Shown here: positions 1 through 64,000 of the stretch, piece by piece | Position numbering within the stretch: the stretch's first letter is position 1 | How the letters are laid out: each line of letters starts with the position of its first letter | DNA from: a virus | DNA length: 64,000 nt | Reading direction: 5' to 3' (one strand) | Virus record (IMG/VR): IMGVR_UViG_3300048919_000265 | The notes under the pieces: generated by a model | Databases searched by the model: none | Told to the model about the DNA's origin: nothing | The model's input: the letters and a program-made list of their open reading frames with translations, nothing else | Position numbers and translations under genes: made by a program

Positions 1-417
1 CTTACCTGCAATTCTACTTTGCATGGCAGCCATTGGTTTTACGTTATGATTATTATACACCAAGCATAACACCCGATTACCATACAATTTATTTCCCGTA
101 GCAAGTTGATGAATAACTTTTCGTTTAGCAATTTTTGCTTGTGTTTGTGTTGTCTTACCTCCACCAGCAGGAGCTATTATAAGTTGAAATTGTGGCTCAG
201 CAGTCATAGCTAACGCAGCATCAGGGGACAGATCAAATCCTAATAACTTATAGAAAAGCTTCACTAGATTTAATTGCGCTGCCGGTGCCGGCAACCTACA
301 GTCATATTGTGGAGGTATATATTTTAAAACATCATCAATGGCCATTTCGTCTATATTATAAGGGGTTACAGTCTCAAATTTTTTACCAATTCCATTATTC
401 ATTCCCGCTTCTTCCAA
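1..417 (-). CDS. UvrD/PcrA-like SF1 helicase, N-terminal part (truncated at window edge; not in ORF track)
   Basis: Manual translation from TTG at 417 (RBS AGGAGTGA) gives ...QLIIAPAGGGKTTQ (Walker A)...RVLCLVYNNHN (motif Ia-like); the frame stays open to base 1. Confidence 0.75.
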   Translation of the reverse strand, partial: MEEAGMNNGIGKKFETVTPYNIDEMAIDDVLKYIPPQYDCRLPAPAAQLNLVKLFYKLLGFDLSPDAALAMTAEPQFQLIIAPAGGGKTTQTQAKIAKRKVIHQLATGNKLYGNRVLCLVYNNHNVKPMAAMQSRIAGK

Positions 418-422
418 TGCTA

Positions 423-2057
423 TCACTCCTGAAGAAATTCTTCTGTTATGTCAAACGACTCCCGAAGCAAGGGGTGAGGTCCTCCAAAAACAGAGATATA
501 CTTACTTCTTTTTCTAAACTCCTGTAGCTCTATAATTCTACTGAGGCGCTTGACTATAAACGAACGATGTTTATAAGTTTCTTCCCACCATAATCCCAAG
601 GTTACAAAATTTAAACCTTCCGGATTCAGTAAATAAGGTCCTCTATTATTAAAGTATGAGATAGGTAGACCTAATGCGTGCTGATGGTGATAGGGCTTCA
701 CGCGAGAAACTCGATATCCTGTCTTTGACACCTCGATAATAGCATTTCTAACAAATTCCTTGAATCCCGGTAAAATATTAATTGGATAAAAAGAAGATAC
801 ATCATTAATATTAAACGTATGATAAACCCTCGTTAATTCATTGTGTACAGGATACACTAATCCTGGAAGCTGTAAGCTAAAAGAGTCTATGTGGCCTACA
901 AATTTGACTCCATCACTCTCGAACAGAAATGAATTAGTAACATCTACGGTACTATCAAACTTATTTATCTTGCGCTCTAGTATTTTAAATAATTCTAAAA
1001 GAGCGTCATGCTCAGGTCTAACCAACAGTGGATTTGCATCATTCATATTATATTCGGATTCCAGAGGAATAACATGAATTTTATCTAAATCAAATTCTGC
1101 TTGTTCTACATTAGAAACTTCTGGTAAGTTAGCATCAATATAACTTACTCTTACTTTAGCTCTCATGTCCTGTTTATTCAAGAAAATCAAAAATTGAAAT
1201 CCGTCATTAAATCGCAACATTACGTCCGGCAATTCTAAAATATACTTAAACTGATCTTCAACAAGCATCCTACTTCTATTAAACAACAGCAATGACAGTC
1301 TGTTTAAGAAACTAACAGTGTCATTAAACGACAAATGAGAAACTATTCCATGTTTATAGTATAAATAAGCTGCAACCACTGACACATGCTTTCCACTAGA
1401 AGTAATAAGTACTTCATTACCCGTATACTTAGAAAGTACTTCTTTTTCCAGCTCAGATAATTTCAACATTGTAGCGGAATTGTTGTTATCATAAGCCTCC
1501 GCCAATTTTTCTAACGAGCTTGTTATATCTATAGCCTCTAGGCCTAACTCCACAAGATCTTCTTTAATTCCTTGAATACCGGCCTCTTTACTACGTTGTT
1601 TTTTCAAATCACCGTTAGTGGCAAAAGGTAAACTTTCTGGATAAGCACTTAATATCAAGTTATTCCATTTAACCATTTCCTCATAACTGGTAAAACTTTT
1701 ATTCACCACAAAATAATCAGGTGCGACTCCAGCGGGCATGTTTTCTTTTATAAACTGCTCACATTGATTTAACACTTCCTGATCGTCTTCATCCGGCTCA
1801 ATAAGTAATAAATAGTTACGAGCATCAAGATCGCGTGAAAGTCTAGTCCGATCCACTAAGATTCCGAAGCTTTCATACAATTCCTTATTAGTATCTGATT
1901 CATAACTTTCGAAATCAACTAAATAATTATTAGTTTGGTCTGGATATTTCTTGATGATATTATAAATATGCCTGTGTATAGAATAATCAAAACCTTCTAT
2001 ACTTTCTTCATTTTTTAATGATTTAAACTCTTCCTCAGATATAATGATATCCTGCAA
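423..2057 (-). CDS. Hypothetical protein (544 aa)
   Basis: Long ORF, RBS AAGGTGG, no recognised motif. Confidence 0.8.
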   Translation of the reverse strand: MQDIIISEEEFKSLKNEESIEGFDYSIHRHIYNIIKKYPDQTNNYLVDFESYESDTNKELYESFGILVDRTRLSRDLDARNYLLLIEPDEDDQEVLNQCEQFIKENMPAGVAPDYFVVNKSFTSYEEMVKWNNLILSAYPESLPFATNGDLKKQRSKEAGIQGIKEDLVELGLEAIDITSSLEKLAEAYDNNNSATMLKLSELEKEVLSKYTGNEVLITSSGKHVSVVAAYLYYKHGIVSHLSFNDTVSFLNRLSLLLFNRSRMLVEDQFKYILELPDVMLRFNDGFQFLIFLNKQDMRAKVRVSYIDANLPEVSNVEQAEFDLDKIHVIPLESEYNMNDANPLLVRPEHDALLELFKILERKINKFDSTVDVTNSFLFESDGVKFVGHIDSFSLQLPGLVYPVHNELTRVYHTFNINDVSSFYPINILPGFKEFVRNAIIEVSKTGYRVSRVKPYHHQHALGLPISYFNNRGPYLLNPEGLNFVTLGLWWEETYKHRSFIVKRLSRIIELQEFRKRSKYISVFGGPHPLLRESFDITEEFLQE

Positions 2058-2071
2058 ATTTTACACCACCT

Positions 2072-2755
2072 TTAATAATCCGTCACTTCCACCAGAGAAG
2101 TAATTTCAGTCGCATGATTTTTTTCTAATCTGAATTCTCGACGAGGCAAGTTTTTATATCCATCTGCAGATTGTTCTACCATCATTATCTGCATACCTTT
2201 ACTAATAGCCAATTCTATTAACTCCGCCAGTTTACCTAAGTTATCCGAATCACTAGCAGCAAAAGCTTCATCCATTGGAATTATCACACAACCAGCACTC
2301 TCATTTATACCAATAGCACTAGAAAAACTTATCAATTCTTGTAATAATTTTCCTTCATTAATATGTGGTAGACGAGTCCTTCCTTTTTTATCAATAATCT
2401 CTAAGGTTGTTTTAGAGTTACGATTTTTAAAATCACTTTTAACCTTAACTTTAAAACCTTCATACGGAAAAACGTATGAGACATTTTCAGTTATCCGCTC
2501 GGACAAAAACAAAAGACGTCTGTCCTTAAATGCTAAATCTTCGGATATGAACTTCTTATGTAGCCTAACAAGGGCTGTCGCGTAAATATCCGTGTCTCTA
2601 CGCAATTTAGTCGCCTTGCTCAAACGGGCCTGTATCTCTTTTCTTTCACGATTAGCTTGTATCCCCTTCTCGAGAGAATACTGTAAGCTACTTAACTTAT
2701 TCCTAAAGGACTGTAGTATAGCCCGTGAGGCGGTAATATCAATATCAGGCAGCAA
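2072..2755 (-). CDS. sbcC: SbcC/Rad50-like ABC-ATPase, C-terminal half
   Basis: N-terminal coiled coil, degenerate signature (INEGK), Walker B/D-loop IIPMDEAFAASD, switch region IMMVEQ. Confidence 0.75.
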   Translation of the reverse strand: MLPDIDITASRAILQSFRNKLSSLQYSLEKGIQANRERKEIQARLSKATKLRRDTDIYATALVRLHKKFISEDLAFKDRRLLFLSERITENVSYVFPYEGFKVKVKSDFKNRNSKTTLEIIDKKGRTRLPHINEGKLLQELISFSSAIGINESAGCVIIPMDEAFAASDSDNLGKLAELIELAISKGMQIMMVEQSADGYKNLPRREFRLEKNHATEITSLVEVTDY

Positions 2756-3839
2756 AGTCCTTCCTCCTTATAACAACAATAAATGTCCCATTCTCTAATT
2801 CCAACTGCACAAAAGTTCGCTTTATCTTAATAGTAATAAAGTCATTAGTTATAGCACCTACAACATCTTTCAGAACTTTAGTTGGAAAAACTAGTGTAGG
2901 TATTGCATGTACTGACCCTAGCTCAACTGGTACTGCGGACCCTAATGTCAACTCCTCCAATCCTGAAATTTCGCTTCTCTTTGCGTTGATGGATTCCACA
3001 TCACTATCCACTTTAAATTTAGCAGAAAATCTGATCGACCCTTCCACCACGCGTGCCACCTCTTGCTCGAAATCAAGAACGATAGTATCAGTAAATCCAC
3101 ATGATTTAACTAAGTTACACACATTGGACAACTTAGTCTTCAATTTATGACTATATTTCTCCCTGAGAACCATACTTAAATCGGATTCTATACTAGCCCT
3201 CGATTGCTTAGCAATAATGACTGTATCTTGTCCTCGACCTATTATAAAATTCTGATACCCATAAACATCGTCTGAGAATTTGAGCAAAAAATTAGCAACA
3301 TTGGTATCTAGATTAAAATTCTCGCACCCTGCTTTATAGTACAGTTGCATACCTTTCAATTCTACAACCACCATACCATTATTTACGTTGATAACTGAAG
3401 TTAAATTCTTGATGACTTTTAATGCGCGTTCAACCTTGAATAAATTTATAGGAACAAAATTACCACTGTTCTCCATCAACTCAAGTCTACTATAAATGGT
3501 AGATATGTCACTTGCTTGATAAGTACTATACATATTATACTCTCCACCGCGAGTAGGTTTAATTGTTAATTCAACATTATTGTTTTCCCCGACAAATAAA
3601 TTTACTACACCATCACTGATTAAGGACATAAAATAATTACGGTCAACTCTAACACAAACATTCTCTGTGAAATCCTCTCTAGATATTACCTCTAATGAAT
3701 AGTGAGAGTAAACTTCCACATTATTAGCGATAATCAATACATTATGCTTTAATATTAAGAAATCCAAGAAATCAACTAGTCCTTGTGAAAAGAAAGATTG
3801 TAATTCTCTCGCATTGCGTACATTAAATGTCACCTGCAT
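2745..3839 (-). CDS. Putative sliding clamp (DnaN/beta-clamp-like)
   Basis: 364 aa, the size of DnaN. The N-terminal pattern LIIANNVEVYSHYSL...VCVRVDRNYFMSLISDGVVNLFV...VELTIK parallels beta-clamp domain I. Replication-gene context. Confidence 0.5.
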   Translation of the reverse strand: MQVTFNVRNARELQSFFSQGLVDFLDFLILKHNVLIIANNVEVYSHYSLEVISREDFTENVCVRVDRNYFMSLISDGVVNLFVGENNNVELTIKPTRGGEYNMYSTYQASDISTIYSRLELMENSGNFVPINLFKVERALKVIKNLTSVINVNNGMVVVELKGMQLYYKAGCENFNLDTNVANFLLKFSDDVYGYQNFIIGRGQDTVIIAKQSRASIESDLSMVLREKYSHKLKTKLSNVCNLVKSCGFTDTIVLDFEQEVARVVEGSIRFSAKFKVDSDVESINAKRSEISGLEELTLGSAVPVELGSVHAIPTLVFPTKVLKDVVGAITNDFITIKIKRTFVQLELENGTFIVVIRRKDFAA

Positions 3840-3841
3840 GC

Positions 3842-4162
3842 TTAATCACCACTTTCACGTAGCAAAAATAATTCTATGTCCTTCAAAACTTTTATGAATA
3901 ATTCCCGGAACTCCTTGTGATACTCTTCTTCTATATAAACCCTATCCAAGTCGTATCCCAGAAGAGTTCTGATTGCTATCCCTTTACTTTCTAAGATTGC
4001 TATTTTATCCTCATTAAAAGCGGCAAAATACTGCTTAAGATCCTCGATTCTTTGATCAGCTTTCAATCGATTTTGATCGCTAAGTGCTTTCTTAGTTGTT
4101 AATTTATGACGTAGTTCCTTAATATTAATCCCACCATCTGTAACATTACTCACCGTTTCCAC
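3842..4162 (-). CDS. Hypothetical helical protein (106 aa)
   Basis: ORF with RBS GAGGAAG, coupled to neighbours. Confidence 0.75.
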   Translation of the reverse strand: METVSNVTDGGINIKELRHKLTTKKALSDQNRLKADQRIEDLKQYFAAFNEDKIAILESKGIAIRTLLGYDLDRVYIEEEYHKEFRELFIKVLKDIELFLLRESGD

Positions 4163-5283
4163 CGCACTTCCTCTAATAATTTACTCAATTCCCTCTCATA
4201 CGTTGTAAATCCTTTATCCAATAATTCTTCAAAAAGATCCAAATACGCAGGATGGGCAGTAAGAGATATTCTAAGATTCTCTATTGGATCATCCACAACT
4301 GGCACATACTCACCAACGAAGTACTTAGTCTCCTTAGCTTCCATTCGCTTAGATTGCTTCATCTCTATAATTTCTTCGTTAACACAGGCTTCCCTTGGTA
4401 GAAGATCGAACTTGTTATGTTTTATCTCTTTAAGTTCTCCGTCTTCCACAACAACAACTGGAATGTTGCGCTCTAACCTAGCATTGTTAATCTCTAAGTG
4501 GTTTGTTCTGCCCAAAGTAGATAAGTAATGCAGCCAGGTGGAAAAGCCTGTCGACTCGTCTGTATACTTGTATTGTCCATACAGCATATGCATATGCGCT
4601 AAAAATGCGTAATGATATCCCTGCAAAGCCTGTGTGTTATCGAAATAAACAGGGGTATGCTCAAAAATCTTTATACCCATTTCTCGTTCAGAATCTTCTA
4701 GAATAGCCTTAGCATACAGATCCATATGAAAAACGCCAATATTGGTCTTACCATCTAACCGAGGCCTTGTTATTGGACACCCATAATGATTAAATAAAAA
4801 TCGCACATTTCCATCTTCTAATTCATCAACTAATTCAAAAACATTCATTCTTCCTCGTGGTTGCCATATCTTATGGCTAAGACTTTTCATTATCTTAGAA
4901 GACTTTACTTCTCTAATTAATGTCCAGAAAGGATTATCTTTATAATATGTTAATTCGTGATTACCAAGGGTAACATATATACCAGTAACTTCATTCCTCA
5001 ATTGAATCATCTTATTGTTCTCAGAAATTGCCATAAATAAATCATTGTATGATCTATCCCAAATATCCCCTGCAAAAATAGGGAACACTTGATCGGCATA
5101 TTCATAGCAACTTCTATTAATTTTCACTACTTGCTCGAACGCATGTTCCATTTCTTCCAAGTAATTAACTCTGCCATCGAAGTTTTTATTTCTTCTATGC
5201 AAGTCAGTTACTATAGGGTATGCATTGACCGTCAATGTGTTGTACCTCCCCATAAATAACGCAAGGAACTCTTTTCCCGACAC
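4150..5283 (-). CDS. Hypothetical protein (true start probably downstream of 5283)
   Basis: Long ORF; the longest start overlaps the upstream gene by 80 nt and has no clear RBS. Confidence 0.75.
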   Translation of the reverse strand: MSGKEFLALFMGRYNTLTVNAYPIVTDLHRRNKNFDGRVNYLEEMEHAFEQVVKINRSCYEYADQVFPIFAGDIWDRSYNDLFMAISENNKMIQLRNEVTGIYVTLGNHELTYYKDNPFWTLIREVKSSKIMKSLSHKIWQPRGRMNVFELVDELEDGNVRFLFNHYGCPITRPRLDGKTNIGVFHMDLYAKAILEDSEREMGIKIFEHTPVYFDNTQALQGYHYAFLAHMHMLYGQYKYTDESTGFSTWLHYLSTLGRTNHLEINNARLERNIPVVVVEDGELKEIKHNKFDLLPREACVNEEIIEMKQSKRMEAKETKYFVGEYVPVVDDPIENLRISLTAHPAYLDLFEELLDKGFTTYERELSKLLEEVRWKR

Positions 5284-6409
5284 TGTTGATAAAATTTCTT
5301 ATCTCCGATAAATCCACATCGAGTTCCTTGACCGACTGTAGATTTGTATTTGCCTTCTCAAATTCCACATGAACTGGTATGAGCTCCTCATAAATATCAA
5401 GCATGGTTAGAATCGAACCCACATCGGATTTGACAACTTCTGCTTCTAGAAAGGCTGCACACAGATCAACCAACTCTAAACTACATTCCAATTCTAATGA
5501 TAAGTCTGGTAACATTCTACTAATTCCGTCCATTGAATCTTGCATTTCTGCATAAATATCTAAAACCTGTAACAACTCACCCTCATTATTTTCAGAAAAT
5601 AAATACTCACTACCCTCACAAAACAATCTTCCTTCTTCAACAAAATCTAGTAACCAAAGTAAATTATCATAATTCTTGTTATCAAATACAGAATAATCTA
5701 CTTGTTGCATACCTCTATACGCGTCCAGTAAATTTTGATAGGTATCAATTCCTGCCCCCATATTCACAATTCTTTGTGCCAATCTGTCCGTATCTACATA
5801 CTGATAGCTCTTTAATTGATGCTCTAAGCTTAGCACTATATCATCCAACACATGCATATTTTCGCCTTGTAATTTGGATTTCTCTGCAGTAGTGGCAATC
5901 AAATGATTAAGAGTCTCATTACTGGTAAGCAATTTTACCAGGTTATGATTCGCTTTAGTATTACTGTTAACTAATAACAAACTCTGATCTAAATCTAGAA
6001 TATTAGCAATATAAGATTCCTCTGGATCAACAATCAACGAAAGATTCCTAACCATCCTAGGGTCTGGAGTCCGTGACACGGTGAAAGGATGCACATTGAA
6101 TTCCTCGGTAAAATAATATTGAGGACCGTTACGATAAACTTTAACAGCAGCACAACTGTTATCACTAAATAGATATACCGCCATAGCATGATCTGCACCA
6201 AACGCTATCAATTCTCCTAATTCTTTACGAGTATAAAAAGTAGGACAACCTGCTACCTTGAGCATTTTAAAATATACGCTCTTACCTGTATTATTAGGTG
6301 CTGTTATAATATTAAGTCCCTCACTAAATTCAAATTCAACATTACCTAATGATTGACAATTAATTAACCTACATCGGGAAATTTTTACTGGTTTAATATA
6401 ATCTAACAT
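5204..6409 (-). CDS. sbcC: SbcC/Rad50-like ABC-ATPase, N-terminal half
   Basis: ISRCRLINCQSLGNVEFEFSEGLNIITAPNNTGKS (SMC-family N-terminus with Walker A), then helical/coiled-coil region ending in PCVIYG...C. Confidence 0.85.
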   Translation of the reverse strand: MLDYIKPVKISRCRLINCQSLGNVEFEFSEGLNIITAPNNTGKSVYFKMLKVAGCPTFYTRKELGELIAFGADHAMAVYLFSDNSCAAVKVYRNGPQYYFTEEFNVHPFTVSRTPDPRMVRNLSLIVDPEESYIANILDLDQSLLLVNSNTKANHNLVKLLTSNETLNHLIATTAEKSKLQGENMHVLDDIVLSLEHQLKSYQYVDTDRLAQRIVNMGAGIDTYQNLLDAYRGMQQVDYSVFDNKNYDNLLWLLDFVEEGRLFCEGSEYLFSENNEGELLQVLDIYAEMQDSMDGISRMLPDLSLELECSLELVDLCAAFLEAEVVKSDVGSILTMLDIYEELIPVHVEFEKANTNLQSVKELDVDLSEIRNFINSVGKRVPCVIYGEVQHIDGQCIPYSN

Positions 6410-6454
6410 AACAAAAGTTATTCCTCCTTCCTATGCAATTTTAGTAACGTTTAT

Positions 6455-6493
6455 AAAAGAAGGGTGAGCCCACTTGCAGCTCACCCTTCTTTT
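6455..6493 (-). terminator. Intrinsic terminator (potentially bidirectional)
   Basis: AAAAGAAGGGTGAGC-9 nt-GCTCACCCTTCTTTT, a perfect 15-bp inverted repeat including A/T tails, just after the stop at 6501. Confidence 0.85.
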
Positions 6494-6500
6494 TCATCTC

Positions 6501-8006
6501 CTATTCGCTCAATTCAATAACTTCTGCATCCAAATTAAGCGTTTCCGGTTTAATCTCTTCAATACCGTCTGTCGCATCAAGTGTCTGACCTGCCGTGCCA
6601 TTCATGACCTCTTCGAGATTTAATTTAGCCTCAGTGGCAGCTTTAGCTTCGTCAAGGCTTCCTGCATCTTTATCGGACATTCCATGCTCCGCAGCAGTAA
6701 TCAAATTCATGACTTCCTCTCCGCCATAAATCAGCGACAAAATATCAGAATTGCTTTCCAGAACTTTCTCAGTCATAAAAGTATTTTCCAACTCTTTATT
6801 AGCATCAACAGCAGCCAACAATTTCTTCTCAATAGTTTCGTCAAATTTACGAATATAAACTGAATACATAAACTGACTTTCCATATCTTGAGATTCATCC
6901 AGAGCTTGTCTAACTGCTGTAACAAACTTATCATAGAACGCTTCATCTTTCAATTTGGAATCAGCTATAGCATAGCGAGTTCCTTTACCAATTGCCATAG
7001 CATCATTTGGATCATCAACTGTAACCGGACAAATCATATCCAACTCTAAGAAATCCCAATGAATATCATGCTTATTTGAAGTGCCGTTAGTAAAGTTAGC
7101 AAAAGGCTCATCAAATTCACTGGTCTTCTTAGTAGTATGGTACAATTTCTTAACTTCTTCAGCCGTGATAGTTTTATACATCTCACTATCTTTCAAAGTC
7201 AAGTCGTTTTCCAGCAGCATAGCCATTACAACCATATAGTTAGAAGGTCTATCTTCACTAATGATGATTTCATCATAAACTTTCTTGATATTATCTTTAA
7301 AATCCTTTTCAAGAATGTTAGCCAAATCAGGAGCCGTCTTAAAGAAAGGAATATTAGTTTTCAGCTCATATGGTTCACCAGCTTTAGCCTTTTCAATACA
7401 ATCTTCAATATTAACTCTGTGTTCATACGCAATATCTCGATACAACTTATGCACCTTGAGTGCAACAGGCCACTCACCAATAACCTGATTCGTGACAGGA
7501 TCACGATCAACTTCAATCGCATAATCGTTAGCATACTGATTACCTGTAATACGTGGATCTGAAATAGAAACAACTGGGACCGTCATGATTCGTGGGAATC
7601 TGTATAACCGGAAAACTTTCCAATCTTCTTTCGTAAATACGGTATAATCACTTGTATTCCATTCGTCAACACCTGAACGACGCATCAAGGCCTTCTTGGT
7701 AATTTCACTCTTCTCTGCCATACGTTTAACAATCAACGCAGCAGAAGTTGCAGAAATCGGTGGACGCCATTTATTATCTTCATTCCATTGTTCGTTTGCT
7801 TCACCTGTACCTGGATCAAAATCCAGTGCAAGATCCATAATAACTAGAATCTTCTCGCGCAATTTAAGCGCACGTTTAATTCTAGGCAACCGCTTCAACT
7901 GGATTCTAGACTGGGCTTTCTCATTCCGTAATTTTAATGCAGAAGAAGGCTTAATCTTCCCCGCATCCATATCCTCAAAAATCTGATCAATCAAACTCGA
8001 ACTCAT
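6501..8006 (-). CDS. Hypothetical acidic protein (501 aa), possible ssDNA-binding protein
   Basis: Strong RBS AGGAGGT, own terminator, acidic low-complexity C-tail, located between primase and SbcC. The SSB function is inference only. Confidence 0.35.
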   Translation of the reverse strand: MSSSLIDQIFEDMDAGKIKPSSALKLRNEKAQSRIQLKRLPRIKRALKLREKILVIMDLALDFDPGTGEANEQWNEDNKWRPPISATSAALIVKRMAEKSEITKKALMRRSGVDEWNTSDYTVFTKEDWKVFRLYRFPRIMTVPVVSISDPRITGNQYANDYAIEVDRDPVTNQVIGEWPVALKVHKLYRDIAYEHRVNIEDCIEKAKAGEPYELKTNIPFFKTAPDLANILEKDFKDNIKKVYDEIIISEDRPSNYMVVMAMLLENDLTLKDSEMYKTITAEEVKKLYHTTKKTSEFDEPFANFTNGTSNKHDIHWDFLELDMICPVTVDDPNDAMAIGKGTRYAIADSKLKDEAFYDKFVTAVRQALDESQDMESQFMYSVYIRKFDETIEKKLLAAVDANKELENTFMTEKVLESNSDILSLIYGGEEVMNLITAAEHGMSDKDAGSLDEAKAATEAKLNLEEVMNGTAGQTLDATDGIEEIKPETLNLDAEVIELSE

Positions 8007-8089
8007 TTTTCACTACCTCCTACTAATTATGGAATGAGTTTCTTCCCTTCTCACTCTCTCACACTAATATAATTCGTTAATCAATCATT

Positions 8090-8869
8090 TTATGGTTTGA
8101 ATCTTAGGACTAAATCAGCCTTATTGATTATAGCCTCTTTAAGTTTACGTTGATACTCTTCCGCATAATCCGTCTTTAGAATATCATCTACATCCTTTTT
8201 AATGTTCTGTGTCACAAGTTTGAACCCAGGATGAATCTTTTTAAGGCGTTCTCTAACCTTTATCCCCGCCTCGTCATTATCTTGTAAAAGAAATACATTT
8301 TCTATAAACCTCAATTGAAAACACACTTCTTCACTCAAACTTGAACCTAGCAAACAACCGGCATTAAATCCACATGAATCTAAAGACCACATGTCAAACA
8401 CACCGTCCACTAATAATATGTACCCGTCCTTAACCGCTTTTTCAAACCCCTTAGGAGGAAAATACATATACTTACCGCGATTAAATACTGAGGATCGGGA
8501 ATACCTATAATAATGTCCCACACTCCGCTCGTTAGGGTCCTTACTCTTCATTTTCTCAAATGGCTCGAACCCAACGAAGCCTACGATACTTCCTGCTACA
8601 TTACTGATAGGTAGAACAATATAATTTTGCCAAACGCATTCTCCACCATACGTATACATATCTAAGAATGGATCAGTACACCCCTCCCCAAACATGTCTT
8701 TCATATAATCTTCGTGTGGAACGAAGAATGCTCTAGCCTTGAAAAGAGAATCTGCATTTTCCATGCCACGAACCTTTTTAGCAAATAAAGATAAGTAATA
8801 CTGTAAAGTGTCCAAATCCTCGGTGTATATCTTTTCTATACCTTTGGTAACAATTTCTGTAAAGCTCAT
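8090..8869 (-). CDS. dnaG: DnaG-type primase catalytic core (TOPRIM), no zinc-binding domain
   Basis: IVLPISNVAGSIVGF, YSRSSVFNRGKYMY, ILLVDGVFD, LGSSLS, LQDNDEAG. Start reassigned to ATG 8869 (ATGA overlap). Confidence 0.85.
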   Translation of the reverse strand: MSFTEIVTKGIEKIYTEDLDTLQYYLSLFAKKVRGMENADSLFKARAFFVPHEDYMKDMFGEGCTDPFLDMYTYGGECVWQNYIVLPISNVAGSIVGFVGFEPFEKMKSKDPNERSVGHYYRYSRSSVFNRGKYMYFPPKGFEKAVKDGYILLVDGVFDMWSLDSCGFNAGCLLGSSLSEEVCFQLRFIENVFLLQDNDEAGIKVRERLKKIHPGFKLVTQNIKKDVDDILKTDYAEEYQRKLKEAIINKADLVLRFKP

Positions 8870-9663
8870 GATATACAATACACTGGTGTTTCGAGGAAAG
8901 TATTTGTGTGGGCACAAGTTAATACATTCACTCCACCAATGCTCTCCTTCCCTTCGTACTTAAGTTCTAATTTTTTCTTACCTAATACAAAATTAACTTT
9001 TTCACTCCTGTGAGTATAATGTTCTTTACTAAGAAACACGACAAATGAAGGCATCTTCTTACTATTAGTAAGTTCTCTAATAACATCGAAACATTTATTC
9101 ATAAATTCATTATCAGGCTTATAACTGTCAACGAATTCTTTAATTGATAATGATGATTTCAAAACCACAATGCCTTCTACTTCAAAACCTTTGACATTAT
9201 TAGTAACAACCTTACCATCAACTAATCTTGTGACATCAGTTACAAAACCACATTCCAACACATGTTCAATAAGACCCAAATGCTTTCCTAATGTGGGAGA
9301 ACAATAGGGATTAGTTCTTGCTAAGATGTCATTATAATCAATGCTAACACTTCTCCCTTTAGAAACTTCCGCACTATTAACCATGTCCCCAACAAACACA
9401 TCTAAGTCCTCTATCTCACCAACATCAGATAAATTACTTTGAGCAAGGGCATCAAAAATCTTAGTCAATAAGTCACACTTATCCTCATTACCTACATAGT
9501 TGTCTAAAACTTTTGACTTTAATACATCTAGTTTATGGTTACCTTTCTCGTTCATCGCAATTAATTTGAACAAAAACTGCTTGCGAGAAAGATTACTTCC
9601 TTTATCCGCGTAAGAAGCTTCTAAGTCTTTCCAAATATCGAAGATACTATCAATAACACTCAT
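8866..9663 (-). CDS. Hypothetical protein (265 aa)
   Basis: ORF with ATGA coupling at both ends. Confidence 0.8.
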   Translation of the reverse strand: MSVIDSIFDIWKDLEASYADKGSNLSRKQFLFKLIAMNEKGNHKLDVLKSKVLDNYVGNEDKCDLLTKIFDALAQSNLSDVGEIEDLDVFVGDMVNSAEVSKGRSVSIDYNDILARTNPYCSPTLGKHLGLIEHVLECGFVTDVTRLVDGKVVTNNVKGFEVEGIVVLKSSLSIKEFVDSYKPDNEFMNKCFDVIRELTNSKKMPSFVVFLSKEHYTHRSEKVNFVLGKKKLELKYEGKESIGGVNVLTCAHTNTFLETPVYCIS

Positions 9664-10190
9664 GACATCGCCTCCACTACATTATTGACTAAATCAACCT
9701 TATATTTAATTCCATTAACAATCACCCACGTGTACATGTGATCGATCCCCAGATCTAAACCTAACCCAGTCTTCAGCTTGTTCTTTTTAAAAGTGTCATA
9801 TAAATAAAGAGAAACAGCTTGGCAATTACCACCCGCACTAAATAACAGATTAGGGTCGGATTGTGCTGCCTTATAACTGAATTTAGAGGAATCAATTATC
9901 TTCTCAAACTTATCTCTTTCATCTTTAATTGAGAAGATTGGCGCATTTTTAACTGGTTCATAATACTTCAATTTAACAAGATTCCAATCTCCACCAAGTT
10001 CCACCCATTGATATGATAAAACTTTACCAAAGTCTTCACCTTTACGATCCGCTAATTCTTTTTCAACATTTCCATGAACCAAGATTAGGCTTTTTGCTAT
10101 GGTGAAGAGAAGTAACATAACTAAGATGCTTAGAAACAAAAAACTCGCGATCCTTTTGTATAAGCTCGACGGCTTTCTTACAATATTCAA
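9660..10190 (-). CDS. Membrane-anchored transglutaminase-like (Cys-His-Asp) protein
   Basis: N-terminal TM helix; GNCQAVS...DHMYTWV...YKVD triad pattern; RBS AGGAGG 9 nt before TTG. Confidence 0.65.
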   Translation of the reverse strand: MNIVRKPSSLYKRIASFLFLSILVMLLLFTIAKSLILVHGNVEKELADRKGEDFGKVLSYQWVELGGDWNLVKLKYYEPVKNAPIFSIKDERDKFEKIIDSSKFSYKAAQSDPNLLFSAGGNCQAVSLYLYDTFKKNKLKTGLGLDLGIDHMYTWVIVNGIKYKVDLVNNVVEAMS

Positions 10191-10833
10191 TCATCCAAAC
10201 CTCCTCGCCTCTGCATTTTGAGCTAAGGAAGTTAGACATATCACTAATCTCTAAAAATGGTAACTCTTTCTTCCACTCATTAGACCTAATATCTTCCAAT
10301 AGTCCAGGAGAAAAACTAAACGCTGCCATCTGGTAGCTAGTGCATTCTTCATACTCCTGTTTGCGGAAACTATCAAAATTCTTTTTAAAAACGTTCAGGT
10401 GATTCACATGCTGATTATAGACATCAAATTTCTTTTTGCCAGCCCTAACAATTGTTCCTCTATCTGTTATCCTTTTATCGCCAATGTACCCCTTACACTC
10501 AAATAAATATATTACTTGAGGTGTAAAAAGGATAAAATCTACTTCGGTTAAAAATTCAGTATCAGCTGTGTCTAAATCCTTCAACACTAACCCTTTCGCA
10601 TAAAACCATTTTTCAGTCAACTTTTGATTAAGATTCATAAACTCCAAGATAGCGATTTCCAATACTGTTTCGCAAACCTCACCCGCAACCGTATTCCTAG
10701 TCTTAACCCGAGGATCAGCCTTCTTTAATTCCTCAGATCCAATTATTTTACTAGCAAGTGAAACCGAAAAATTATACCCCCGGTCTCTATACACTTCCAA
10801 CAATGTTTCACGCGTCTTGTCCTTGAATAACAT
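10063..10833 (-). CDS. NERD-domain PD-(D/E)xK nuclease-like protein
   Basis: GEVCE...TEVDFILFTPQVIYLFECKGY...NQHVNHL, typical NERD motifs. Confidence 0.75.
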   Translation of the reverse strand: MLFKDKTRETLLEVYRDRGYNFSVSLASKIIGSEELKKADPRVKTRNTVAGEVCETVLEIAILEFMNLNQKLTEKWFYAKGLVLKDLDTADTEFLTEVDFILFTPQVIYLFECKGYIGDKRITDRGTIVRAGKKKFDVYNQHVNHLNVFKKNFDSFRKQEYEECTSYQMAAFSFSPGLLEDIRSNEWKKELPFLEISDMSNFLSSKCRGEEVWMIEYCKKAVELIQKDREFFVSKHLSYVTSLHHSKKPNLGSWKC

Positions 10834-12595
10834 CTAATACCCCCACAGATCTTATAAAGACCGAATTGCTGTCAACATCTAATTTGAGTGAATCAAATCC
10901 ATCCATTTGAATATTTTCTCTAGTAGCGTATTTAATTGCTGCATAAGATGCTAAAACTTTCGCTAGACTCCTATGTTTATTACTTGTATTAATAAATTTG
11001 AAGAACATAACTTCATCATAAAACTCTTCTCTAATCATGTCATTATAAATCACAACACCACGATAGCCTGCTTCCGCATATTGGTGCTGTACTTGTAATA
11101 CCTTCTGCTTTAGCACATTGACTATGTCTTCCTTGATAGTGCTATCTGCCAGAAAGTATGCAACCTCATTAGCCTTATCACTATAAATACTCAATACAGT
11201 CTTTTCACCAACAACTTCCGTTCCGGCATATAAGGTATATGTTTCTGGAACTGGCCAATACTCTTCCCCTGCTTCATCCGGAACACAGATACTTATCTTA
11301 TCTGCATTTGCAGTATAGCTAGCTTCTGCTAACTGTTGTAAATCAGTATCAACTTCTTTATAATAAGTACCGTACTCAAAAGATAGGGCAAGAGGTGTCC
11401 AATCATCAACAATAATCGAAGATGCTTGATTAAAAACCCAAGCGTCCTTAAGAACTTCTTTCTTCATCTTAAACACCGGCTCATCATGACGGACAATATA
11501 AAGGCTAACATCCTCTTTCGTGTATCCTAGATCGTAAAACATATCTAAGATGGCATTACAAGTTAAGATAACTATCTGACTTGTACCTGTTTGTACAGGC
11601 GTATTCAAACATTTATTTATAGCGTCTTTCTTTGTATACATAGTAACAGGCTGTTCATACCCAAAATACCCTGTAACAGGGATCATCAGCCCTAGATCAA
11701 AACAATCAGATATTCTACGATAATACTCCGAATATCTCGGACAGGTATCTAAATACTTAGCAAATCTTCCTATAAACTCTTGGTCTCGCGGTGTCTGTCC
11801 GTGTCTTTGTCCATACAAAGTTTGGAGCACGTTAACCTTATACAAATCTCTCTCTGCCATAAACTTGTCGTGATTATGCGGCACATTTTCCCACTCATCA
11901 AGGATTGCTGAAATACCCTCGTACTTATCATCATACTTATCCATGATAGGTCCATTCCAACTATCACGTAATAGTAGATTATACGCAATCCGTAAGTCAG
12001 ACTGTTCAAAATCTCCCCAAGCTAACACATATCCATCTTCGGCAGCATAACAGCTAGTGTACTCTCGGGGAATACTAACCAAGTCAGAATCATGATAATT
12101 AAATCTTAAGTTCTGCTGTTGCTCTGCTATAAAGTGTAACTTATACAAAGTTGAACCGGTAGAACTAACTTTATCTGATTCAGAAAATAACCGTGGCAAT
12201 TTTTCCATCCTTGCGCATCTTGATTTTAATGATGAGTAAGTCATATAATAACCCAAAAACTCCTGAGCATAACCATTCTCGTACAAAGGACCTAGCACTT
12301 TTTTCATATCCAGACTTGCGCGCTCCACACCTTTTTTACTGAACCGCTCGTATGGACATCCTTCTACATTCACCAAGTAAGGAAAGACTGACTCGGAGTT
12401 AAGACTATTATATTCATAACTAGAATTAGCAGCCATAGTTCTCTTTGCTAAAGTTAAATTAGTATCTCTTCTCGCCTCTTCGTGCTTTAGTGTCAGCATC
12501 AACTTATTCTTATCCACATAAACGAATTGCTCATGATTAATTCGTTCTAAATACAGATCTAAATCTATCATACTACTCCTAGTAAGCTTAAGCAT
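10808..12595 (-). CDS. Family A DNA polymerase-like protein lacking a 3'-5' exonuclease domain (595 aa)
   Basis: Motif A WGDFEQSDLRIA, motif B RDLYKVNVLQTLYG, motif C IVRHDEPVF, LNTPVQTG. No exo motifs N-terminally. Confidence 0.85.
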   Translation of the reverse strand: MLKLTRSSMIDLDLYLERINHEQFVYVDKNKLMLTLKHEEARRDTNLTLAKRTMAANSSYEYNSLNSESVFPYLVNVEGCPYERFSKKGVERASLDMKKVLGPLYENGYAQEFLGYYMTYSSLKSRCARMEKLPRLFSESDKVSSTGSTLYKLHFIAEQQQNLRFNYHDSDLVSIPREYTSCYAAEDGYVLAWGDFEQSDLRIAYNLLLRDSWNGPIMDKYDDKYEGISAILDEWENVPHNHDKFMAERDLYKVNVLQTLYGQRHGQTPRDQEFIGRFAKYLDTCPRYSEYYRRISDCFDLGLMIPVTGYFGYEQPVTMYTKKDAINKCLNTPVQTGTSQIVILTCNAILDMFYDLGYTKEDVSLYIVRHDEPVFKMKKEVLKDAWVFNQASSIIVDDWTPLALSFEYGTYYKEVDTDLQQLAEASYTANADKISICVPDEAGEEYWPVPETYTLYAGTEVVGEKTVLSIYSDKANEVAYFLADSTIKEDIVNVLKQKVLQVQHQYAEAGYRGVVIYNDMIREEFYDEVMFFKFINTSNKHRSLAKVLASYAAIKYATRENIQMDGFDSLKLDVDSNSVFIRSVGVLDVIQGQDA

Positions 12596-12604
12596 AGCTT
12601 CCTC

Positions 12605-13210
12605 CTAAACGGCTCTATCAGGTTTTAGTTGTACAAACTCCTTACGAAGTACACCTGCTAGTGCACGTTTTTCATCTATGAATCTTCTGTAATCTAAAAA
12701 AGCTGGTAGTTTATCCACTGTTAATATCCGATAATCTCTGTCTGTCTGAGCAAGTTTATACAGATCGGTTCCATGCACTACCAATTGTTTTTCGTTCTCA
12801 ACAACATACAGGACCTTGCCTTCCAAATACCAGGCATCTACATACTTACCATTCAGCTTCATCGTAAAGAATGCCCGTTCTCTAACAATTCTAAACAATT
12901 CTACAAATAATTGTGCGTCGAAATGTAAATTAGAATGTTGCTCTCTATAAATACTACCGTCAGAAGCAAAAGAAACTTGACTCCATTTAGTCATATTAAG
13001 ATATGGAGGTAAATTCAAACATTCTATATCCGTAATAGAATGAATTCCTTCCAGTTCCCCAACCGAAATTTTGACATCTATGCGATCGACATGAATATCA
13101 AATTTATAAATCCGATTACTCTTTGGATCTATTCCCTGCAGGCTTATGATGGACTTATTAACATTAAGAGACGCTAATTTTATAACCGATTTAAGAGTAT
13201 GCGCAAACAT
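12605..13210 (-). CDS. Hypothetical protein (201 aa)
   Basis: ORF in operon, RBS GGGGTGA. Confidence 0.75.
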   Translation of the reverse strand: MFAHTLKSVIKLASLNVNKSIISLQGIDPKSNRIYKFDIHVDRIDVKISVGELEGIHSITDIECLNLPPYLNMTKWSQVSFASDGSIYREQHSNLHFDAQLFVELFRIVRERAFFTMKLNGKYVDAWYLEGKVLYVVENEKQLVVHGTDLYKLAQTDRDYRILTVDKLPAFLDYRRFIDEKRALAGVLRKEFVQLKPDRAV

Positions 13211-13584
13211 TAAATCACCCCTTTAAACTTTTCCTTCACATTCAATCCCTGTTCATATATAAGGATGATATGCTCCGTAAAGCTGTTTTTAGAAACCGGG
13301 TTAAATAGTCTTGATTTAGCCACCGTGAAAACAAAATCTCCATTAATTTTCTTCCGAGGATACACGCACACACTTCCATTATACGTCACAACCCAACTAT
13401 CAATAACTTCATATCCATCATGATCTGACATACCAGTCTCAAGTGAATGTTTAAAAGCAGACAAACTTCTAGTATACTTTATCTTATAATTAACGGAACC
13501 ATCCAAAACATGCAATATTTCTTCCAACCGTTTATGATTAGGCTTGCTGATCTTTCCAGCAAGCAATGAAAATAAGCTAGCCAT
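13210..13584 (-). CDS. Hypothetical protein (124 aa)
   Basis: ORF with RBS AGGAGGAG. Confidence 0.75.
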   Translation of the reverse strand: MASLFSLLAGKISKPNHKRLEEILHVLDGSVNYKIKYTRSLSAFKHSLETGMSDHDGYEVIDSWVVTYNGSVCVYPRKKINGDFVFTVAKSRLFNPVSKNSFTEHIILIYEQGLNVKEKFKGVI

Positions 13585-13602
13585 ACGTACTCCTCCTAAT
13601 TA

Positions 13603-15732
13603 TCACTCATCCATAAAAATCATCTTTTTAAACTTTAATGGTTCTTTAGATCCTTCCGCATACCGATCAAACAAAACTCCCAATTTACTACTTACAGTTT
13701 CTGGGAATTCTTCAGCACCCACCTTACGGGCTTGTGTATCTGTTACACCTTCCATAAGATAATACCGTATTCCACTAGCCAAGCCATTTAAATCTGTTAT
13801 AGTGGTAGTAGTCAATATGAATCGTATATTAGCCGCGGAACAGTCTTGCAATACCTTCTTAAAATTTTCTATTTTATTATTCTTAGAATCACGTCCCCAT
13901 CCAAGAACCTTGTCTAATCCAACAATCCAATTAAACACGGGCTTCAAATGGTTATATGTCATCATTTGATCTTTACAACCATTAGCTTCTGCTAATTTTA
14001 TATAATTAATAATTAACTTTTTGCGAGCCTCCAATAAATCTTCACCACTAAGGCCCCCTAACTTTAAACCTTGCACATAAGAATTCTCAGTACTCAGAGT
14101 TAAAACATGATAGCAACGATACCTATTTAACATAGTATCATAAGAAGATCCCTTATCAAAACACATATAGAAAATTGTGTCAGTATTATCATCAGTATGA
14201 CGTTGTTGAGAGAACACCTGTTCCTCGGCTTCCAGCGCTATTTTTCTATAATAGACTGCACCGAGATATGCAGTTATTGCAGGACTATCTGCATCCCTAC
14301 CATCTAGGATTTTAGGATTTAACTCTTCAAGACCTATTTTAGTGGTCACCTTTTTATCCGCAGAAATGACATTCACGAACACTGATGATCCCATAGCCTT
14401 AAGGTTCTCTTTAATCATTTTGGAGTACCTGACGACATTAAGAGAATTATCGCACCACACCATCATATTCTCTATCTCATCACCTGTAAATTCAAGTCTG
14501 ACATAGTTATCGTCATCTTTATCCCGCATAACAAACGATGGTTCCCCTAAATAAATCTTTTTGTTGCTTCCACCCTTAGAAGAAATAAGTTCTCTGAACT
14601 CTTCTTCATTCAACAAGGACTCTTCATTATAAAATGAGAATTTATGTCTAAACCCAACTTCTGTACCAATGCGATCCAGCTCCAATAGCATTTCTTTGAA
14701 TTCTTGATCCCCTTGGTATGGAACCCTATAATGCACATTATCTTTTTTATCTGCGTTACCTGGTTTAGTGTTTATAATTAATCGACCTTTGGCACCGAGA
14801 TTCATGTTAGCTTCGGTGTTACCAAGCAGTTTATTAGAAACATCAGGCATACATCCAAGTGCCATGCGAACGTTGATATTGTTCAACGTAGCAGTTGGTA
14901 TTTCCCCTGGTTCCTGTGAAGCCAACAACAAGTGATAACCTGTACTACGACCAAGACGGGCAAAATCATCCAAAAGGTCTTGAATTATTTTTGCTTTCTT
15001 AGCTGCATTTTTAAAGAGAGTTTGGAATTCGTCTACAACAATAAGATTACGCGGATAGTTTAAACCCGTGTACTCACGGAACTTTATTAAGTTATCTGTG
15101 CCACCATGCTCCGAAAACATAGCATTTACTTGTATCATCTCATCGCGCAATTCTGTGAGCACACTAATTATATATTCCGCATCAGTAGTTGCCGCTATAG
15201 ACGAAGTATGGGGAAGTATTCCTCCTGAAACCGCATACTTCTTAAAACCCGCTATCTTGGCATCTGCTAATGTGATCTTTAGCTCCCAAGGTGCGTACTT
15301 TAGTGCTAGTGCCTGTATAATACTATCAAGTAAAACAGATTTACCACCACCTGTCATGCCACCGGCAATGGCATGGATGTCCTTATCATTGAGTTCAGCA
15401 CTAGATGGATACCGGCTATCCCCATTTTTATAACCCAGTCCAAGAAGATTTATCCCCTTATGGGAATTACCCTCCCAAATTGGGAAATTATTTTTATACA
15501 GAATAGGGCCGTCAAAACGTAATATCCTCTCTGGCTCTGCATCTCCTTTTTTAAGTCTGCTAAGTGGTTTAGGAATCCTGACTTCTCTAGGATATTGACT
15601 TTCCTGAGAGTGTTTCAGAAAATACTTCGCTACAAACTCATCAAACATTAAGGGGGAAGAACCCCCACGTATAAAGTCTTCCTCTACCAACTTTGTTTGT
15701 TCTAAGATGCTAGTTTCATCAATGGAGTACAT
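13603..15732 (-). CDS. Soluble FtsK/SpoIIIE-family ATPase (EssC/EccC-like), one intact and one degenerate domain
   Basis: HAIAGGMTGGGKS (Walker A), LIVVDEFQTLF (Walker B), ARLGRSTGYHLLLASQ, NINVRMALG. No TM segment. Confidence 0.9.
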   Translation of the reverse strand: MYSIDETSILEQTKLVEEDFIRGGSSPLMFDEFVAKYFLKHSQESQYPREVRIPKPLSRLKKGDAEPERILRFDGPILYKNNFPIWEGNSHKGINLLGLGYKNGDSRYPSSAELNDKDIHAIAGGMTGGGKSVLLDSIIQALALKYAPWELKITLADAKIAGFKKYAVSGGILPHTSSIAATTDAEYIISVLTELRDEMIQVNAMFSEHGGTDNLIKFREYTGLNYPRNLIVVDEFQTLFKNAAKKAKIIQDLLDDFARLGRSTGYHLLLASQEPGEIPTATLNNINVRMALGCMPDVSNKLLGNTEANMNLGAKGRLIINTKPGNADKKDNVHYRVPYQGDQEFKEMLLELDRIGTEVGFRHKFSFYNEESLLNEEEFRELISSKGGSNKKIYLGEPSFVMRDKDDDNYVRLEFTGDEIENMMVWCDNSLNVVRYSKMIKENLKAMGSSVFVNVISADKKVTTKIGLEELNPKILDGRDADSPAITAYLGAVYYRKIALEAEEQVFSQQRHTDDNTDTIFYMCFDKGSSYDTMLNRYRCYHVLTLSTENSYVQGLKLGGLSGEDLLEARKKLIINYIKLAEANGCKDQMMTYNHLKPVFNWIVGLDKVLGWGRDSKNNKIENFKKVLQDCSAANIRFILTTTTITDLNGLASGIRYYLMEGVTDTQARKVGAEEFPETVSSKLGVLFDRYAEGSKEPLKFKKMIFMDE

Positions 15733-15734
15733 CT

Positions 15735-18365
15735 TTACTTTCCTCCTGCTCTTCGCTGCTTCTCCTCATTCCATATTTGGGCGAACATAGTTTTCAAATC
15801 CTTAGCTGCTTGCACACTGCTAAACCGAACTTGTGACTCTGCTTCCTTAAATTCCAGGACCTTAACAACCCAATCCAGAATGAGCGGTTCCAGGGATGAT
15901 AACGTATTTTGTGAAGGTCGAATGTTCTCCGGGACATCACTTGATCCACCAATAATATACTTTTTAACCCCATTAATTTCTCTACTTGCGAAACAGCCGA
16001 TAACCTTCCCATTGTGCGTAAAGGCTACCTTGTTATCCGTTTCTTGGAAATGTACTATAGAAGGGTGTGTTGTATCTTCAATCAGCTCAATTGGTTTATC
16101 TGACGCGGGTACCACTGATTCCTTCTCAACAGTATTAGTTACAATAGGCGCTTTGCTTTCTTCTATCTTTGTCTCAGTTGCACCAGCGAAAGAATTCATA
16201 CCAGCCAATCTAGACGCTATTCCCTCAGCAATGGCAGCACTCTTAGTTTCTTGCTCTACTGAGACATTACTCCACAATTGACCTTCGTTAACGTAACCAT
16301 TACTTAACATTGTTTCTAAGTAAATATTGGCGGACTCTGTCAATTGTACATCCTCCGACATAAATTCGATTTCTCGTTCATCGAATTTGGCAGAAGCCTT
16401 CAAAACGATAGGTGCAAGCAAAGTAGCAATATTAGTTCTGACGTAAAGTTCTTTGGGTACATTCGCAACCTCAGTCATCTTATACTGCAACTCTTCTTTA
16501 TTACGGAAGGCTAGCATTTCTCCCCATTTAGATAATTTAGTATCTGAATACAGATACTCAAACAATATACTTAGGGTGGACAAATTGCTAACACTATATT
16601 CTAATTTTAAACCTTTAACTGTATCAGACTCATAAAAAACAGCTTCCTTAGCGGTGGAAGCTTCTGCTGACTCATTTGCAAGTCGGAGAGCTATTTTGCT
16701 GTTAAGCACATCACTACCTGCATTAACAACTAATTTACCGTTGTTATACTCAATACCTTTAATCCAATCAGAGTTGTTTTCTTTCAGACGACTGATAACA
16801 TCAAGGAAACTCAAATAAACAACCTGTCTTGTTCCACCTTCAAAATATTTCTCACACGCGAGACCAATAGGAATGTTTATTTTTGCATTACTGATATTTA
16901 ACTTCTTTCTATACTCGAGGTCTCGGAATTTATCATCATACGTGATAACTCCCTTAATTCCCATCTCATATAAACCATCGATCAATACAGGCTTCATATT
17001 ACTAATATTGCCTGTATTGCTTCTTATGATGAATTTGTTCATATCTAAGTAGTTATTGAAGTCACCTAATTTAAGCACAGTTGGTTTCATTTCGCCCCAA
17101 CGGGATAATTTGATTATTGCTTCGACATGAGCAGCGAAACCCATGCCACCTTGCTCGGCAGCCAACATGATAAACTTATTAAGCAACAACGGTCCGTCTA
17201 CTATACCCGTACTTTGATTTGGGAAATACTCTGCGCTTCCATATTCTCCATCGGAAGATGCAGCTCTTTCATCATCCTCATCCTCATCCGCGTAAGACAA
17301 TGGGAAATTTCCACAATGCATCCAATTTAATGTGGAAACTCGGTTAACAAATTCAGACAATAATTCTACCATTCTAGGTGAAGCAACGCATCTAGAAAAT
17401 AGATCTTCTGGATTATGATCAGGGAAAGTCTGCTTAATATCAAACATAATCAATTCAGTCAGTGCATGCATAAAATCTTGCTCATTTGGTTGCACTTCTA
17501 AATCATTATTATCTACAGACCCCTCAACTAATCTGAAATCTATTCTCGGGATATCCTCTAATTCTTCCTTGGTAGGGTTTATCCCTAAAAGGGACGCAGC
17601 AGAAACTAACTGCTCTCTCATTTGACTTCTGTTATATCGGAAGATGTCCTTATAATAAGGAGTAAAATAAATAAAGTGTGGATAGGGTTTAGCTAAGTCT
17701 TTTCCAGTTGGGACGAGTTGCGCTATCGAAACATCCATACTTCGCAATCTATCATAAGAAGGCAGTTCCATAAAAAATGTATCATAGGGACTACGCATAA
17801 ATTGCGTCCTATTTATGTCTGAGCGAATATACTTAAACTGTGGCCCCATCTTACTGTTCCAGTCACGTACCGCAGGAATAGTAACTGCTGGATTTATGTA
17901 CGTCATTTCTGGAGCCAGCACTTTAAACTTTTCTTCGCCCTTGATATAATTGTCAAGTAATAAATAAGTCTCTTGAAACTTGATAACTACATCTGCATCA
18001 ATGCCTGTATTAGTAGACGATTTAGTTAATTGTGCTGCAATTTGGGACGCGTATTCTTTAGTAAAAGTAGGTTTGTTTTTACAAAAATTATACAACGTGG
18101 TTATATCCAACGTACCATTAGGACTACCTGAATCTGGGACAACCGATAATGGCAGTCCTGCTCCTAGGCGAGGTTCCTTTGCAGGGTCCAAAGTCGTAAT
18201 GTTTACACGCTCGCCATAAGTTTGTAAAGTAGTTAAAACTTGCTCCTTACCCAGCATCTCCCTAAAGTCTACCAAACGAACTTCTCCATCAATATTAACT
18301 TTACTCAGAAAAACTACATTCACTGAGCTTCCTTTATACAAAGGCAAAGGAACATAATAAAGCAC
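15735..18365 (-). CDS. Hypothetical protein (876 aa) inside the T7SS-like module
   Basis: Long ORF with RBS GAGGAGG, 2 nt from the ATPase start; no recognised domain. Confidence 0.8.
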   Translation of the reverse strand: MLYYVPLPLYKGSSVNVVFLSKVNIDGEVRLVDFREMLGKEQVLTTLQTYGERVNITTLDPAKEPRLGAGLPLSVVPDSGSPNGTLDITTLYNFCKNKPTFTKEYASQIAAQLTKSSTNTGIDADVVIKFQETYLLLDNYIKGEEKFKVLAPEMTYINPAVTIPAVRDWNSKMGPQFKYIRSDINRTQFMRSPYDTFFMELPSYDRLRSMDVSIAQLVPTGKDLAKPYPHFIYFTPYYKDIFRYNRSQMREQLVSAASLLGINPTKEELEDIPRIDFRLVEGSVDNNDLEVQPNEQDFMHALTELIMFDIKQTFPDHNPEDLFSRCVASPRMVELLSEFVNRVSTLNWMHCGNFPLSYADEDEDDERAASSDGEYGSAEYFPNQSTGIVDGPLLLNKFIMLAAEQGGMGFAAHVEAIIKLSRWGEMKPTVLKLGDFNNYLDMNKFIIRSNTGNISNMKPVLIDGLYEMGIKGVITYDDKFRDLEYRKKLNISNAKINIPIGLACEKYFEGGTRQVVYLSFLDVISRLKENNSDWIKGIEYNNGKLVVNAGSDVLNSKIALRLANESAEASTAKEAVFYESDTVKGLKLEYSVSNLSTLSILFEYLYSDTKLSKWGEMLAFRNKEELQYKMTEVANVPKELYVRTNIATLLAPIVLKASAKFDEREIEFMSEDVQLTESANIYLETMLSNGYVNEGQLWSNVSVEQETKSAAIAEGIASRLAGMNSFAGATETKIEESKAPIVTNTVEKESVVPASDKPIELIEDTTHPSIVHFQETDNKVAFTHNGKVIGCFASREINGVKKYIIGGSSDVPENIRPSQNTLSSLEPLILDWVVKVLEFKEAESQVRFSSVQAAKDLKTMFAQIWNEEKQRRAGGK

Positions 18366-18415
18366 ATTAATAGCCTCCTCATAATCCGATTAAAATCGTA
18401 CCCTAAATAACAATA

Positions 18416-18443
18416 GGGAGAGGCGCAAAATCGCACCCCTCCC
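18416..18443 (-). terminator. Intrinsic terminator after the two small helical-hairpin genes
   Basis: Minus strand GGGAGGGGTGC-GATTTT-GCGCCTCTCCC (11 bp with 2 G:U) followed by TATTGTTATTT. Confidence 0.65.
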
Positions 18444-18534
18444 CGGTCTTCCTTCCTATTCCCACAAGACAGTGGATAAGAGCTGTTCATGCCGTTAGCC
18501 TCCTTAATCTTGGCTAAACCAACACTACTAAATC

Positions 18535-18879
18535 TTACTGAATAACATCGGAAGCATCAAGCTTTGAACCCGAGAAACTCAGATCTTGCTTACTAACTTC
18601 CCCAACAGTAGCACGTTTTGCCAGCCATTCGGAAACATCATAAGCATTAGTAATATCTGAAACTACTTCCTGCACACCCTCACGGATGCTGTTATAGTTA
18701 TTCTGGAAATTAACACAGGCTTCCAAAACTTGCTCCGTCAAAGGATTATCATCCCCTGTATTTTTCATAAGGGCTGCCAACTCTTCAACACTATTAAGTA
18801 CGTCTTCATTCATATTCTTCATAATAATTCCCAAGCTATTATCCAACTTAGCAGAATCTAATTTAACTACTCCAGCCAT
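18535..18879 (-). CDS. WXG100-like helical hairpin protein (114 aa)
   Basis: Amphipathic helix, G/D/N/P turn at about 41-46, second helix, then Y80-D-V-S-E84; next to FtsK-domain genes. No canonical WxG. Confidence 0.6.
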   Translation of the reverse strand: MAGVVKLDSAKLDNSLGIIMKNMNEDVLNSVEELAALMKNTGDDNPLTEQVLEACVNFQNNYNSIREGVQEVVSDITNAYDVSEWLAKRATVGEVSKQDLSFSGSKLDASDVIQ

Positions 18880-18903
18880 TCTTAATTCCTCCTTTCTTTT
18901 CTA

Positions 18904-19167
18904 TTAGTTACCTGAAAATCCTTCAAGAGCTTTATAATGCCCGCTCCATGCATCCAATGCTTCAACCAGTTGGTTAACACTCTTAACAAAACCAGGAGAC
19001 GCTTGCTCCAAGTTAGATGTAGAAGCAATCAACTTAGCAACGTTAGAATCACGTCCAACCTCAACCGTGTTTTCAACGCCACGTTGCCAGTACGTAGTAA
19101 TCTCAGCTACTTGCTCAGAAGTTGATTTAACTTTATTAATGATATCAAAATTAACTGTATTTCCCAT
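18904..19167 (-). CDS. WXG100-like helical hairpin protein (87 aa)
   Basis: Start reassigned to ATG 19167 (RBS GGAGGTG). Helix-turn(G38)-helix with Y78-K-A-L-E82. No canonical WxG. Confidence 0.6.
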   Translation of the reverse strand: MGNTVNFDIINKVKSTSEQVAEITTYWQRGVENTVEVGRDSNVAKLIASTSNLEQASPGFVKSVNQLVEALDAWSGHYKALEGFSGN

Positions 19168-19226
19168 GTCCTTCACCTCCATTTCATTCATCTTAGTATA
19201 ATGCAAGCAAGCTTAAAAAGAAGGTT

Positions 19227-21008
19227 TTAATTTTTGAACTTATTCAACTCTTCTATGGCCCAGTCTCTAGCTTTAGTGCTCACTTTACCATTACTTATAG
19301 TGTAAATCATCACATTCTTCTCAAACAATGTAATATGAGACTTATTTAATCTCTCCATGGGCAAAAATAAATTTGTAAATAATCCAATAGCAGGACCAAC
19401 ACTAATCATTTGATTAAACAATTCATCATTAAGCAAACTGTCTGACAAGTCTAAAACAAAAGTGAAGAAGTAAGACTCCGGTAAGCTATCTAATGACAAC
19501 ATAACTTCATTATACGCGGTGAGGTTTTTATATTCTTTAATAACTATCTCATTACGCTTAATAATTAGGTCATTCATTTCCTCTAATGTTGCAGTTATAT
19601 CTTGCTGACTTGCAATAATCTTAAACAAATCTGGTTCATTAATGACAAACCTTGTAAAATTAACACCCATTTTTTCTTTATCCCATAGCCTTAGCCTTAG
19701 GCTATGAGGATTCATACGCACCCGTAATTGCACAAGTAGTAACTTTATAAAATCATAAACGGTTTCCGCTTCATCCTCATTATATAGGAAAATGCATGAC
19801 TGTTCTTCCGGATATTCAAACATAACAGGCTTATCATCTTTAATATCCAACAAAAATATACGATCCAAAATTGCTTGCTTCTCCATTTTAGTTAAGTCGA
19901 AGAATCTACTTTTTATATCTTCCACTTCCGCACTCAACGAACGCTCTAATTCCGCTAATTCATCTTTGATCAATTCCATAGCGGAAAGGCTCTTTCGGAT
20001 GGTTTCCTCTAAAACCGTTCTCCTGCTTTCCATTTCAGCAATAGTCGTTTGAGCAGTTTTTTCTAATGTAGATGCATCAAATTTAAAGCTAACAATGGCT
20101 TGTGTCCTAGCACTTGATATCTCGTCCTCTGCAAGGAGTAACTCTTGTAACGCCGCCTCTTTACTATCCGCAAAGTTTAATTCCATTGCCTGCAATTTTG
20201 CGGAAAACTCCTCCTTAGCTAATTCTCTCATCTGTGTTTCATACAACTCAAGGTTGTCCGACACTGCTTTATACTCTATTAAAGTCCTGGAATATAAAGC
20301 TCCCAACTTCACGTTTCTAAAAGCCGTGTAAAATAAGAAACTCAAATAAATAGGAAATGTGATCCAAGCAGTAGCTATCACTAAAACTGACAAAACTGCT
20401 GTCAATATGAGGGCACCCTTGGCATCACCTTTTATCTTTTCAGAACTGAAAGATCTTATAGCATCCTCTAACTTTTCTATTAAAGAAAGTCTCTCTTTCC
20501 TTTGGACTTGTTCAATTCTTTCCTTTAATGAATTGAAATTGGACAACAACGTTTGTATATCAGAGTCACTCAAGATAATAGTCGAAGAATTCAATTGCTT
20601 AACATACACATCAGCAAAACGAGAACCAATATCTCGACTTATCATTTCCTTAACTTCTAAACTTGACTCCTTTATTTCGAGCAAAGTTTTATTCTCGCTA
20701 GCCAGGCTATCATAGATATTATTTTCATCCAGAGAGTCCTTAGCTCTTCTGTACTGCTCCTCTAGTTCCTGTAAATCGTGGGCTACCTTGTCTCTCCGTG
20801 CTTGAGCCGAAATGGTGCTTTCACGCAAGTATCTTTCCTTCTCTAGTTGCTCGTTTTCTTCTATATCAAGCGCCAACTGTTGCTTAACCTGATTGATACT
20901 GCTGTCTATAACAGCGAGATCATCTTTACAACTCTGAATCTTCCTAGAATGCGTTATTTTTTCCCTCGTCTTTAATTTTATTTCTTCTTTTATGTTTTCA
21001 TAGCTCAT
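19227..21008 (-). CDS. Membrane-anchored coiled-coil protein with a degenerate C-terminal FtsK-like domain (EccCa/EssC N-part-like)
   Basis: Long coiled coils flanking a hydrophobic segment (ALILTAVLSVLVIATAWITFPIYLSFLFYTAF). The C-terminal ITATLEEMNDLIIKRNE...YKNLTAYNE...LPESYFFTFVLD follows the FtsK domain pattern but has no Walker A. Confidence 0.65.
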   Translation of the reverse strand: MSYENIKEEIKLKTREKITHSRKIQSCKDDLAVIDSSINQVKQQLALDIEENEQLEKERYLRESTISAQARRDKVAHDLQELEEQYRRAKDSLDENNIYDSLASENKTLLEIKESSLEVKEMISRDIGSRFADVYVKQLNSSTIILSDSDIQTLLSNFNSLKERIEQVQRKERLSLIEKLEDAIRSFSSEKIKGDAKGALILTAVLSVLVIATAWITFPIYLSFLFYTAFRNVKLGALYSRTLIEYKAVSDNLELYETQMRELAKEEFSAKLQAMELNFADSKEAALQELLLAEDEISSARTQAIVSFKFDASTLEKTAQTTIAEMESRRTVLEETIRKSLSAMELIKDELAELERSLSAEVEDIKSRFFDLTKMEKQAILDRIFLLDIKDDKPVMFEYPEEQSCIFLYNEDEAETVYDFIKLLLVQLRVRMNPHSLRLRLWDKEKMGVNFTRFVINEPDLFKIIASQQDITATLEEMNDLIIKRNEIVIKEYKNLTAYNEVMLSLDSLPESYFFTFVLDLSDSLLNDELFNQMISVGPAIGLFTNLFLPMERLNKSHITLFEKNVMIYTISNGKVSTKARDWAIEELNKFKN

Positions 21009-21646
21009 GTATAGATCATCTTCTTGTTACTGTATAACAAATACCATACCAAAAAAACATCATACAGAGCATTATGAGTAACATGCGCACTAGCATCATA
21101 ATTTACGAGTTTACAAAACTCTACGTATTTCTGTTTTATAGCAGCAGGACTATCTTTAGCCTTCAGTCTAATTAATTGCTCTAATTTAACAACCTTACCA
21201 TAATTAAGAGCCTTAGCTAGCATCTGCATGGCACATAGATTGTATCGTCCCTTAGTCAAACCTCTTTTGAGAGTTTCAATCTTATCCCCGAATTTAATAG
21301 TATCAAGACCTTGCAACGCTAAAGTATTATTAACTGCCCTAGAATCGAAGTTGTGATTATAGGTGATACTTATCATGTCAGGTAGCTCGAGAATTGAATT
21401 GCCATTAATTTGAATCTTATCCAATACGTCTTCTAAAAATTCACCACCCGATAACTTTAGAAGCAATTCTTTATTTAAGCCATGAACTGCCTCTGCTCCA
21501 AGGGCTATACTTGAATTTGTATAGCAATAACGATTAAATGCAAATTGAGCTTTCAAGTTAATATCCGTAACAATACCGGCTATTTGGATCACTTCAGCAT
21601 TCCCGTTTTTATCCGTAGTCTCCGTATCCCATATAACAAGCTTCAT
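21005..21646 (-). CDS. DEDDh (DnaQ-like) 3'-5' exonuclease
   Basis: VIWDTETT, AEAVHGL, YNHNFDSRAV, HNALYDV. Confidence 0.9.
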   Translation of the reverse strand: MKLVIWDTETTDKNGNAEVIQIAGIVTDINLKAQFAFNRYCYTNSSIALGAEAVHGLNKELLLKLSGGEFLEDVLDKIQINGNSILELPDMISITYNHNFDSRAVNNTLALQGLDTIKFGDKIETLKRGLTKGRYNLCAMQMLAKALNYGKVVKLEQLIRLKAKDSPAAIKQKYVEFCKLVNYDASAHVTHNALYDVFLVWYLLYSNKKMIYT

Positions 21647-21648
21647 CT

Positions 21649-22725
21649 TTATCCTCCACTATAATCGTTTTCTGCAGATTCCCTGTACCATTCCTTCAAG
21701 TATACCTTGTTACCTACGAAAATAGAGGCACCTTTCTTATCCCAATTTAGTGTTTTCAATGCTCCTACTTCAATAAATCCGCCCAACTGTGACTCTGAAA
21801 GAATCACGAAATTGTTTCTCTCTTTCGAGTTAGTGGCAAAAATTAAAAACTTGTTAGGACCCAATCTGTAAAATATACCACCTGTTTGTTGGTATATTTC
21901 TAAATTATCAACGTGGCTAAGTCCACAAAGTTCGAACAGTTGTTTGACCGAAACTCCTAAATTATTTGCATAATCTATCATCTGCAAGTACACACCTGTA
22001 TGCAAGTGATAACTTGCAGCATTATCAACTACGAATAGATATACCTTTTCGGGAACGTCTAAGATCTTCAGTACACAATGGGAGACCGCAGCATTAACAA
22101 CCTGCTTCATTTCCTCAGCAGTGATCATCTTAGATAGGAAAAATACATTCTGAGAAATACAATTTTCTTTTCCCTCTTTGACTACAAATTGAGGTAGAGA
22201 AAACTGTATTATCTTTTTGAACGTATCACTATTCAATAAAGTAGAAAGCACTGACTTATCTGTCACGTATTGATAATTCTTCATATATGAACTTAACGAA
22301 ACGGCACCCGAGGTAGAATTAAGTATCTTCTCCTCAGTATTACTAAAGTAATCACTTAGTATTCTAGCCAGTTCTTCTAAATATGGAGATAATCCTAAAC
22401 TCTTCTTTGCATAAAGGGAATCCCCGCTCTTTATACAATCTAGTGATTTCAACGCCTTGACTAGTGTCACGTCACTATTAACTTTCAGTAGCTTACGTAG
22501 CTCTTTCTTTTGTCCCGTATAATACATCTTTCTGTACTTAAACCTATCAGATGCAGACAAAGAGTTATCATGAGGGTAACCCATCAAACTATAGTAAGCA
22601 TCTTCCCGTGAAAGATTACACTTTTGAGCATATTCATCCAACATGCGCAAAAACTCTATAGGACCCTCACCTTTGAACATGTCAAAGTGAGTCCTAACTA
22701 ATTTCTCTAAGATCATATTCAACAC
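21649..22725 (-). CDS. Hypothetical protein (358 aa)
   Basis: Long ORF, RBS AGGGAG. Confidence 0.8.
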   Translation of the reverse strand: MLNMILEKLVRTHFDMFKGEGPIEFLRMLDEYAQKCNLSREDAYYSLMGYPHDNSLSASDRFKYRKMYYTGQKKELRKLLKVNSDVTLVKALKSLDCIKSGDSLYAKKSLGLSPYLEELARILSDYFSNTEEKILNSTSGAVSLSSYMKNYQYVTDKSVLSTLLNSDTFKKIIQFSLPQFVVKEGKENCISQNVFFLSKMITAEEMKQVVNAAVSHCVLKILDVPEKVYLFVVDNAASYHLHTGVYLQMIDYANNLGVSVKQLFELCGLSHVDNLEIYQQTGGIFYRLGPNKFLIFATNSKERNNFVILSESQLGGFIEVGALKTLNWDKKGASIFVGNKVYLKEWYRESAENDYSGG

Positions 22726-22728
22726 TCC

Positions 22729-23808
22729 CTATACTAAGGCTGCGTGTCGCATAACCTCTAGTAAATTTCCTACATTTGTATATCCATGTCTTCTAAAGAA
22801 ATTAACATTCCTACGCAAGAAGACATTATAGGTTGTAGATTCAACATAAAATCCTTGTTCATACTCACTCATCCCGCGGTATGCACTTTCGGTAACATAA
22901 GGATCCATATCTTCTTGAATACTCTCTAATCGGTACATTTTATTTGTTTTGTGCGGAATGTCACTATCCAACGCTTCAGCAGGCATTATCAGCCCCACCA
23001 AAATTCTGATTAGGATTTGGAAATTAAATGGAACCTTTTCACTCAAGCCCAACCCTTCTTTAATCTGTGTACTGGTTAAATGCGAGACTAACATTCCTAA
23101 GTCTCTAACTTCTGCCATGTCTTTAGAGATGAATTGAAACAGCTTGCGATCTTTTATAGACTCATAAATCTGAACATCATCATAAAATGGATTGAATAAA
23201 TCATGCGTTCTAACCATAGCAGGGAAAAATACCCCGCCTATTTTGTAAATGTCTCTACTTTTAAAATTGATTGAACGATTAAACCTATTCTCCATAATAT
23301 CCAATATTCCAGTAAATCCATTCATTCTAAACTTGTTTAACAAACTTGCAAGATCACCAGGTTTGAGTTCTTGCCCATTAGCTTTAGGTTCGAACTTGAC
23401 ATTCAAACTACTCTTATTAGGGATATTGACCCTAAACAAATTATACATATCACTCTCTGCATATAGAATTCGTAATGCCGGATTTGTTCTTATCTTCACA
23501 CTAAAAGCTGACTTACTCTTGCTCCACTCGTTAGTCCAGTCAGTGAAATCCCAGCCAAAAAGTTCACTACTAGCTATCTCATTTAAAATGCTAGTGTGTA
23601 TTTCAGGAGCAGGTATATCTATCCACATGTCTCCAACCTTACTCTTGGTATAAAACTCTAACTGATCCTCTACTATCTTAACATACACCTGCAACCCATT
23701 ACGGCGCTTAATCTGCCCATTTATAATCACAGCATATTTAGAGTTACCAACCAAATCCTTGATTGTCTTCTGTATGAATCTTATTTTGTCATTCACTAGT
23801 ATTACCAC
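22729..23808 (-). CDS. Hypothetical protein (359 aa)
   Basis: Long ORF in operon. Confidence 0.8.
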   Translation of the reverse strand: MVILVNDKIRFIQKTIKDLVGNSKYAVIINGQIKRRNGLQVYVKIVEDQLEFYTKSKVGDMWIDIPAPEIHTSILNEIASSELFGWDFTDWTNEWSKSKSAFSVKIRTNPALRILYAESDMYNLFRVNIPNKSSLNVKFEPKANGQELKPGDLASLLNKFRMNGFTGILDIMENRFNRSINFKSRDIYKIGGVFFPAMVRTHDLFNPFYDDVQIYESIKDRKLFQFISKDMAEVRDLGMLVSHLTSTQIKEGLGLSEKVPFNFQILIRILVGLIMPAEALDSDIPHKTNKMYRLESIQEDMDPYVTESAYRGMSEYEQGFYVESTTYNVFLRRNVNFFRRHGYTNVGNLLEVMRHAALV

Positions 23809-25061
23809 CTCTTAAGCTTCTTTTGAATAACAGAAATAAACGGTACATTACCCCCAGCAATTTCGTAACTGTCTGCACCATATGGTAACTTGTAATCACC
23901 AAAATAGATGTAAGAGCGCAAAACAAACAGTTCTAAATCTTGCTTTAGTTTGGCTTGTTTTATTTTTGTACGCATTGTTTTAGCGCATTCTACTCTGTCC
24001 AATAATCCAGTATTAGTAGTAGCTAATGCCTGCAATAACACGATACAAGCGTAGTCACGCAAGCTATCAAATCCAAACTTTTTGATCTCTTTCATTATTT
24101 CTGGCAATGTTAATTTTTCAGTGTACGCCTTTTCAAATAGCCAGATTGTTTTATTTAACATAACCTCACGATCGCGAACTGTTGGAGCCTTATACTTTAA
24201 TTTAAAAAGCACTCCATATTTCCTATCTTCATTAACCGGAGCTGCCGGTTGTTCCTTCACAAACTCTTCAACTTCTTCTTCCTCTTTGGGAAACAAAGCA
24301 TTTAATGTCGCAGTAACAAAATGCTCTAAGAAATCTGCAGCCACTTTACTACATTCCGCCTGATAAATTTTATAATTAAGAACTGGATCGAACAACTTAA
24401 AATAGGGTGTCATTAAAGGATAAATACTAAGTCCATCTTTTAACCTAAACACTCCTACTCTTTTACCATATAACGCGGCTATAGTCAAAAACTCTAGGGG
24501 ATATTTGCTTTCAAAGTAAGAAATATCTGATTCATTAATCGCAATATTTATATCCCCTAATTCAATAATCCCATCCTTCATTCTGATGACGGTTCTGGTT
24601 CTAAACCCTTCATCTGTAACAACTGAAAAATACACCGTCATTGTGCTTTTAGAAATCTCCAAGCTACTAAACTTAGCTACTCCCTTACCCTCTGGGGAAA
24701 TATCTTCATCTCCAGAAGGAACTGTATTATAATCCAGGTAATAACATTCTTTATCAACTAGATCAAGAATCAAGTCATAAATTGTAGTGATAGAGTTGGA
24801 AAATACTACCTTCTTTGTTCGTAAAAATTCTTGCAATACCTCAGGCTTATCTTCAACCTGTTTATTATTTATTCCCCACAGTACAAACCCATTTTTCACG
24901 CCGAAGTCAAAGCGATACTGATTTGCTTCCACCAAGTCAGCTAGTCCTTGTTCATCATGATATTCTACCGTACTTTCTAACATGTGGTCTCCAAACTTGA
25001 CGACCTCGTATACTTTGTTTTCTCCATCAGTAAAGGTAGAGTTTAAAAAGCAATTGTCCAA
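23802..25061 (-). CDS. Hypothetical protein (419 aa)
   Basis: Long ORF, RBS GAGGTGA. Confidence 0.8.
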   Translation of the reverse strand: MDNCFLNSTFTDGENKVYEVVKFGDHMLESTVEYHDEQGLADLVEANQYRFDFGVKNGFVLWGINNKQVEDKPEVLQEFLRTKKVVFSNSITTIYDLILDLVDKECYYLDYNTVPSGDEDISPEGKGVAKFSSLEISKSTMTVYFSVVTDEGFRTRTVIRMKDGIIELGDINIAINESDISYFESKYPLEFLTIAALYGKRVGVFRLKDGLSIYPLMTPYFKLFDPVLNYKIYQAECSKVAADFLEHFVTATLNALFPKEEEEVEEFVKEQPAAPVNEDRKYGVLFKLKYKAPTVRDREVMLNKTIWLFEKAYTEKLTLPEIMKEIKKFGFDSLRDYACIVLLQALATTNTGLLDRVECAKTMRTKIKQAKLKQDLELFVLRSYIYFGDYKLPYGADSYEIAGGNVPFISVIQKKLKRW

Positions 25062-25079
25062 GACTGTATCACCTCTCTA

Positions 25080-25325
25080 TTACTTAGTATTGATTTTTTG
25101 ATTGCTAGGTTCTTTTATATCTTTTGTTTCAATTGTATCATCCTTAGTTTCCTTTTCGCCATCTTTAGCAACTTCGCCTATAGCCGGCTTCTTCACGTCC
25201 AATGGATATAACCTAAAATCATTCTCATTAGTATCCAACCTCCAAGTCCAACGATGAGAAGGACCGCATCCTCCTAATAAAGAAACTACACTAATGAGTA
25301 AGATTATTTTTAGTATCTTGCTAAT
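25080..25325 (-). CDS. Unannotated small lipoprotein (81 aa), apparent ATT start
   Basis: Manual translation: (M)SKILKIILLISVVSLLGG|CGPSHRWTW...KINTK*. Lipoprotein signal with LGGC lipobox, SD GGGTG 7 nt upstream of ATT, fills the whole intergenic gap. Confidence 0.6.
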   Translation of the reverse strand: MSKILKIILLISVVSLLGGCGPSHRWTWRLDTNENDFRLYPLDVKKPAIGEVAKDGEKETKDDTIETKDIKEPSNQKINTK

Positions 25326-26188
25326 AGTTGATCACCCTTTGTCTTCGCTGATCCTTCCACAACCAATGGATACTCATAAGAATATCCCAACAACTCTTGT
25401 GTATTTATCAACATTTTATTTATAATATGCGCATACAAATGCTGTGGTTTACCGAAGCCCAACACTGCTGACATAGCATCTGTATAGATATTTCTCATAC
25501 GTAAATCCTCAATTCCTTGGGAGGCGTTATAAATAAGCTGCAAGAAATTATGCTTCAATTGTAAATTTATACGGTCCTGTAATTCTAAATATTCTGCGTA
25601 AGTATTCAGAACTTTAGAGGCCACAAAAAGCAAATCCTTAATAACAACTCCCGGGGTACCTGAGAACGCGACAATACTATTAGACACCATTTGTATAAGT
25701 TTAACATAACCACCTACCAAGCTACCGCAAACATTGGTGTAAGTATCATGCACAAAAGTGCTAGGGAATGCTCCTGTTATCCCTGCATGTTTCTCATAAA
25801 TACTGTTGACTGATACCAAAATCTCTTCTGCACGAGCTAATTTCCCCAAAAATAAGCTGTAATCAAAATCATTACCACTATAGGCTTGTATAGTAGATAT
25901 AATTAAGCTTAAGCCTCCATTAAACTCTTGTGCTATAAATTCCACTTCAACCGCTTGTTTCCTTAAATTGGCCAATGCCCTACCACTCTCTAAGAAATTT
26001 TGCACGTCGAACATTCTGCCTGTAATAGTATATTGATTAATATCCTTTAAATAAAATGATATAAATCCAGCATCAGTTTTAGCTGTACCATAATTAGTTC
26101 CCATTAGGTAGGCCAATGCCTTATTTTTACCATAATAATTTACCTTTTTTCCGTCCAAATACGCATTCTCTAAAACTCTCTCAAGCAT
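25310..26188 (-). CDS. YhaM/Cbf1-like protein (OB fold plus degenerate HD-like domain)
   Basis: TAKTDAGFISFYLKDINQYTITGRMF...EVEFIAQEFNGGLSLIISTI resembles the YhaM OB fold; GSLVGGYVKL sits where HHAY.GGL.H is expected. Confidence 0.5.
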   Translation of the reverse strand: MLERVLENAYLDGKKVNYYGKNKALAYLMGTNYGTAKTDAGFISFYLKDINQYTITGRMFDVQNFLESGRALANLRKQAVEVEFIAQEFNGGLSLIISTIQAYSGNDFDYSLFLGKLARAEEILVSVNSIYEKHAGITGAFPSTFVHDTYTNVCGSLVGGYVKLIQMVSNSIVAFSGTPGVVIKDLLFVASKVLNTYAEYLELQDRINLQLKHNFLQLIYNASQGIEDLRMRNIYTDAMSAVLGFGKPQHLYAHIINKMLINTQELLGYSYEYPLVVEGSAKTKGDQLLARY

Positions 26189-26239
26189 TGGTTACAACCT
26201 CCTATTAGTTAAGAACTTACCACCGATCCTAGAATAAAA

Positions 26240-26305
26240 TAAATAAGGAAGGGTTTGTATTAGGGTTTTATGTTACTAGCCCTAATACAAACCCTTCCTT
26301 ATTTA
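26240..26305. repeat. Perfect 26-bp inverted repeat with 14-nt spacer
   Basis: TAAATAAGGAAGGGTTTGTATTAGGG (26240-26265) and its exact reverse complement (26280-26305). Confidence 0.95.
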
Positions 26306-26357
26306 AACCATAATTTATGAGCTATAACATTCGCATTTAGAAATATTTTTAAGACAT

Positions 26358-26368
26358 ATTATAACATA
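26358..26368 (-). promoter_or_regulatory. Extended -10 promoter (sigma-A type)
   Basis: Minus strand TATG-T-TATAAT, a perfect TRTGnTATAAT, in an AT-rich intergenic region; no clear -35. Confidence 0.55.
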
Positions 26369-26416
26369 CTCAGAATTCCAAGAGTTAATTGACTGTTTCT
26401 ATAAAAACAATCTTTC

Positions 26417-26812
26417 TTACATGGCTTCGTAATAATATCTACTCTTATCCAAATACAACACAAGTACGAAAAGGAAATCTATAATCAATACTATTGTAAA
26501 AATCGGCCAATTCAAACTTGTGAATCCTATAGGTATAAGCTGATACCACACAACTTGTGCAATTCTTACCAATGCAACTGCAACGAGTGGAACCTTTTGA
26601 CCTAGGATTTGTCCTAAGCCATTTAGTAACCCATAGAAATGAATGAGCACAATGGCCCATTGAAAAATACTACCTATCCCAATTCCTGTAGGAGACAGTA
26701 TAGGTAATACAAAATTTAACACAAGCAATACAACAAACACGCCGCGCATTATATCTTGATTAACCAATAATTCCTTCTCATGCTTATTTAACCGTTTCCT
26801 AAATTTAGACAT
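26417..26812 (-). CDS. Small polytopic membrane protein (131 aa)
   Basis: Basic N-terminus followed by about 4 hydrophobic segments. Confidence 0.75.
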   Translation of the reverse strand: MSKFRKRLNKHEKELLVNQDIMRGVFVVLLVLNFVLPILSPTGIGIGSIFQWAIVLIHFYGLLNGLGQILGQKVPLVAVALVRIAQVVWYQLIPIGFTSLNWPIFTIVLIIDFLFVLVLYLDKSRYYYEAM

Positions 26813-26814
26813 AT

Positions 26815-27078
26815 CTACCCCTGCCCATTGTTGTGGTTCTCCTTACTGTATATTCGACTAATAGCATCTAGAACATCTTCCTGGGTGGCCTCTTCCGAAA
26901 TCTCTTCTGGCAATCTTACCTCTAAGGCCTGATTCTCACTAGGGGTACGTACAGTATTTATTTCTTGTCCCTCGTTCTGCACATATAACAGTTCTTCCAT
27001 GCGAGAATCTAGATTCCAGCTACTCAGATCTGCGAAAATAACCACTGCAGCTAGTAAAATAAAAGGTAAAATCAGCAC
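26815..27078 (-). CDS. Small protein with N-terminal TM/signal segment (87 aa)
   Basis: MLILPFILLAAVVIFA followed by an acidic tail. Confidence 0.65.
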   Translation of the reverse strand: MLILPFILLAAVVIFADLSSWNLDSRMEELLYVQNEGQEINTVRTPSENQALEVRLPEEISEEATQEDVLDAISRIYSKENHNNGQG

Positions 27079-27099
27079 AGAATATTCGCCACTTTCAAA

Positions 27100-27612
27100 T
27101 TAATCTAACTTGCTTAAACCTACTGCATAAAGTAAACCATTACCAAATCCTTGTCGTTTATCATCACAGTTAATAGCATTAACAAGTTCCAAAGCCTGCG
27201 ACAATTTGCTTGCTTCTCTACAAACTAACACCCATTCTGTTGTAAAGCCAGAAAAATGGATTTCCTTTGAGTCCAGAAATGTAGGTAGATTTTCCTTAAA
27301 ATACACTTCAACCGCAGGCTTATTCAAAACAACAAGGCTTGTCGATTCCACTGAATATTCAGCGGCCACGTCTGTTGTCTTTTCATCACCAAGCACTGAA
27401 CTCTTCCCTCTTTTAACATTTCCCTTTTTCCTTCTCGGAAGATCAAATTCCTTGATCAGCGCATTAAACTTGGGGAGTGCTAACCCTAACTCCTCTCCAA
27501 GTTCTTTGTTACTTAGGGGCAATTCACGATATTTAATCAACATTTCCTTTTGTTCTTCCTTAGATAATCTACATAAATCTGAATACTTCAAGACACCTGT
27601 GAAATTAGTCAT
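27100..27612 (-). CDS. Hypothetical protein with possible N-terminal HTH
   Basis: LSNKELGEELGLALPKFNALIKEFDL is HTH-like; start moved to ATG 27612 for RBS spacing. Confidence 0.5.
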   Translation of the reverse strand: MTNFTGVLKYSDLCRLSKEEQKEMLIKYRELPLSNKELGEELGLALPKFNALIKEFDLPRRKKGNVKRGKSSVLGDEKTTDVAAEYSVESTSLVVLNKPAVEVYFKENLPTFLDSKEIHFSGFTTEWVLVCREASKLSQALELVNAINCDDKRQGFGNGLLYAVGLSKLD

Positions 27613-27641
27613 TCTAAACAACTCCTGTTATAGTATCAACA

Positions 27642-27980
27642 CTACGGGTTAAATAGGCCTAAAATCTTCATTTTTTCTTTTTCAACCTTTTTTATATCCC
27701 CAAACAGTAACACATGAACCTTAATTAATCCATCCCGAGCTCCTTCCCAAAATTCATCAGAATATCCTCTATCTCGACCCTTTTGCAACTTAACATCAAG
27801 ACTCTGGATAGAAGCTTTAAAATCTTCCACACCAGCTTCCACATCGTATAATACTAATCCTTCTCCGACACCCTTTACAAATCCGGCAGTTTTATCGGCT
27901 TCGCTGTTATCAGCTAATGCAGCTCGATATTTAGCAATTGCTTCTTCTTCTATCTTTTCAATATCCTTTCTGCCTACCAC
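27642..27980 (-). CDS. Hypothetical protein (112 aa)
   Basis: ORF in operon. Confidence 0.7.
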   Translation of the reverse strand: MVGRKDIEKIEEEAIAKYRAALADNSEADKTAGFVKGVGEGLVLYDVEAGVEDFKASIQSLDVKLQKGRDRGYSDEFWEGARDGLIKVHVLLFGDIKKVEKEKMKILGLFNP

Positions 27981-27982
27981 GA

Positions 27983-28189
27983 CTAACCCCCAACATAATG
28001 ATATTTAAAAATATTAAAAACCGTACGAATGTACAAAACAAACGCAACCAATAAACCATCAAGCGCTGCAAAGTCTTCTTTAATCCCAGGGTTTAACCTA
28101 CTCCCACCCACAGCAAAACTTAACACACAAACTATTACACAAAGAGCTACCAACAACCCTTGTAACCCGCGTCTATTCTTTTTAAACAA
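27983..28189 (-). CDS. Small 2-TM membrane protein (68 aa)
   Basis: Two hydrophobic segments. Confidence 0.6.
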   Translation of the reverse strand: MFKKNRRGLQGLLVALCVIVCVLSFAVGGSRLNPGIKEDFAALDGLLVAFVLYIRTVFNIFKYHYVGG

Positions 28190-28192
28190 ATA

Positions 28193-28486
28193 TTACTTTA
28201 CTCTTTTGAAATAATCATGCTTGACACCCTCAGAGATCTCTTCTTTACGGGATACTAACAAAGAAATGACAAACATCCAGAGAAGTCCGAATACACTACA
28301 AGTCCCATAAATAAAATAATCCAATGTCATATAAATACCGAAGTCCCCATCCTGCCACTCCACCAATGCAATTACCGTAGCCGTTAAAGTAATAAGAACC
28401 GCAGCTGTAACTCCAATACCTTGAAAAAATTTACCGATATCCACCGGACTTTCTTGAACTTTATTAACATTAACTTCGTTATTCAT
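28193..28486 (-). CDS. Small 2-TM membrane protein (97 aa)
   Basis: RBS AGGAGGT; two hydrophobic segments. Confidence 0.75.
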   Translation of the reverse strand: MNNEVNVNKVQESPVDIGKFFQGIGVTAAVLITLTATVIALVEWQDGDFGIYMTLDYFIYGTCSVFGLLWMFVISLLVSRKEEISEGVKHDYFKRVK

Positions 28487-28518
28487 TTTTATTACCTCCT
28501 ATTATTCACTGTTTTATA

Positions 28519-29310
28519 TCATTTAATACTGAATCCACCATCAACTAAATAAAATCCACCAATACAGGATTTAGATAAATCACTAGCTAAGAATAAAATC
28601 ATGTTTGCCACATCTTCAGCCGGAACAGGCACACCTGTGGGTTGTATCTCTTTGATATGCTTCATTACTTCTTCCCGCCCACCATCAACCTTATCATGAT
28701 GTGCATCATTAAACCCTGTATTAACTAGTCCTGGTCCAACCGAATTAACACGAATTCCGTAAGGTGCATTATCTAACCCATCAAACATAGTTTGCTGCCG
28801 ATCTGCACCTTTAGTCATTCCATAACCAACGAGACGTTTCTCTGCTACAATTGCATTCGCAGAACTAACATTAACAATACTACCTGAGCACTCTTTCCGC
28901 ATGTGTGGTAGTACTTCCCGGTTAAGTAAATATCTAGCATAAACGTTTACTTCAAAATGCTTTTTAAAATTTTCAGGACTTAATTCCAAACTATCCCCTG
29001 GAATATTAACTGCTGCATTATTAACAAGAACGTCAATTTTACCTGTAATACCCAACGCCTGTCGAACTATAAGCTCCACAAACTCACTATTCGTAATATC
29101 CCCAACGGTAACAACAATCTTCGCCTCTGGAAACTCACGACTAAGCTCTTCCCATCTATTTACTACCCCTTTGGATACATCAGTTAAAACCAAACCTTCT
29201 ACGCCATACTCCAAGAACTTTCTAGCTGTAGTATAGCCAATACCTTCTGAATTAGCAGCACCTGTGATAATTGCAACCTTACCTTTTAAATCCATTTCTA
29301 AGTCCCTCAA
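28519..29310 (-). CDS. Short-chain dehydrogenase/reductase (classical SDR)
   Basis: GKVAIITGAANSEGIG, VLVNNAA, NVSS, YGMTK (YxxxK), IRVNSVGPG, VDGG. Confidence 0.95.
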   Translation of the reverse strand: MRDLEMDLKGKVAIITGAANSEGIGYTTARKFLEYGVEGLVLTDVSKGVVNRWEELSREFPEAKIVVTVGDITNSEFVELIVRQALGITGKIDVLVNNAAVNIPGDSLELSPENFKKHFEVNVYARYLLNREVLPHMRKECSGSIVNVSSANAIVAEKRLVGYGMTKGADRQQTMFDGLDNAPYGIRVNSVGPGLVNTGFNDAHHDKVDGGREEVMKHIKEIQPTGVPVPAEDVANMILFLASDLSKSCIGGFYLVDGGFSIK

Positions 29311-29341
29311 TTCTATTTTTTTTAATTAATTTGTTGTATCC

Positions 29342-29524
29342 TTAACACCACCAGGGCTTCCACAATTGCTCACCACACCAAGGACAATATTTAATCGTCC
29401 GGGCCTGATCACTGTTAGTCAGACTTAACTCCCATTCATCCCTTAGCTCTATCTTATCGCCATCTATGATAAGTCCCGCCATAAAGTCACATTTATGGTC
29501 ATTTTCCAATTTTATTACCTCCAC
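29342..29524 (-). CDS. Small putative zinc-binding protein (60 aa)
   Basis: HKC...IKYCPWCG; RBS GGAGGT. Confidence 0.65.
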   Translation of the reverse strand: MEVIKLENDHKCDFMAGLIIDGDKIELRDEWELSLTNSDQARTIKYCPWCGEQLWKPWWC

Positions 29525-29553
29525 GTGCCACGCTTGTTAGAATAATTTATTAA

Positions 29554-29862
29554 TTACAAACCCAGCAAGCTGATAAGTATATTTCCATTATTCCAAACTT
29601 TATTAAGTATATCAACGTCTAAAGGAAGATTGGCCAGTCTATAATCTTCTATCAGTCCTAACCCCTTCGACTTTGCGGACAGCTTATCATAGTGAGCTTG
29701 CACCTTGTCCTTGTTTCCCAATTTACAGATGGTAACTCCCAGTTTTCCGTTATACTCATCAACTAAAAACAAGACAGCCGGTTCGGTCAACTCACACAGA
29801 ATGTCATTACTTTTAGAATCTTTCATATACATTGATCCGCAATATTCATAGATTTCGCACAT
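29554..29862 (-). CDS. Hypothetical protein (about 102 aa)
   Basis: Start moved to ATG 29862 (SD GGGGTGG). Confidence 0.65.
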   Translation of the reverse strand: MCEIYEYCGSMYMKDSKSNDILCELTEPAVLFLVDEYNGKLGVTICKLGNKDKVQAHYDKLSAKSKGLGLIEDYRLANLPLDVDILNKVWNNGNILISLLGL

Positions 29863-29887
29863 TGTGCATCCACCCCATGCTCTTCGG

Positions 29888-30109
29888 TCATGATTGCTTA
29901 ACAATATCAATTCTCAAGAAATCGTTATCTGTGTTCCTGCGTCTTTCCACGAACACCCAATCGTCAGACAACTTGGTCCGTAGATGCTCCAACACATCTT
30001 CAAAAATGCCTAGTGCCAGGATTTCCCCATCTCCGAGGGTGTAATCGTGCATTGAGCTAAACCAATATGGTTTAGCTTGTAATACGGCAATCACTTCTTC
30101 AAATGTCAT
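29888..30109 (-). CDS. Hypothetical protein (73 aa)
   Basis: ORF with SD-like GGTGA upstream. Confidence 0.6.
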   Translation of the reverse strand: MTFEEVIAVLQAKPYWFSSMHDYTLGDGEILALGIFEDVLEHLRTKLSDDWVFVERRRNTDNDFLRIDIVKQS

Positions 30110-30187
30110 TCACCATCACCGCAGTTCCTCTAATATAGATACATGCGTTCATATATCGCTTTTCCATTGTAGTGTACGACAACTAGA

Positions 30188-30445
30188 TTAAGACTTCCTC
30201 CCTGAATCCTTATAATCTCCCAAAGAGTGCGTTGAACCCATACTTTTATTTTGCTTATACCAAGCACGTTGCTCTTCCGTTACATGCTTTGGTTTTATCC
30301 CGAAATGCTTTGCAGCCCCTTCAGTGTGAAAATCTAACGAGGGATCTTGTAACTTCTTGAGTAGCTCTTCCGTTACGGGCTTTGCAGCCCCTTCAGTGTG
30401 AAAATCTAATAAGTGGTCTTGTAGTTTCTTGAATTTGTTATCCAT
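30188..30445 (-). CDS. Small protein (85 aa) with internal duplication resembling the PolA fingers/O-helix segment
   Basis: Start ATG 30445 (RBS AGGAGA); DFHTEGAAKHFGIKPKHVTEEQRAWYK. Confidence 0.6.
   Translation of the reverse strand: MDNKFKKLQDHLLDFHTEGAAKPVTEELLKKLQDPSLDFHTEGAAKHFGIKPKHVTEEQRAWYKQNKSMGSTHSLGDYKDSGRKS
30307..30409. repeat. 31-bp perfect direct repeat, 72-bp period (in-frame duplication)
   Basis: GCTTTGCAGCCCCTTCAGTGTGAAAATCTAA at 30307-30337 and 30379-30409; also GCTCTTCCGTTAC at 30271-30283 and 30364-30376. Confidence 0.95.
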
Positions 30446-30534
30446 GTAAATGTCTCCTATCAATTAAATTTCTATACTTATTAAATAGCCTAAACTTAAA
30501 GATAAATCTACTGCTAAACATCAAGATATTAGTC

Positions 30535-30939
30535 CTAATAATATGACTGCCTTTGCCCAGAACTCAGCTCTACATAAATCTTACTCAATGTGGACCACAA
30601 CCCCTCCACATCCCCTGACATTCCAAGCCAAGTTGCACACAAGTCTTCCGAATACGCAGTCCAAATTTCCCAACACTCTTTAAGAGTCAAAAGAACATCA
30701 TGCTTTTCAAACAAATCTGCAATCAGATCGCAATCGCTAATCTCATTCGGCTCAGGCAACCAAAATCCCACAGCTCCCTCCTTAAACACGTACTCTTTAG
30801 GTACACTCTTGGCACCCTTATTCAGTTCTATAACAAGCTCTACTGGAGTGTCAATCTTTAGGTGCCAACCGCTTCCATAGACGTCACCATCCCGACCAAA
30901 TCTCTTACCATATGCTTTTTGAAATCTTTGTTGAATCAT
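30535..30939 (-). CDS. Hypothetical protein
   Basis: Start moved to ATG 30939 (RBS GGAGGG). Confidence 0.7.
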   Translation of the reverse strand: MIQQRFQKAYGKRFGRDGDVYGSGWHLKIDTPVELVIELNKGAKSVPKEYVFKEGAVGFWLPEPNEISDCDLIADLFEKHDVLLTLKECWEIWTAYSEDLCATWLGMSGDVEGLWSTLSKIYVELSSGQRQSYY

Positions 30940-31005
30940 GTTCAACCCTCCAATATGTAGTGTTGCAGTCAAACCCAGCCTATCTTTTATTCAACTTGAA
31001 ATAAG

Positions 31006-31034
31006 GTGGGGACCTTTTAACTTTAGGTCCCCAC
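31006..31034 (-). terminator. Intrinsic terminator after the permease
   Basis: GTGGGGACCT-9 nt-AGGTCCCCAC perfect 10-bp stem with T-rich flanks. Confidence 0.75.
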
Positions 31035-31045
31035 TTTTAGGATTA

Positions 31046-32410
31046 CTAAACTTCTTCGATAACAGGAACCGCAGAAGAGAAATGTTTACGACGTGCTAGC
31101 AACACAACAATACCCAGCACCAACCAAATTAATCCAATAACCCATGTAAGATGATCGAATCCAGTAAACACATAAGCAATAATTCCTGCACCAATAGCCG
31201 GAAATAATCCATAAATAAGCAATGATTTCAGATCATACTGTTTCTTCTTAATCACAAAATACCAGATAACCGAAACATTCAACAAGAAATATGTCGACAT
31301 AGCGCCAAAATTAACAAGTCTAGAAAGAGTTTCTAAACTCAACAAGAAGGCAATAAAGATACTTAAAACTCCTACAAAAACTGTAGCATTAACAGGTGTC
31401 TTTGTCTTTTCGTTAACTTGTTTAAAGAATCCAGAAAAAGGAATGGCATTATCCCGACCCATAGCGAATAGTACTCGAGAAATCGCAGACAATACCGGAA
31501 TAGCATTAGCGATACCAACAAACAAGACACAAGCTCCAATTACTGTTGTATAAAATCCATGACCGCCTACAATTTTCATTACATCAAAATATCCCATATC
31601 AGGGCTAAGCGTTGTATAATCAGGGTGAACCAAGCTTGCGAAATATGACTGAGTCATGAAGATACAAACAATGCAAACAAGACTCAGCAATACCGCCTTA
31701 CCTACGCTCTTAGCTGCTTTCTTCGCTTCCTCACTTTGTGTTGCAATACTATCAAAGCCAATAAATCCTAGCAATCCTACCGAACATCCTTGTGCAATAG
31801 CATGGAAACTGAATGTATCTGCATTGAAAAACGGTTTCAAACTAAACGCTCCCAATCCAACTCCATCAACCAATACAGCTTTTGCTGCCAGCACAGCAAA
31901 CAACGCAATCATTGCCAACTGTCCATACAGGAACGTATAATTAACCCACTTCCAGATATTGCCGCCTCTTGCAACAACCACTGTAATGATCAAAGTAAAA
32001 AGAAGAATCACGATCCAAGCTGGAAAGTTCGGTGCAATTGCAGCTAACCAAGTGGTAGAAAACTTAACAAGCATACCCGGAATAATACTATAATCCATCA
32101 AAATCAACCAACCCGCTAAAAATCCAATACTAGCATGCATAGCTCTTTGCACATAACTATAAGAAGAGCCTGCAACTGGAAACTCTGATGACATCCATTT
32201 ATAACTAAGTGCAGTAAATAACATTGCACAACCACAAATCAAATAAACCAGTGTAGCATGACCTTGACTCAAAACCTGTGCAGAAGCCCAAACCTGCGTA
32301 GGTGCAAAAGGAAACATACAAAGCAACCCAAACATAACTAGCATACCAACCGTCAAATCACGGGACAACTCCTGCTTATACCCGCTACCTACTACTACCT
32401 TCTCTTCCAC
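31046..32410 (-). CDS. APC-family amino acid/polyamine permease (PuuP/PlaP-like)
   Basis: About 12 TMs; PVAGSSYSYV, GFLAGWLILMDY, FIGFDSIATQSEEAK, SRVLFAMGRD. Confidence 0.92.
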   Translation of the reverse strand: MEEKVVVGSGYKQELSRDLTVGMLVMFGLLCMFPFAPTQVWASAQVLSQGHATLVYLICGCAMLFTALSYKWMSSEFPVAGSSYSYVQRAMHASIGFLAGWLILMDYSIIPGMLVKFSTTWLAAIAPNFPAWIVILLFTLIITVVVARGGNIWKWVNYTFLYGQLAMIALFAVLAAKAVLVDGVGLGAFSLKPFFNADTFSFHAIAQGCSVGLLGFIGFDSIATQSEEAKKAAKSVGKAVLLSLVCIVCIFMTQSYFASLVHPDYTTLSPDMGYFDVMKIVGGHGFYTTVIGACVLFVGIANAIPVLSAISRVLFAMGRDNAIPFSGFFKQVNEKTKTPVNATVFVGVLSIFIAFLLSLETLSRLVNFGAMSTYFLLNVSVIWYFVIKKKQYDLKSLLIYGLFPAIGAGIIAYVFTGFDHLTWVIGLIWLVLGIVVLLARRKHFSSAVPVIEEV

Positions 32411-32518
32411 CTAAATCCCTCACTTTATTAGTTTTTATCTAGTTATTAACCCTTTTAATCCTTTTTAATCAAACCTCATGCATTTCCCCCTACTCCAGAA
32501 TAAGCCATAAAACAACCA

Positions 32519-32953
32519 TCAACCAAGAGTATTACGAGCATCCCTACTCAACTGAATCAACCCTATCGCCTTAATCAGAGCTAATTCATGTTTATTATTC
32601 CAATCTTGCACGCTATTACAAATAAATTCCTTATCCTTCTTCTCTAGCCTAGTAGGTAAGGTTAATTCCTCATCCAAACGTCCATACTCTGATCCTACAG
32701 TAAAGAAAAATTCCAAATCCTCTCCTCGAGACTTTGCTTTAGAAGAAGCGAGCGCAACTAACTTATTAGCAACTTCCCTATCCCAAGTGGCACAAATAGC
32801 ACCACTAATTAATCCTAATGGCAGACTATGTAACCAAACAATATAAAGTATTCCAGAACGGATCTTGGAAACATCTATGCTATTCTCGGATGTAATATTG
32901 CTAGTTTCATCTGATCCCTGTCCTGAATTAGTCTTAGTTATATAGGACTTCAT
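32519..32953 (-). CDS. Hypothetical protein (144 aa)
   Basis: ORF in operon. Confidence 0.65.
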   Translation of the reverse strand: MKSYITKTNSGQGSDETSNITSENSIDVSKIRSGILYIVWLHSLPLGLISGAICATWDREVANKLVALASSKAKSRGEDLEFFFTVGSEYGRLDEELTLPTRLEKKDKEFICNSVQDWNNKHELALIKAIGLIQLSRDARNTLG

Positions 32954-32975
32954 CAGTGCATCCTTTCAAAACTAG

Positions 32976-33485
32976 TTAGCGATTTGAGTACTTACGAATA
33001 AAATCAATCACCGTAAGATCTCTGTCAGCTCCAAATATAACTTTATCCATTTCAACCGCCAGTTTATTCTTAAGAGAATCATATATACTTCCTAGCATAC
33101 CACTTGGATCCTCTTCAAGCTGTTGATAATACGCAGACTTTAACATCTCAACGTCAGAAATTGCAGACTTGCTGCCAGCCTCAATTTCTGATAGTACACA
33201 CAAACTCTTACTTGTCTGTATGAAATAGGTGCCTGTGGTTTCGTCTTTCGAGATAGCGCAGGCCTCCGTAAAGATCACATTCATATTATGCATGGCTACT
33301 ATTACTTCTCCATCAGAAGTCGCAACAATGTTCTCCACTTCTTTGATGTTATCAGAGTACGCAAGAGAAATAAGAGTATTCTCATCCGAGATTCCTTTCT
33401 TAAACTCTTCAAATGTAACCTCTTTAATTTTCGGACTACCTTTAAATACAAGCCCCATCTTCTCAAAATTATTCATTTCTTTCAT
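32976..33485 (-). CDS. Hypothetical protein (169 aa)
   Basis: RBS GGGAGGTG. Confidence 0.75.
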   Translation of the reverse strand: MKEMNNFEKMGLVFKGSPKIKEVTFEEFKKGISDENTLISLAYSDNIKEVENIVATSDGEVIVAMHNMNVIFTEACAISKDETTGTYFIQTSKSLCVLSEIEAGSKSAISDVEMLKSAYYQQLEEDPSGMLGSIYDSLKNKLAVEMDKVIFGADRDLTVIDFIRKYSNR

Positions 33486-33517
33486 AGTATCACCTCCCTA
33501 AGTTAATAACTCCATAA

Positions 33518-33539
33518 AGTGGAGAAACGTTTCTCCACT
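33518..33539. repeat. Perfect 22-bp palindrome (terminator or operator)
   Basis: AGTGGAGAAACGTTTCTCCACT, intergenic. Confidence 0.85.
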
Positions 33540-33638
33540 CAAGCAATAATTAACTTTTCTTTCTTCCCATCATAAAACTTATTACGCAAATAATTATGAG
33601 TGCCACAAACCCCAACTTATCTGATAAATTATCAAACA

Positions 33639-33992
33639 TTACACGACCGACAATCTAAGAAAGTTCATCAACACTGAACTATCCTTTAAGTTTAATTGTC
33701 TTCCATCCTCATGCCACAGCGTTATTTTATACCCTAAACTAGCCATTAACAATAAACTATCAAGGGTTAAGTTCAACAACCCTATCTGCTCAACCTCATC
33801 ATTCAATTCTACATAAAGAGGAACACTAGTCTCCGCAGGGGTTTCTCGTTCTTGTAAAAATAATATTTCCTCTTTAATGCTGACACCAGAAATAACTACA
33901 CTAGGTCTCAAGATTGGACGACTTTTATCAACCGTGACTTCGAGTTCATCCTCAAAAAGTACAATCTCTTCAACCTCTATTAGATTATCCAT
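33639..33992 (-). CDS. Hypothetical protein
   Basis: Start moved to ATG 33992, coupled to the upstream stop. Confidence 0.7.
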   Translation of the reverse strand: MDNLIEVEEIVLFEDELEVTVDKSRPILRPSVVISGVSIKEEILFLQERETPAETSVPLYVELNDEVEQIGLLNLTLDSLLLMASLGYKITLWHEDGRQLNLKDSSVLMNFLRLSVV

Positions 33993-34815
33993 AAATATAA
34001 TCACCTGCTACGAGGAGTATATCTTCATTCCCAATAACAAATAAGTTTGCTCCGAAATTACTCAACAGCGTAGTAACATCACTCATCTCTGACTGTGTAA
34101 ATAGCAAAGTCCTATAATTAACTTTCTCATACTCGAACTCTTTAAACATGCTTCGTTTAACTACTTTGCCTTCCTTCAGATCTTTCATGACATTGTCAAT
34201 AAATTCATCAATCCGTTGTTGTGAATCTGAAGGCGACAACGGATAAAAATATCTAGAGCCATTAAGCTCGAAAACTCCATGTACTTTAGGTGTAACCCAA
34301 TTAGGTATATTGGTTATCTCAACTGGAACAATAGTAATTCCACATTGCTTCTGGTAATCATTAATAATTTCAGAAACGCGACCTGATGTGTCTTTAACTT
34401 CAATGCCTGGAAGAGGTTTAACTGTGCTCTTCTTGAGCTGCATTACCTTTATATCTTTTCCACTCTCGGCTTTAATGCCTAAGCTATCAAATAGATTACT
34501 AACTCTAAAATCATTAACCGCACTTGCCTTTTCAACCTTGATTACGAGTTCATCTCCCAAATAAGACACTGGTGTTTCAGAAACTACTTCTTTAACAACT
34601 GGAGGTTTAACCTCTTGTACAACAGGACTTGCTTTTTCTACTACAACTTCCTCTAATACCTCAGTTGAAGTATCTGCCTCACTAACCACTGCGGACCCGG
34701 GAATCTGATTACGCACAACTTCTAGTGCAGCACCTTCACTCTCGGGTTCTTTGGCAGTAGTAGCAGGAAAAGAACTCATTTCACTAAACATTCCTACGCG
34801 GTCGGACAAACTCAT
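33985..34815 (-). CDS. Hypothetical protein with low-complexity N-terminus (276 aa)
   Basis: ATGA-type coupling; E/V/P-rich N-half. Confidence 0.8.
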   Translation of the reverse strand: MSLSDRVGMFSEMSSFPATTAKEPESEGAALEVVRNQIPGSAVVSEADTSTEVLEEVVVEKASPVVQEVKPPVVKEVVSETPVSYLGDELVIKVEKASAVNDFRVSNLFDSLGIKAESGKDIKVMQLKKSTVKPLPGIEVKDTSGRVSEIINDYQKQCGITIVPVEITNIPNWVTPKVHGVFELNGSRYFYPLSPSDSQQRIDEFIDNVMKDLKEGKVVKRSMFKEFEYEKVNYRTLLFTQSEMSDVTTLLSNFGANLFVIGNEDILLVAGDYIYG

Positions 34816-35516
34816 AACGCATCCTCCTCAAAAAACTGCACATTCTTTGCAGCCCTCAAATCATTAAGTTCTACCATCTTTGACATGCGATCCCCCATAT
34901 ACTGCAGTGAAATCGTTCTTCCCCACGGAAAGAAAAACATCAAATATCGTAAGCCTTCAAAAACTCCACTAATTAATTCCGCACTCGTACGACTATACTG
35001 CTGCGCGTGAAGTATATTAACCTGTCTATTCATTTGAACAAACGCAAACCCCCGCACTACGTTCAACAACACATATGAAACTATTCCGTAAAATATTGTA
35101 TAAAAACTATAATTCATAGAAGCTGATTCGCCAAACACAGCATTGATCATAGGTGTGAATATTTCAATCCCCATCAGTGGGGTAAAACCAATAAAGATCA
35201 AAAGGGATGTAATGAGTCCACCCACCAATGTAATTAATCCCAAGACTGGAGTAAACATCGAGTACTCATTGTAAATTGGCAAGTACCGTGCCCACACACC
35301 GCTCGACTCCTCGTGCAATTCCAAATACAGCCTCTGTACTCGAGGCATCACATAAAATTGTTGCCCAAGAAACCAAGCAATTCCTATCCATAAAGGATTA
35401 ATATACTCATTAAATCCATATATAACAATCACAGAAATTAAAAACATCACAAAATAAAGTGCTACATAAATATTATTCTTATCTTTTTTATTCATGCCAC
35501 GAGATTTACTAGACAC
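34812..35516 (-). CDS. Polytopic membrane protein (234 aa)
   Basis: 4-5 hydrophobic segments. Confidence 0.8.
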   Translation of the reverse strand: MSSKSRGMNKKDKNNIYVALYFVMFLISVIVIYGFNEYINPLWIGIAWFLGQQFYVMPRVQRLYLELHEESSGVWARYLPIYNEYSMFTPVLGLITLVGGLITSLLIFIGFTPLMGIEIFTPMINAVFGESASMNYSFYTIFYGIVSYVLLNVVRGFAFVQMNRQVNILHAQQYSRTSAELISGVFEGLRYLMFFFPWGRTISLQYMGDRMSKMVELNDLRAAKNVQFFEEDAL

Positions 35517-35518
35517 TA

Positions 35519-36712
35519 CTATTCAACCCCCTCAAAATAAAACATTACCTCATTAAAGAATCTTGTAACCGTCTTTTTATCTCCATCATGCCATAGACGC
35601 TTAATGGCAAAATTATAAGCCTTCTTTACTTTATCTGCCTCAAAATTCCGCATAGCCTGCATTACTTGCTGATACAGTTCTTCATTAAGTTCTTCATCAT
35701 CCTCCATAATTTTGACAAATTTATCTCCAAAAATCATTGCCGACATTGTCATAAAACTTTCTCTAAATTGAGGCATGATCTCTGTCAATCTTGTAAAAGC
35801 CTCTAATGCATCGGCCACTACAACCGCTTGTTCTGCATTATTATAATCCACCATATCTCCAACAAGGGGTATACTACTTTCGATAGATAGTTGCTTTTCT
35901 TCTACCTCAATAGAATTTTGCTCCTGGGTCTCTTCCGACTTATCCTCAGTAGATTCCTTTGCCTCTAATTTTATCTCCTCAATAGATGACTCCTGTTCGG
36001 TTACGCCTATGAGCTGTTCGTCCTCTGTTTCTTTTATGTTTGTCGAATCTGCAGTTACCTCTTCCCTACTTTCGCTAGGGGTTTGATTTCTCTCATCACC
36101 CACATTTGAAACATTATTGGTTTCTTCGAACTCTTTCAAATCGCTCTCACTAGTGGTTTCTTTCGTTTTAATATCTTCCTCAGCTATTACCATTTCTTCT
36201 GCGAGAATCTCAGGTCCTCCACTCTTATTAGCAACAAATGATGGTGCCATAAACACTTCTTCTTCCTCTGAGTCATCAATATCCCACAACGAAAGATCAC
36301 TCATAAGAGATGTAGAATCTGCACTGTCAGGAGATACAGTTTCTTCTTCAACTACTGTTGACTCTTCTGTACCTCCTCCTAGCCCAAATGCTTGTAAAAC
36401 CCCATCAACACTTCCGGCGTACTTAAACAACTCTGCCGTGAAAGTAGTTCCATTTTGTGAGGCCAACAATCCCACCACTTTATGTGGGATCTGCCTAAAC
36501 AAGTTCTCAAACTTATTAATCTCCGCAATATTCCCACTATCGGGAACATACTGCGCGCGCAAATCATCTTTATTAGCAACCGGGAAATACAGATAATAAC
36601 CGCTCAACTCTTCTACGGCTGAACCGCAATCCTCAATAAAAATATAATCCAAATCCTCATCTTTACTTTTGTGCAAAGTCAAAAACTTCTTTGCATACTC
36701 CACAATACCCAT
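35519..36712 (-). CDS. Hypothetical acidic protein with a long E/S/T-rich linker (397 aa)
   Basis: Composition; RBS GGAGGG. Confidence 0.8.
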   Translation of the reverse strand: MGIVEYAKKFLTLHKSKDEDLDYIFIEDCGSAVEELSGYYLYFPVANKDDLRAQYVPDSGNIAEINKFENLFRQIPHKVVGLLASQNGTTFTAELFKYAGSVDGVLQAFGLGGGTEESTVVEEETVSPDSADSTSLMSDLSLWDIDDSEEEEVFMAPSFVANKSGGPEILAEEMVIAEEDIKTKETTSESDLKEFEETNNVSNVGDERNQTPSESREEVTADSTNIKETEDEQLIGVTEQESSIEEIKLEAKESTEDKSEETQEQNSIEVEEKQLSIESSIPLVGDMVDYNNAEQAVVVADALEAFTRLTEIMPQFRESFMTMSAMIFGDKFVKIMEDDEELNEELYQQVMQAMRNFEADKVKKAYNFAIKRLWHDGDKKTVTRFFNEVMFYFEGVE

Positions 36713-36722
36713 AATTACCCTC

Positions 36723-37646
36723 CTAATGTTCAGAAAGCCGCAGCAACTGGATCAATCCTGTTAGAGTTGCACCCTTCTCCAACTCCCTTTTATATACGTT
36801 TGATAAGTACCATAATTTTTCATAAGACACCATTGAAAACGAATTAATTATTTTCTTTAATAAATACTCACTAATATTTTTCATTTCTGACTTATTAACC
36901 TCATAAAAATTCAGGTAATTCTCTAAAGATAAATTACCTTCCATTAATTTATCATACACATATAAATATGAGTCAAACCTCTTAACTATAAATTTAAATA
37001 TGAAATCAGCCCCGTAACGGTAATTCTCCAGCAAGGAAGCTATCTTAGCAGGAGTAGCAGACTTACTATTACCCCACCGGTCTGATTTTCTTTCCACCCC
37101 TATGATATAATCAAACAACGAATTGAAAGAAATATCAGCTGACTTCCTAGTGTACTTCTTAATACTATCCCTAGAAATATCATCTAGATTACGTAAGATT
37201 TCAACGCTCTCAGTCACCTGTGGTAAATAATAATTATGGCGTTTGGCTATATATTCGGCTATATCCCGAGACACAGAAAGTTCCCGCATAACATAAGAGA
37301 CAATCGTCTTGTTATCAGGATTTAGGTTATTTACAACGTTATGGACTATCCCATTAATTGTAAACAACCTAGACACCTCAGCCAACGCATCTGCACTACG
37401 AACAATTATGACATTTAAATTTTCAGGAATATCAAAATCCTTCATAATTTGCGGCGTATAGTCTCTTAAAAAGAACAAAATCAACCACCCTTCTTTTAAT
37501 AGAGGCGGTGATTTTGCAATCTTCTTAATATCGTGTATGTTATTACTATTCACTGAAATTTGGCTCGTTCTGGGAAATCTAGAGCGAACCTTGTCTATAA
37601 AACTACCAATAGGATAGTTATAATCCTCAGCTAATATAATATTCAA
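36723..37646 (-). CDS. Putative clamp-loader delta (HolA-like) subunit
   Basis: 307 aa; SPPLLKEGWLILF (cf. PFFxxRLV), IAEYIAKR...VTESVEILR..DDISRDSIKKY...ISFNSLFDYI follows the HolA helical pattern. Confidence 0.5.
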   Translation of the reverse strand: MNIILAEDYNYPIGSFIDKVRSRFPRTSQISVNSNNIHDIKKIAKSPPLLKEGWLILFFLRDYTPQIMKDFDIPENLNVIIVRSADALAEVSRLFTINGIVHNVVNNLNPDNKTIVSYVMRELSVSRDIAEYIAKRHNYYLPQVTESVEILRNLDDISRDSIKKYTRKSADISFNSLFDYIIGVERKSDRWGNSKSATPAKIASLLENYRYGADFIFKFIVKRFDSYLYVYDKLMEGNLSLENYLNFYEVNKSEMKNISEYLLKKIINSFSMVSYEKLWYLSNVYKRELEKGATLTGLIQLLRLSEH

Positions 37647-40581
37647 TCACTTGCTCCCCAAACGTAGAAAAATATTTAAGACTTTCCTTAAAACCTTCGG
37701 GATCTTCTTTCAGCAAATCAACTAACGTATTCCCGCTCTCGTCCTCACCATTAGCTATATTGTTCATATCAACACTAGTGTAAATTAAATTATCCAATAT
37801 GAATCTATAACGATGATCCTCCAAAGTTGGTAACTTGGCTATCATCGCAGGATAACTGTCTTCAGTTGACACCGGTAACTTGACTAATCCTAACATATCA
37901 AACATGAATCGCTTACCAAAAAAGTACGAATAGTACACTACATCGTTCATCAGTACTTTGTTTTTGATGCGTTCCTTAGCTGCTCCACTACAGTACTTAA
38001 AATACTCGAACATTCCATAAATAGACAAGTAATAACCACTAACCTGCTTGAATTTCTCTCGATCTTTGTCCACAATCGAAATATTTTCCTCATACGTAGA
38101 ATTACGAAGCCTTTTGAGATAGTTACTAAAATTTTCACCATCCTCACGAGGTAAATAGTAATAAGGCTTCATAAAGCCATGCAACTCTTTACTGGCCTCT
38201 GTTATCTCCTCAAGACTGAACAGGTCTCCATAGTGATATCGATAATAATCCAGTGTATCACTACCTGTTGTTGTTTCTTTTAACTTATCAACAAATTCTT
38301 GACAATTCTTTCTCTCTTGCCTAAGCAATTCTTTAATACCTCTGAAACTATCTGATTTATGCTCAAATCCATCAGATAACTTAACAATCGCGTGAGCAAA
38401 ATTATAATAATCTAAACTCTCTACAGAGCTCTTCAAATCATAAACAGCAGATAACATTCTCATATCAGTAAAACTATAACTTAAAAAATCGGAGATCATA
38501 AATTTTGGTGAAGACTTTGATCCCAGTTCTTTATAGTTATTAGTATACTTACTAATCATTTCTCCTACTTGTTCTTGAGATGTTTTTGTTACCCGTTTTG
38601 ATTCCATTATTGATTTGTTTTTATACTCAAATATGCTCAAAGTCTTCCAAAAATCAGCTATGCTGTCAGATAGATAGTTTATTATCATCAAGATCGAAAC
38701 TTCGTCAATCCACGCACGTAGAGGCTCGCTCACTAACAATCCCTCTAGATCTTCTAAATCGGGACTGACTGTTTGCTTTATGTCAACAAATCTAAACAAA
38801 GTCTTGACAAACTCCAAACTTTCTATAGCTTGAACATAATTTCTCTCATCCTGCTCTAGCTTTTGTTCCAGTAACCTCAGCTCTTGATCAATCAATCCCT
38901 CGATTGCTTCCTTGGTCAGCGAATCAACTTCACCTTCGTACACAAATGAATCAAACTCCAAGCCAAGCTCTTTACACAAATTTTTATACACAAATTCTGC
39001 GTCGTAAGGATCTAATTCACCTTGTAGATATTCTCTATGCATAACTAGTGCCTGCTTCTTGTAAATATATTCCGTGTTCAGGCTATTCAATAGAGCTGGA
39101 TTATTCTTAAAATACAGAAGTAGAGAATTAACAGCTTGCGTTCTGAGAACTGAGAAATCTTCTCGCATCATATTACAATATAGAACCGCAACATCCCATA
39201 ACGTATCTCGCATGTCCACTTTATCATAAATGACCTTGCCTTCTTTCACACTGAATCCACCCTTATTGTCAATCATTCGAGAAGTAAGGCTTTGTACTGA
39301 TTTTAAAGTTTCCAAATACCAACGATACATTAACCCCGTACTATGTTCAGTGACTTCCTTAGGTTCTTCAACAACACTAGGTTCTTTTATGAAAACATCT
39401 GGTTTGACACTTGTCATCAAATCATTTTTAAATTCATAAGATATGACATTACCAAAGCTACTCAGCTTACGAGCACCCCTTCTCCAATCAACCATTAAAT
39501 TTTCATATCTCTTATTGAATTGATTATTAAGGCTTTGATGTTCCATAAAAGTGAAAATATTAAGGTGGCCACATGAAGAACAAACACACGCCAGTGGGAA
39601 CAAAGTTAAGTGTTCATTTCTGTTAAAGCTTCTCTCGCTAACTATAACTTTAAAGAAGCCTTTATCAGAAACATTAGTGTGGTCGCAATTCCCACACGCA
39701 AATTCTGTTTTATCCTTACCCGCCTTAACCCATTTAACATACGAGACAGTATCCAATCCAGCAAATTCTTTTAATGTTTCAAGTGCACTTGCACTACTCT
39801 CAACATATCTTTGAATAATGAATCTATTCATGCTACTTCGAATACTAGCAATAACTTCCGACTTTTCTAGATACAACCGATACCTTGCCATCACTTGTCT
39901 CACATAGGAAGACAATTCTAGTTGCTGCCTTTTATCTAGTCTAACGCTCGCAAGAAATACGTTAACTACTTGCTCCTCGGAGTCAAACCCTTCCACCAAG
40001 GTTAACAAGCGTGCTTGGTGTTCTGGTGTAAGAAATGGAAGCTCTCGAGAATCCATCACAGAATACAACATTTCTCTGCTATTGTTATCGTTATACGATA
40101 AATTACTATTTATCGATTCCTCCAGATATTGCAGCCTCATGGATGAAAAATCGATAAGACTATTTAAACTATCAGTAGGTGATATGTTTATACCTTCTCT
40201 AGTTCGAGAAACAGACTCTTCATTGGCAGGCATCTCCTCGTCTTCATCCAATAAAACTTCAATATCAGACATACCAGAAAAGAAATCATCTAAATCATCT
40301 TCTATTCTTTCTAATCCCGAGATTACTTCTTCATCGAAGAGCTCAATCAACTCTTCTTCCACGGATGGTTCATCTTCCTCAAGTTCGATTAAGGTCTCAT
40401 CGAACTCTTCCGCGGGACCTTCCTCATCCAGCAAAACTATCAATTCTTCGGGTTCTCTTTTATCTTCATCTAGTTCTATAAGCTCATCCTCAATTTCTTC
40501 TACTAGGTTTATCAACTCTTCTTGCCTATCTTCGTCTACAGAAGATAATGATTTGGCAGGGATTTCTCTTCCGTCACGCAT
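37627..40581 (-). CDS. Large hypothetical protein (984 aa) with acidic repetitive N-terminus and a CxxC...CxCxxC putative zinc site
   Basis: EELIxL repeats; FACGNC and CVCSSCG. Confidence 0.8.
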   Translation of the reverse strand: MRDGREIPAKSLSSVDEDRQEELINLVEEIEDELIELDEDKREPEELIVLLDEEGPAEEFDETLIELEEDEPSVEEELIELFDEEVISGLERIEDDLDDFFSGMSDIEVLLDEDEEMPANEESVSRTREGINISPTDSLNSLIDFSSMRLQYLEESINSNLSYNDNNSREMLYSVMDSRELPFLTPEHQARLLTLVEGFDSEEQVVNVFLASVRLDKRQQLELSSYVRQVMARYRLYLEKSEVIASIRSSMNRFIIQRYVESSASALETLKEFAGLDTVSYVKWVKAGKDKTEFACGNCDHTNVSDKGFFKVIVSERSFNRNEHLTLFPLACVCSSCGHLNIFTFMEHQSLNNQFNKRYENLMVDWRRGARKLSSFGNVISYEFKNDLMTSVKPDVFIKEPSVVEEPKEVTEHSTGLMYRWYLETLKSVQSLTSRMIDNKGGFSVKEGKVIYDKVDMRDTLWDVAVLYCNMMREDFSVLRTQAVNSLLLYFKNNPALLNSLNTEYIYKKQALVMHREYLQGELDPYDAEFVYKNLCKELGLEFDSFVYEGEVDSLTKEAIEGLIDQELRLLEQKLEQDERNYVQAIESLEFVKTLFRFVDIKQTVSPDLEDLEGLLVSEPLRAWIDEVSILMIINYLSDSIADFWKTLSIFEYKNKSIMESKRVTKTSQEQVGEMISKYTNNYKELGSKSSPKFMISDFLSYSFTDMRMLSAVYDLKSSVESLDYYNFAHAIVKLSDGFEHKSDSFRGIKELLRQERKNCQEFVDKLKETTTGSDTLDYYRYHYGDLFSLEEITEASKELHGFMKPYYYLPREDGENFSNYLKRLRNSTYEENISIVDKDREKFKQVSGYYLSIYGMFEYFKYCSGAAKERIKNKVLMNDVVYYSYFFGKRFMFDMLGLVKLPVSTEDSYPAMIAKLPTLEDHRYRFILDNLIYTSVDMNNIANGEDESGNTLVDLLKEDPEGFKESLKYFSTFGEQVIEYYIS

Positions 40582-41600
40582 GCTACCACCTCTTTCAAAT
40601 AAGCAATAAATTCATCAGCTGTGTATACAATTTTATGTGGTCTTTCTATAGCACTGACGTCCGTTCCGGCGGCTTTAGCTCTTTCCAAACGAATATTGTA
40701 ATAGTCTAAAGCCACCTGTTCTCTCGCTTTTGCAGTTTTGTATTTAGCGGTAGAAGAAGGATAATCCGCAAGTAAATAAGGGGTACTATTTATGGCAGTA
40801 TTCATCTCCACATCAAACAGTTGAATGCCGTTCGGAAGTTCGCCAATACTTTTGCATACTTCTATAAACTCACTTTTTGTCGCTCTTATACCTTCGACTG
40901 TGAGATTACCGGTAATACAAACAGTAATCTTCATTTTACCAGGAGCTCTTAATCTTTTAAACACATGATACTCCGCAAATCCAATATCCATTAGAAATTC
41001 ACCCAAATAAAAAGCTTTCATAGGATCATGCGCTCCGCGCAGACTCAAAAATGGGTGGATGCCACCAGCTTCCTTAATTCTTTCCACCAACTCTTTTGTT
41101 CCTGATATATTGGAAAACAAATTTAAGGCTGTGCTATCAAACTCCGGTATAGCCAATCTACTAACCATATCCGCAAATGTCATATATGTTCCACGGACCT
41201 TAGAAATTGCTTCTTTCAAATAAACAAAAGACATACCCCTCGTATCAGACACTAGGTGCTTATCCTCCATAGCTAGTACTTCAACGTGACTACCATAAGT
41301 CATGAAATTTTGGGCATACTTAATAACATTTCTACAAGCAGCCTCTCCTACATTCTTACAATTAAATCTAGTAATCATCTCGTGAAAAGATTTATAAACT
41401 TTTATATGGCACCTAGGATTACAACACATTAACCTTTTTCGATTTCTTGTTATAATCATATCCGATCCGCACTCACATCTATCTTGGAAATAATTAATAA
41501 ATGATTCTGGAATTATGCCACTCTCTTTTGCCTCCCTCACGGGAATAAAATCGAAAAACGCATTAAACGAATCTTTAGCTTTTAACTCCGAAAACTCCAT
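40536..41600 (-). CDS. ligA: NAD-dependent DNA ligase C-terminal part (Zn finger, HhH, BRCT-like)
   Basis: RCECGSDM...LMCCNPRC, CKNVGEAAC, RLAIPEFD, TVCITGNL...KSEF...YLLAD...TAKYKTAK. No adenylation domain. Confidence 0.75.
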   Translation of the reverse strand: MEFSELKAKDSFNAFFDFIPVREAKESGIIPESFINYFQDRCECGSDMIITRNRKRLMCCNPRCHIKVYKSFHEMITRFNCKNVGEAACRNVIKYAQNFMTYGSHVEVLAMEDKHLVSDTRGMSFVYLKEAISKVRGTYMTFADMVSRLAIPEFDSTALNLFSNISGTKELVERIKEAGGIHPFLSLRGAHDPMKAFYLGEFLMDIGFAEYHVFKRLRAPGKMKITVCITGNLTVEGIRATKSEFIEVCKSIGELPNGIQLFDVEMNTAINSTPYLLADYPSSTAKYKTAKAREQVALDYYNIRLERAKAAGTDVSAIERPHKIVYTADEFIAYLKEVVACVTEEKSLPNHYLL

Positions 41601-41627
41601 AAATACCTCCTATGGATTTGTCAATAG

Positions 41628-42464
41628 TCAATTATTATTGGTGTCATTCATCTTAGCCTCTTCCAACACCTTTTTATAGTCATCCCTCACGGTGAACCCT
41701 GTTATTATCTCATATGGGTCTTTACTAGGATCAGCATTAGGAATCTTGGTAACCTCCACATCCACAACAGTAACCCCGACAGGATCAAGCTCTTTAAATA
41801 TTCTAAAAGGAACTTGCACCTTTGCTTTACGTCCTTTGTATGTAGCATCCAGCCAATACAATTCAATACCAGCGTCCGTTGTAGCCCTTTTCTTTTTATA
41901 ACTAATGAAATCAATAACAGTACTAATATTCTCAACATCATAATGTTCTGGAACCTTATTGCCATTCAAGTCCTTAGTATACGTATCCTTCTCAAGATTA
42001 GAATAATTTTTGATATATCTATCTTTAGATGGATCCGTTATGCCAGGTGTAACTTTACTATCAGGTTTAGTTAATTTAACTGCAGGTTCCTTTGGTTCTG
42101 TACTCTCCGCAGTTGTAGTAGAACCCCCATCTGGAGTAGCATTTAACCAAGGAGTATCACTACTAGCAGCTGGAGCCGTACTTGCATCTGTTTCTCCTGT
42201 AGTAGATGCAACTGTTCCTTCTTGGGTTTCAGTTTTAGTGGTTACTTCCTCTTTAGATGCAACTGACTTGCCCCCTTCCCGAGAGTACATTACTACTGCT
42301 ACAACTAATACACCAACCACTACTGTCATGACACATCCTATTATAACTTTCTGGAACTTTCCAGTGGGTTTCTTACGTTTAGATGTAAGCTCTCCTTCTG
42401 GTGCTGATCCTTCTTCATTTTTATTGCTTAACGTCTTTTTCCTTAAGTCCATGATTAAGTTCAA
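41628..42464 (-). CDS. Single-pass membrane protein with T/S/A-rich linker and C-terminal domain
   Basis: Basic N-terminus, TM VIIGCVMTVVVGVLVVAVVMY, low-complexity stalk. Confidence 0.8.
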   Translation of the reverse strand: MNLIMDLRKKTLSNKNEEGSAPEGELTSKRKKPTGKFQKVIIGCVMTVVVGVLVVAVVMYSREGGKSVASKEEVTTKTETQEGTVASTTGETDASTAPAASSDTPWLNATPDGGSTTTAESTEPKEPAVKLTKPDSKVTPGITDPSKDRYIKNYSNLEKDTYTKDLNGNKVPEHYDVENISTVIDFISYKKKRATTDAGIELYWLDATYKGRKAKVQVPFRIFKELDPVGVTVVDVEVTKIPNADPSKDPYEIITGFTVRDDYKKVLEEAKMNDTNNN

Positions 42465-42510
42465 CTCCTCAGTACAATTAACTTCTTCCCTTTATTAGCA
42501 TAAAAAGAAA

Positions 42511-42530
42511 GGGGTGAGTCGCCTCACCCC
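42511..42530 (-). terminator. Intrinsic terminator overlapping the polymerase stop codon
   Basis: Minus strand GGGGTGAG-GCGA-CTCACCCC-TTTCTTTTT (GNRA loop). Confidence 0.85.
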
Positions 42531-45500
42531 AGAGTTTCAATGAATTTATCAATTTCTTCCAGATCTACACCCTTGTTAATCTTTATCCAACGGTCACGGG
42601 CAATAGGAGTATTAAATAAAACAGTATAACCAGTTCCGTCCTCTTTATCTAATAAAAAGGACTTGATCTTTTCTATATGCCTTCCTAATGTTACACTTAA
42701 GACCAATTGTTCATTAACAATCTTTACATTCTTATAAGCTGGAGCTTTGCTTATCCACAAACCAGCAACACTCTTGGCAGACGAATTATCAGAATCGAAC
42801 TGAGACAAAAACTCTTCTGTTTCATCAACATCTTCTTCCTCATAAGAAATGTACAATTCTTCTTGGGAATGACCAATATCTTCCTCGTCGAAATCCCAGA
42901 ATTCATCATCAACACGGTCTTCATCTTCGCTCTCACTTGCGAAGTCAAGTTCAACAAATTCGGTGTTGTCAACTCTTACACTTCTTCTGCTGCCGTCTGC
43001 GTAAATGGCTTCCTTGCCTTCACCAAAATAATCAATAATCCAGCTCTCAAACTTAGATATCCAAATATCATCCTCGTCTTCATTATATACTGGACTATTA
43101 ATCTTGAAGAAATCAGCAACATAAGAGCGTACCGTATAATTAGTAAAGTTCTCCATAATATGCGGGATGTTAACTGGAGCCGTATCAATATTTGGCTGCA
43201 ATTCCCGAACAACAGTACCTATTCTTCGTGTAATATAATCCTGTTTATGACGCAAAACATACGACTTCACATCACTCTGATAATCATCATCTCTAAACTC
43301 GCCTTTATCCCAACGCTTAACTGTTTCATCAACAAAATACATAGGAGCCTCATTACTGTCATACTTACAGTCAGCCCAAGTATTACCAATGTTTATTCCG
43401 ATAAAATATTTGGTATGACCTTCGATACTTACAACACAGCTTTCAAACAGCAACTTATACAAATAAAAAGGATGGATACTCTTATGAACACTAAACAGCA
43501 ATTCATCATGTATAAGCATATGCCAAATAATTTTATCCGCAATTCCTTCCTTGACGCATCTACGATAAAATCTCATCAGCACCATGCGGAACAATTCAGC
43601 TGCAAAATTTTGAATAGGATAGTTCCCAGCTGGTCGTTGAATTTTTCCTTTTTTCTTGCTATCTAAGTCTCGCAAGTCAAACAAGCGATAAAATCCTAAC
43701 ACACCTGTGACTTTTCCATATGGTATATCATCCGGATCTTCTTCTTTGACTTTTATAAATTTTTGTGTAGCAGGATCCAACTTAATAGGCTTGATCGCTT
43801 CAGTTTTATACTTATCTAGCATATCAATAATAGGCTTGTTAGCTTTTTTATAGTCATAAAGCATAAACCTTGTCTTAGTAAGATTCTCGTCACTGGCGTC
43901 GCCAAACAAATTCTCAGACATCTTGTGATCACCTAATCCATAAGGTACGCCAAAACTAATCCCCTTGGTCTGCTTACGCAAATACTTATCCACCTTATGC
44001 GCAGGCCTGTTATGCACCTGTGAGGCGGTTTCGGTATGATAATCCTTTTCTGGATTATTCATCTTATCAATTACTGATTTAAATCCTGACAAGCTAGCCA
44101 TAATCCTGTATTCTACCTGACTTTGGTCAAAATCACATAAATAGTAATCATCATTATACGGCTTAACTAGAGCCTTCAAATCACCTTTCATAGTCTGACC
44201 AGGATTCATTATCCGTCTAGTTTCAATACGAGCAAGACTATACCCTTTAAATATCTTACCCTCCAAATTCTGTTTACGGAGAGGCTGATAATAACTGGTC
44301 CATTCTTTATTCAGCTCTGCATATTTTGCTAATACGTAAGCCACTGGATACTTCATACTATTAAACTTGCTAGCTTCAATTAACTTAGTTCTTTTATCAG
44401 GAGGCTTATGCTCATTAGCAGGATCTGTGGAATAAACGTCCTCCTTTAAATTCTTAGTAGGAGTTTTCCATTTATAAGTTTGTAACTTCTTCATTGCAAA
44501 CTTATCAACACTAGGTACCCGTTTCTTCTCGTCCTTTGTCCAACTTTTCTTAGGGTACTCTAAGATATCATAGATGACTCTCCTGATAGCATTACCTTTA
44601 AACTCAAACTCATACTCTGCTTTTTTATCTGGTTTTACTTGACTTTCCAACGAAGCAAATTCCTCTGGTGTAATTTTACCTACTTCTAACTCAGTTAATA
44701 ATACTTTTCTTTTATTACGTGCGTCAACCGCTACACCAACATAGTTATACAAAAATTTGCGTATAACTTTTAAATCCTGTTCAACAATATCAGCTCTTAC
44801 CTTGAGCAGCTCTTCATCTGCGGTCATACCATGGTACTCTGACATATACAGCACATTCATTATATCAACATCTTGTTTACGATACTGGGCAAGCATTTTC
44901 TCGCCCATGAGCTTAGCCAGATGCTGATAAACCAACCTAGTATAATCGGTATCGGCACAACCATACAAAGTTGCGACTCTAATATCTTGAATGTACTTGT
45001 ATTTATCTTCATTTCCCTTCCCTAAGATATCGCTTAACTCCGGGGTCTCGTGGCCAAAAATCTTTCTAGTCAAAGTCTTGAGTTTGTTGCTACCTTTAGC
45101 GACTTTAGGGTTAAGATTAAACGCCATCTGCAAGGTGTCATGTGTCCATTCACTTTTCACACCATAGTGATAGAACACCCTGCCGTCAAATAGTATATTA
45201 TGACCGATCAACATTACGTGGTCGCGGTTATAAGGATAACTCCCCACCACTTCCCAAGTAGCATCATCGTCATCCAACCGTTCAGAATTAGTCCCAAACG
45301 CATGCATCTCTTCTAGCTTCCTAACACCTTTATTAAAATTACCTCGCTTCTCTATCTCAACATCTCCACGAGAAACCTCTAAAAATGCACGAAATCTGTG
45401 AATAACATAGTCCAAAGGAACATTATTAAAGTGCTCCATAGCAATAAATATAACAACACTCTGATTATCGCGCCATGAAACTGGTATCGCTACCAATTCA

Positions 45501-46312
45501 TCAAGTTCCTCATTATCTGCACTCAAGTCGTAGAATATAAAGCCAGTGGTCTCGGTATCGACTCCAAGTTTCAACTTCTCTCCGCGATTTACACAAGCTT
45601 GATACTCTTCCATCAGTGGTTCCATAACAAATTTTTCAAACTCTACAATACTAGTAATTGGACGATAATCTTTAAGCAACGTTCCATCAGCAGCTTCATA
45701 CCAGCTCAAATCTAAGACGTTCTTAAGTTCGTCATAACTAAGACTCTTGGTCGTATGAAAAATCTGCTTACCGACACCTTTGTTTTTAATCTCAAATAAG
45801 TTCAGTTTCTTAGTCGGAACTCTCAAGTTCCAGTCCGCATTAAGGCTTAGCTCAATATCGTCGTATTTTAATTCTAGCTCTGTGTAATGGGCTTGATTAA
45901 CACGTGTAAACTTAAACTGCATCCTATCATCGCGAGCTTCAAAATAATGCAGCATGTCTCCTTGAATATCTTCTTTACGTTGGGTTACCAATTCCGGTGC
46001 AAAATAATAAGCACTGGCATCAGCCAGTGCTTGGATGACTTCAGAGAGAACAACCTTTCGTTTATGCACCATGGTCTTGCCTGAAGTCTTAGCTTTATCT
46101 AAAGCCTCGATAACATACTCTACTGGAATCGGTTTGTTTCTAACAAACCGATCATCCAAAACCATAAATTCTACGGGTTCTCCGGTAACTCTAGTGGCTA
46201 AATCTTTCTCGTGAAGTTCGGATACCAAATACCAAGATATTTTGTTCTTAGTCTCAACCAAAGATAAATAATAAATAGTTCCTTGATATTTCAGAGTGCC
46301 ACCAATCTTCAA
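42524..46312 (-). CDS. polA: Family A DNA polymerase with 3'-5' exonuclease (1262 aa)
   Basis: Exo I GVDTETTG, Exo II GHNILFD, Exo III YGCADTDY; motif A CDFDQSQVEYR, motif B RKQTKGISFGVPYG, NYPIQ, motif C LIHDELLF. Confidence 0.93.
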   Translation of the reverse strand: MKIGGTLKYQGTIYYLSLVETKNKISWYLVSELHEKDLATRVTGEPVEFMVLDDRFVRNKPIPVEYVIEALDKAKTSGKTMVHKRKVVLSEVIQALADASAYYFAPELVTQRKEDIQGDMLHYFEARDDRMQFKFTRVNQAHYTELELKYDDIELSLNADWNLRVPTKKLNLFEIKNKGVGKQIFHTTKSLSYDELKNVLDLSWYEAADGTLLKDYRPITSIVEFEKFVMEPLMEEYQACVNRGEKLKLGVDTETTGFIFYDLSADNEELDELVAIPVSWRDNQSVVIFIAMEHFNNVPLDYVIHRFRAFLEVSRGDVEIEKRGNFNKGVRKLEEMHAFGTNSERLDDDDATWEVVGSYPYNRDHVMLIGHNILFDGRVFYHYGVKSEWTHDTLQMAFNLNPKVAKGSNKLKTLTRKIFGHETPELSDILGKGNEDKYKYIQDIRVATLYGCADTDYTRLVYQHLAKLMGEKMLAQYRKQDVDIMNVLYMSEYHGMTADEELLKVRADIVEQDLKVIRKFLYNYVGVAVDARNKRKVLLTELEVGKITPEEFASLESQVKPDKKAEYEFEFKGNAIRRVIYDILEYPKKSWTKDEKKRVPSVDKFAMKKLQTYKWKTPTKNLKEDVYSTDPANEHKPPDKRTKLIEASKFNSMKYPVAYVLAKYAELNKEWTSYYQPLRKQNLEGKIFKGYSLARIETRRIMNPGQTMKGDLKALVKPYNDDYYLCDFDQSQVEYRIMASLSGFKSVIDKMNNPEKDYHTETASQVHNRPAHKVDKYLRKQTKGISFGVPYGLGDHKMSENLFGDASDENLTKTRFMLYDYKKANKPIIDMLDKYKTEAIKPIKLDPATQKFIKVKEEDPDDIPYGKVTGVLGFYRLFDLRDLDSKKKGKIQRPAGNYPIQNFAAELFRMVLMRFYRRCVKEGIADKIIWHMLIHDELLFSVHKSIHPFYLYKLLFESCVVSIEGHTKYFIGINIGNTWADCKYDSNEAPMYFVDETVKRWDKGEFRDDDYQSDVKSYVLRHKQDYITRRIGTVVRELQPNIDTAPVNIPHIMENFTNYTVRSYVADFFKINSPVYNEDEDDIWISKFESWIIDYFGEGKEAIYADGSRRSVRVDNTEFVELDFASESEDEDRVDDEFWDFDEEDIGHSQEELYISYEEEDVDETEEFLSQFDSDNSSAKSVAGLWISKAPAYKNVKIVNEQLVLSVTLGRHIEKIKSFLLDKEDGTGYTVLFNTPIARDRWIKINKGVDLEEIDKFIETLG

Positions 46313-46327
46313 CCTTTACACCTCGAT

Positions 46328-47110
46328 TCACTCAGCATAGCGCAAATTCAAATTCTGAGCATACTCTTTTTTAGCAAAGCTTCTTACCTTAAGCTTATAA
46401 TTGCTATAACCCTCACTAACGATAACAATTTCACCATCTTGTCGTTCAGCTGTAGTTAATACAAAACTACAGAAACTTTTACCCCTGATAACACTAGTAC
46501 CTTTGGATTGAACACTATTATAATACAATCCTACATACTCTATAATGCTACACGATTCTAGAATCACACTCTTTACAAATTCAAGTAGAAACTCATTCTC
46601 AACTCCATCAGTATGTTCTGGAGTGTCTTTCACAAGACTTGCAATAAAAGCATCTAATTTAGGATCAACACCACACAAACTATCAACAGTGAATCCCAAC
46701 AACCCATCAAAGTTAAACTTCAACAGATTACGTGACAGCACGTCATATCCCTCAATACTACGAACAGCTTGAAGATCCGCACCACACTTACGATGAAGTA
46801 TATAATCCAAACTATCTTCCAAGCTTATGATAGTAGTATACTCTTTAGCATAACGGCAGACTCCCAGTTTCTCAATCTCCAGATGTGAATCTGATATCTT
46901 ACCCATAAACTCAGAATACTCCCGCTCTGAATCCTTAGCAGTTAAAACAGACCTAATGTGATAGTCTTCATCAACAGTACAAGCCACCTGACTTTCATAA
47001 CCACTCAGATCATCAATAACCTCGCAGCCTTTCTTCCTAAGCGATCCAAGCGTTTTGCTTCCTTCCCTAATCAACTTAGATTCACTATATAAATTTACTA
47101 ACAAATTCAT
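46328..47110 (-). CDS. Hypothetical protein (260 aa)
   Basis: ORF with RBS GAGGTGA. Confidence 0.75.
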   Translation of the reverse strand: MNLLVNLYSESKLIREGSKTLGSLRKKGCEVIDDLSGYESQVACTVDEDYHIRSVLTAKDSEREYSEFMGKISDSHLEIEKLGVCRYAKEYTTIISLEDSLDYILHRKCGADLQAVRSIEGYDVLSRNLLKFNFDGLLGFTVDSLCGVDPKLDAFIASLVKDTPEHTDGVENEFLLEFVKSVILESCSIIEYVGLYYNSVQSKGTSVIRGKSFCSFVLTTAERQDGEIVIVSEGYSNYKLKVRSFAKKEYAQNLNLRYAE

Positions 47111-47339
47111 TCACCTCACCAAGAATAGGCCGTTCTTCTGTAACAGCAACCTTAACAGCTGTACTAGTTGGAACCTCTACCCATTTCAATTTATCTAGGT
47201 CAAACAAAAATCCATCCCGTACACCACCTACGCTACTCAACATGTCTTCATTAAGTGTGGTTCTGAAAGTGATTGCACTCTTATCTGGATAGATAAAAGT
47301 AATCCACCCATCTCTATGTAGTAAATCATGTGAATCCAC
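47085..47339 (-). CDS. Hypothetical protein (84 aa)
   Basis: RBS GGAAGGA. Confidence 0.65.
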   Translation of the reverse strand: MDSHDLLHRDGWITFIYPDKSAITFRTTLNEDMLSSVGGVRDGFLFDLDKLKWVEVPTSTAVKVAVTEERPILGEVNEFVSKFI

Positions 47340-47360
47340 AAAATCATTCCTTCCCTGCCA

Positions 47361-47630
47361 CTATTTAAACCAGCTGAAAAATTTCTTAGCTGGTTTCAAA
47401 CCTTGTACAAAAAATTCACCATCTTCAATAGATCCCAACACAGTCTGATAACATTTCAGTTCACGTGGGGAAAGAGTACTCTTACGCGACATATTATAAA
47501 GTTTTCGTTTATGCACAATAAAAATAATAGAAGAACTTCCAAATTTAGCTACAACACCTTTGATCATAAACAAGCCTTCCTCCAATCTAGGGCTGGAAAT
47601 AAAATTATCCTTCCCAGCCCTAAAATTCAT
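47361..47630 (-). CDS. Hypothetical protein (89 aa)
   Basis: ORF in operon. Confidence 0.65.
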   Translation of the reverse strand: MNFRAGKDNFISSPRLEEGLFMIKGVVAKFGSSSIIFIVHKRKLYNMSRKSTLSPRELKCYQTVLGSIEDGEFFVQGLKPAKKFFSWFK

Positions 47631-50001
47631 CTCTCTGTCCTACGGTCATCTTGTAAGACTTACCATTACGAAACCAAATCCAATACCCATAAACATGTAA
47701 ATACCGCCAAGCCCCTATATGCTCCTTCTTATACAGTTTCCCTTTCCTAAATAAGAACCCGTATTTATCGGTATCACATAATTTTCTAAACCGGTTAAAG
47801 TTTTCAAACTCTGAAGAAGCTGGCTTCCCGCTTCTATAAATGTTAAAGCTTGCTTCTGCAAAAGAACTCTCCGGTAAATCATAAGGATTTTGCTCCACCA
47901 ACCTAAACTTATCATTAAGAGGCGCATACATCGTACTATACAATTCTTCTAGGTACCTGAATAACATTGAAAACTCATCATGCATTTTATTATACAACTT
48001 CACAAGATGTGAATTAATATCCTGTAATTCCCACCCAAAAGGAACATAATAGGACAAGCTAAAGTTATCTTGAAACCACTTGAACTCGTCATTATGTTTT
48101 GGTCTGATTGGCATAGTAAACAGTTCAATATTCTCACTCATAATAAGAAACGCTTTTAACTCTGTAGCAACTGCCTTATTCTTCGCCACGAGATCAATTG
48201 CCTTGGCAACAAACTTAGTGAAATTAGTTATAAAATCAATCGAGCGAAGAAACGAAAGAAACCTATCGCTATCTGTTTTATAAGGATAAATGAAATCGGA
48301 CAACCCATTATAAACCGCTTGTCCCCAATTCTCAACCACAAACTCCTCAAAATTGAAAAGCTCATCAACCTTCCAAAAAATATTATTAACAGTGCTCAAC
48401 ACCTTAGTATCTTGCACATGTTTTAATAACTTTGGTACTATCTTCTCTACCACAACACGGAAACTCTCAGCAAATTCAAACTTATCATGCTTATAATTTC
48501 CAGTCAAACGACCAAGTTTCTGATAAGACCCTGCCACTCGATTAGGATCAAATATCACATCAGACACCTTGCTTTTGATAGCCTGTCGCTTATTATTATA
48601 TTGATCAATCGCATCTTTAATATTAACCAACGGAATTGCTCTCACACCGGAAATCTTTTGACTGGCAATGATATCATCGTAAAATTGGTCGTTCGTCATA
48701 AGCTCGTGTTGATAATTTTCATCCTCTGCACTACGCAGTTCCTTAATCGTAGTGTACAGCTCCTGATACTCTCGGAATGTTTTGTGCCTACGAGTCAATA
48801 GCACGTCTTTAAAAACATCACTAGGAACCCTAAACACATTTATATTCATCTTCTCTAAATACTTAAGTAAGTCTCTAAGAGAAGACATCCCCACAATCAA
48901 AAGTTTGATTCTCGTGTCATTATTCAACCCGTCCTTTGGGTTATAATCTAAATAACTAAAAACAGGTCTTTGATCTCCCCCACGGGAATCTATATAAATC
49001 TGTTTATTTTGTTCCATCATGTTATCTATTACAACCGGTAAATCTTGTGGACCAATTTCATCCCGCAATAAAGGGTCCAACAGAGACAAGATCTTGTCTC
49101 TGTCTTTTGCCTTTGTATAAGCATACTTTTCTGTATTCATACTTATACCATTACTCACTTGGAAATTAATATCCACAAGAGAAGGCTTCCTGTAAACTCC
49201 AGCGTACTCAAAAGCGTTATTATAAATCGCTAAGATTTCATCAAACTTACGCTGAGCCAACTTAAATTTATACCGTGAAAATAAATCATAAAAAACTCGC
49301 TGATTGTGTCTATACATAAAATTAGACACCTGATAAATATCAAACGCTAGCTTATCAAATCCAACGAGATCTTCGAAATATGTAACTTCCACAGTGGTAT
49401 AATCAGCACGACTAAAATCAGAATTATCAAGATTTGTATTAACACCAGTAGTGTTAATAATCTTAGTTAGAAATGAAGACTTTGACTTCATGTAAAATGA
49501 AAAAGCCTTCACAATGAAAGGAACAATACCATTTGTAGAAGCGTCATAACTCCAATCATCACTATACTTCTCCAAGAAATTTGTGGAGAAATCGTGCATA
49601 ATAACTGACCAGTCAGCATCTGAAAAATCAGCACGTTTATTAGAAATATACTTACGAATATCACGCTCTAGTTTAGCCCGCAATTGCTTCTCCACATACT
49701 TGACCTTGCTATACTCATAAGGAAGATTAAAATCATTATAAGTAGTCATAGTCATAGTGAGTTGCTTATTAAACCAGCTAATAAAATCATCCTCAGAACG
49801 TAAATACTTCACATACTCCCGTATTTGATCAAATGTACTTTCTGTAAAAACATTGCGAGATTTTAGAGTGCTAACAATTTCTTCAGCACTTACTGTACGT
49901 AGTGTATTATAGAGATCTGAATCATTGCCTACAATAATCTCAGCAATGTGCTTTAGAACTGGTAAGCTATAACTAGTATTACGACTCTTACCAAATAGCA
50001 C
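47620..50001 (-). CDS. Large hypothetical helical protein (793 aa), weak sigma-region-2-like segment
   Basis: Long ORF, RBS GGAGGT; see findings. Confidence 0.75.
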   Translation of the reverse strand: MLFGKSRNTSYSLPVLKHIAEIIVGNDSDLYNTLRTVSAEEIVSTLKSRNVFTESTFDQIREYVKYLRSEDDFISWFNKQLTMTMTTYNDFNLPYEYSKVKYVEKQLRAKLERDIRKYISNKRADFSDADWSVIMHDFSTNFLEKYSDDWSYDASTNGIVPFIVKAFSFYMKSKSSFLTKIINTTGVNTNLDNSDFSRADYTTVEVTYFEDLVGFDKLAFDIYQVSNFMYRHNQRVFYDLFSRYKFKLAQRKFDEILAIYNNAFEYAGVYRKPSLVDINFQVSNGISMNTEKYAYTKAKDRDKILSLLDPLLRDEIGPQDLPVVIDNMMEQNKQIYIDSRGGDQRPVFSYLDYNPKDGLNNDTRIKLLIVGMSSLRDLLKYLEKMNINVFRVPSDVFKDVLLTRRHKTFREYQELYTTIKELRSAEDENYQHELMTNDQFYDDIIASQKISGVRAIPLVNIKDAIDQYNNKRQAIKSKVSDVIFDPNRVAGSYQKLGRLTGNYKHDKFEFAESFRVVVEKIVPKLLKHVQDTKVLSTVNNIFWKVDELFNFEEFVVENWGQAVYNGLSDFIYPYKTDSDRFLSFLRSIDFITNFTKFVAKAIDLVAKNKAVATELKAFLIMSENIELFTMPIRPKHNDEFKWFQDNFSLSYYVPFGWELQDINSHLVKLYNKMHDEFSMLFRYLEELYSTMYAPLNDKFRLVEQNPYDLPESSFAEASFNIYRSGKPASSEFENFNRFRKLCDTDKYGFLFRKGKLYKKEHIGAWRYLHVYGYWIWFRNGKSYKMTVGQRDEF

Positions 50002-50015
50002 CTAAATACCTCCAA

Positions 50016-50558
50016 TCATAATCGCGTAAAAAGGTAAATTCCAAAACCAACATAAGCTGCCACCACCAAAGCCTTAACATGCCACGGATTCTTCGCAATT
50101 AGTGGTTTAGCTAACAACTTGAGTCCATTACTAATAACAAAATATGATAGCTTTAATGCCAAACCCGTTCCAACAACTACAGCCCTTTGTGCAGAGAACA
50201 TGACCGTTTCAATAACTTGTGCTATACCAGCCTTAACGGTAACCACACCTATCTTATCACTTTTTCCACGGTTACACTCTTTACAACAAGCTACTAGATT
50301 AAAAGGACGATTCATAGCCTTAGCTAAGACACTATTGTTTTTAACAATTTGTCCGTGACGATTCCTCTTCTTCTTAGCAAAAAAGGAAGGAGGGAAGCCA
50401 TGATCGACTTCCACCTTATCCTTGCCAATGAGAGGTTTCCAACACTGAGAACAAAACCAAACCGCCCCAAACAACCCGGGCTTGCGTTTAAAATACTCAG
50501 AACGATAGTCATACTCATCACGCCAATGATCAACGTGTTGCGGATTGCCCACCTGCAC
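50016..50558 (-). CDS. HNH nuclease-like protein with hydrophobic C-terminus
   Basis: CSQC...EVDH...NLVACCKECNRGKSDK; C-terminal hydrophobic segments. Confidence 0.8.
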   Translation of the reverse strand: MQVGNPQHVDHWRDEYDYRSEYFKRKPGLFGAVWFCSQCWKPLIGKDKVEVDHGFPPSFFAKKKRNRHGQIVKNNSVLAKAMNRPFNLVACCKECNRGKSDKIGVVTVKAGIAQVIETVMFSAQRAVVVGTGLALKLSYFVISNGLKLLAKPLIAKNPWHVKALVVAAYVGFGIYLFTRL

Positions 50559-50563
50559 TCACC

Positions 50564-53500
50564 TCAAAATAACTTCATTTTATCCATCTTTTTATCTTCA
50601 CTATTAACCGTTTCTTCTTCCTTAGTTTCTTCCAAGGTAATATAATCTACAGACTCTTTATTTACGGGTTTTATATCATCAAAACTTAATAGGGCATCAA
50701 GGTCCATAAGACTATCATCCAGCACAATGTTCTGCGTTTCTTGTACTTGAACTAAGCTGGATGCTATTGTACCTTCTAACTCCCTCAGGTTATTATGCTC
50801 CTCATAAACTTCGTTTTTCGTCACCTTCATTTTCTTAGGCAACGACAGTATTTTAGTACGAGATCCAGTCACATCCTGCCCGTAGAATAATGATCCTATG
50901 GCTGACTTACCCGGGCTACGGGTTTGTTGAGTAACAAACAACCCTAAACTATCAGCTAGCTTCTCCCTTGCCATTTCAGTTTCCATACCACTAAAATGAA
51001 TAATAACAGGAGAGCTTCCGTTAATGTCAAACATATACTTCACACTACCGTTACTATTTTGCAAAATATCATTCAGTTCATACGTACGACCCTCTTTAAA
51101 ATTCTCGTCATCAGAATCGAGAACAATACCAAGAGAAGTCTGCAACTTAACAAAAATTTCAAAATGTCTAGCGTTAACTTTTATTTTACTAAGTTCAAAC
51201 GTTCTAAAGTAAAGCTCTAACAAAGCCATTTGTTTAAACCGCAGCACTTGTAAACTTGGACTATTTTCTAATTCTGAAGGAATAATGAATCCTGTTGTGA
51301 GTGGCGAAGTTTCTTCCACATACTCTCCACTTTCCACAATTAATTCATTTGCAGTCTGCAGCATTAGTTCTTCGCCATCGTCGGCTACTAGTCTAACATT
51401 ACCGTCACCGCTAGTGTAATGAACATAACCACTCTTAGGCGGCAAAACAGCACCAGTCAAACCTCTAGGTTTACCAGAATCGAGCAGATTCTTTAGTACA
51501 TCCACACCCTTATTAATGCTCGCCCCTGCTACACCACCTTGGTGAAACAAACTAAGCACCAATTGAGCCGCAGGCTCTCCAATACTCTGCGCTGATTCTA
51601 TACCTACGAGATCGTCTATCTCAGGTAATTTATTAACGTCATAACGCATACCATAACAATGTGCACATACTCCCCCAATACTTCTACAAGAAAGAATTGT
51701 ACGCAATGATATACTATCCAAATTCTCCTGCTCTATATACTTTATAGTAGCAGGGCTTATATAATGCCCTTGCAGCAAACTAGGTAGAGCCTCCGTCTTT
51801 CGACGTAACAAAAGACTCTTCATCAAGCTGTCAAGTTCATAATATAGCTTGAATTCTCCATCTGTAGTCTTAATACGCTTGACCTTATTCTTGATTAAGA
51901 GGTTAACGCATTTCTCATTAATTTCTAGATCCAAACCCAGAAAATTCAATAGCAACTTATTATTGGCATTATCACTAGTATCTAAGTGCTTGCCGAACAA
52001 TGCTTTACTTGCTACAAGTTCCCCACTAGGCCCTATTATCTTATCCGTGAATTTTCCATACCGTAGTTTGAAATCCTCAAATTCAACACCACAGTCATGC
52101 TCTACAATACGCAAACCTGAACTCATATAAACTGCAGTTCTAGTTAACTCACCCGAAATCGCAGTTTCATTCTGGGTACTAGCTACACCAGTTCTGGTCG
52201 AGAATGAGAGCAATAAAGTGTCAAAGCTACTAGTGCCTTTTGCGTAATTACTTAACACTGGCACTTCGAGTGTTTCATTCTTGGACTTTTGGAGAATACC
52301 AATAACACCACAGGCTTGCATTATTTGTCCTTCCGTACCCCGGGCGCCGGAATCAAACATAATAAAGATATTATTGTTACGATCAAAACTAGCTACGAAA
52401 GTCTTGGCTATATTGTCTTTACATCCATTGTAGATTTCGATCAATAAATTTTTGCGGACCTCGTTACTTAGCAACCCTTGATAATAATCACGGTTAACTA
52501 TTTCTGCATACTGTTTTGCTTTCGCAATTTTAGCATGCATAGTAGGATCTTCAACAAAATCCTCCAGGTACAAGGAAATACCACTAATGTCGGAATACTT
52601 AAATCCAAATTCCGATATTGCTTGGAAAACTTGCAAATTTTCGTCTGCGTTCAGATCGTTATAACTCCAAGAGGTAACATCACTCAACGCCACGTAAACT
52701 GGCTCTTTCCTGCTACCGCCATTTCCGGAAACTAACCCATCGAATCTGAGGTCACAATAATTATTTGCATTAATGCCTTCAATTCCTAACACATTAGTAT
52801 AAGGCTCATCTGTAAACCCTAACCCGCTCACTAATAGTCCATTAAACAGCACTCTACCAGCAGTTGACAAATACCTGCGGCCATTGGTACTATAACAAAC
52901 GAGGTCATGCAATGCCAAGAAATCCAAATCAATATCCGTTTCCAGCTGCCCTAAATCTGTGTAAAATCTTAGATTAGACAGAGAATACCTCGAGTCTTTG
53001 GTTATGCTATCCACATTGTTGTGTAACATAGTTGCAAAATAAACACCCAACTTCATGTCTTGCGAATGATCCAAAACAACACTATTGTCCTTAGGATTAA
53101 TAACCCCATACTTAGGACTTAGCTTCTCCATAGCTTCTTCACAAGCTGCATTGTTAACTAATCCGATGATCCACATTTGGTCACCATCATAGTCAGCGTT
53201 ATAACCCTTAGCCACCAATGGATGCAGCTCAATACACTTCTTATTAGTAATAATAGGTGTATAAGCTCTAATATTGAATTTGTGGAGAGAGGGCTGTCTA
53301 CCTGCTAAAACGACTCTAGGTTTAATAACCCATTCATCTGAATTAGGATTCTTATACCCTTCGATATAGGCACTAATAACGCCATAAATCTTATCATAAA
53401 TCTCAATAGCAGAAAGTCCCTTGTTAATCATAACTTTGCCAACTTTGGAACGGAAAGCAGCCATATTACTTCCCATAACCTCTAAAACATGTTCCCATTC

Positions 53501-56500
53501 TCTCTTGTCCATATCATAGTCACTTAAGTTTTGAGATAGTAAACTCACTAACTGTGGTTTCCATATCTCTAAACACAACAAGAATGGCAACCCTATTTGG
53601 GTAGGAAGTCTTTTTGGATTACGAGAAGGAATGATAACTGTACGACCGGAGAAGTTAACCCGCTTCTTCAACATATTCTCGCGAATACGGCCGTGCTTCT
53701 TATCTTGATTCTCACGCTTAGCGAAATACTTGAGAATAGGAGTGTACCCTTTATTCTCCTTAATTTCACTGCCATAAGTCAACCCACATAACTCAACAAT
53801 TCGTAAATAGATACTATAAATACCTACAGGATCTTCTTTACCCAACGCTTTATATTTAGACACTTCGTCTATAATGCGTCTATAATAATAATCAAAGTCC
53901 TGAAAAGTATTCTTAAACATAGCCTGCGGTCTAAAACTTAACGGCATAACAGGAAGACTACTAATAACAAAATCTTGCAAAGTCAAGCCAGCTGCCTCGA
54001 AATCGAGAACACCTCGTAAATATCTTTTATGCTCAAGACGTTTATCATCCTTTTGAGCATTCTCAATTTTCTTTTGGTAGAACTCTTTAATTGGTTCGAA
54101 ACTCGTTCTCTTCAACATATGAACCAAAGCTGGCATTCCTGTCAACTTGCCTTCCGTGCTGCCCCTACGGAATACAAACACCTTATCTTCCTTCACAAAC
54201 TCTTCTTCTATATAATACTTGCACGCAATGAGTTCCTTAAGCATACCCATTTGAGCAACCATTACTTTCACTTTGCCACTTTCGTTCTCTTCCTTACCAA
54301 TCAGTAAAAACCGATGTATCTTACCCTTGGTAATCCACATAGGATGGACAAGCTCTGCATGTAAAGGCATCCAACTCCAGCCTTTACGATTCTTAAACCT
54401 CTCCCTATCATTAGTTGTTATCCCAAAAATATTAGTAGAGCGCAAACTATCTTTATCATTAATATCTACTGATCTACTGTTCATTCCACGAATCATGCTA
54501 TCAGTCAAAGGTTTGAAACTAAACCCTTCCATTTCATCAATAGTAGCTTCTGTACAAAGACTACGCATAATAACCTGGAACAAATCATCATTATGATTTT
54601 CGCCTTCGACGTCAACTTCACTTGGGTTTTCAGCAAAACTTTCTTCGAGAGCCTCGATACTTTCTAAATCATCACTTTGTACACTTTGTAAATCTTGTAA
54701 TATACGTTTGCCTCCAACCGCCATTATACACCATGTCTCATACTCACCGAAGGCTTGACCACCTGCATGACCCGCACCTTTATTAGGCTGATTAAACACA
54801 GGATCAGTCTTCTTACTCAATCCAATACCTCTAATCTTATGATCAACCATATGCTCTAATTTAAGCATATACATAACCACAACATTAATAGGTCTCTTCA
54901 ACCACTGACCTGTTCTACCATCTCTCATTCGTAACGGTTTAGTATTAGTCTTCTCCGCCATATTTCTTACAAACTCTAAGGTGTTTCCTTTATAAGGGGA
55001 AACAATAGCAATTTTTCCTAGCTTTTTCATAGCAAATCCTAAAACCCCTTCTAGGATTTGACTAATGTTAGAGCGAGAAGGAACACCCAAGGGACTGATA
55101 ATAATATCAGGAACTACACCGCTAACTGGATCAAATGGCATATCAGATTTTGGAACAATTTTTGCAACTACGCCTTTATTACCATAGCGACCTGCTAATT
55201 TATCTCCTTCTTCGATAGGTTTCAACACACCCAACATTACAACAGCTTCATTACCCTCAATGTAAGAATATATTACTTCACCCTGAACAGTTCCTTCCAG
55301 TCTCTTAACTGCATCAAAGACTCCTAAAACTGTTGTCTCTTTCTTCGTATACTCATTCTTTATTCTCCGAATGCCTAGTACTACATCCCCAGGTTTAAGG
55401 ATACTACCTTCTTTTGGCAAACCTTCATCCGTCATGTGTGGTAGAATTGATTTACCCTTGAAACCAAACTCTTCAAAAGATTTAGTCCCTTTGTCTTCAT
55501 CAATCACAGGTTCTGCCAGTTTATACGAAAATCTGTGCAGTTCTACAGTAGTCAGACCATCAGTACCTACTAACTCGCTACTTAATAAAATAGCATCATC
55601 AATAGTAGAACTTTCATAAGTTTTGTAGCCCACAACCAAATTTCTAGCAATGGCAATGCCACTATTAAACACTTTCGGGTCCACATTCATATTGCCGAAA
55701 TCAGTATGATGGAAAATGTCGTAGCTCCGTGTGTCTATATCGCTACTATGCGTAACAATATCATCACCGGAGTATTTTACACCATTACTTGTATTAACCT
55801 GGTACGAAAACATAACACCACTCGACGCCTTTTGAATAAAGGGCACATTCACAACAGGTGTATGATTAGGTACACCCTCAATGCGGAAATATAAATCTCT
55901 GCTTCCGTTATTAATATCAATATTAGTAAGCTCTATTTCTTTAGTAAGAAAGTCTTCTCTACTTATACCAGAGAGCAATTCAGTATTACTATCGTAATAC
56001 TCCACCAATATCTCAGACGCTCTGATAAACCCTTCCTGTAATAAACTATCACCACCAGAGCTGACAAGAGGTCTCTCGTTCCTTATTGGCACAGCGGTTT
56101 GTTTGTGATGATTACTACCCATCAGCAAACGTTTTGGATTACTATGTTCCTGAAACGGAATTTGCATTCTTGCAGGAGACATTGTTTGATAAGGAGAATA
56201 CTCCATATACAAAACATCTTTAACCGGAACCTCTAACATTGTATCATTATACAACACCAAAACCTTATCTTTCAATACCTCGGTACCATCTTCTAATTTC
56301 TCAAAAAAAGTCTCTCTCCACTCAGCAATATACTGATCCTCTTTTTCTGCAGCAGTAAGATAGACTGGTTCCTTGCTAACGACTCTTCCGTTTTTAACTT
56401 TAATATACGGGGCTTGCAAAAATCCATAGCTATCTGTTTTTGCTAACCAAGTCTTGGCGTGCACAGTACCAATCTTGCTACTCTCAGGACTTTCAATTGG

Positions 56501-58012
56501 ATCAAGCAAACCAAATTGACCTTCTCTAACACTAGTCATCTCAACCGAACTACGTTTAACTTGCTTAGTAACTCGATGTTCTTTAGCCTTTTTCTGAATA
56601 GTGTTATTCAGCTCAGATTGCTGACTCTCCACTGATTCTACGCTTGTAATCTTGTCCATCAAGCTATTAGTATCGAATCCGTGCAGCTCTATAACTCGCT
56701 TCAACAAATCTGAATCTTCTGAACTTTCCTCTACATACTTGGCTATATAATAATTAACAACTTTGCAACTAGATCTTATTGCATTAAGTGCTGTGATTTC
56801 TATAGTCACCAAATTCTGATTAGTCAATTCATAAACGTTATCATAATTATCCAACCCGCTTAACGTGTCAATGAAAACTTGAATCATACCCAAGATATCA
56901 AAAACCTCTAAGTTACCGCTATAAAGTTTGCGATAACATGTATAAGTTTTTCCTTCATTGGAAACTAAGATATTATCCACTAAACTTTGATCAAGCTGTT
57001 TTAGAACTTCTACGGTTAGAACAGTGCCCTTCGAAACAATACTATTACCAACACGTACATCTTCCTCCAACACACACCCTAATGCTCTAAAATTGAAGAT
57101 AGATGTCTTACGAACAATATAGACTTTCTTATTACTATCATAAACTTTTAAAAAGTCAACTGAACAATAATCCAACTCTTCTAACGTCCGAGGATCTAAA
57201 ACCATGCCTTCCCTGTAAATCTTTTCACCTACGGTAAGAGTCTCGCCTAAAAACAAATTTCTGCAACGCTCTTTAAAACTCAACGTGTTTTTCATACGAA
57301 CACCCGCGATATCCCCTAAAACCATTAGGTGAGGGCTGAAAAGACTCTGCTTAGCTAACTCAAACTTATCTTGAATACTCATGTTTTTCAATTCTACATC
57401 TCGTCGATTATTCTTAAACCCTTCGAAAAAGTTGGTGATCACTTGATCAACACAATCTGATTTTAAAGGTTCCCTTTGAGAAAAAGAATGTATAACGTAA
57501 ATACTATCAGTACCCAGTTTGTTAGCTAATTCTGCATAACTCAAACCCGTAAAGGCTTTCAGGAAAACAGCAAGCGGTATTTCACAATCCCCAACCTTAT
57601 TACTTGTTGTAATATACAACTTATAGTCCTTCTCATAAATAAGAAGATTTTTACCTAACTCTGACTTCATCTGTAAATGCGGAATCTTCACCTTACTGGC
57701 ACTCTTCAAAACATACCAACCATAAGACAGAGTATAGATATCTATAACTTGTCTATTTTTTCCATTAATAATAAAACCAGTTTCACCATAGTGAGGTAAT
57801 TTTAAAAGATCCATCGGAAAAATAATTTGTTCACCCGTAGTCTTAACCTTCACATCAACATTAGCCTTAACCATTACCAACCGACTACCGTTTTCTTCAT
57901 AAACACTCTTGTTGTTTATAGGATACATCGAATACTTAACACTATGTGTATCCGTATCGACAGACATATCTTGCAACAAATTCTGTACTTTACTATACTC
58001 AACCTTTCCCAA
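50564..58012 (-). CDS. rpoBC: Fused beta-beta' multisubunit-type RNA polymerase (2482 aa)
   Basis: Beta motifs: GFIINGKNRQV, PIESPES, IPFQEH..KRLLMGSN..KQ, GDKLAGRYGNKG, PLGVPSR, GGQAFGEYE. Beta' motifs: KRVNFSGRTVI, RQPSLH, HPLVAKGYNADYDGDQM, SGARG, bridge helix, CxxxxGVCxxCYG, AQSIGEPAAQL..FH.GG. One uninterrupted frame. Confidence 0.95.
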   Translation of the reverse strand: MGKVEYSKVQNLLQDMSVDTDTHSVKYSMYPINNKSVYEENGSRLVMVKANVDVKVKTTGEQIIFPMDLLKLPHYGETGFIINGKNRQVIDIYTLSYGWYVLKSASKVKIPHLQMKSELGKNLLIYEKDYKLYITTSNKVGDCEIPLAVFLKAFTGLSYAELANKLGTDSIYVIHSFSQREPLKSDCVDQVITNFFEGFKNNRRDVELKNMSIQDKFELAKQSLFSPHLMVLGDIAGVRMKNTLSFKERCRNLFLGETLTVGEKIYREGMVLDPRTLEELDYCSVDFLKVYDSNKKVYIVRKTSIFNFRALGCVLEEDVRVGNSIVSKGTVLTVEVLKQLDQSLVDNILVSNEGKTYTCYRKLYSGNLEVFDILGMIQVFIDTLSGLDNYDNVYELTNQNLVTIEITALNAIRSSCKVVNYYIAKYVEESSEDSDLLKRVIELHGFDTNSLMDKITSVESVESQQSELNNTIQKKAKEHRVTKQVKRSSVEMTSVREGQFGLLDPIESPESSKIGTVHAKTWLAKTDSYGFLQAPYIKVKNGRVVSKEPVYLTAAEKEDQYIAEWRETFFEKLEDGTEVLKDKVLVLYNDTMLEVPVKDVLYMEYSPYQTMSPARMQIPFQEHSNPKRLLMGSNHHKQTAVPIRNERPLVSSGGDSLLQEGFIRASEILVEYYDSNTELLSGISREDFLTKEIELTNIDINNGSRDLYFRIEGVPNHTPVVNVPFIQKASSGVMFSYQVNTSNGVKYSGDDIVTHSSDIDTRSYDIFHHTDFGNMNVDPKVFNSGIAIARNLVVGYKTYESSTIDDAILLSSELVGTDGLTTVELHRFSYKLAEPVIDEDKGTKSFEEFGFKGKSILPHMTDEGLPKEGSILKPGDVVLGIRRIKNEYTKKETTVLGVFDAVKRLEGTVQGEVIYSYIEGNEAVVMLGVLKPIEEGDKLAGRYGNKGVVAKIVPKSDMPFDPVSGVVPDIIISPLGVPSRSNISQILEGVLGFAMKKLGKIAIVSPYKGNTLEFVRNMAEKTNTKPLRMRDGRTGQWLKRPINVVVMYMLKLEHMVDHKIRGIGLSKKTDPVFNQPNKGAGHAGGQAFGEYETWCIMAVGGKRILQDLQSVQSDDLESIEALEESFAENPSEVDVEGENHNDDLFQVIMRSLCTEATIDEMEGFSFKPLTDSMIRGMNSRSVDINDKDSLRSTNIFGITTNDRERFKNRKGWSWMPLHAELVHPMWITKGKIHRFLLIGKEENESGKVKVMVAQMGMLKELIACKYYIEEEFVKEDKVFVFRRGSTEGKLTGMPALVHMLKRTSFEPIKEFYQKKIENAQKDDKRLEHKRYLRGVLDFEAAGLTLQDFVISSLPVMPLSFRPQAMFKNTFQDFDYYYRRIIDEVSKYKALGKEDPVGIYSIYLRIVELCGLTYGSEIKENKGYTPILKYFAKRENQDKKHGRIRENMLKKRVNFSGRTVIIPSRNPKRLPTQIGLPFLLCLEIWKPQLVSLLSQNLSDYDMDKREWEHVLEVMGSNMAAFRSKVGKVMINKGLSAIEIYDKIYGVISAYIEGYKNPNSDEWVIKPRVVLAGRQPSLHKFNIRAYTPIITNKKCIELHPLVAKGYNADYDGDQMWIIGLVNNAACEEAMEKLSPKYGVINPKDNSVVLDHSQDMKLGVYFATMLHNNVDSITKDSRYSLSNLRFYTDLGQLETDIDLDFLALHDLVCYSTNGRRYLSTAGRVLFNGLLVSGLGFTDEPYTNVLGIEGINANNYCDLRFDGLVSGNGGSRKEPVYVALSDVTSWSYNDLNADENLQVFQAISEFGFKYSDISGISLYLEDFVEDPTMHAKIAKAKQYAEIVNRDYYQGLLSNEVRKNLLIEIYNGCKDNIAKTFVASFDRNNNIFIMFDSGARGTEGQIMQACGVIGILQKSKNETLEVPVLSNYAKGTSSFDTLLLSFSTRTGVASTQNETAISGELTRTAVYMSSGLRIVEHDCGVEFEDFKLRYGKFTDKIIGPSGELVASKALFGKHLDTSDNANNKLLLNFLGLDLEINEKCVNLLIKNKVKRIKTTDGEFKLYYELDSLMKSLLLRRKTEALPSLLQGHYISPATIKYIEQENLDSISLRTILSCRSIGGVCAHCYGMRYDVNKLPEIDDLVGIESAQSIGEPAAQLVLSLFHQGGVAGASINKGVDVLKNLLDSGKPRGLTGAVLPPKSGYVHYTSGDGNVRLVADDGEELMLQTANELIVESGEYVEETSPLTTGFIIPSELENSPSLQVLRFKQMALLELYFRTFELSKIKVNARHFEIFVKLQTSLGIVLDSDDENFKEGRTYELNDILQNSNGSVKYMFDINGSSPVIIHFSGMETEMAREKLADSLGLFVTQQTRSPGKSAIGSLFYGQDVTGSRTKILSLPKKMKVTKNEVYEEHNNLRELEGTIASSLVQVQETQNIVLDDSLMDLDALLSFDDIKPVNKESVDYITLEETKEEETVNSEDKKMDKMKLF

Positions 58013-58023
58013 ATCACAACCTC

Positions 58024-58260
58024 CTAACTTTCCAGTAGTCCCGTGATCTCCAGTAAATGTTGCACTGTATCCTCTCCCAAAATACTTTGCATCACTTCCA
58101 ACAACATACCATAATTTTCTTTATCAGATTCTCGAGCGCTATCATTACGTACATAGAATTTAAACATCCCCAAATACACAGACCACCTAAGTTCCAATGG
58201 TTCCCTACCGTTCCTAATGGAAACACAGGAATAAATAATAGCTTGTCTATCAGGCTTCAA
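58024..58260 (-). CDS. Hypothetical protein (78 aa)
   Basis: ORF directly upstream of RNAP. Confidence 0.65.
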   Translation of the reverse strand: MKPDRQAIIYSCVSIRNGREPLELRWSVYLGMFKFYVRNDSARESDKENYGMLLEVMQSILGEDTVQHLLEITGLLES

Positions 58261-58291
58261 TGGGTCAGTCTTATTATACAGTTCAACAACA

Positions 58292-58567
58292 TCAGAGTCT
58301 ATGATGATAACCCATCTCCTTTCTAACCGGTACCTCTGGCAATCCTACCTTAAAATTCCTCTTCTCATAAGTCAGACCAGGCTCGATTTCATTCCCTAGT
58401 CTATCAATAAGAAGCACTTCTACATCTAATTGTTCTAACAATGCTAATCGTATATCCTTGTCTCGAGATAGTGATACATAGTCCTCGTCTTTAACATAAA
58501 AAATTTGAGTGGCTGGATCTACCTCTGTATCTACCAGTGTTGCAGATACTCTCGTTAGCTTTAACAT
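58292..58567 (-). CDS. Hypothetical protein
   Basis: Start ATG 58567, RBS GAGGGGTGAGG. Confidence 0.7.
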   Translation of the reverse strand: MLKLTRVSATLVDTEVDPATQIFYVKDEDYVSLSRDKDIRLALLEQLDVEVLLIDRLGNEIEPGLTYEKRNFKVGLPEVPVRKEMGYHHRL

Positions 58568-58581
58568 TATCCTCACCCCTC

Positions 58582-58818
58582 TTAAAACATATTCATACCA
58601 GTAACCTTAGCTCCGCTTTTCTCAACATTTTCCTTAGTTCTATTTACTGGTTGATTGTTGTTAGAATCCTGCCCACTCCCACGAGCTTCACCCTCATATA
58701 AATTAAAGAGCTTAATTTCTCTGTTTTTAATATTCACCGTTTTCACTAAACGAGCTTCGATTTCTGTATGATCGTCCTCGATTAAACGTCCTTCACTTCC
58801 TGCTATTCTAATAATCAT
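58582..58818 (-). CDS. Hypothetical protein (78 aa) ending KVTGMNMF
   Basis: Start ATG 58818 in ATGA overlap, RBS GGGAG. Confidence 0.7.
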   Translation of the reverse strand: MIIRIAGSEGRLIEDDHTEIEARLVKTVNIKNREIKLFNLYEGEARGSGQDSNNNQPVNRTKENVEKSGAKVTGMNMF

Positions 58819-59945
58819 TGATATTTCTCCCTTCCCATCTGTCGATAATCGAGGTATTCCGTAGTAGATATGATACCAAACTCTTGTAGAGTTTCTAAAT
58901 TTTCCATTAAAGAAGTCCACAGCTTTTGCTTTACTTCTATTGAGTGATCAAATCTATTAAGATCAACTTCTAATTTCCTAGTAATCATCTGATACACTAG
59001 GAAATCGTTCCTTAGTGTACCATAGAACTCTCTAGCAAATTCCATCGCTTTCATGATTTGTTTCTCTGTATAAACTAAGCACTCACCTAATGATATTCCT
59101 TTAGATATGCACCAATAATATCGTATAATTGGATCAAATGCTCTAGTTTTAGCAATTTCCATAGGATAATACGTATATTCTGCCAAAGCCGAATTATACT
59201 TCGCATATGTGGCCCTATTAATTTGCCCATTGTTGAACATTTCTAATAAGGCTGCATGCGCAGACTTGGCTTTATCTTCGAATTCATAACGATTAGTTAA
59301 AAACAAAAACATTAAATTAATGCCGATTGCCTCAATATCCAGATTTACTTCACTAACCTCATCAACGATAGCCATCTTCTTGAAATCTCGAGCAGGTAAT
59401 GATCTTTCTACTTTCAACTTGTAAATCATACCCGCTTTTAAAACTTCCGCTATAGATACCATATGGACCCTGCTAGTTATCTCTCTAACCATACTCATAA
59501 CAGCGTTTGTACGAAGCGCATCAAGATTTCTCCAAAGCTCTTCATTTGGATCTCGCATCCCCTCTAGCACCTTGGACGCAAGCTCTTTTAAATATTTTAT
59601 AATATGTGGATTATTATACCGGTGTCTGCCTAAATCAACCCACTTATTAAACTCTGCACAAGTATGGCGTGCTAGTAACAGCGACCTCATTTCTTCTTTA
59701 TTAAAATGAATATTATAAAACCCTTTTTTCTTTATGGTGTCAAAACGAATCAAAGAGCTGCTAATCTTTTCTTCTAGTTGACCGCTTTTTATGGCCATCA
59801 TCCGATCCACATAATGCATATACTTATTATGGGAAATCTCCTGATTGTCCCGGGCAACTGCCAATTGATACAAAACATAGTCATAATCCGCTTTAAATTC
59901 TGGATTATATCTACTCATAATGAGATATTTATCAATATCTATCAT
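58815..59945 (-). CDS. Hypothetical helical protein (376 aa) with SHOCT-like repeats
   Basis: Three segments of the L..L...G.I...Y type. Confidence 0.75.
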   Translation of the reverse strand: MIDIDKYLIMSRYNPEFKADYDYVLYQLAVARDNQEISHNKYMHYVDRMMAIKSGQLEEKISSSLIRFDTIKKKGFYNIHFNKEEMRSLLLARHTCAEFNKWVDLGRHRYNNPHIIKYLKELASKVLEGMRDPNEELWRNLDALRTNAVMSMVREITSRVHMVSIAEVLKAGMIYKLKVERSLPARDFKKMAIVDEVSEVNLDIEAIGINLMFLFLTNRYEFEDKAKSAHAALLEMFNNGQINRATYAKYNSALAEYTYYPMEIAKTRAFDPIIRYYWCISKGISLGECLVYTEKQIMKAMEFAREFYGTLRNDFLVYQMITRKLEVDLNRFDHSIEVKQKLWTSLMENLETLQEFGIISTTEYLDYRQMGREKYQ

Positions 59946-59962
59946 ACTTACCCCTCCAAGTC

Positions 59963-61204
59963 TTATTCCAAGGAGAGTTTCTTCAATCTAGCTCCTCGGA
60001 TTATACTATTTATTGCACCACTATTACGTTCAAATACAGCAACTTGACCAGGTCGGAGGTCCTCTGTTATAATTATGTCTGGATTAAATCCGTTCAACAT
60101 TCTTGCTTCTGTCCGATCCTTCGCTAGTAGCGGCTCTAGTTGCAATCTAACTGACGCTTCTACTCTCTGCTGCTCTACCAATATTCCCTTGATTGTAGCA
60201 TAGTAGTAATTAAACGACCAGTACTCCATTTTCAAAGCCACATTCCTATTAGAATATTGATTAGATATAACTTCACTGTACGTCATGTCGTCAACATCAA
60301 CAACTATCCCATCTGACGGTATTCCATTCGACATATTGAACATCATATCAAATTTTTCCTTCAACCACTCTACAAATTTATCATATATAATAGGAACTTC
60401 GCCTCTTGCTATCTTTATATATGGGACCGTATTAAATCCGCTAGTCTGCAGAACGTCTAAAGTCTCGCTTAACTTTGTGCTCAAGCCTTCCGCTGTAAAT
60501 GCCAAGCTCTTTAGATGCTTGTAATCCTCGGCATCATGCTTGACACGTAACATAGAAATAGCACTACTCTTCTCTGTTTTATAAGCCGCAGGATCATACT
60601 TTTGTCTCAGATATGGTAAAGTATCACTTTCCACATAACTTTCGGAGTAAATTTTCACTTCAGAAGGAAAACCCTTAAAATATCTAGGGACAATATTCAA
60701 AATCGTATCTGTAAAATCATAACCTTTACCCCGTCTTCCGCGAGAAAGTGTTAATTTTAACTCAGATAAACCACCTTCTGTTTCCAGCACAAGACTCTTA
60801 TTATTAATACCGTCAACCTTCAGCGACATAATAAGATCCTGATCACTAAGTCGCATGAAATAAGAGTATGCATCTTCATATTCTGTAATAGCCTCAATAC
60901 TTAAAGACTTCTCCTCATCCAAATAAGGTATATACTCTGAGCGACTCTCATTAGGTGCGGGAGCGTACTTTCCCAAATCAAATTCCTGCAACACTTCAAC
61001 AGGAACTGGATCATCGTCATAGGTTCTATTCAGAAATTCAGAAATACCTGGTAACGCTTCCCGATTATCTTTACAATAATCTTCTAACTTCCCATAAAAA
61101 GTGTCATTAACTATTGGTTGACCTATTCTGTACATATACCTGGTCAAGGCAAAAGCATCCACAACCCGTTTGTCTTTTAAAAGGTCCTGCAAAATATCTA
61201 ACAT
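59963..61204 (-). CDS. ligA: NAD-dependent DNA ligase N-terminal part (Ia, adenylation and OB domains)
   Basis: YMYRIGQPIVNDTFY (Ia), LSIE, SLKVDG (motif I Lys), LSRGRRGKGYDFT, PSDGIVV, VALK, OB strands. Ends before the Zn finger. Start probably ATG 61204. Confidence 0.85.
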   Translation of the reverse strand: MLDILQDLLKDKRVVDAFALTRYMYRIGQPIVNDTFYGKLEDYCKDNREALPGISEFLNRTYDDDPVPVEVLQEFDLGKYAPAPNESRSEYIPYLDEEKSLSIEAITEYEDAYSYFMRLSDQDLIMSLKVDGINNKSLVLETEGGLSELKLTLSRGRRGKGYDFTDTILNIVPRYFKGFPSEVKIYSESYVESDTLPYLRQKYDPAAYKTEKSSAISMLRVKHDAEDYKHLKSLAFTAEGLSTKLSETLDVLQTSGFNTVPYIKIARGEVPIIYDKFVEWLKEKFDMMFNMSNGIPSDGIVVDVDDMTYSEVISNQYSNRNVALKMEYWSFNYYYATIKGILVEQQRVEASVRLQLEPLLAKDRTEARMLNGFNPDIIITEDLRPGQVAVFERNSGAINSIIRGARLKKLSLE

Positions 61205-61217
61205 AACCTTGCCACCT

Positions 61218-61763
61218 TTACTGATATTTATAACTTCCAACTAAAATAAACTTATCCAAATCAGCATAATCTACCCTAAATCCGTTCCGGTAGTATCCAT
61301 TAATATAAGTTAGTGCTTCCCCTACAATTATCTTGTTGCCTTCGACCGTGCCACAAGACCTAATAACTTGTTTTCCTTCCGGTGTTACTAAGAAATCTAT
61401 ATCATAATTCCCAAGAGGTACGCTTTCTACCCAAAATATCGTGTCTTCATATCCTGTAACAGATTTATAAATCTCCTTGGCTGCTAATGCCCCTAACTTC
61501 CTACTAAAGAACCACATCCAAGATATTAATTCCATTTCAGTATGCTTTCTCAAATTGAGAAACTCAAATATAAATTTGAAGTCTTCTACTTTTAAGTTAG
61601 GATTATACATATTATCTAGAGCAACTTTTCTCATAATTTGAAATTGTTTACTAGTAAGCAATTTTAATCTTAGTGCTTTAGATATTTGTGCTTCCACCTC
61701 ACGGTCAATTGCTTTCTTCTTTACTACAAAATCAGTTAGGTATTCAACACCCAAGCATAACAC
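61218..61763 (-). CDS. Hypothetical protein (181 aa)
   Basis: ORF with RBS GAGGTG. Confidence 0.7.
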   Translation of the reverse strand: MLCLGVEYLTDFVVKKKAIDREVEAQISKALRLKLLTSKQFQIMRKVALDNMYNPNLKVEDFKFIFEFLNLRKHTEMELISWMWFFSRKLGALAAKEIYKSVTGYEDTIFWVESVPLGNYDIDFLVTPEGKQVIRSCGTVEGNKIIVGEALTYINGYYRNGFRVDYADLDKFILVGSYKYQ

Positions 61764-61770
61764 CTCTCTT

Positions 61771-62397
61771 TTAATCTGAGATTACGAGTACATTTTTGTC
61801 AGGGTAATAAAACTCTACGTTGGAAACTTCGCTTCTTATCGCAGAAATCAATCTTTCATAATTAACGTCCTTAACTCCTACCTCTTTACCTATCCTAATT
61901 GTATAACCCTTATGCTGATATTCTATCAACTGATGATTTTCAGAAACCTTAGCTATTTCAAGTGCGCATGAAATGCCTTTCCTTCCGATTCCCAATTTAA
62001 ACCTATCGCTCTCCGTAAACAGGTTAGCATCACTGAGACAACCGTATATAATCTTTTGTAAGATAAATTTGCTAGAATGATGCTTAAACATGTTTCTAAA
62101 AGCAACAGTTCCCCACTCCCCAGTATAGTATTTAACTAAGGCCACTACATCTTTTTCCTGATAACCCGTCATATTAAATTGCTTAAAAACAATAGCCAAA
62201 TCTGTAGCCATCAAATCGGGCTCCAATAAGGTATTGTTCAAAACTCTTCGTAACAAATTTTCCTTTTGGCTGTTCAATTTACCTTGCAATTCCCAATACC
62301 CTCGAATTTTTTCAAATCTTATCTCATAACTTTTCATACTCTCGAGAAAATTATTTATACATGCAGTACCTTCCATCAACTCACCCCTTAATACCAA
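61771..62397 (-). CDS. Hypothetical protein (start may be ATG 62376)
   Basis: ORF in operon. Confidence 0.7.
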   Translation of the reverse strand: MVLRGELMEGTACINNFLESMKSYEIRFEKIRGYWELQGKLNSQKENLLRRVLNNTLLEPDLMATDLAIVFKQFNMTGYQEKDVVALVKYYTGEWGTVAFRNMFKHHSSKFILQKIIYGCLSDANLFTESDRFKLGIGRKGISCALEIAKVSENHQLIEYQHKGYTIRIGKEVGVKDVNYERLISAIRSEVSNVEFYYPDKNVLVISD

Positions 62398-62987
62398 ATA
62401 ACCCCACCCGTGATATTAGTTATTAATTCTACAAACTGTGCATACTCGTTTGTTATATTACCAAAGTTATATTTCCTAACAGCAGAGACTTCACCTAAAT
62501 TTATACGTAAAGGTAACATGTGTTCTCCGACAACACTATAACTTATAGACAAGACCGCTATTGTGGCACTAGGGATGCTCACACTTTCTACTCTAAAATG
62601 TTCAGTTGAAATCCCATACAAGATATTCATCACTTGCGTAAGATATCTATTAATCATCCGATCTAAGTCATCCTTATTCACTTCAACGACAGAATTTGCA
62701 TTGAAGTCCTTTAGGCTGTCCCAAGACTTCAACAACCCTTCCAACATCTGCGAAAGTATAGGAGGTCCATCACTACTTCCTTCTCTACCCATTAACCTTA
62801 ATCCGTTCAAAGATGAAACACTACCTAGCACTCTGCAATCACTATAAACTACATCCAAACTATAATACTTTCCATCCAACCCACGAAATCTGAAATATTC
62901 ATACGTAAATAAACTTGTGACCTTACCATGACCTAACCATATTTTTATGCCTTTATTTTTTAGCCAAGACAATATCAATTCCTTCAT
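62388..62987 (-). CDS. Hypothetical protein (199 aa)
   Basis: RBS AGGGGGT. Confidence 0.75.
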   Translation of the reverse strand: MKELILSWLKNKGIKIWLGHGKVTSLFTYEYFRFRGLDGKYYSLDVVYSDCRVLGSVSSLNGLRLMGREGSSDGPPILSQMLEGLLKSWDSLKDFNANSVVEVNKDDLDRMINRYLTQVMNILYGISTEHFRVESVSIPSATIAVLSISYSVVGEHMLPLRINLGEVSAVRKYNFGNITNEYAQFVELITNITGGVIWY

Positions 62988-62998
62988 GTTAATAACCC

Positions 62999-63688
62999 CT
63001 AAACATTTACGCTTAGTGACTTCCCAATACTTCTATTAATAAACGAAAAGTCTTCAATATCATTGTCAGCCAAGTCCAAATATCTTAAAGACCTAGACTT
63101 AAACAAACCAGAAGGCACCTCTCTGATCTTGTTCTTAGAAAAGTTTAAAGTTACGCAACTTCCAAAATCATTCTTAGTATTTGCTATATCTACTAAATCA
63201 TTAGATGAAACGTCTAACGTAAGCAATGCCGGAGGAGTAACCAGATCCCCTAGACTATCGATCTTATTCTCGGATAAGTTAAGCTCTATCAGACTAATTG
63301 CCAAATCCAAGCCCTTCGGCATGGCTCTTATTTTATTCTGTACCAAGTATAAATATTTTAGGCTTCTTGTTGCTCCAAGTGTATCGTCTTTGAGTTCAAA
63401 ACCCTTTAATTCATTGTTAGATAAGTTTAAAGTTACCAAACTACTTGGAAACAAATCAGACCCTATTACACCGTGCACAAAATTATCCGACAAATCTAAA
63501 AACTTAAGGTTACCCATATCCTTAATGAACTCAGGTACAATAGATAAATTGCACTCACTAAGATCTAAATAGTTTATCCCTGCCAAAAACTCATCTTTAC
63601 TTGCCATTGGAACTTTTTTATTCTGTACCTTTAACCTAGATTTAATAGACATAGGCAAGGTAGAAAACCACATATCTGAGCTCTTCAT
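62999..63688 (-). CDS. Leucine-rich repeat protein (229 aa)
   Basis: About 7 LxxLxLxxNxL repeats (YLDLSECNL, FLDLSDNFV, TLNLSNNEL, YLYLVQNKI, ELNLSENKI, TLDVSSNDL, TLNFSKNKI, YLDLADNDI); no signal peptide. Confidence 0.9.
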   Translation of the reverse strand: MKSSDMWFSTLPMSIKSRLKVQNKKVPMASKDEFLAGINYLDLSECNLSIVPEFIKDMGNLKFLDLSDNFVHGVIGSDLFPSSLVTLNLSNNELKGFELKDDTLGATRSLKYLYLVQNKIRAMPKGLDLAISLIELNLSENKIDSLGDLVTPPALLTLDVSSNDLVDIANTKNDFGSCVTLNFSKNKIREVPSGLFKSRSLRYLDLADNDIEDFSFINRSIGKSLSVNV

Positions 63689-63697
63689 ATTGTCCTC

Positions 63698-64000
63698 CTA
63701 ATTATTGAATTCTGTTGTTTGTACCAATTCTAATACATCTCCGACTATACCGGTTTTATAGTCTGTCTCTTTATCATCTGCGCCAATTGTAGTTAAATAA
63801 ATAACAGTTGCTATTTGATCATCACCGGGCGAATCCGTAAATGCTTGAGGCGCAGGTGAACCTTTAACACGCAATACATTACCATCCAACCTCACTTGAG
63901 CGTTCTTTAATAATATATCTTTGCGAACATTAACCAGTGTTGCCCCGTCGCCTTTTAGCTTTAATCCAAACAAACCTTGTGTTTCTTTAGTTGTGTAAAT
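63698..64000 (-). CDS. C-terminal fragment of a gene entering from the right edge
   Basis: The frame of ORF 63698..63973 is open to base 64000 (IYTTKETQGLFGLK...). Confidence 0.7.
   Translation of the reverse strand: MYTTKETQGLFGLKLKGDGATLVNVRKDILLKNAQVRLDGNVLRVKGSPAPQAFTDSPGDDQIATVIYLTTIGADDKETDYKTGIVGDVLELVQTTEFNN

Follow-up and report, generated by a model that had tools for sequence, protein, structure and literature searches.

We found that the window, a 64-kb stretch of a 212.5-kb contig to which all statements on gene content refer, is probably the information-processing core of an AT-rich giant extrachromosomal element of 212.5 kb, plasmid-like rather than viral, with a probable host in the Paenibacillaceae. 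An earlier note had described this DNA as the core of a large replicon of Bacillota, distinct from typical plasmids and not evidently a phage, and this description is supported by element size, catalogue searches, a tree of RNA polymerases (RNAPs), synteny and an encoded permease. The sequence observation made there was confirmed in part: RNAP, one family-A DNA polymerase (PolA), primase, exonuclease, ligase and an FtsK/EssC-type ATPase were recovered, while a second PolA, a clamp and a clamp loader were not.

All 61 window ORFs of at least 80 aa are encoded on the minus strand (as are all features given below), in agreement with the one-strand arrangement noted earlier, and coding density is 97%. 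GC content is about 36-37% (range 35-39%). Every 4-kb bin has a GC skew between -0.20 and -0.31, and on the coding strand the skew is about +0.26. No tRNA or rRNA gene was found in the 64 kb, and an Rfam search gave no match. About 40 of the 61 ORFs (two thirds) have no recognisable family. A block at 33639..40581, located 3' of the ligase C-terminal half, consists of ORFs of 984, 307, 397, 234, 276 and 121 aa without assigned family; none had a sequence match in Pfam, NCBIfam, PHROG or PDB, and an ESM Atlas search with the 984-aa ORF was empty. Within the detection limits of Pfam and PHROGs, the 61 ORFs include no capsid, portal, terminase, tail, lysis, integrase, relaxase or VirB4/T4SS gene, so the earlier statement on capsid, terminase, tail, integrase and T4SS genes holds for this set. 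Rep initiator and partition genes were likewise not found in the 64-kb window.

The window encodes a single-chain beta-beta' RNAP of 2482 aa, counted from a TTG start (50564..58012), which bears out the fused enzyme of the earlier note. Pfam Rpb2_6 (4.4e-50) and Rpb1_2 (2.3e-18) were matched, together with Rpb1_3, Rpb1_4, Rpb1_5, Rpb2_45 and Rpb2_7. Bacillus beta and beta' aligned colinearly with it over 1974 columns at 26% identity, and the beta/beta' junction lies at approximately residues 1132-1140. The motifs NADYDGD and GDKLAGRYGNKG are present and the C-terminal end reads KKMDKMKLF; NADxDGD and GDK..GNKG were invariant among the 18 family RNAPs compared, and each of the 40 element RNAPs examined has a deletion of the beta' zinc-binding domain. 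The protein is a full-length, cellular-type catalytic core in one polypeptide with intact catalytic motifs, and it would be active and transcribe the element. In the protein collection the same RNAP is called as 2454 aa.

An RNAP tree, which the earlier note had called for, was computed with a cellular sample of 23 rows from 10 phyla. The branch between the element RNAPs and all cellular rows measures 1.08 substitutions per site (SH-aLRT 100). No element row fell within Bacillota and the element set was found outside all sampled bacterial phyla, which is not a cellular-type placement. Diversity reached 3.2 substitutions per site within the elements versus 1.65 within bacteria, and together with the deep branch this supports the long independent history proposed before.

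Several conserved genes of the family follow the RNAP. A 180-aa ORF (50016..50558), a candidate RNAP accessory protein, starts 5 nt past the RNAP stop and adjoins RNAP in all relatives; it is 37-40% identical to its counterparts in six metagenome contigs (L081-L086), exceeding RNAP's own identity, and has a weak HNH-like motif (Pfam HNH, E 0.004). Next to it lies a family-specific core protein of 793 aa (47620..50001), syntenic in relatives; a search of 1.84 billion representative proteins yielded only 62 relatives. Its AF2 model (pLDDT 87, pTM 0.69) is alpha-helical throughout except for a small beta domain at the C-terminus, and Foldseek searches of PDB and BFVD gave no match. The best VIA Z was 5.9, six ECF sigma region-2 chains fell on residues 88-180 (Z 4.5-5.3), and hhalign against sigma factors gave E 0.5; the protein is a weak candidate for a sigma-like specificity factor. 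Three small ORFs of 89, 84 and 260 aa without a Pfam family (46328..47630) separate the 793-aa gene from PolA, the latter two keeping their position in L081-L086 at 23-35% identity. A low-complexity protein of 278 aa (41628..42464) is kept after PolA at 33-34% identity in relatives; its weak matches are of the composition type only (New_glue 1e-4, PHROG tape-measure 3e-4).

The PolA itself (1262 aa, 42524..46312) contains DNA_pol_A (2.5e-30, residues 651-946) and the 3'-5' proofreading domain DNA_pol_A_exo1 (2.9e-5). No 5'-3' exonuclease domain was detected in it, and it is of the replicative type. The best matches in PLSDB were 26-27% identical and those in phages at most 25%, covering no more than 47% of the protein. 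The second PolA that had been claimed was rejected: the 91-aa ORF at 30188..30463 holds only a relic of about 50 PolA residues. A DnaG-type Toprim primase of 275 aa (8090..8917) matched Toprim_2 (3.2e-7) and three PHROG DNA-primase families (8e-13, 6e-12 and 3e-11), and a DnaQ-like 3'-5' exonuclease of 213 aa (21005..21646) matched phrog_192 'DNA polymerase exonuclease subunit' (3.7e-15) and, in Pfam, RNase_T (0.001); both genes had been named in the earlier note.

The split NAD-dependent DNA ligase was also recovered. Its N-terminal adenylation half (425 aa, 59963..61240; phrog_3869 1.8e-18, DNA_ligase_aden 2.6e-4) is the top window match of the LigA HMM and is found upstream of RNAP in relatives at 43-44% identity. 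We assign a 354-aa ORF at 40536..41600 with moderate confidence as the C-terminal half (zinc ribbon, HhH, BRCT-like), since it ranked second with the LigA HMM (E 0.008) and hhalign against five cellular LigA proteins placed it colinear with LigA 375-619 (E 7e-4, probability 26%). It carries the motif CxC...CC..C; its AF2 model was poor and a Foldseek search was empty. The split is kept in relatives at 32% RNAP identity. Being conserved in relatives and of about clamp size, this ORF could be mistaken for a clamp, but its alignment is to the LigA half with Zn, HhH and BRCT domains. No family match for a clamp or clamp loader was obtained in the window with Pfam, NCBIfam or PHROGs, and the candidates put forward earlier were not confirmed.

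A set of genes resembling SbcCD/Mre11-Rad50 occupies 2072..6409. In the order of transcription it comprises an SbcC-like ATPase head as N-terminal piece (5204..6409; AAA_23 9.5e-6, 26.8 bits where the cut-off is 27), an SbcD-like phosphoesterase (4150..5283; Metallophos 2.2e-6), ORFs of 106 and 364 aa and an SbcC-like C-terminal Walker-B piece (2072..2755; SbcC_Walker_B 0.003), the pieces being in different frames with short overlaps. Both parts of the split SbcC noted before were therefore found, with scores just under the Pfam cut-offs that leave them weakly supported as SbcC-like. The ORF at 1..426, which continues past the window start, weakly resembles the N-terminus of an SF1 (UvrD-like) helicase (AAA_19, E 0.0012) and would be the helicase reported earlier. 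A NERD-domain nuclease-like protein is encoded at 10063..10833 (Pfam NERD 2.2e-7).

The RNAP gene sits on a contig of 212,527 bp, as expected from the large replicon proposed before, and belongs to a family of more than 110 fused-RNAP clusters (2350-2900 aa, 28-66% identity) on contigs of 100-400+ kb, mostly 100-310 kb. One cluster recurs on contigs of 260-266 kb, which would fit a discrete replicon. A gene-order search, also suggested in the earlier note, found the order ligase, RNAP, 180-aa, 793-aa, 84-aa, 260-aa, PolA, 278-aa, ligase C-terminal half in L081-L086, at 32% RNAP and 39% PolA identity to the window; GC content (35-36%) and coding-strand skew (+0.21 to +0.26) of these contigs match it. 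In one relative a TubZ-type segregation protein is encoded 7 kb upstream of RNAP (Tubulin 3.7e-9, TubZ_C_3 8.5e-11). Relatives also occur on larger contigs: core synteny is kept on two of 340 and 567 kb, and some relatives are found on contigs of 470-873 kb, sizes for which integration, larger elements or misassembly could account.

This large family is missing from the phage and plasmid catalogues searched. No close kin of RNAP or PolA were found in 50,697 phage records of INPHARED or 72,556 plasmid records of PLSDB, scans of 2.9 million IMG/VR contigs with RNAP, PolA and the 793-aa core gene gave no match, and the element-type PolA was absent from 399 sampled Clostridia species genomes. A literature search found no description of the family.

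An ATPase module at 13603..21008 encodes a 593-aa protein with one TM segment, helical proteins of 100 and 114 aa, an 876-aa protein without assignment and a soluble FtsK/EssC-type ATPase of 709 aa (13603..15732; FtsK_SpoIIIE 1.9e-17). It may serve in DNA or protein export. The T7SS-like module of the earlier note was reduced to the ATPase domain, for which EccC/EssC are nearest; WXG100 and the other T7SS core components (EssB, EsaA, EssA, EsaB) had no match in the window. It is possible, if doubtful, that the module is a true type VII secretion system in minimal form, with the two small helical proteins as its substrates. The closest matches of the ATPase domain are EccC/EssC/YukB (2e-18 to 1e-10; best PDB match EccC 4nh0, 2.2e-18, then EccC5 and YukB), with FtsK much more distant (2e-6), and the helical proteins lie a short way upstream with the single-TM protein before them. 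However, the ATPase scores 67 bits against the NCBIfam EssC cut-off of 778 (E 8.8e-19) and has neither a TM segment nor a detected FHA domain. The alternative is a coupling or DNA-translocating ATPase of a conjugation-like apparatus; FtsK-like coupling proteins (TcpA, ConQ) occur in Bacillota conjugation systems.

A cargo islet at 28519..32410 contains an SDR/FabG-like reductase (28519..29310; adh_short_C2 1.4e-48), the PolA relic with a duplicated DFHTEGAAK motif, an APC amino-acid permease (31046..32410; AA_permease_2 2.8e-34) and intrinsic-terminator-like hairpins. As the permease is 65% identical to a Cohnella mopanensis protein and 60% to a Paenibacillus pabuli protein, and the source run is a root metagenome, the host is probably a root-associated member of the Bacillota, of the Paenibacillaceae.

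Taken as such an element, it would live extrachromosomally and without a viral stage. Its own polymerase would transcribe the long co-directional gene arrays, and replication would be unidirectional, co-oriented with transcription and carried out by its own PolA-based replisome. With its own transcription and replisome, it would therefore rely on the host chiefly to supply translation, precursors and energy, and this insulation may let the family persist across distant Bacillota.

We consider it rather unlikely that the window is the early or replication region of a jumbo phage or other large Bacillota virus, with virion and packaging genes outside the window or too divergent. A private multisubunit-type RNAP and a replicative PolA are hallmarks of large phages, and PolA, private RNAP and strict one-direction genes with strong skew fit phages better than plasmids; the nearest PolA matches are phages or phage-like Bacillus replicons (23-27% identity). 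With two thirds of the ORFs lacking a family, virion proteins could be unrecognisable, and the FtsK-type ATPase, which has a weak PHROG terminase match (1.1e-6), could be the genome-packaging motor. Against this, the ATPase is closest to EccC/EssC and not to packaging ATPases, none of the 61 ORFs matches capsid, portal, terminase, tail or lysis families, and the tape-measure match falls in the low-complexity 278-aa protein. The absence of the three core genes from IMG/VR and of close RNAP or PolA kin from the phage records points the same way, as do TubZ in a relative, host-type cargo in the window and an RNAP that is unsplit and full-length compared with the split jumbo-phage enzymes (PMC7598289, PMC7824862).

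It is very improbable that the window belongs to an integrated element (ICE-like or a giant island) or to a cellular chromosome. The larger contigs (340 and 567 kb with the same core synteny, and up to 873 kb for members of one cluster) would fit this, but the contigs of one cluster keep to a size of about 265 kb, and the 64 kb lack tRNA, rRNA, any Rfam match and an integrase. The RNAP tree, in which the element enzyme groups with none of the cellular phyla, and the absence of the element-type PolA from the sampled Clostridia also argue against it, as does a GC content of 35-37%, much lower than in the Paenibacillaceae to which the cargo points.

Among known systems, the cellular RNAP core shares with the element enzyme the domain order along all of beta and beta', NADxDGD and the beta lysine motif. 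The element RNAP differs in its 26% identity, its place outside the sampled phyla, the loss of the beta' N-terminal zinc-binding domain and its location on a mobile-type element beside PolA and family-specific proteins. Natural beta-beta' fusions exist in Helicobacter and Wolbachia. The yeast cytoplasmic linear killer plasmid pGKL2 also combines its own DNA polymerase with an RNAP of the beta/beta' type in one chain and so does without host transcription, but it is eukaryotic and about 13 kb in size; its DNA polymerase is of family B and protein-primed, and its RNAP is strongly reduced. The best PLSDB matches of PolA are on Bacillus plasmids (NZ_CP076292.1, NZ_CP071971.1 and NC_018516.1; 216-kb B. 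velezensis/amyloliquefaciens and 350-kb B. thuringiensis plasmids), where identity is limited to 26-27% over at most 47% of the length and the element-type RNAP was not detected. The 31.6 kb examined of NZ_CP076292.1 (~216 kb) are largely unidirectional with 37% GC and strong skew, and encode DnaB, primase and PolA.

Hodor conjugative megaplasmids of the human gut (>300 kb, GC 45-47%, with Rep_3/ParAB/VirB4/VirD4 and sortases) are likewise megaplasmid-size Bacillota elements missing from plasmid databases (preprint PMC12934698). They differ from the family in GC content (35-37% in the latter) and in marker genes, which are absent from the window, and RNAP is unmentioned in the Hodor main text (PMC12934698). 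Inocles of oral Streptococcus (~350 kb; Kiguchi et al. 2025, PMC12340149) are also giant AT-rich non-phage extrachromosomal Bacillota elements with DNA-repair genes, overlooked in metagenomes. They have two replichores with an orientation switch, the InoC marker and Pol III, and their paper mentions no RNA polymerase (PMC12340149), whereas the element is unidirectional and encodes PolA and its own RNAP. Jumbo phages of the phiKZ and AR9/PBS1 type resemble it as non-cellular replicons of about 200 kb with their own two-barrel RNAP. Their enzymes consist of 4-5 small, highly reduced polypeptides (PMC7598289, PMC7824862), in contrast to the single full-length cellular-type chain of the element, for which no virion genes were found in the window and no kin in phage collections. 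The NCgl1702/YonO-like RNAPs of prophages and mobile elements are also single-polypeptide, two-barrel enzymes, RdRP-like and without the flap (SBHM) insert (PMC7824862), while the element enzyme has the complete cellular architecture.

We found that the window encodes an RNA polymerase (RNAP) of its own, as an earlier note on this DNA had claimed. The double-psi beta-barrel motifs were sought as beta' NADFDGD and beta GxKxxxRxGNKG. Both active-site motifs were located in a single 2482-aa beta-beta' chain (50564-58012, minus strand), the beta motif as GDKLAGRYGNKG at residue 936 and the beta' motif as NADYDGD at residue 1605. The two barrel motifs (GDK..GNKG and NADxDGD-type) were invariant in the 18 family members compared. 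Seven Rpb1/Rpb2 Pfam domains were found in order along the protein, which is colinear with Bacillus beta and then beta' across 1974 aligned columns (26% identity), with only six indels of at least 25 residues and a beta/beta' junction near residues 1132-1140. The N-terminal zinc-binding domain of beta' (CxC...CxxC) was deleted in 40 of 40 element RNAPs and was present in the cellular rows shown. An NCgl1702/YonO-like RNAP was ruled out, as such enzymes have no flap domain.

To place the enzyme we used two tree methods. A universal RNAP motif scan of genome contigs matched nothing but cellular rpoBC, and these loci served as the cellular rows, giving 39 usable RpoB+RpoC concatenates from about 12 phyla. 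In the FastTree phylogeny (80 rows, 1925 columns) all cellular RpoB+RpoC rows grouped in a single clade that held none of the element rows, and distances reached 3.2 substitutions per site among elements versus 1.65 among bacteria. IQ-TREE (LG+G4, 39 rows) gave the element/cellular split an SH-aLRT value of 100 on a branch of 1.08, so that both methods place the RNAP outside the cellular bacterial radiation sampled. It follows from this split that the RNAP gene was not recently captured from a host. Long-branch effects make an early-branching and a fast-evolving enzyme inseparable here.

Two genes follow the RNAP. The 180-aa ORF (50016-50558, minus strand) begins 5 nt past the RNAP stop and is 37-40% identical among distant relatives, higher than the RNAP itself (32%). 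It carries only a weak HNH-like motif, and its product may be a polymerase subunit or cofactor. For the 793-aa ORF (47620-50001, minus strand), 1.84 billion representatives yielded just 62 relatives. Its structure was modelled with high confidence (pLDDT 87), and the predicted fold had no match in PDB or BFVD. Residues 88-180 gave weak fold matches to six ECF sigma-2 chains (Z 4.5-5.3), whereas hhalign against 18 sigma factors returned E 0.5 and Pfam was empty. A sigma-like role is thus weakly suggested by the predicted fold, with no backing from profile comparison. On the other side of the RNAP, a 112-aa ORF (58582-58920) ends in VTGMNMF (58582-58610) and the RNAP itself ends in KKMDKMKLF (50564-50590); these tails have M-x-x-F in common and resemble C-terminal clamp-binding peptides.

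The surrounding genes are densely packed and co-oriented. All 61 ORFs of at least 80 aa lie on the minus strand, in line with the earlier description, and cover 97% of the window. GC content is 35-39% (37% overall), and GC skew is negative in every 4-kb bin (-0.20 to -0.31), so that the cumulative skew has no turning point. The few intergenic gaps contain strong Shine-Dalgarno sequences and several hairpin-plus-T-run terminators, with no TACATA motif in the window's intergenic DNA. The 64 kb contained no tRNA and matched no Rfam family.

We ran Pfam and PHROGs on all 61 ORFs and NCBIfam on ten chosen ones. Besides the RNAP, family matches bore out the primase, exonuclease and ligase listed before: a Toprim primase (8090-8917), a DnaQ-like exonuclease (21005-21646) and the 425-aa adenylation half of a ligase (59963-61240; phrog_3869, 1.8e-18). 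The inventory also holds a family-A DNA polymerase of 1262 aa that includes a 3'-5' exonuclease domain (PolA, 42524-46312), a NERD nuclease, a short cargo islet with an SDR reductase and an APC permease, and, among core genes upstream of the ligase, a 229-aa leucine-rich-repeat protein (62999-63688; LRR_8, 3.5e-19). All of these are on the minus strand, as is an SbcD-like calcineurin-type phosphoesterase flanked by SbcC-like head pieces (2072-6409). The SbcC and helicase claims held in part: the SbcC-like pieces scored weakly, and the helicase consists of a helicase-like N-terminus on the minus strand at the window edge. The Rad50/SbcC-like ATPase at 2072-6409 is apparently divided among three or four ORFs that are translationally coupled and differ in frame, and the Mre11/SbcD-like gene sits after the first piece. 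About 40 of the 61 ORFs belong to no recognised family; for the 984-aa and 876-aa ORFs, ESM Atlas and PDB sequence searches were empty.

Only one PolA was found, where two had been proposed. A PolA profile and tblastn added just about 50 residues within a 91-aa ORF (30188-30463), and a second polymerase was dismissed. This ORF lies inside the cargo islet, and a peptide resembling a PolA motif (...LQD.LLDFHTEGAAK...) occurs in it twice in tandem. Given the short PolA stretch with its duplicated DFHTEGAAK motif, it looks like a relic, similar to a decayed polymerase fragment.

The clamp and clamp loader proposed earlier were not verified in the window, and no clamp gene was identified there. The conserved 354-aa ORF after PolA (40536-41600, minus strand), which had been considered as a clamp, has a zinc ribbon (CxC...CC..C) and was colinear by hhalign with LigA 375-619, the Zn-HhH-BRCT region (E 7e-4). 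On this alignment the ORF was read as the C-terminal half of LigA, and the clamp reading was dropped. Support for that assignment is moderate because the AF2 model is poor (pLDDT 55); Foldseek was empty, a PDB profile search returned repeat-protein noise and a word-based homologue search found three proteins only. As the 425-aa and 354-aa ORFs were the two best window matches of a LigA HMM and the latter aligns colinearly with LigA, the NAD-dependent ligase is, with moderate confidence, encoded by two genes that lie 18 kb apart and enclose the RNAP and PolA. The split LigA reported from the sequence is thereby upheld, as separate genes for an adenylation/OB half and a putative Zn-HhH-BRCT half.

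The claim of a T7SS-like module survived only in its ATPase. The 709-aa FtsK/EssC-type protein (13603-15732, minus strand) matched EccC (PDB 4nh0, 2.2e-18), EccC5 (4e-11), YukB (1e-10) and FtsK (2e-6), placing its ATPase domain nearer to EccC/EssC/YukB than to FtsK. A T7SS was defined by an EssC/EccC protein above cut-off, with an FHA or TM N-terminus and three FtsK-type ATPase domains. The protein found is soluble, with no TM segment and one clear P-loop domain, and scored 67 bits against the EssC family TIGR03928 (cut-off 778). The adjacent 100-, 114-, 593- and 876-aa ORFs had no Pfam or NCBIfam match to WXG100, EssB, EsaA, EssA or EsaB.

The RNAP belongs to a large family. Searching 5.8 billion clusters gave 511 matches, of which more than 110 are fused-RNAP clusters (2350-2900 aa) at 28-66% identity. 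Most of their contigs measure 100-310 kb, and the contig that carries the window measures 212,527 bp. Several clusters have 800-1,500 member sequences, and one recurs on 260-266-kb contigs while others reach 400-870 kb. One cluster (2771 aa, around RNAP clusters P0048/P0181) occurs on contigs of 470-873 kb, far above the family norm, which could be larger elements, integration or misassembly. Six metagenome contigs with RNAPs just 32% identical (L081-L086) keep the core gene order ligase-N, RNAP, 180-aa, 793-aa, 84-aa, 260-aa, PolA, 278-aa, ligase-C, with a GC content of 35-36% and the same coding-strand skew as the window. On one of them (L082, from a 567-kb contig), a TubZ-like tubulin (Tubulin + TubZ_C_3) and a DUF5688 protein are encoded at 1460-2590 and 3189-4115, 6-8 kb upstream of the RNAP; no counterpart was detectable at the matching position in the window.

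The carriers known by name, both cultured, are Lachnospiraceae bacterium 47-T17 (MEY8334655.1) and Paraclostridium bifermentans (WP_394861647.1); taken as a whole, the family extends to Clostridia. The window sequence was present in one DNA sequencing run only, a root metagenome that is its probable source, with no RNA run listed. Identity of the cargo permease reaches 65% with a protein from Cohnella and 60% with one from Paenibacillus, and further Paenibacillaceae come next in the list. A host among gut-type Clostridia is therefore a poor fit for this member, and one of the Paenibacillaceae is expected instead.

The most likely reading, and probably the right one, is that of a giant extrachromosomal element that is plasmid-like and has a core of its own for transcription and replication. 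A large virus is a serious rival, to which we give a low probability. Its virion genes would lie beyond the 64 kb read, in the rest of a 212.5-kb contig, or among the orphan ORFs. In the 61 ORFs, Pfam and PHROGs matched no gene for a capsid, portal, terminase, tail or lysis protein, nor any for an integrase, relaxase or VirB4, which agrees with the absence of capsid, terminase, tail and integrase noted from the sequence; a single PHROG "tape measure" match (E 3e-4) fell in the low-complexity 278-aa protein (41628-42464). On the plasmid side, the window's 64 kb contained no Rep initiator, partition system, relaxase or VirB4, and only an FtsK-type ATPase that may act in coupling. We regard integration, or a location in the chromosome, as unlikely; the element-type PolA was not found in 399 sampled Clostridia species genomes.

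Beyond the plasmid-like reading itself, we tentatively propose that these are ancient, distinct, semi-autonomous Bacillota replicons, neither usual plasmid nor phage. Their private central-dogma core would include a cellular-type RNAP whose divergence predates, or lies outside, the extant bacterial RNAP radiation, with the 793-aa and 180-aa genes adjoining it providing promoter-specificity and accessory proteins, and a PolA replisome carrying out replication. Such a combination would make transcription orthogonal to that of the host.

The finding is real and unusual, and we found no description of it in the literature and catalogues searched. Literature on fused or private RNAPs of plasmids or giant elements yielded no account of such elements. 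In INPHARED and PLSDB the RNAP and PolA matched only cellular rpoBC or distant polymerases, megablast was empty, and three core genes had no match when scanned against IMG/VR. A large element class thus escapes plasmid and virus catalogues alike. Widespread 100-400-kb Bacillota elements with a complete single-chain cellular-type RNAP would represent a new route by which mobile DNA insulates itself from the host. They would also be possible sources of orthogonal transcription parts, and an RNAP lineage outside all sampled bacterial phyla is a new data point for early RNA polymerase evolution.

Bacterial plasmids are assumed to rely on the host RNA polymerase; yeast cytoplasmic plasmids have private multisubunit polymerases. 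Those of jumbo phages are also private, and are split and reduced (PMC7598289, PMC7824862). The best PLSDB match for PolA was a 216-kb Bacillus velezensis 'plasmid', NZ_CP076292.1 (L122, 34168-65811). The 31.6 kb read is largely unidirectional (37% GC, skew +0.34) and encodes a DnaB-like helicase, primase, ParB, PolA, sigma factor and a SASP gene; this could be a replicon of phage-like type from a separate family.

Two described groups of giant elements were compared directly. Inocles, from oral Streptococcus, have two replichores with a switch in gene orientation, the InoC marker (Replic_Relax, PF13814) and Pol III, and their paper mentions no RNAP (PMC12340149). The window, 30% of the element, has a monotonic skew with no orientation switch and no PF13814 match, and an Inocle identity was provisionally set aside against that description. 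Hodors, conjugative gut megaplasmids, are characterised in their preprint by sizes above 300 kb, 45-47% GC, Rep_3/ParAB/VirB4/VirD4 and multiple sortases, and its main text does not mention an RNAP (PMC12934698). The element, at 212.5 kb and 37% GC (35-36% in relatives) and with the Hodor marker families not in the window, differs from Hodors as the preprint presents them in GC, size and marker genes, which rules out a Hodor identity.

What the first reader, a model, noticed from the sequence alone, without database searches (positions are those of the whole stretch)
13603..21008. Minimal type VII secretion-like module on a giant mobile element
Seen, in transcription order: a TM/coiled-coil protein with a degenerate FtsK domain; two helical hairpins of about 90-110 aa with YxxxE; a terminator; an 876-aa unknown; a soluble FtsK ATPase with an EssC/EccC-like GRSxGxHLLLAxQ. 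Established: a WXG100 pair plus an FtsK-domain ATPase is the conserved core of T7SS, and plasmid-borne ESX systems in mycobacteria are linked to conjugation. The Bacillota T7SSb accessory genes (EsaA, EssA, EssB, EsaB) and the EccB/D/MycP genes are not recognisable here. Inference: a stripped-down, possibly undescribed T7SS variant that exports protein or mediates element transfer. This is my best candidate for a novel system in the window.
Basis: partly seen in the sequence, partly recalled or inferred. Interest (0 to 1): 0.9.

Follow-up and report, generated by a model that had tools for sequence, protein, structure and literature searches.

The report
Type VII-like ATPase module, giant element
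A conserved five-gene block on a family of giant clostridial mobile elements is built like the motor and substrate pair of a type VII secretion system, but it belongs to a separate, undescribed lineage, and whether it moves protein or DNA is untested.

Summary
All five minus-strand genes, the terminator and the quoted motifs are at the stated coordinates.

- **The 709-aa ATPase:** It models confidently as two tandem FtsK-like domains, one active and one with a dead P-loop. Only the multi-domain T7SS ATPases EccC and EssC align with it over its whole length. FtsK and TcpA match the first domain only.
- **The 593-aa protein:** It has coiled coil, a membrane segment, coiled coil, and a C-terminal FtsK-fold domain with no Walker A.
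- **The two small proteins:** These are 87 aa (corrected start) and 114 aa. They are distant paralogues with a predicted extended helical heterodimer (ipSAE 0.74, best control 0.26).
- **Membership is not met:** There is no Pfam WXG100 hit and no conserved WxG. Yxxx[D/E] occurs in only 10 of 24 orthologues. No EsaA/EssA/EssB or EccB/D/MycP was recognised. The active domain forms its own clade, and AU tests reject both an EssC/EccC and an FtsK/TcpA grouping.
- **Conservation:** The block keeps the same order in about 45 relatives on 160–310 kb (some larger) contigs from Lachnospiraceae, other Clostridia and Paraclostridium. It always sits between a DnaQ-like exonuclease gene and a PolA-like polymerase gene.
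- **The 876-aa protein:** It has no recognisable fold.

Best reading (about 0.5): a split, minimal T7SS-like protein translocase. Main rival (about 0.27): a DNA translocase. The scan found this stretch before only on this same DNA.

The parts
19227..21008 (-). 593-aa membrane partner. N-terminal coiled coil; a hydrophobic segment at residues 194-227 (probably a tight two-helix hairpin around a conserved K/R-x-x-F-P-x-Y); a second coiled coil; and a C-terminal FtsK-fold pseudo-ATPase domain (375-593) without Walker A.
   Evidence: Sequence and hydropathy. Alignment of 23 orthologues, A5. ESM-Atlas structural matches TM 0.71-0.79 to FtsK_SpoIIIE clusters. hhalign against the p709 domains is not significant. 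It is homologous to the 607-aa partner of the chromosomal cousins (hhalign prob 85%, E 6e-6).
18904..19167 (-). 87-aa small helical protein ('p100'; the listed ORF extends to 19206 from a TTG). It has a central G-S-x-K turn, and a C-terminal Y-x-x-x-D/E in 10 of 24 orthologues.
   Evidence: GGAGGTGAAGGAC RBS before the ATG at 19167. Alignment A3. Motif counts. No Pfam family recurs across members. Predicted heterodimer with the next gene's product.
18535..18879 (-). 114-aa small helical protein ('p114'). It has an invariant N63 in an FQxxYN motif and a conserved, apparently free C-terminal tail (G-E-V ... D-T-S-F ... I-D).
   Evidence: Alignment A4. It is a distant paralogue of p100 (hhalign prob 87.6%, E 3.5e-6). 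In the predicted complex, interface residues 7-80 touch p100 and residues 81-114 lie outside the interface.
18415..18444 (-). Intrinsic-terminator-like hairpin directly after the small-gene pair.
   Evidence: Stem of 13 pairs (8 G-C), loop of 4, then ATTGTTATTT.
15735..18365 (-). 876-aa conserved protein of unknown fold. Its stop overlaps the start of the ATPase gene (15732-15735), so the two are probably translationally coupled.
   Evidence: No family hit. AF2 model pLDDT 80, pTM 0.42. No significant structural match in the PDB, the Atlas or BFVD. Residues 765-873 weakly resemble the C-terminal domain of phi29 gp16 (Z 6.3, below the tool's trust level of 8). Present in all relatives but absent from the chromosomal cousins.
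13603..15732 (-). 709-aa soluble tandem FtsK-like ATPase. Domain 1 (about 95-385) has invariant Walker A (G125, G128, G130-K131-S132), Walker B (D234-E235), R262, Q273 and R289. Domain 2 (about 386-709) has the same fold but no P-loop.
   Evidence: Pfam. Invariant columns of 38 orthologues. AF2 model pLDDT 90.9. Foldseek: EccC 4nh0 E 6.9e-21 over 689 columns and EssC D2-D3 over about 650, against FtsK/TcpA over about 280-300. VIA Z-scores. Tree and AU tests.
12605..13584 (-). Variable slot downstream of the ATPase (genes of 124 and 201 aa here). It lies outside the finding's coordinates.
   Evidence: The distance between the ATPase gene and the polymerase-like gene ranges from 6 bp to about 1.85 kb among relatives. 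These two genes are found in only one or two of eight relatives.

Best explanation
The block encodes a split, minimal type VII-like protein-translocation machine of a lineage of its own.

Proposed mechanism (inferred from the anatomy):
1. The 593-aa protein anchors the machine in the membrane. It contributes the membrane helices and a non-catalytic FtsK-fold domain.
2. The soluble 709-aa protein docks on it. It supplies one working ATPase domain and one degenerate domain that would serve as the substrate receptor, as D2/D3 do in EccC/EssC.
3. The two small, strongly expressed helical proteins form an Esx-like heterodimer. The dimer would be the exported substrate, or an adaptor recognised through the free C-terminal tail of p114 or the C-terminal Y-x-x-x-D/E end of p100.
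4. The 876-aa protein, translationally coupled to the ATPase, is a lineage-specific accessory or cargo.

Shown: the folds, the domain order, the catalytic residues under conservation, the predicted heterodimer, the synteny and the separate phylogenetic position.

Inferred: membrane assembly, the contact between the 593-aa and 709-aa proteins, substrate recognition, export, and any role in spreading the element.
For: - The p709 model is confident (pLDDT 90.9). Only the multi-domain T7SS ATPases align over its whole length: EccC 4nh0 E 6.9e-21 over 689 columns, EccC D2-D3 4n1a over 655, EssC D2-D3 4lya over 656 and 5fv0 over 649. FtsK and TcpA cover about 280-300 columns. By VIA, EccC aligns 526 residues (model 25-709) at Z 29.8.
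- One live and one dead P-loop domain sit in one chain. A third dead FtsK-fold domain is on the membrane partner. One sub-clade has a fourth, as a separate gene. This repeats the EccC/EssC logic of one motor plus regulatory pseudo-ATPases.
- By sequence, the best solved relatives are EccC (2.2e-18), EccC5 and YukB; FtsK reaches 1.8e-6. NCBIfam gives EssC 8.8e-19 and EccCa 8.8e-18, against FtsK 1.8e-4.
- The small proteins are adjacent paralogues without signal peptides, with strong RBSs and their own terminator.
- Predicted heterodimer: ipSAE 0.74, best of 3 controls 0.26. That mark was reached by 58 of 80 solved complexes and 2 of 110 mismatched pairs. The runs agree in at least 94% of contacts, and the partner's pLDDT is at least 68. 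The interface runs along residues 4-77 and 7-80, as expected for two helical hairpins packed side by side.
- The pairing of a p593-like membrane protein with a p709-like ATPase also occurs in small chromosomal islands. These carry a ~244-aa helical protein and variable downstream genes and have no replication genes nearby.
- The best plasmid relative of the ATPase lies four genes from an annotated WXG100 gene.
Against: - The active domain is not an EssC/EccC orthologue. It forms its own clade, and a clade with EssC/EccC is rejected (p-AU 3.6e-5).
- As a single domain it is at least as close in shape to the FtsK motor (Z 29-31, 22-23% identity) and to TcpA (Z 25) as to EccC domains.
- The EssC model of NCBIfam scores chromosomal FtsK higher than it scores this family (about 107-111 against 45-80 bits). 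The E-value ranking therefore discriminates poorly.
- The small proteins have no WXG100 sequence signal and no conserved WxG. Yxxx[DE] is found in under half of the orthologues. Their hairpin fold was not modelled on its own.
- No other membrane component is recognisable.
- The block always sits between replication genes.
- The 876-aa protein shows faint nucleic-acid-type resemblances.
- No expression or secretion data exist.
Confidence: 0.5

Rival explanations
1. The block is a DNA translocase, not a protein exporter. The 593-aa and 709-aa proteins would form a membrane-anchored FtsK-type pump that moves the element's DNA. The target could be a recipient cell (as TraB of Streptomyces plasmids or TcpA/TcpB of pCW3 do), a daughter cell or forespore, or a particle. 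The 876-aa protein would be the DNA-recognition subunit.
For: - Domain 1 superposes best on FtsK motor domains (Z 31.3 over 289 residues, 22% identity) and well on the coupling protein TcpA (Z 25).
- pCW3 also has a membrane FtsK-like protein followed by a second, soluble one, and carries a SpaA adhesin and a sortase. A relative of this element carries large SpaA-type and SLH surface proteins.
- In four relatives the element-bearing contigs gave no Pfam hit for VirD4 or for AAA_10, a VirB4-type conjugation ATPase family, nor for terminase, capsid or portal. No other candidate DNA motor is therefore in view.
- The block lies between exonuclease and polymerase genes.
- The C-terminal domain of the 876-aa protein weakly resembles the C-terminal domain of phi29-type packaging ATPases, and its N-terminus weakly resembles homeodomain-like helix-turn-helix folds.
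Against: - A clade of domain 1 with FtsK, TcpA/B and the phage FtsK-like protein is rejected (p-AU 2.3e-4).
- There is no FtsK gamma or other DNA-binding domain on p709.
- Among the solved structures found, tandem arrays of live and dead FtsK domains occur only in T7SS ATPases.
- This reading gives no role to the conserved, strongly expressed pair of small helical proteins.
- The chromosomal cousins lack the 876-aa gene and lie next to housekeeping genes.
- All resemblances of the 876-aa protein fall below the tools' trust levels (Z 6.3; Foldseek E above 0.1).
Confidence: 0.27
2. The block is a conflict or defence-type NTPase system carried by the element. A FtsK/HerA-like ATPase with small helical partners would sense or attack competing elements, as FtsK-like components do in the Ssp, MADS and other systems.
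For: - PADLOC: SspH E 7.4e-14, mads_8 2.4e-10 and weak HerA hits, all on domain 1.
- The closest plasmid relatives sit beside VWA, CARF, kinase/phosphatase and TerD genes.
- The chromosomal cousins look like small islands with variable downstream genes.
- There is a variable slot next to the ATPase gene.
Against: - The block is a fixed core feature. It has the same place and order in about 45 relatives down to 20% identity, which is unlike accessory defence cargo.
- The PADLOC hits cover only the generic P-loop domain.
- No nuclease or other effector domain is recognisable in the five proteins.
Confidence: 0.13
3. The block is a membrane tether or assembly chaperone for the element's replication or partition machinery. 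The ATPase would remodel protein complexes rather than translocate anything across the membrane.
For: Fixed position between the exonuclease and polymerase genes. The membrane partner is rich in coiled coil.
Against: The chromosomal cousins have no replication genes nearby. FtsK-fold hexameric motors of known function are translocases (established knowledge of the FtsK-HerA superfamily; Iyer et al. 2004, as cited in PMC7824862).
Confidence: 0.1

Closest known systems
EccC / EssC (YukB) ATPases of type VII secretion systems (T7SSa of Actinomycetota, T7SSb of Bacillota)
   Same: FtsK/SpoIIIE-fold P-loop domains in tandem, with one catalytic domain and degenerate ones. Anchored through two membrane helices next to a non-catalytic ATPase-like domain. 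These are the best full-length structural matches and the best sequence matches among solved structures. The genes lie next to a pair of small helical proteins.
   Different: Here the machine is split into a membrane protein (TM plus one dead domain) and a soluble protein (one live plus one dead domain). That gives three FtsK-fold domains instead of four, with a fourth as a separate gene in one sub-clade. There is no FHA domain. The active domain lies outside the EssC/EccC clade. A real EssC (1680-aa frame, 812 bits) exists elsewhere in the assembly (a MAG) that carries one relative and is clearly distinct.
WXG100 proteins (EsxA/EsxB, ESAT-6/CFP-10)
   Same: About 90-115 aa, helical, without signal peptides. 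Two adjacent paralogous genes with a predicted heterodimer along the full helices. A C-terminal Yxxx[D/E] is present in some copies of one partner, and the other partner has a free C-terminal tail.
   Different: No PF06013 hit in any of 46 orthologues. The W-x-G turn motif is absent; the turn motif is G-S-x-K in one and a gap-rich N/G/D-rich stretch in the other. Yxxx[D/E] is not conserved.
Plasmid-borne ESX systems linked to conjugation in mycobacteria (pRAW-type ESX-P; from my own knowledge of Ummels et al. 2014 and Gray et al. 2016, not read here)
   Same: A type VII-like module carried as part of a large mobile element. One example locus with EccB, EccC, PE/PPE, two WXG100 genes and EspG on a 380-kb plasmid was seen.
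   Different: Those are complete T7SSa systems with EccB/C/D/E and MycP and canonical WXG100 substrates. Here only the ATPase logic and a helical pair are present.
TcpA/TcpB coupling proteins of Clostridium perfringens pCW3, and FtsK/SpoIIIE/TraB DNA translocases
   Same: FtsK-fold motor, 21-24% identity and Z 25-31 over the first domain. On pCW3 a membrane-bound FtsK-like protein is followed by a soluble one.
   Different: Those have a single motor domain per chain and no degenerate tandem domain. A clade with them is rejected. p709 has no gamma/winged-helix domain.
Uncharacterised FtsK-like ATPase islands of Clostridia (loci L150-L161, L272; no published name known to me)
   Same: They have a homologous membrane pseudo-ATPase partner (prob 85%) and 36-38% identity over the ATPase's first domain. 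In the unrooted tree their ATPase clade, like the element's, lies outside the grouping of FtsK, TcpA and EssC/EccC. A helical protein is encoded between the two genes.
   Different: These are chromosomal, with one ~244-aa helical protein instead of two small ones and no 876-aa gene. They have variable downstream genes, including a small two-TM protein.

Membership tests
Type VII secretion ATPase EssC/EccC | Several FtsK/SpoIIIE-type P-loop domains in tandem, only part of them catalytic | tested here: met
   The AF2 model has two FtsK-fold domains in p709. EccC and EssC multi-domain structures align over 650-689 columns. Walker A/B is invariant in domain 1 only. A third dead domain sits on p593.
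Type VII secretion ATPase EssC/EccC | All domains and the two membrane helices in one polypeptide (or the EccCa/EccCb split after D1) | tested here: not met
   The split lies before the active domain: p593 carries the TM segment plus a dead domain, and p709 is soluble. There are three FtsK-fold domains rather than four.
Type VII secretion ATPase EssC/EccC | Phylogenetic placement of the catalytic domain within the EssC/EccC clade, or a score above the NCBIfam cut-offs | tested here: not met
   It forms a separate clade (SH-aLRT 99), and the clade with EssC/EccC is rejected (p-AU 3.6e-5). Scores are 66.7 bits against a cut-off of 778 for TIGR03928 and 64.4 against 509 for TIGR03924. Caveats: the tree was a quick search and the groups were named after seeing it.
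WXG100 (PF06013) | Match to the family profile | tested here: not met
   No PF06013 hit in the window copies, nor among the family matches listed for the 24 + 22 orthologues even at E up to 10. Profile searches of the PDB give only designed helical bundles.
WXG100 (PF06013) | W-x-G motif in the turn between the two helices | tested here: not met
   WxG is present only in the window's p100, near its C-terminus rather than in the turn. It is absent from the other 23 p100 and from all 22 p114 orthologues.
WXG100 (PF06013) | About 100 aa, helix-turn-helix hairpin, forming homo- or heterodimeric four-helix bundles | tested here: inconclusive
   The size fits. The heterodimer prediction passes (0.74 against 0.26) with an interface along both halves of each chain.
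T7SS substrates (general) | C-terminal Y-x-x-x-D/E export motif | tested here: inconclusive
   Present in the window copies. Found in 10 of 24 p100 orthologues and 5 of 22 p114 orthologues.
T7SSb (Bacillota) / T7SSa (Actinomycetota) core apparatus | EsaA, EssA, EssB, EsaB/YukD, or EccB, EccD, EccE, MycP | tested here: not met
   No Pfam or NCBIfam match for any of these in the five genes or in the ten neighbouring genes tested, nor among the listed family matches of the other window ORFs of 70 aa or more, apart from the ORFs at 47620-50001 and 50564-58012 scanned. Very divergent analogues cannot be excluded.
FtsK/SpoIIIE/TraB/TcpA DNA translocases | Single alpha-beta motor domain with own membrane anchor and, in FtsK, a gamma DNA-recognition domain; placement in that clade | tested here: not met
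   No FtsK_gamma and no TM segment in p709. A second tandem domain is present. The clade with FtsK/TcpA is rejected (p-AU 2.3e-4). The fold of domain 1 alone is very close to FtsK (Z 31).
FtsK/SpoIIIE/TraB/TcpA DNA translocases | DNA-dependent ATPase and translocation activity | not testable with these tools
   This needs biochemistry.

The most novel reading that the evidence does not exclude
This is a third, minimal class of type VII-like secretion machine. It has a membrane pseudo-ATPase, a soluble tandem ATPase and an Esx-like heterodimer without WXG. It evolved separately from T7SSa and T7SSb and is a core gene set of a so far undescribed family of giant, self-transcribing clostridial elements. 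It exports element proteins and is needed for cell-to-cell spread of the element.
Probability: 0.25. Interest if true: 0.85.

Novelty: new variant of a known kind. Interest (0 to 1): 0.62.

Why it matters
If it exports protein, it shows how small a type VII-like machine can be: two membrane helices per protomer, one live ATPase domain and two dead ones. It would also give a third lineage for comparison with the two studied ones, which bears on how T7SS channels and substrate recognition work.

It is also one of the few functional leads on a large, apparently undescribed family of 160-310 kb elements of Lachnospiraceae, other Clostridia and Paraclostridium. These carry their own fused beta-beta' RNA polymerase and replisome. 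In the four relatives tested, the element-bearing contigs lack recognisable capsid, portal, terminase, VirB4 and VirD4 genes.

Relatives occur in cultured isolates: Paraclostridium bifermentans UT300012, Lachnospiraceae bacterium 47-T17 and Acetivibrio ethanolgignens ACET-33324. The question can therefore be tested at the bench.

Tried and rejected
- **No DNA relatives in plasmids or phages.** Megablast of the block against PLSDB plasmids and GenBank phages found nothing. No full-length relative was found in IMG/VR or in phage records.
- **No whole genome is held for the window**.
- **Profile comparisons between the domains failed.** p593 against p709, and p709 domain 1 against domain 2, were not significant. 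The relationships rest on structure only.
- **Profile searches of the PDB with the small-protein alignments** returned only designed or coiled-coil helical proteins. EsxAB of T. curvata (4lws, identified from memory) appears at E 0.22, which I give no weight. One orthologue hits YwqH-like at E 0.011, also given no weight.
- **The 876-aa protein** had no usable ESM-Atlas feature hit and no significant hit in Foldseek PDB, the Atlas shape search or BFVD. By VIA wide, the best match is Z 6.3 to the phi29 gp16 C-terminal domain, below the tool's trust level.
- **Phage or plasmid?** Scanning 127 proteins of a relative through the alignment route showed only the 25 top families and did not settle it. 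Targeted searches for Terminase_6N, AAA_10, VirD4, HK97 capsid and portal hit other contigs of the four assemblies, never the element contigs. Absence at Pfam sensitivity is not proof. The ESM Atlas labels about half of the recorded members of the p593 orthologue clusters as viruses. I could not reconcile this.
- **Hodor megaplasmids** (PMC12934698) were considered and rejected as the same thing. They have 45-47% GC, exceed 300 kb, carry VirB4/VirD4, and the text does not mention 'RNA polymerase' or 'FtsK'. pMMCAT (PMC12056005) is a Bacteroidales plasmid.
- **A possible C-terminal export tag.** Other first-stage notes reported an M-x-x-F C-terminal tag. Only the RNA polymerase of this window ends that way, and none of 163 ORFs of a relative does. 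I dropped the idea.
- **The ~244-aa helical protein of the chromosomal cousins** as a fusion of the two small proteins: only weak repeated hits with clean profiles (best whole-sequence E 0.0018 in a tiny database; hhalign negative). This is unresolved.
- **Sequencing runs:** only one DNA holder (a root metagenome, probably the source) and no RNA holder was listed.
- **Literature searches** for a phage- or element-borne EssC-like system, or for giant clostridial elements with a fused RNA polymerase, found nothing relevant.

Full report
**1. What is there**

The window (about 36% GC, strongly negative GC skew throughout) carries some sixty co-oriented minus-strand genes. The finding covers exactly five of them.

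*The 593-aa protein.*
- It begins with about 190 residues of coiled-coil-like sequence. One long hydrophobic stretch follows (194-227), then a second coiled coil and a C-terminal domain.
- In 23 orthologues the hydrophobic stretch is interrupted by a conserved K/R-x-x-F-P-x-Y.
- I read this as a tight two-helix membrane hairpin, which would leave both ends in the cytoplasm. This is inference.
- The C-terminal domain (375-593) has no GK[ST] loop. Profile comparison with the ATPase fails.
- The ESM Atlas holds a model of this very protein. Its residues 375-593 superpose on FtsK_SpoIIIE proteins with TM 0.71-0.79 by query.

*The two small genes.*
- The RBS and the orthologues place the first start at the ATG at 19167, giving 87 aa rather than 100.
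- The second gene (114 aa) has an AAAGGAGG RBS. It is followed by the best terminator-like hairpin of the region, at 18444-18415.

*The 876-aa gene.* It starts at a GTG behind GAGGAGG, and its stop overlaps the ATG of the last gene.

*The 709-aa protein.* It has a Pfam FtsK_SpoIIIE domain (1.9e-17) and no TM segment. It contains the LGRSTGYHLLLASQ stretch, which aligns with the same stretch of T. curvata EccC.

**2. Is it conserved?**

The ATPase has about 75 full-length relatives at 31-54% identity, mostly on contigs of 160-310 kb. The window's own contig is 212,527 bp.

Named sources are Lachnospiraceae (bacterium 47-T17, Wujia sp., Acetivibrio ethanolgignens), uncultured Clostridia and Paraclostridium bifermentans. 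Many more come from human-gut and other metagenomes. The single public run that holds the window's DNA is a root metagenome.

In every locus with enough flank (about 45), the order is the same. It runs DnaQ-like exonuclease, 593, 87, 114, 876, 709, a variable gap, then a 595-aa gene. The 593- and 876-aa proteins keep only 20-35% identity.

The 595-aa protein carries family-A polymerase motifs (weak phrog_17 hit). The block therefore sits between a separate 'exo' gene and a 'pol' gene. Synteny is real, but it is not specific to the block, because the neighbours are just as fixed.

**3. The ATPase**

*Catalytic residues.* Thirty-eight orthologues keep the following invariant: G125, G128, G130-K131-S132, D234-E235, R262, Q273 and R289. 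Domain 1 is thus a working P-loop ATPase under constraint.

*Model.* The AlphaFold model is confident (pLDDT 90.9, pTM 0.84). It shows a second alpha/beta domain (about 386-709) with no P-loop.

*Foldseek ranking.*
- EccC cytoplasmic domain 4nh0: E 6.9e-21, 689 columns.
- EccC D2-D3 4n1a: 655 columns.
- EssC D2-D3 4lya and 5fv0: about 650 columns.
- FtsK and TcpA: E about 1e-13, over only 280-300 columns.

*VIA-align second look.* This adds a caveat. As a single domain, the first domain is closest to FtsK motors (Z 29-31, 22-23% identity). It is also close to TcpA (Z 25) and to EccCb1-D2 (Z 25.9). EccC aligns 526 residues across both domains (Z 29.8).

*Sequence scores.* These favour T7SS ATPases:
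- PDB: EccC 2.2e-18 and YukB 9.5e-11, against FtsK 1.8e-6.
- NCBIfam: EssC 8.8e-19 and EccCa 8.8e-18, against FtsK 1.8e-4.

However, the EssC model scores chromosomal FtsK proteins even higher than it scores this family. I give that ranking little weight.

*Tree.* It used 52 FtsK-type domains:
- the element family;
- the chromosomal cousins;
- a true EssC from the assembly that carries one relative;
- an Enterococcus plasmid EssC-like protein;
- a mycobacterial plasmid EccC;
- 13 FtsK proteins;
- TcpA and TcpB;
- a Bacillus phage FtsK-like protein;
- others.

The element family forms a clade of its own (SH-aLRT 99). It lies outside both the EssC/EccC D1+D2 clade (97) and the FtsK+TcpA clade (88).

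*AU tests.* Forcing it into one clade with EssC/EccC costs 49 log-likelihood units (p-AU 3.6e-5). Forcing it together with the DNA translocases costs 48 (p-AU 2.3e-4).

Caveats: the tree was a quick search, the groups were named after seeing it, and branches are long.

Conclusion: the protein is built like EssC/EccC but is not one of them, and it is not an FtsK or TcpA either.

One sub-clade of elements has an extra 330-345-aa gene between the 876-aa gene and the ATPase gene. It is a paralogue of domain 1 with a dead P-loop. This again follows the T7SS habit of adding pseudo-ATPase domains.

**4. The small proteins**

Neither the window copies nor any of 46 orthologues hit Pfam WXG100. PDB profile searches return only generic helical bundles.

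The WSG of the window's 87-aa protein is unique to it. Yxxx[D/E] is found near the C-terminus in 10 of 24 orthologues of the 87-aa protein, and in 5 of 22 orthologues of the 114-aa protein.

What is conserved:
- a G-S-x-K turn in the 87-aa family;
- an invariant Asn in FQxxYN in the 114-aa family;
- a C-terminal tail G-E-V...D-T-S-F...I-D in the 114-aa family.

The two families are distant paralogues (hhalign prob 87.6%, E 3.5e-6). Helical composition may inflate this.

The complex prediction supports binding. The score is 0.74 and the best of three controls is 0.26. That mark was reached by 58 of 80 solved complexes and 2 of 110 mismatched pairs. The runs agree in at least 94% of contacts, and the partner's pLDDT is at least 68.

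My own alignments were used, so those counts hold only roughly. A pass may also reflect likeness to solved Esx dimers.

The interface runs through residues 4-77 of one chain and 7-80 of the other. The last 34 residues of the 114-aa protein are left free. That is the geometry of an EsxA-EsxB bundle with a free signal tail. The hairpin fold itself was not modelled separately.

**5. The 876-aa protein**

The model is fair (pLDDT 80, pTM 0.42). Nothing significant matches it in the PDB, BFVD or the Atlas.

Its last domain (765-873; four strands, helix, strand, helix) weakly recalls the C-terminal domain of phi29-type packaging ATPases. This recurred in four searches:
- VIA: Z 6.3, 5.8 and 5.1.
- Foldseek PDB: prob 0.3-0.5.
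- BFVD (CpV1 encapsidation protein): prob 0.8, E 0.13.
- An Atlas cluster in which 20% of members carry Podovirus_Gp16.

All of these are below the levels the tools advise trusting. The N-terminus gives homeodomain-like rows at Z about 4. I treat these as faint hints of nucleic-acid binding and no more.

**6. Context**

The window also encodes:
- a fused beta-beta' RNA polymerase;
- PolA, primase, ligase, and Mre11/Rad50-like and NERD proteins;
- a FabG-like reductase, a permease and an LRR protein.

In four assemblies that hold relatives, Pfam models for terminase, HK97 capsid, portal, AAA_10 (VirB4-type) and VirD4 hit other contigs. They never hit the element contigs (contig numbers).

A fully fetched relative contig (196 kb, 31% GC, 146 of 163 ORFs on one strand) carries the following:
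- large SpaA-type and SLH surface proteins, Fic, Hsp70 and sigma-factor-like proteins, and three integrases;
- MutS-MutL and a class A PBP.

That copy is therefore probably integrated. Other contigs reach 450-670 kb. Large adhesins with a sortase also accompany the tcp conjugation locus of pCW3.

I therefore regard the host as a giant integrative or plasmid-like element rather than a tailed phage, but this is not settled. The Atlas labels about half of the recorded members of the p593 orthologue clusters as viruses.

**7. Relatives outside the element**

A second group of ATPases shares 36-38% identity over domain 1. These lie in small chromosomal islands next to aconitase, threonine synthase or SAM synthetase genes.

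The gene upstream encodes a 600-800-aa membrane protein homologous to the C-terminal half of p593 (prob 85%, E 6e-6). Between the two lies a ~244-aa helical protein. Downstream genes vary and include a small two-TM protein.

The pair 'membrane pseudo-ATPase plus soluble ATPase plus helical protein' is therefore a unit that exists apart from the element's replication genes.

The best plasmid relative of domain 1 is on Caballeronia pSBC2-5. It lies four genes from an annotated WXG100 gene, among VWA, CARF and kinase/phosphatase genes. A Rhodococcus relative lies next to TerD genes.

**8. Weighing**

For a T7SS-like protein translocase:
- the tandem live/dead domain logic;
- the membrane pseudo-ATPase partner;
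- the paralogous, strongly expressed, signal-less helical pair with a predicted bundle and a free tail;
- the cousins with variable downstream genes.

Against it, or for a DNA pump:
- the separate phylogenetic position;
- the FtsK-like shape of domain 1;
- the replication-gene neighbourhood;
- the faint resemblances of the 876-aa protein;
- the absence of any other recognisable DNA-transfer motor on the element;
- the lack of any further membrane component.

My probabilities are about 0.5 for protein translocation, 0.27 for DNA translocation, 0.13 for a conflict system and 0.1 for a tether or chaperone.

The two leading readings are not mutually exclusive at the level of biology. Mycobacterial conjugation needs ESX systems (from my own knowledge).

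**9. Novelty**

I found no description of this module or of the element family in the literature searched. The Hodor megaplasmids differ.

The scan had noted this stretch before only on this same DNA.

I class it as a new variant of a known kind. It is type VII-like in construction, but it fails the membership tests for T7SSa, T7SSb and WXG100.

Noticed in passing
window 50564-58012 (-): A single 2482-aa frame holds RNA polymerase beta domains (Rpb2_6 E 4.4e-50) followed by beta' domains (Rpb1_2 to Rpb1_5). This is a fused beta-beta' polymerase on the element. A relative has a 2586-aa counterpart.
   Followed up: partly
window 10808-12595 (-) and 21005-21646 (-): The 595-aa protein has family-A polymerase motifs (DFEQSDLRIAY, YKVNVLQTLYGQ, VRHDEP) but no exonuclease domain. 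A DnaQ-like exonuclease is a separate gene 8.4 kb upstream. The five-gene block lies between them in all relatives.
   Followed up: partly
L096-L107, L122, L123 (for example L099:9911-10915): A sub-clade of elements has an extra 330-345-aa gene between the 876-aa gene and the ATPase gene. It is a paralogue of ATPase domain 1 with a dead P-loop (GCSSGGNAYAAL).
   Followed up: partly
L150-L161 (for example L159:7104-14171), L272: Chromosomal islands in Clostridia, beside housekeeping genes, encode a p593-like membrane protein, a ~244-aa helical protein, a 745-1020-aa related ATPase and variable downstream genes. This is an uncharacterised system in its own right.
   Followed up: partly
window 12605-13584 (-) and the same place in relatives: The gap between the ATPase gene and the polymerase-like gene varies from 6 bp to about 1.85 kb among relatives and holds unrelated small genes. 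It is a variable slot, reminiscent of the variable region downstream of essC.
   Followed up: no
L250-L259 (G004:C1, 196 kb): The relative's contig carries MutS-MutL, a class A PBP, fatty-acid synthesis genes, TGT and three tyrosine integrases besides the element genes. The element is therefore probably integrated there. Other contigs with the block reach 450-670 kb.
   Followed up: partly
L244 (Caballeronia sp. SBC2 plasmid pSBC2-5): The closest plasmid relative of ATPase domain 1 sits in a locus with an annotated WXG100 gene, two VWA proteins, a CARF protein, a PP2C phosphatase, a Ser/Thr kinase and an AAA protein. This is an FtsK-WXG100 association in a proteobacterium, outside canonical T7SS.
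   Followed up: no
L140 (VOFD01002852.1): One metagenomic copy of the whole block is broken into many short ORFs. It is either a decayed element or an error-rich assembly.
   Followed up: no
window 18535-19167 (-): By eye, the two small genes prefer GTT, GCT, CGT, GGT and ACT codons and have strong RBSs, which suggests high expression. This was not quantified.
   Followed up: no

Follow-up and report, generated by a model that had tools for sequence, protein, structure and literature searches.

Two small genes, encoding proteins of 87 aa (P0001) and 114 aa (P0002), lie 24 nt apart on the minus strand of the window, the 64-kb stretch of DNA analysed here (Table 1); both open reading frames occur exactly where a preliminary description of this DNA had placed them. 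The gene caller began the 87-aa gene at an upstream ATG, giving a protein of 95 aa, but only the ATG at 19167 has an RBS. On the 3' side of the 114-aa gene, a GC-rich hairpin stem and T-run occupy positions 18444-18415. Strong RBSs and a shared terminator had been taken to imply high expression; the GGAGG sites and the 13-bp hairpin are real, but strong RBSs are the general rule across this element, so that the RBSs by themselves are no sign of unusually high expression of the pair. We found neither a paralogue of P0001 or P0002 nor a canonical WXG100 gene in the 64-kb window.

Table 1. Position of the gene pair, its expression signals and its neighbours in the window.
Feature	Coordinates	Strand	Evidence or description
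87-aa gene (P0001), acidic helical hairpin	18904..19167	-	ORF, orthologue alignment, AlphaFold fusion model, pI 4.9
114-aa gene (P0002), acidic helical hairpin	18535..18879	-	ORF, 131 clusters at 50% identity, column counts, AlphaFold, hhalign to WXG100
RBS GGAGG of 87-aa gene, 8 nt 5' of ATG	19176..19180	-	Same site in orthologous loci
RBS GGAGG of 114-aa gene, 8 nt 5' of ATG, within the 24-nt intergenic gap	18888..18892	-	
Intrinsic-terminator-like hairpin and T-rich run, 3' of the pair	18405..18444	-	13 bp, 8 GC pairs
593-aa upstream neighbour	19227..21008	-	Synteny, hydropathy
876-aa orphan, downstream neighbour	15735..18365	-	
FtsK/SpoIIIE/EssC-superfamily ATPase, 709 aa	13603..15732	-	Walker A G125-S132, Walker B 230-235

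A conserved two-gene unit on large Bacillota elements

The pair is carried by a plasmid-like element of 212,527 bp that belongs to Bacillota and whose gene content includes replication genes that are very divergent, an amino-acid permease and a fused RNA polymerase. Megablast found no match to the region in phage or plasmid collections. The permease (31046-32410, minus strand) is of cellular type; its closest genome matches, in a Bacillota MAG, an Actinomycetes MAG and Lancefieldella, are only 37% identical and point to no clear host. Only one public run contains window positions 17500-20500, and its label is 'root metagenome'; a variety of other Logan, JGI and ENA assemblies supplied the related loci. 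This particular element may therefore live somewhere other than the gut.

Word-index homologue searches with P0001 and P0002 each retrieved only the query itself; relatives were instead reached through the 876-aa neighbour and with a profile built from six sequences of the 114-aa family, run as a full HMMER search. The latter family comprises 131 clusters at 50% identity, nearly all of 101-121 aa. Both families are specific to one family of extrachromosomal elements of Bacillota, of roughly 150-300 kb. A search with the ATPase alignment yielded four metagenome loci only, of which one could be used; genome and viral contigs gave no match.

In all 11 loci with enough flanking sequence, a gene for a ~590-aa membrane/coiled-coil protein is followed by the ~88-aa gene, the ~113-aa gene and a terminator hairpin; an ~865-aa orphan (876 aa in the window) and then an FtsK/EssC-type ATPase come next wherever the contig is long enough, and an RNase T-like exonuclease gene lies 5' of the ~590-aa gene in 8/8 loci whose flank reaches that far. 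The strong, GC-rich hairpin and its T's stand after the second small gene in 11/11 loci, conserved in position and varying in sequence, and the bicistronic arrangement with its 24-nt gap recurs in every relative. Pairing, gene order and terminator are thus preserved across every relative examined, which makes the pair a conserved unit of two genes, closed by a terminator of its own. Genes past this hairpin probably need it to be read through. In most related loci TTTAGGAGG, which serves the ~865-aa gene as RBS, follows the terminator T-run within ~15 nt; in the window (18366-18534), ~35 nt separate the T-run from the RBS of the 876-aa gene.

The two small genes share a reading frame in 7/11 loci (the window, L001, L004, L007, L010, L013 and L014), against about one-third expected; in the window, TAA-TAG and seven codons lie between them. 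This shared frame may be chance, and stop-codon read-through to a fused hairpin-hairpin protein is conceivable. At L011:5577-5981 the 87-aa orthologue is called as 134 aa, its first 47 codons being duplicated in tandem; the duplication is either real or an assembly artefact.

Sequence motifs and the tail of the 114-aa protein

The ESX export signal of Daleke et al. (2012), as described in PMC3935865, consists of a conserved Tyr and a conserved acidic residue near the C-terminus with exactly three residues between them. The preliminary description had seen a YxxxE at equivalent positions in both proteins, and the residues concerned, Y78-K-A-L-E82 in the 87-aa protein and Y80-D-V-S-E84 in the 114-aa protein, are indeed present. 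Aligning the homologues for Tyr and Glu conservation, the check that had been proposed, told against it: neither family conserves the Tyr and the acid at that spacing. Y78 is kept in 9/12 orthologues of the 87-aa protein and an acid at +4 in 3/12, while in the 114-aa family Y80 is found in 18/126 members (column 80: I19, Y18, V17, F12, T11) and E/D84 in 95/126 (column 84: E80, D15). Within the last 45 residues, Y-x-x-x-[DE] was observed in 3/12 and 18/124 members, compared with 2.0 and 18.0 expected from shuffled sequences. Because the signal demands a conserved Tyr and acid with exact spacing, the feature that defines it was tested directly and is found in neither family; with the motif at chance frequency, its equivalent positions in the two proteins carry no family-level meaning. 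On these alignments, YxxxE is a chance feature and not the docking signal. More generally, one YxxxE in a helical protein should not be taken as evidence of an ESX signal, its rate here being that expected from composition.

The reported lack of WxG holds at the turn of both proteins. W-x-G occurs in 1/12 members of the 87-aa family and 1/124 of the 114-aa family, which is chance level, and in 20/20 control WXG100 domains. P0001 nevertheless contains a literal W74-S-G76 (18946-18954), which lies near the C-terminus, not at the turn, and is missing in 11/11 orthologues. The glycine-containing turn placed near residues 38-42 also needs adjustment: conserved turns do lie there, at G/N42 in the 87-aa family and at G42-D43-D44-N45 in the 114-aa family, but G38 is not the turn residue of the former, position 38 being Ala in 10/12 relatives and Gly in the window protein, and the true turn residue being 42. 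The 87-aa family evolves fast, and its best-kept positions are G30, E36, A38, G/N42, L46 and Y78-K79.

Conservation was evident in the 114-aa family at N63 (124/126), N24, N45, Q59-x-x-[YF]62-N63 and D81-h-x-E84-[YFW]85. Its N-terminus, M-A-x-h-K-L-D-x-E-x-L, resembles the start of WXG100 proteins, and its tail carries a signature of its own, G93-E-V95-x3-D99-x2-F102 ... [IVL]107-D108, with [VIL]95 in 116/126 members, [DE]99 in 84/126, and Phe, Val or Tyr at 102. The general C-terminal pattern of WXG100 proteins is HxxxD/ExxhxxxH (Poulsen et al. 2014, PMC3935865). Starting from position 95, H-x3-[DE]-x2-h, the first eight positions of that pattern, is present in 62/124 members; the last H sits one place late, at +5 where the pattern has +4, in a stretch that the model shows as disordered. 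Enrichment of the full pattern was seen neither in the 114-aa family nor in a small control set of WXG100 domains. This conserved, disordered tail ([VIL]95-x3-[DE]99-x2-[FVY]102 ... [IVL]107-D108) is a better candidate docking signal than YxxxE.

Predicted hairpins and the WXG100 profile comparison

Structure prediction shows both proteins as helical hairpins, with modelled helices at residues 8-41 and 44-82 of the 87-aa protein (turn S41-N42, in a fusion model) and at 9-40 and 46-92 of the 114-aa protein (turn 41-45, disordered tail 93-114). Model confidence is moderate, with a pLDDT of 63 for the 114-aa monomer (124 alignment rows, pTM 0.34) and of 71-84 in the helices of the fusion. Both families are acidic, the medians of their pI being 4.55 and 4.75. 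Foldseek searches of both models against the PDB returned only non-significant generic hairpins and bundles, including phage small terminase, T3SS needle proteins and ROP.

The fusion model treats the pair as a read-through product in which the two stop codons are replaced by Gly within a 9-residue linker; seven loci permit such an in-frame chain, giving 7 paired rows. The resulting model (pTM 0.61) has helices at 8-41, 44-82, 105-118, 121-135, 142-175 and 179-184 with block-mean pLDDT of 71-84, and best matches four-helix bundles of the ferritin/Dps type (Z 9-10, ~139 residues aligned, positions 4-179). As the matched fold runs up-down-down-up with a long crossover, we infer that the hairpins would lie antiparallel, as in ESAT-6/CFP-10. 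Z scores of 9-10 are common among helical bundles, and AlphaFold tends to pack any two amphipathic hairpins; the modelled bundle, an artificial single chain built on 7 paired rows and no test of binding, is consistent with a heterodimer.

Neither P0001 nor P0002 has a match at E <= 0.1 in Pfam, NCBIfam or PHROGs. We compared the families with an alignment of 20 WXG100 domains, which PF06013 had located in 6 of the 121 Bacillota genomes sampled. Over positions 1-88, hhalign aligned the 114-aa family to these domains with a probability of 75-79%, a P of 1.6e-5 and a score of 29.9; the reversed control scored 15.3, 60 shuffles of seven-column heptad blocks 13.7 +/- 2.3 (maximum 19.7), 60 free column shuffles 9.5 +/- 1.7, and other families from the same loci and elements 11.9-20.3. 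The HMMER and hhalign alignments set the WXG100 turn in registers about one heptad apart. Searched against the PDB, the 114-aa profile found nothing significant; 11 of its 55 weak hits have the WXG100 fold and align over their full length, among them gbs1074 (E 0.0077), HP0062 (0.015), SAG1039 (0.02), B. anthracis EsxB and an ESAT-6-like protein. Profiles of five sequences gave nothing relevant in the PDB. One of 124 members matches PF06013 at 2.3e-4 and one matches TIGR03930 at 3e-4, and the ESM atlas offers, as leads only, values of 0.87-0.91 to EspC, WXG100 and TIGR04197 clusters. Conversely, the 114-aa HMM misses the true WXG100 genes in five T7SS-bearing genomes, where it finds only noise, topped by an unrelated 138-aa ORF.

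The 87-aa family behaves differently: its score against the WXG100 profile is 16.4 versus 15.9 for the reversed control, and its profile retrieves mostly designed helical proteins from the PDB, with only 1 WXG100 chain. The two families are unrelated to each other beyond their first 11 residues, where they share an N-terminal h-x-h-[DN]-x-[ED]. The 87-aa family is therefore Esx-like in shape only, with no detectable sequence relation to WXG100. For the 114-aa family, the profile comparison argues that it is probably a true remote member of the WXG100 superfamily, and there is moderate support for regarding the 114-aa partner as a very distant WXG100/ESAT-6 protein that would have lost its W-x-G turn. 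Profile comparison of the 876-, 124- and 201-aa neighbour families with WXG100 gave nothing.

The ATPase module and known secretion systems

The 709-aa ATPase encoded two genes downstream has one Walker A and one Walker B motif in a single recognisable P-loop domain, and no hydrophobic or transmembrane segment. Its best NCBIfam matches are EssC (8.8e-19) and EccCa (8.8e-18), with FtsK at 1.8e-4; the EssC and EccCa matches are far under the model cut-offs (66.7 bits against 778 for EssC). In the PDB its profile matches EccC (8e-19), YukB (5e-17), EccC5 (8e-17), FtsK (1e-16) and a TcpA-type DNA translocase coupling protein (5e-10). With EccC, YukB and FtsK within two orders of magnitude of one another, the ATPase is a member of the superfamily that is not assignable to its secretion or its DNA-pump branch. 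The C-terminus of the ATPase family (13603-13640 in the window) is a nearly invariant K-F-K-K-M-[AI]-F-x-x-E whose F-x-x-M-x-F core is like the CFP-10 tail signal; elsewhere in the window, the fused RNA polymerase ends in ...KMDKMKLF and a 112-aa protein (58582-58920) in ...GMNMF.

The 593-aa protein, always 5' of the pair, has a hydrophobic stretch at ~200-228, coiled coils and a conserved C-terminal domain. By eye, this domain looks like an FtsK domain without Walker A; a PDB profile search and hhalign against the ATPase family gave no such relation, and neither a degenerate FtsK domain nor a split arrangement of the ATPase with the 593-aa transmembrane protein gained support from them. The 124-, 201-, 593- and 876-aa neighbours have no match in Pfam, NCBIfam or PHROGs, and the same libraries revealed no EssB-, EsaA- or YukD-type protein nearby. 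The surrounding genes are of replication type (RNase T-like exonuclease, PolA-like, NERD, Toprim).

The remote WXG100 match, the hairpins, the bicistronic pairing, the bundle of the fusion model and the downstream ATPase lend moderate support to an EsxA/B-like pair. That proposal of the preliminary description thus gains independent backing for the 114-aa family and for the pairing, while its motif argument falls away and the 87-aa family is left with no sequence link. Our most likely reading, held tentatively, is that the two proteins form a divergent Esx-like heterodimer, devoid of WXG, and that it works together with the FtsK/EssC-type ATPase, export being putative. Two acidic helix-turn-helix hairpins of ~88 and ~113 residues would pack antiparallel into a four-helix bundle, as EsxA and EsxB do, and the dimer would act with the ATPase as its substrate or activating co-factor, in the setting of a stripped-down type VII-like translocation module; docking on the ATPase would be through the 114-aa tail, not through YxxxE. 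A far-reaching extension, which we regard as a long shot, is that the pair, the 593-aa protein and the soluble ATPase form an undescribed minimal type VII-like translocator of giant elements, in which the dimer would switch the ATPase on and the module would export, or hand to a recipient cell, proteins of the element including its own RNA polymerase and toxins.

The same Esx-like fold might stay in the cytoplasm, the dimer assisting or regulating an FtsK-type DNA translocase that segregates or transfers element DNA, as TraB/TcpA-type plasmid pumps do. We think this rather unlikely, although several features fit it: the soluble ATPase, with its one intact P-loop domain, is equally close to FtsK, EccC and YukB and also matches the TcpA-type coupling protein, and the module sits amid replication genes with other T7SS parts not recognised. 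Against it, Pfam, NCBIfam and PHROGs reveal no DNA-binding motif or family in either small protein, the NCBIfam scores favour EssC/EccC over FtsK, and WXG100-type hairpins are not known to partner FtsK proteins that pump DNA.

It is also unlikely that the resemblance to WXG100 is convergent, the proteins then being abundant helical hairpins of unrelated role, such as a scaffold, a nucleoid or transcription accessory of the element's own polymerase, or an anti-defence protein. The many unrelated hairpins returned by fold searches at non-significant scores, the noise that the 114-aa HMM finds in whole genomes and the isolation of the 87-aa family in sequence space all agree with convergence; the profile-profile score, however, exceeds heptad-preserving shuffles by ~7 sd and is double that of the reversed control, WXG100 chains are enriched among the matches of the 114-aa family and not of the 87-aa family, and the linkage to the FtsK/EssC-type ATPase is invariant.

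WXG-less small helical partners are known from T7SSb, namely Lap1 (DUF3130/TIGR04197), Lap2 (DUF3958) and EsxC/EsxD (PMC9600955, PMC11217815). That our hairpins are targeting partners of this kind, binding the 876-aa protein and presenting it to a type VII-like exporter as Lap1 and Lap2 do for LXG toxins, is improbable: two small helical proteins directly 5' of a large orphan do reproduce the LXG/Lap locus order (PMC11217815, PMC9600955), and the ESM atlas sets P0002 near a TIGR04197 cluster at 0.90 (a lead only), but the 876-aa family shows no similarity to either WXG100 or LXG, a terminator stands between it and the pair in all loci, and P0002 neither matches TIGR04197 nor shows a profile link to the only TIGR04197 protein that was recovered. 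That protein, unlinked to either family, was the single match in 401 Bacillota genomes, and five T7SS-bearing genomes had none. The N-terminus of the 876-aa protein does not look helical by eye.

If the divergent Esx-like heterodimer is the correct reading, the WXG100 superfamily would include a sizeable WXG-less branch (at least 131 clusters at 50% identity) carried exclusively by giant, self-equipped Bacillota elements outside the chromosome. Its companion would be a soluble FtsK/EssC-type ATPase of unusually small size, and no type VII-like module yet known from Bacillota would be more reduced. Such a module would also hint at the way in which the elements pass proteins or DNA from cell to cell.

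Among known systems, the pair is most readily set beside the WXG100/ESAT-6 pairs (EsxA-EsxB; EsxA/YukE; the sagEsxA-like proteins of Bacillota; PF06013, TIGR03930). It shares with them acidic hairpins of ~100 residues, adjacent genes less than 80 nt apart (the bicistronic criterion of Poulsen et al. 2014, PMC3935865), a predicted four-helix-bundle dimer, the N-terminal start, the profile match of the 114-aa partner, an unstructured conserved C-terminal tail on one partner and an FtsK-family ATPase in the locus. It differs in having no W-x-G at the turn, where the 114-aa protein has G-D-D-N, and no conserved YxxxD/E; the 114-aa family falls below every curated model threshold and has its own signature, Q59-x-x-[YF]-N63 with N24 and N45, and the 87-aa partner has no detectable sequence relation. 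With Lap1/Lap2 and EsxC/EsxD (PMC9600955, PMC11217815) the pair has in common its size, hairpin fold, lack of WXG and paired genes directly 5' of a large protein, but here no LXG-type protein comes next, TIGR04197 is not matched and a terminator intervenes.

EssC and EccC are membrane-bound, with two TM helices at the N-terminus and three to four FtsK-type domains, and type VII systems are now divided into T7SSa-j (Garrett, Higginson and Palmer 2024, PMC11217815). By the criteria of that scheme, the module fits none of the T7SS types described: its ATPase is 709 aa long, with no membrane anchor and one recognisable nucleotide-binding domain, EsaB/YukD-like, EssB and EsaA parts are not recognised, and it resides on a giant extrachromosomal element among replication genes. 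What it shares with T7SSa-j is that the two universal components, an FtsK-related ATPase and a small hairpin protein of Esx type, are encoded together.
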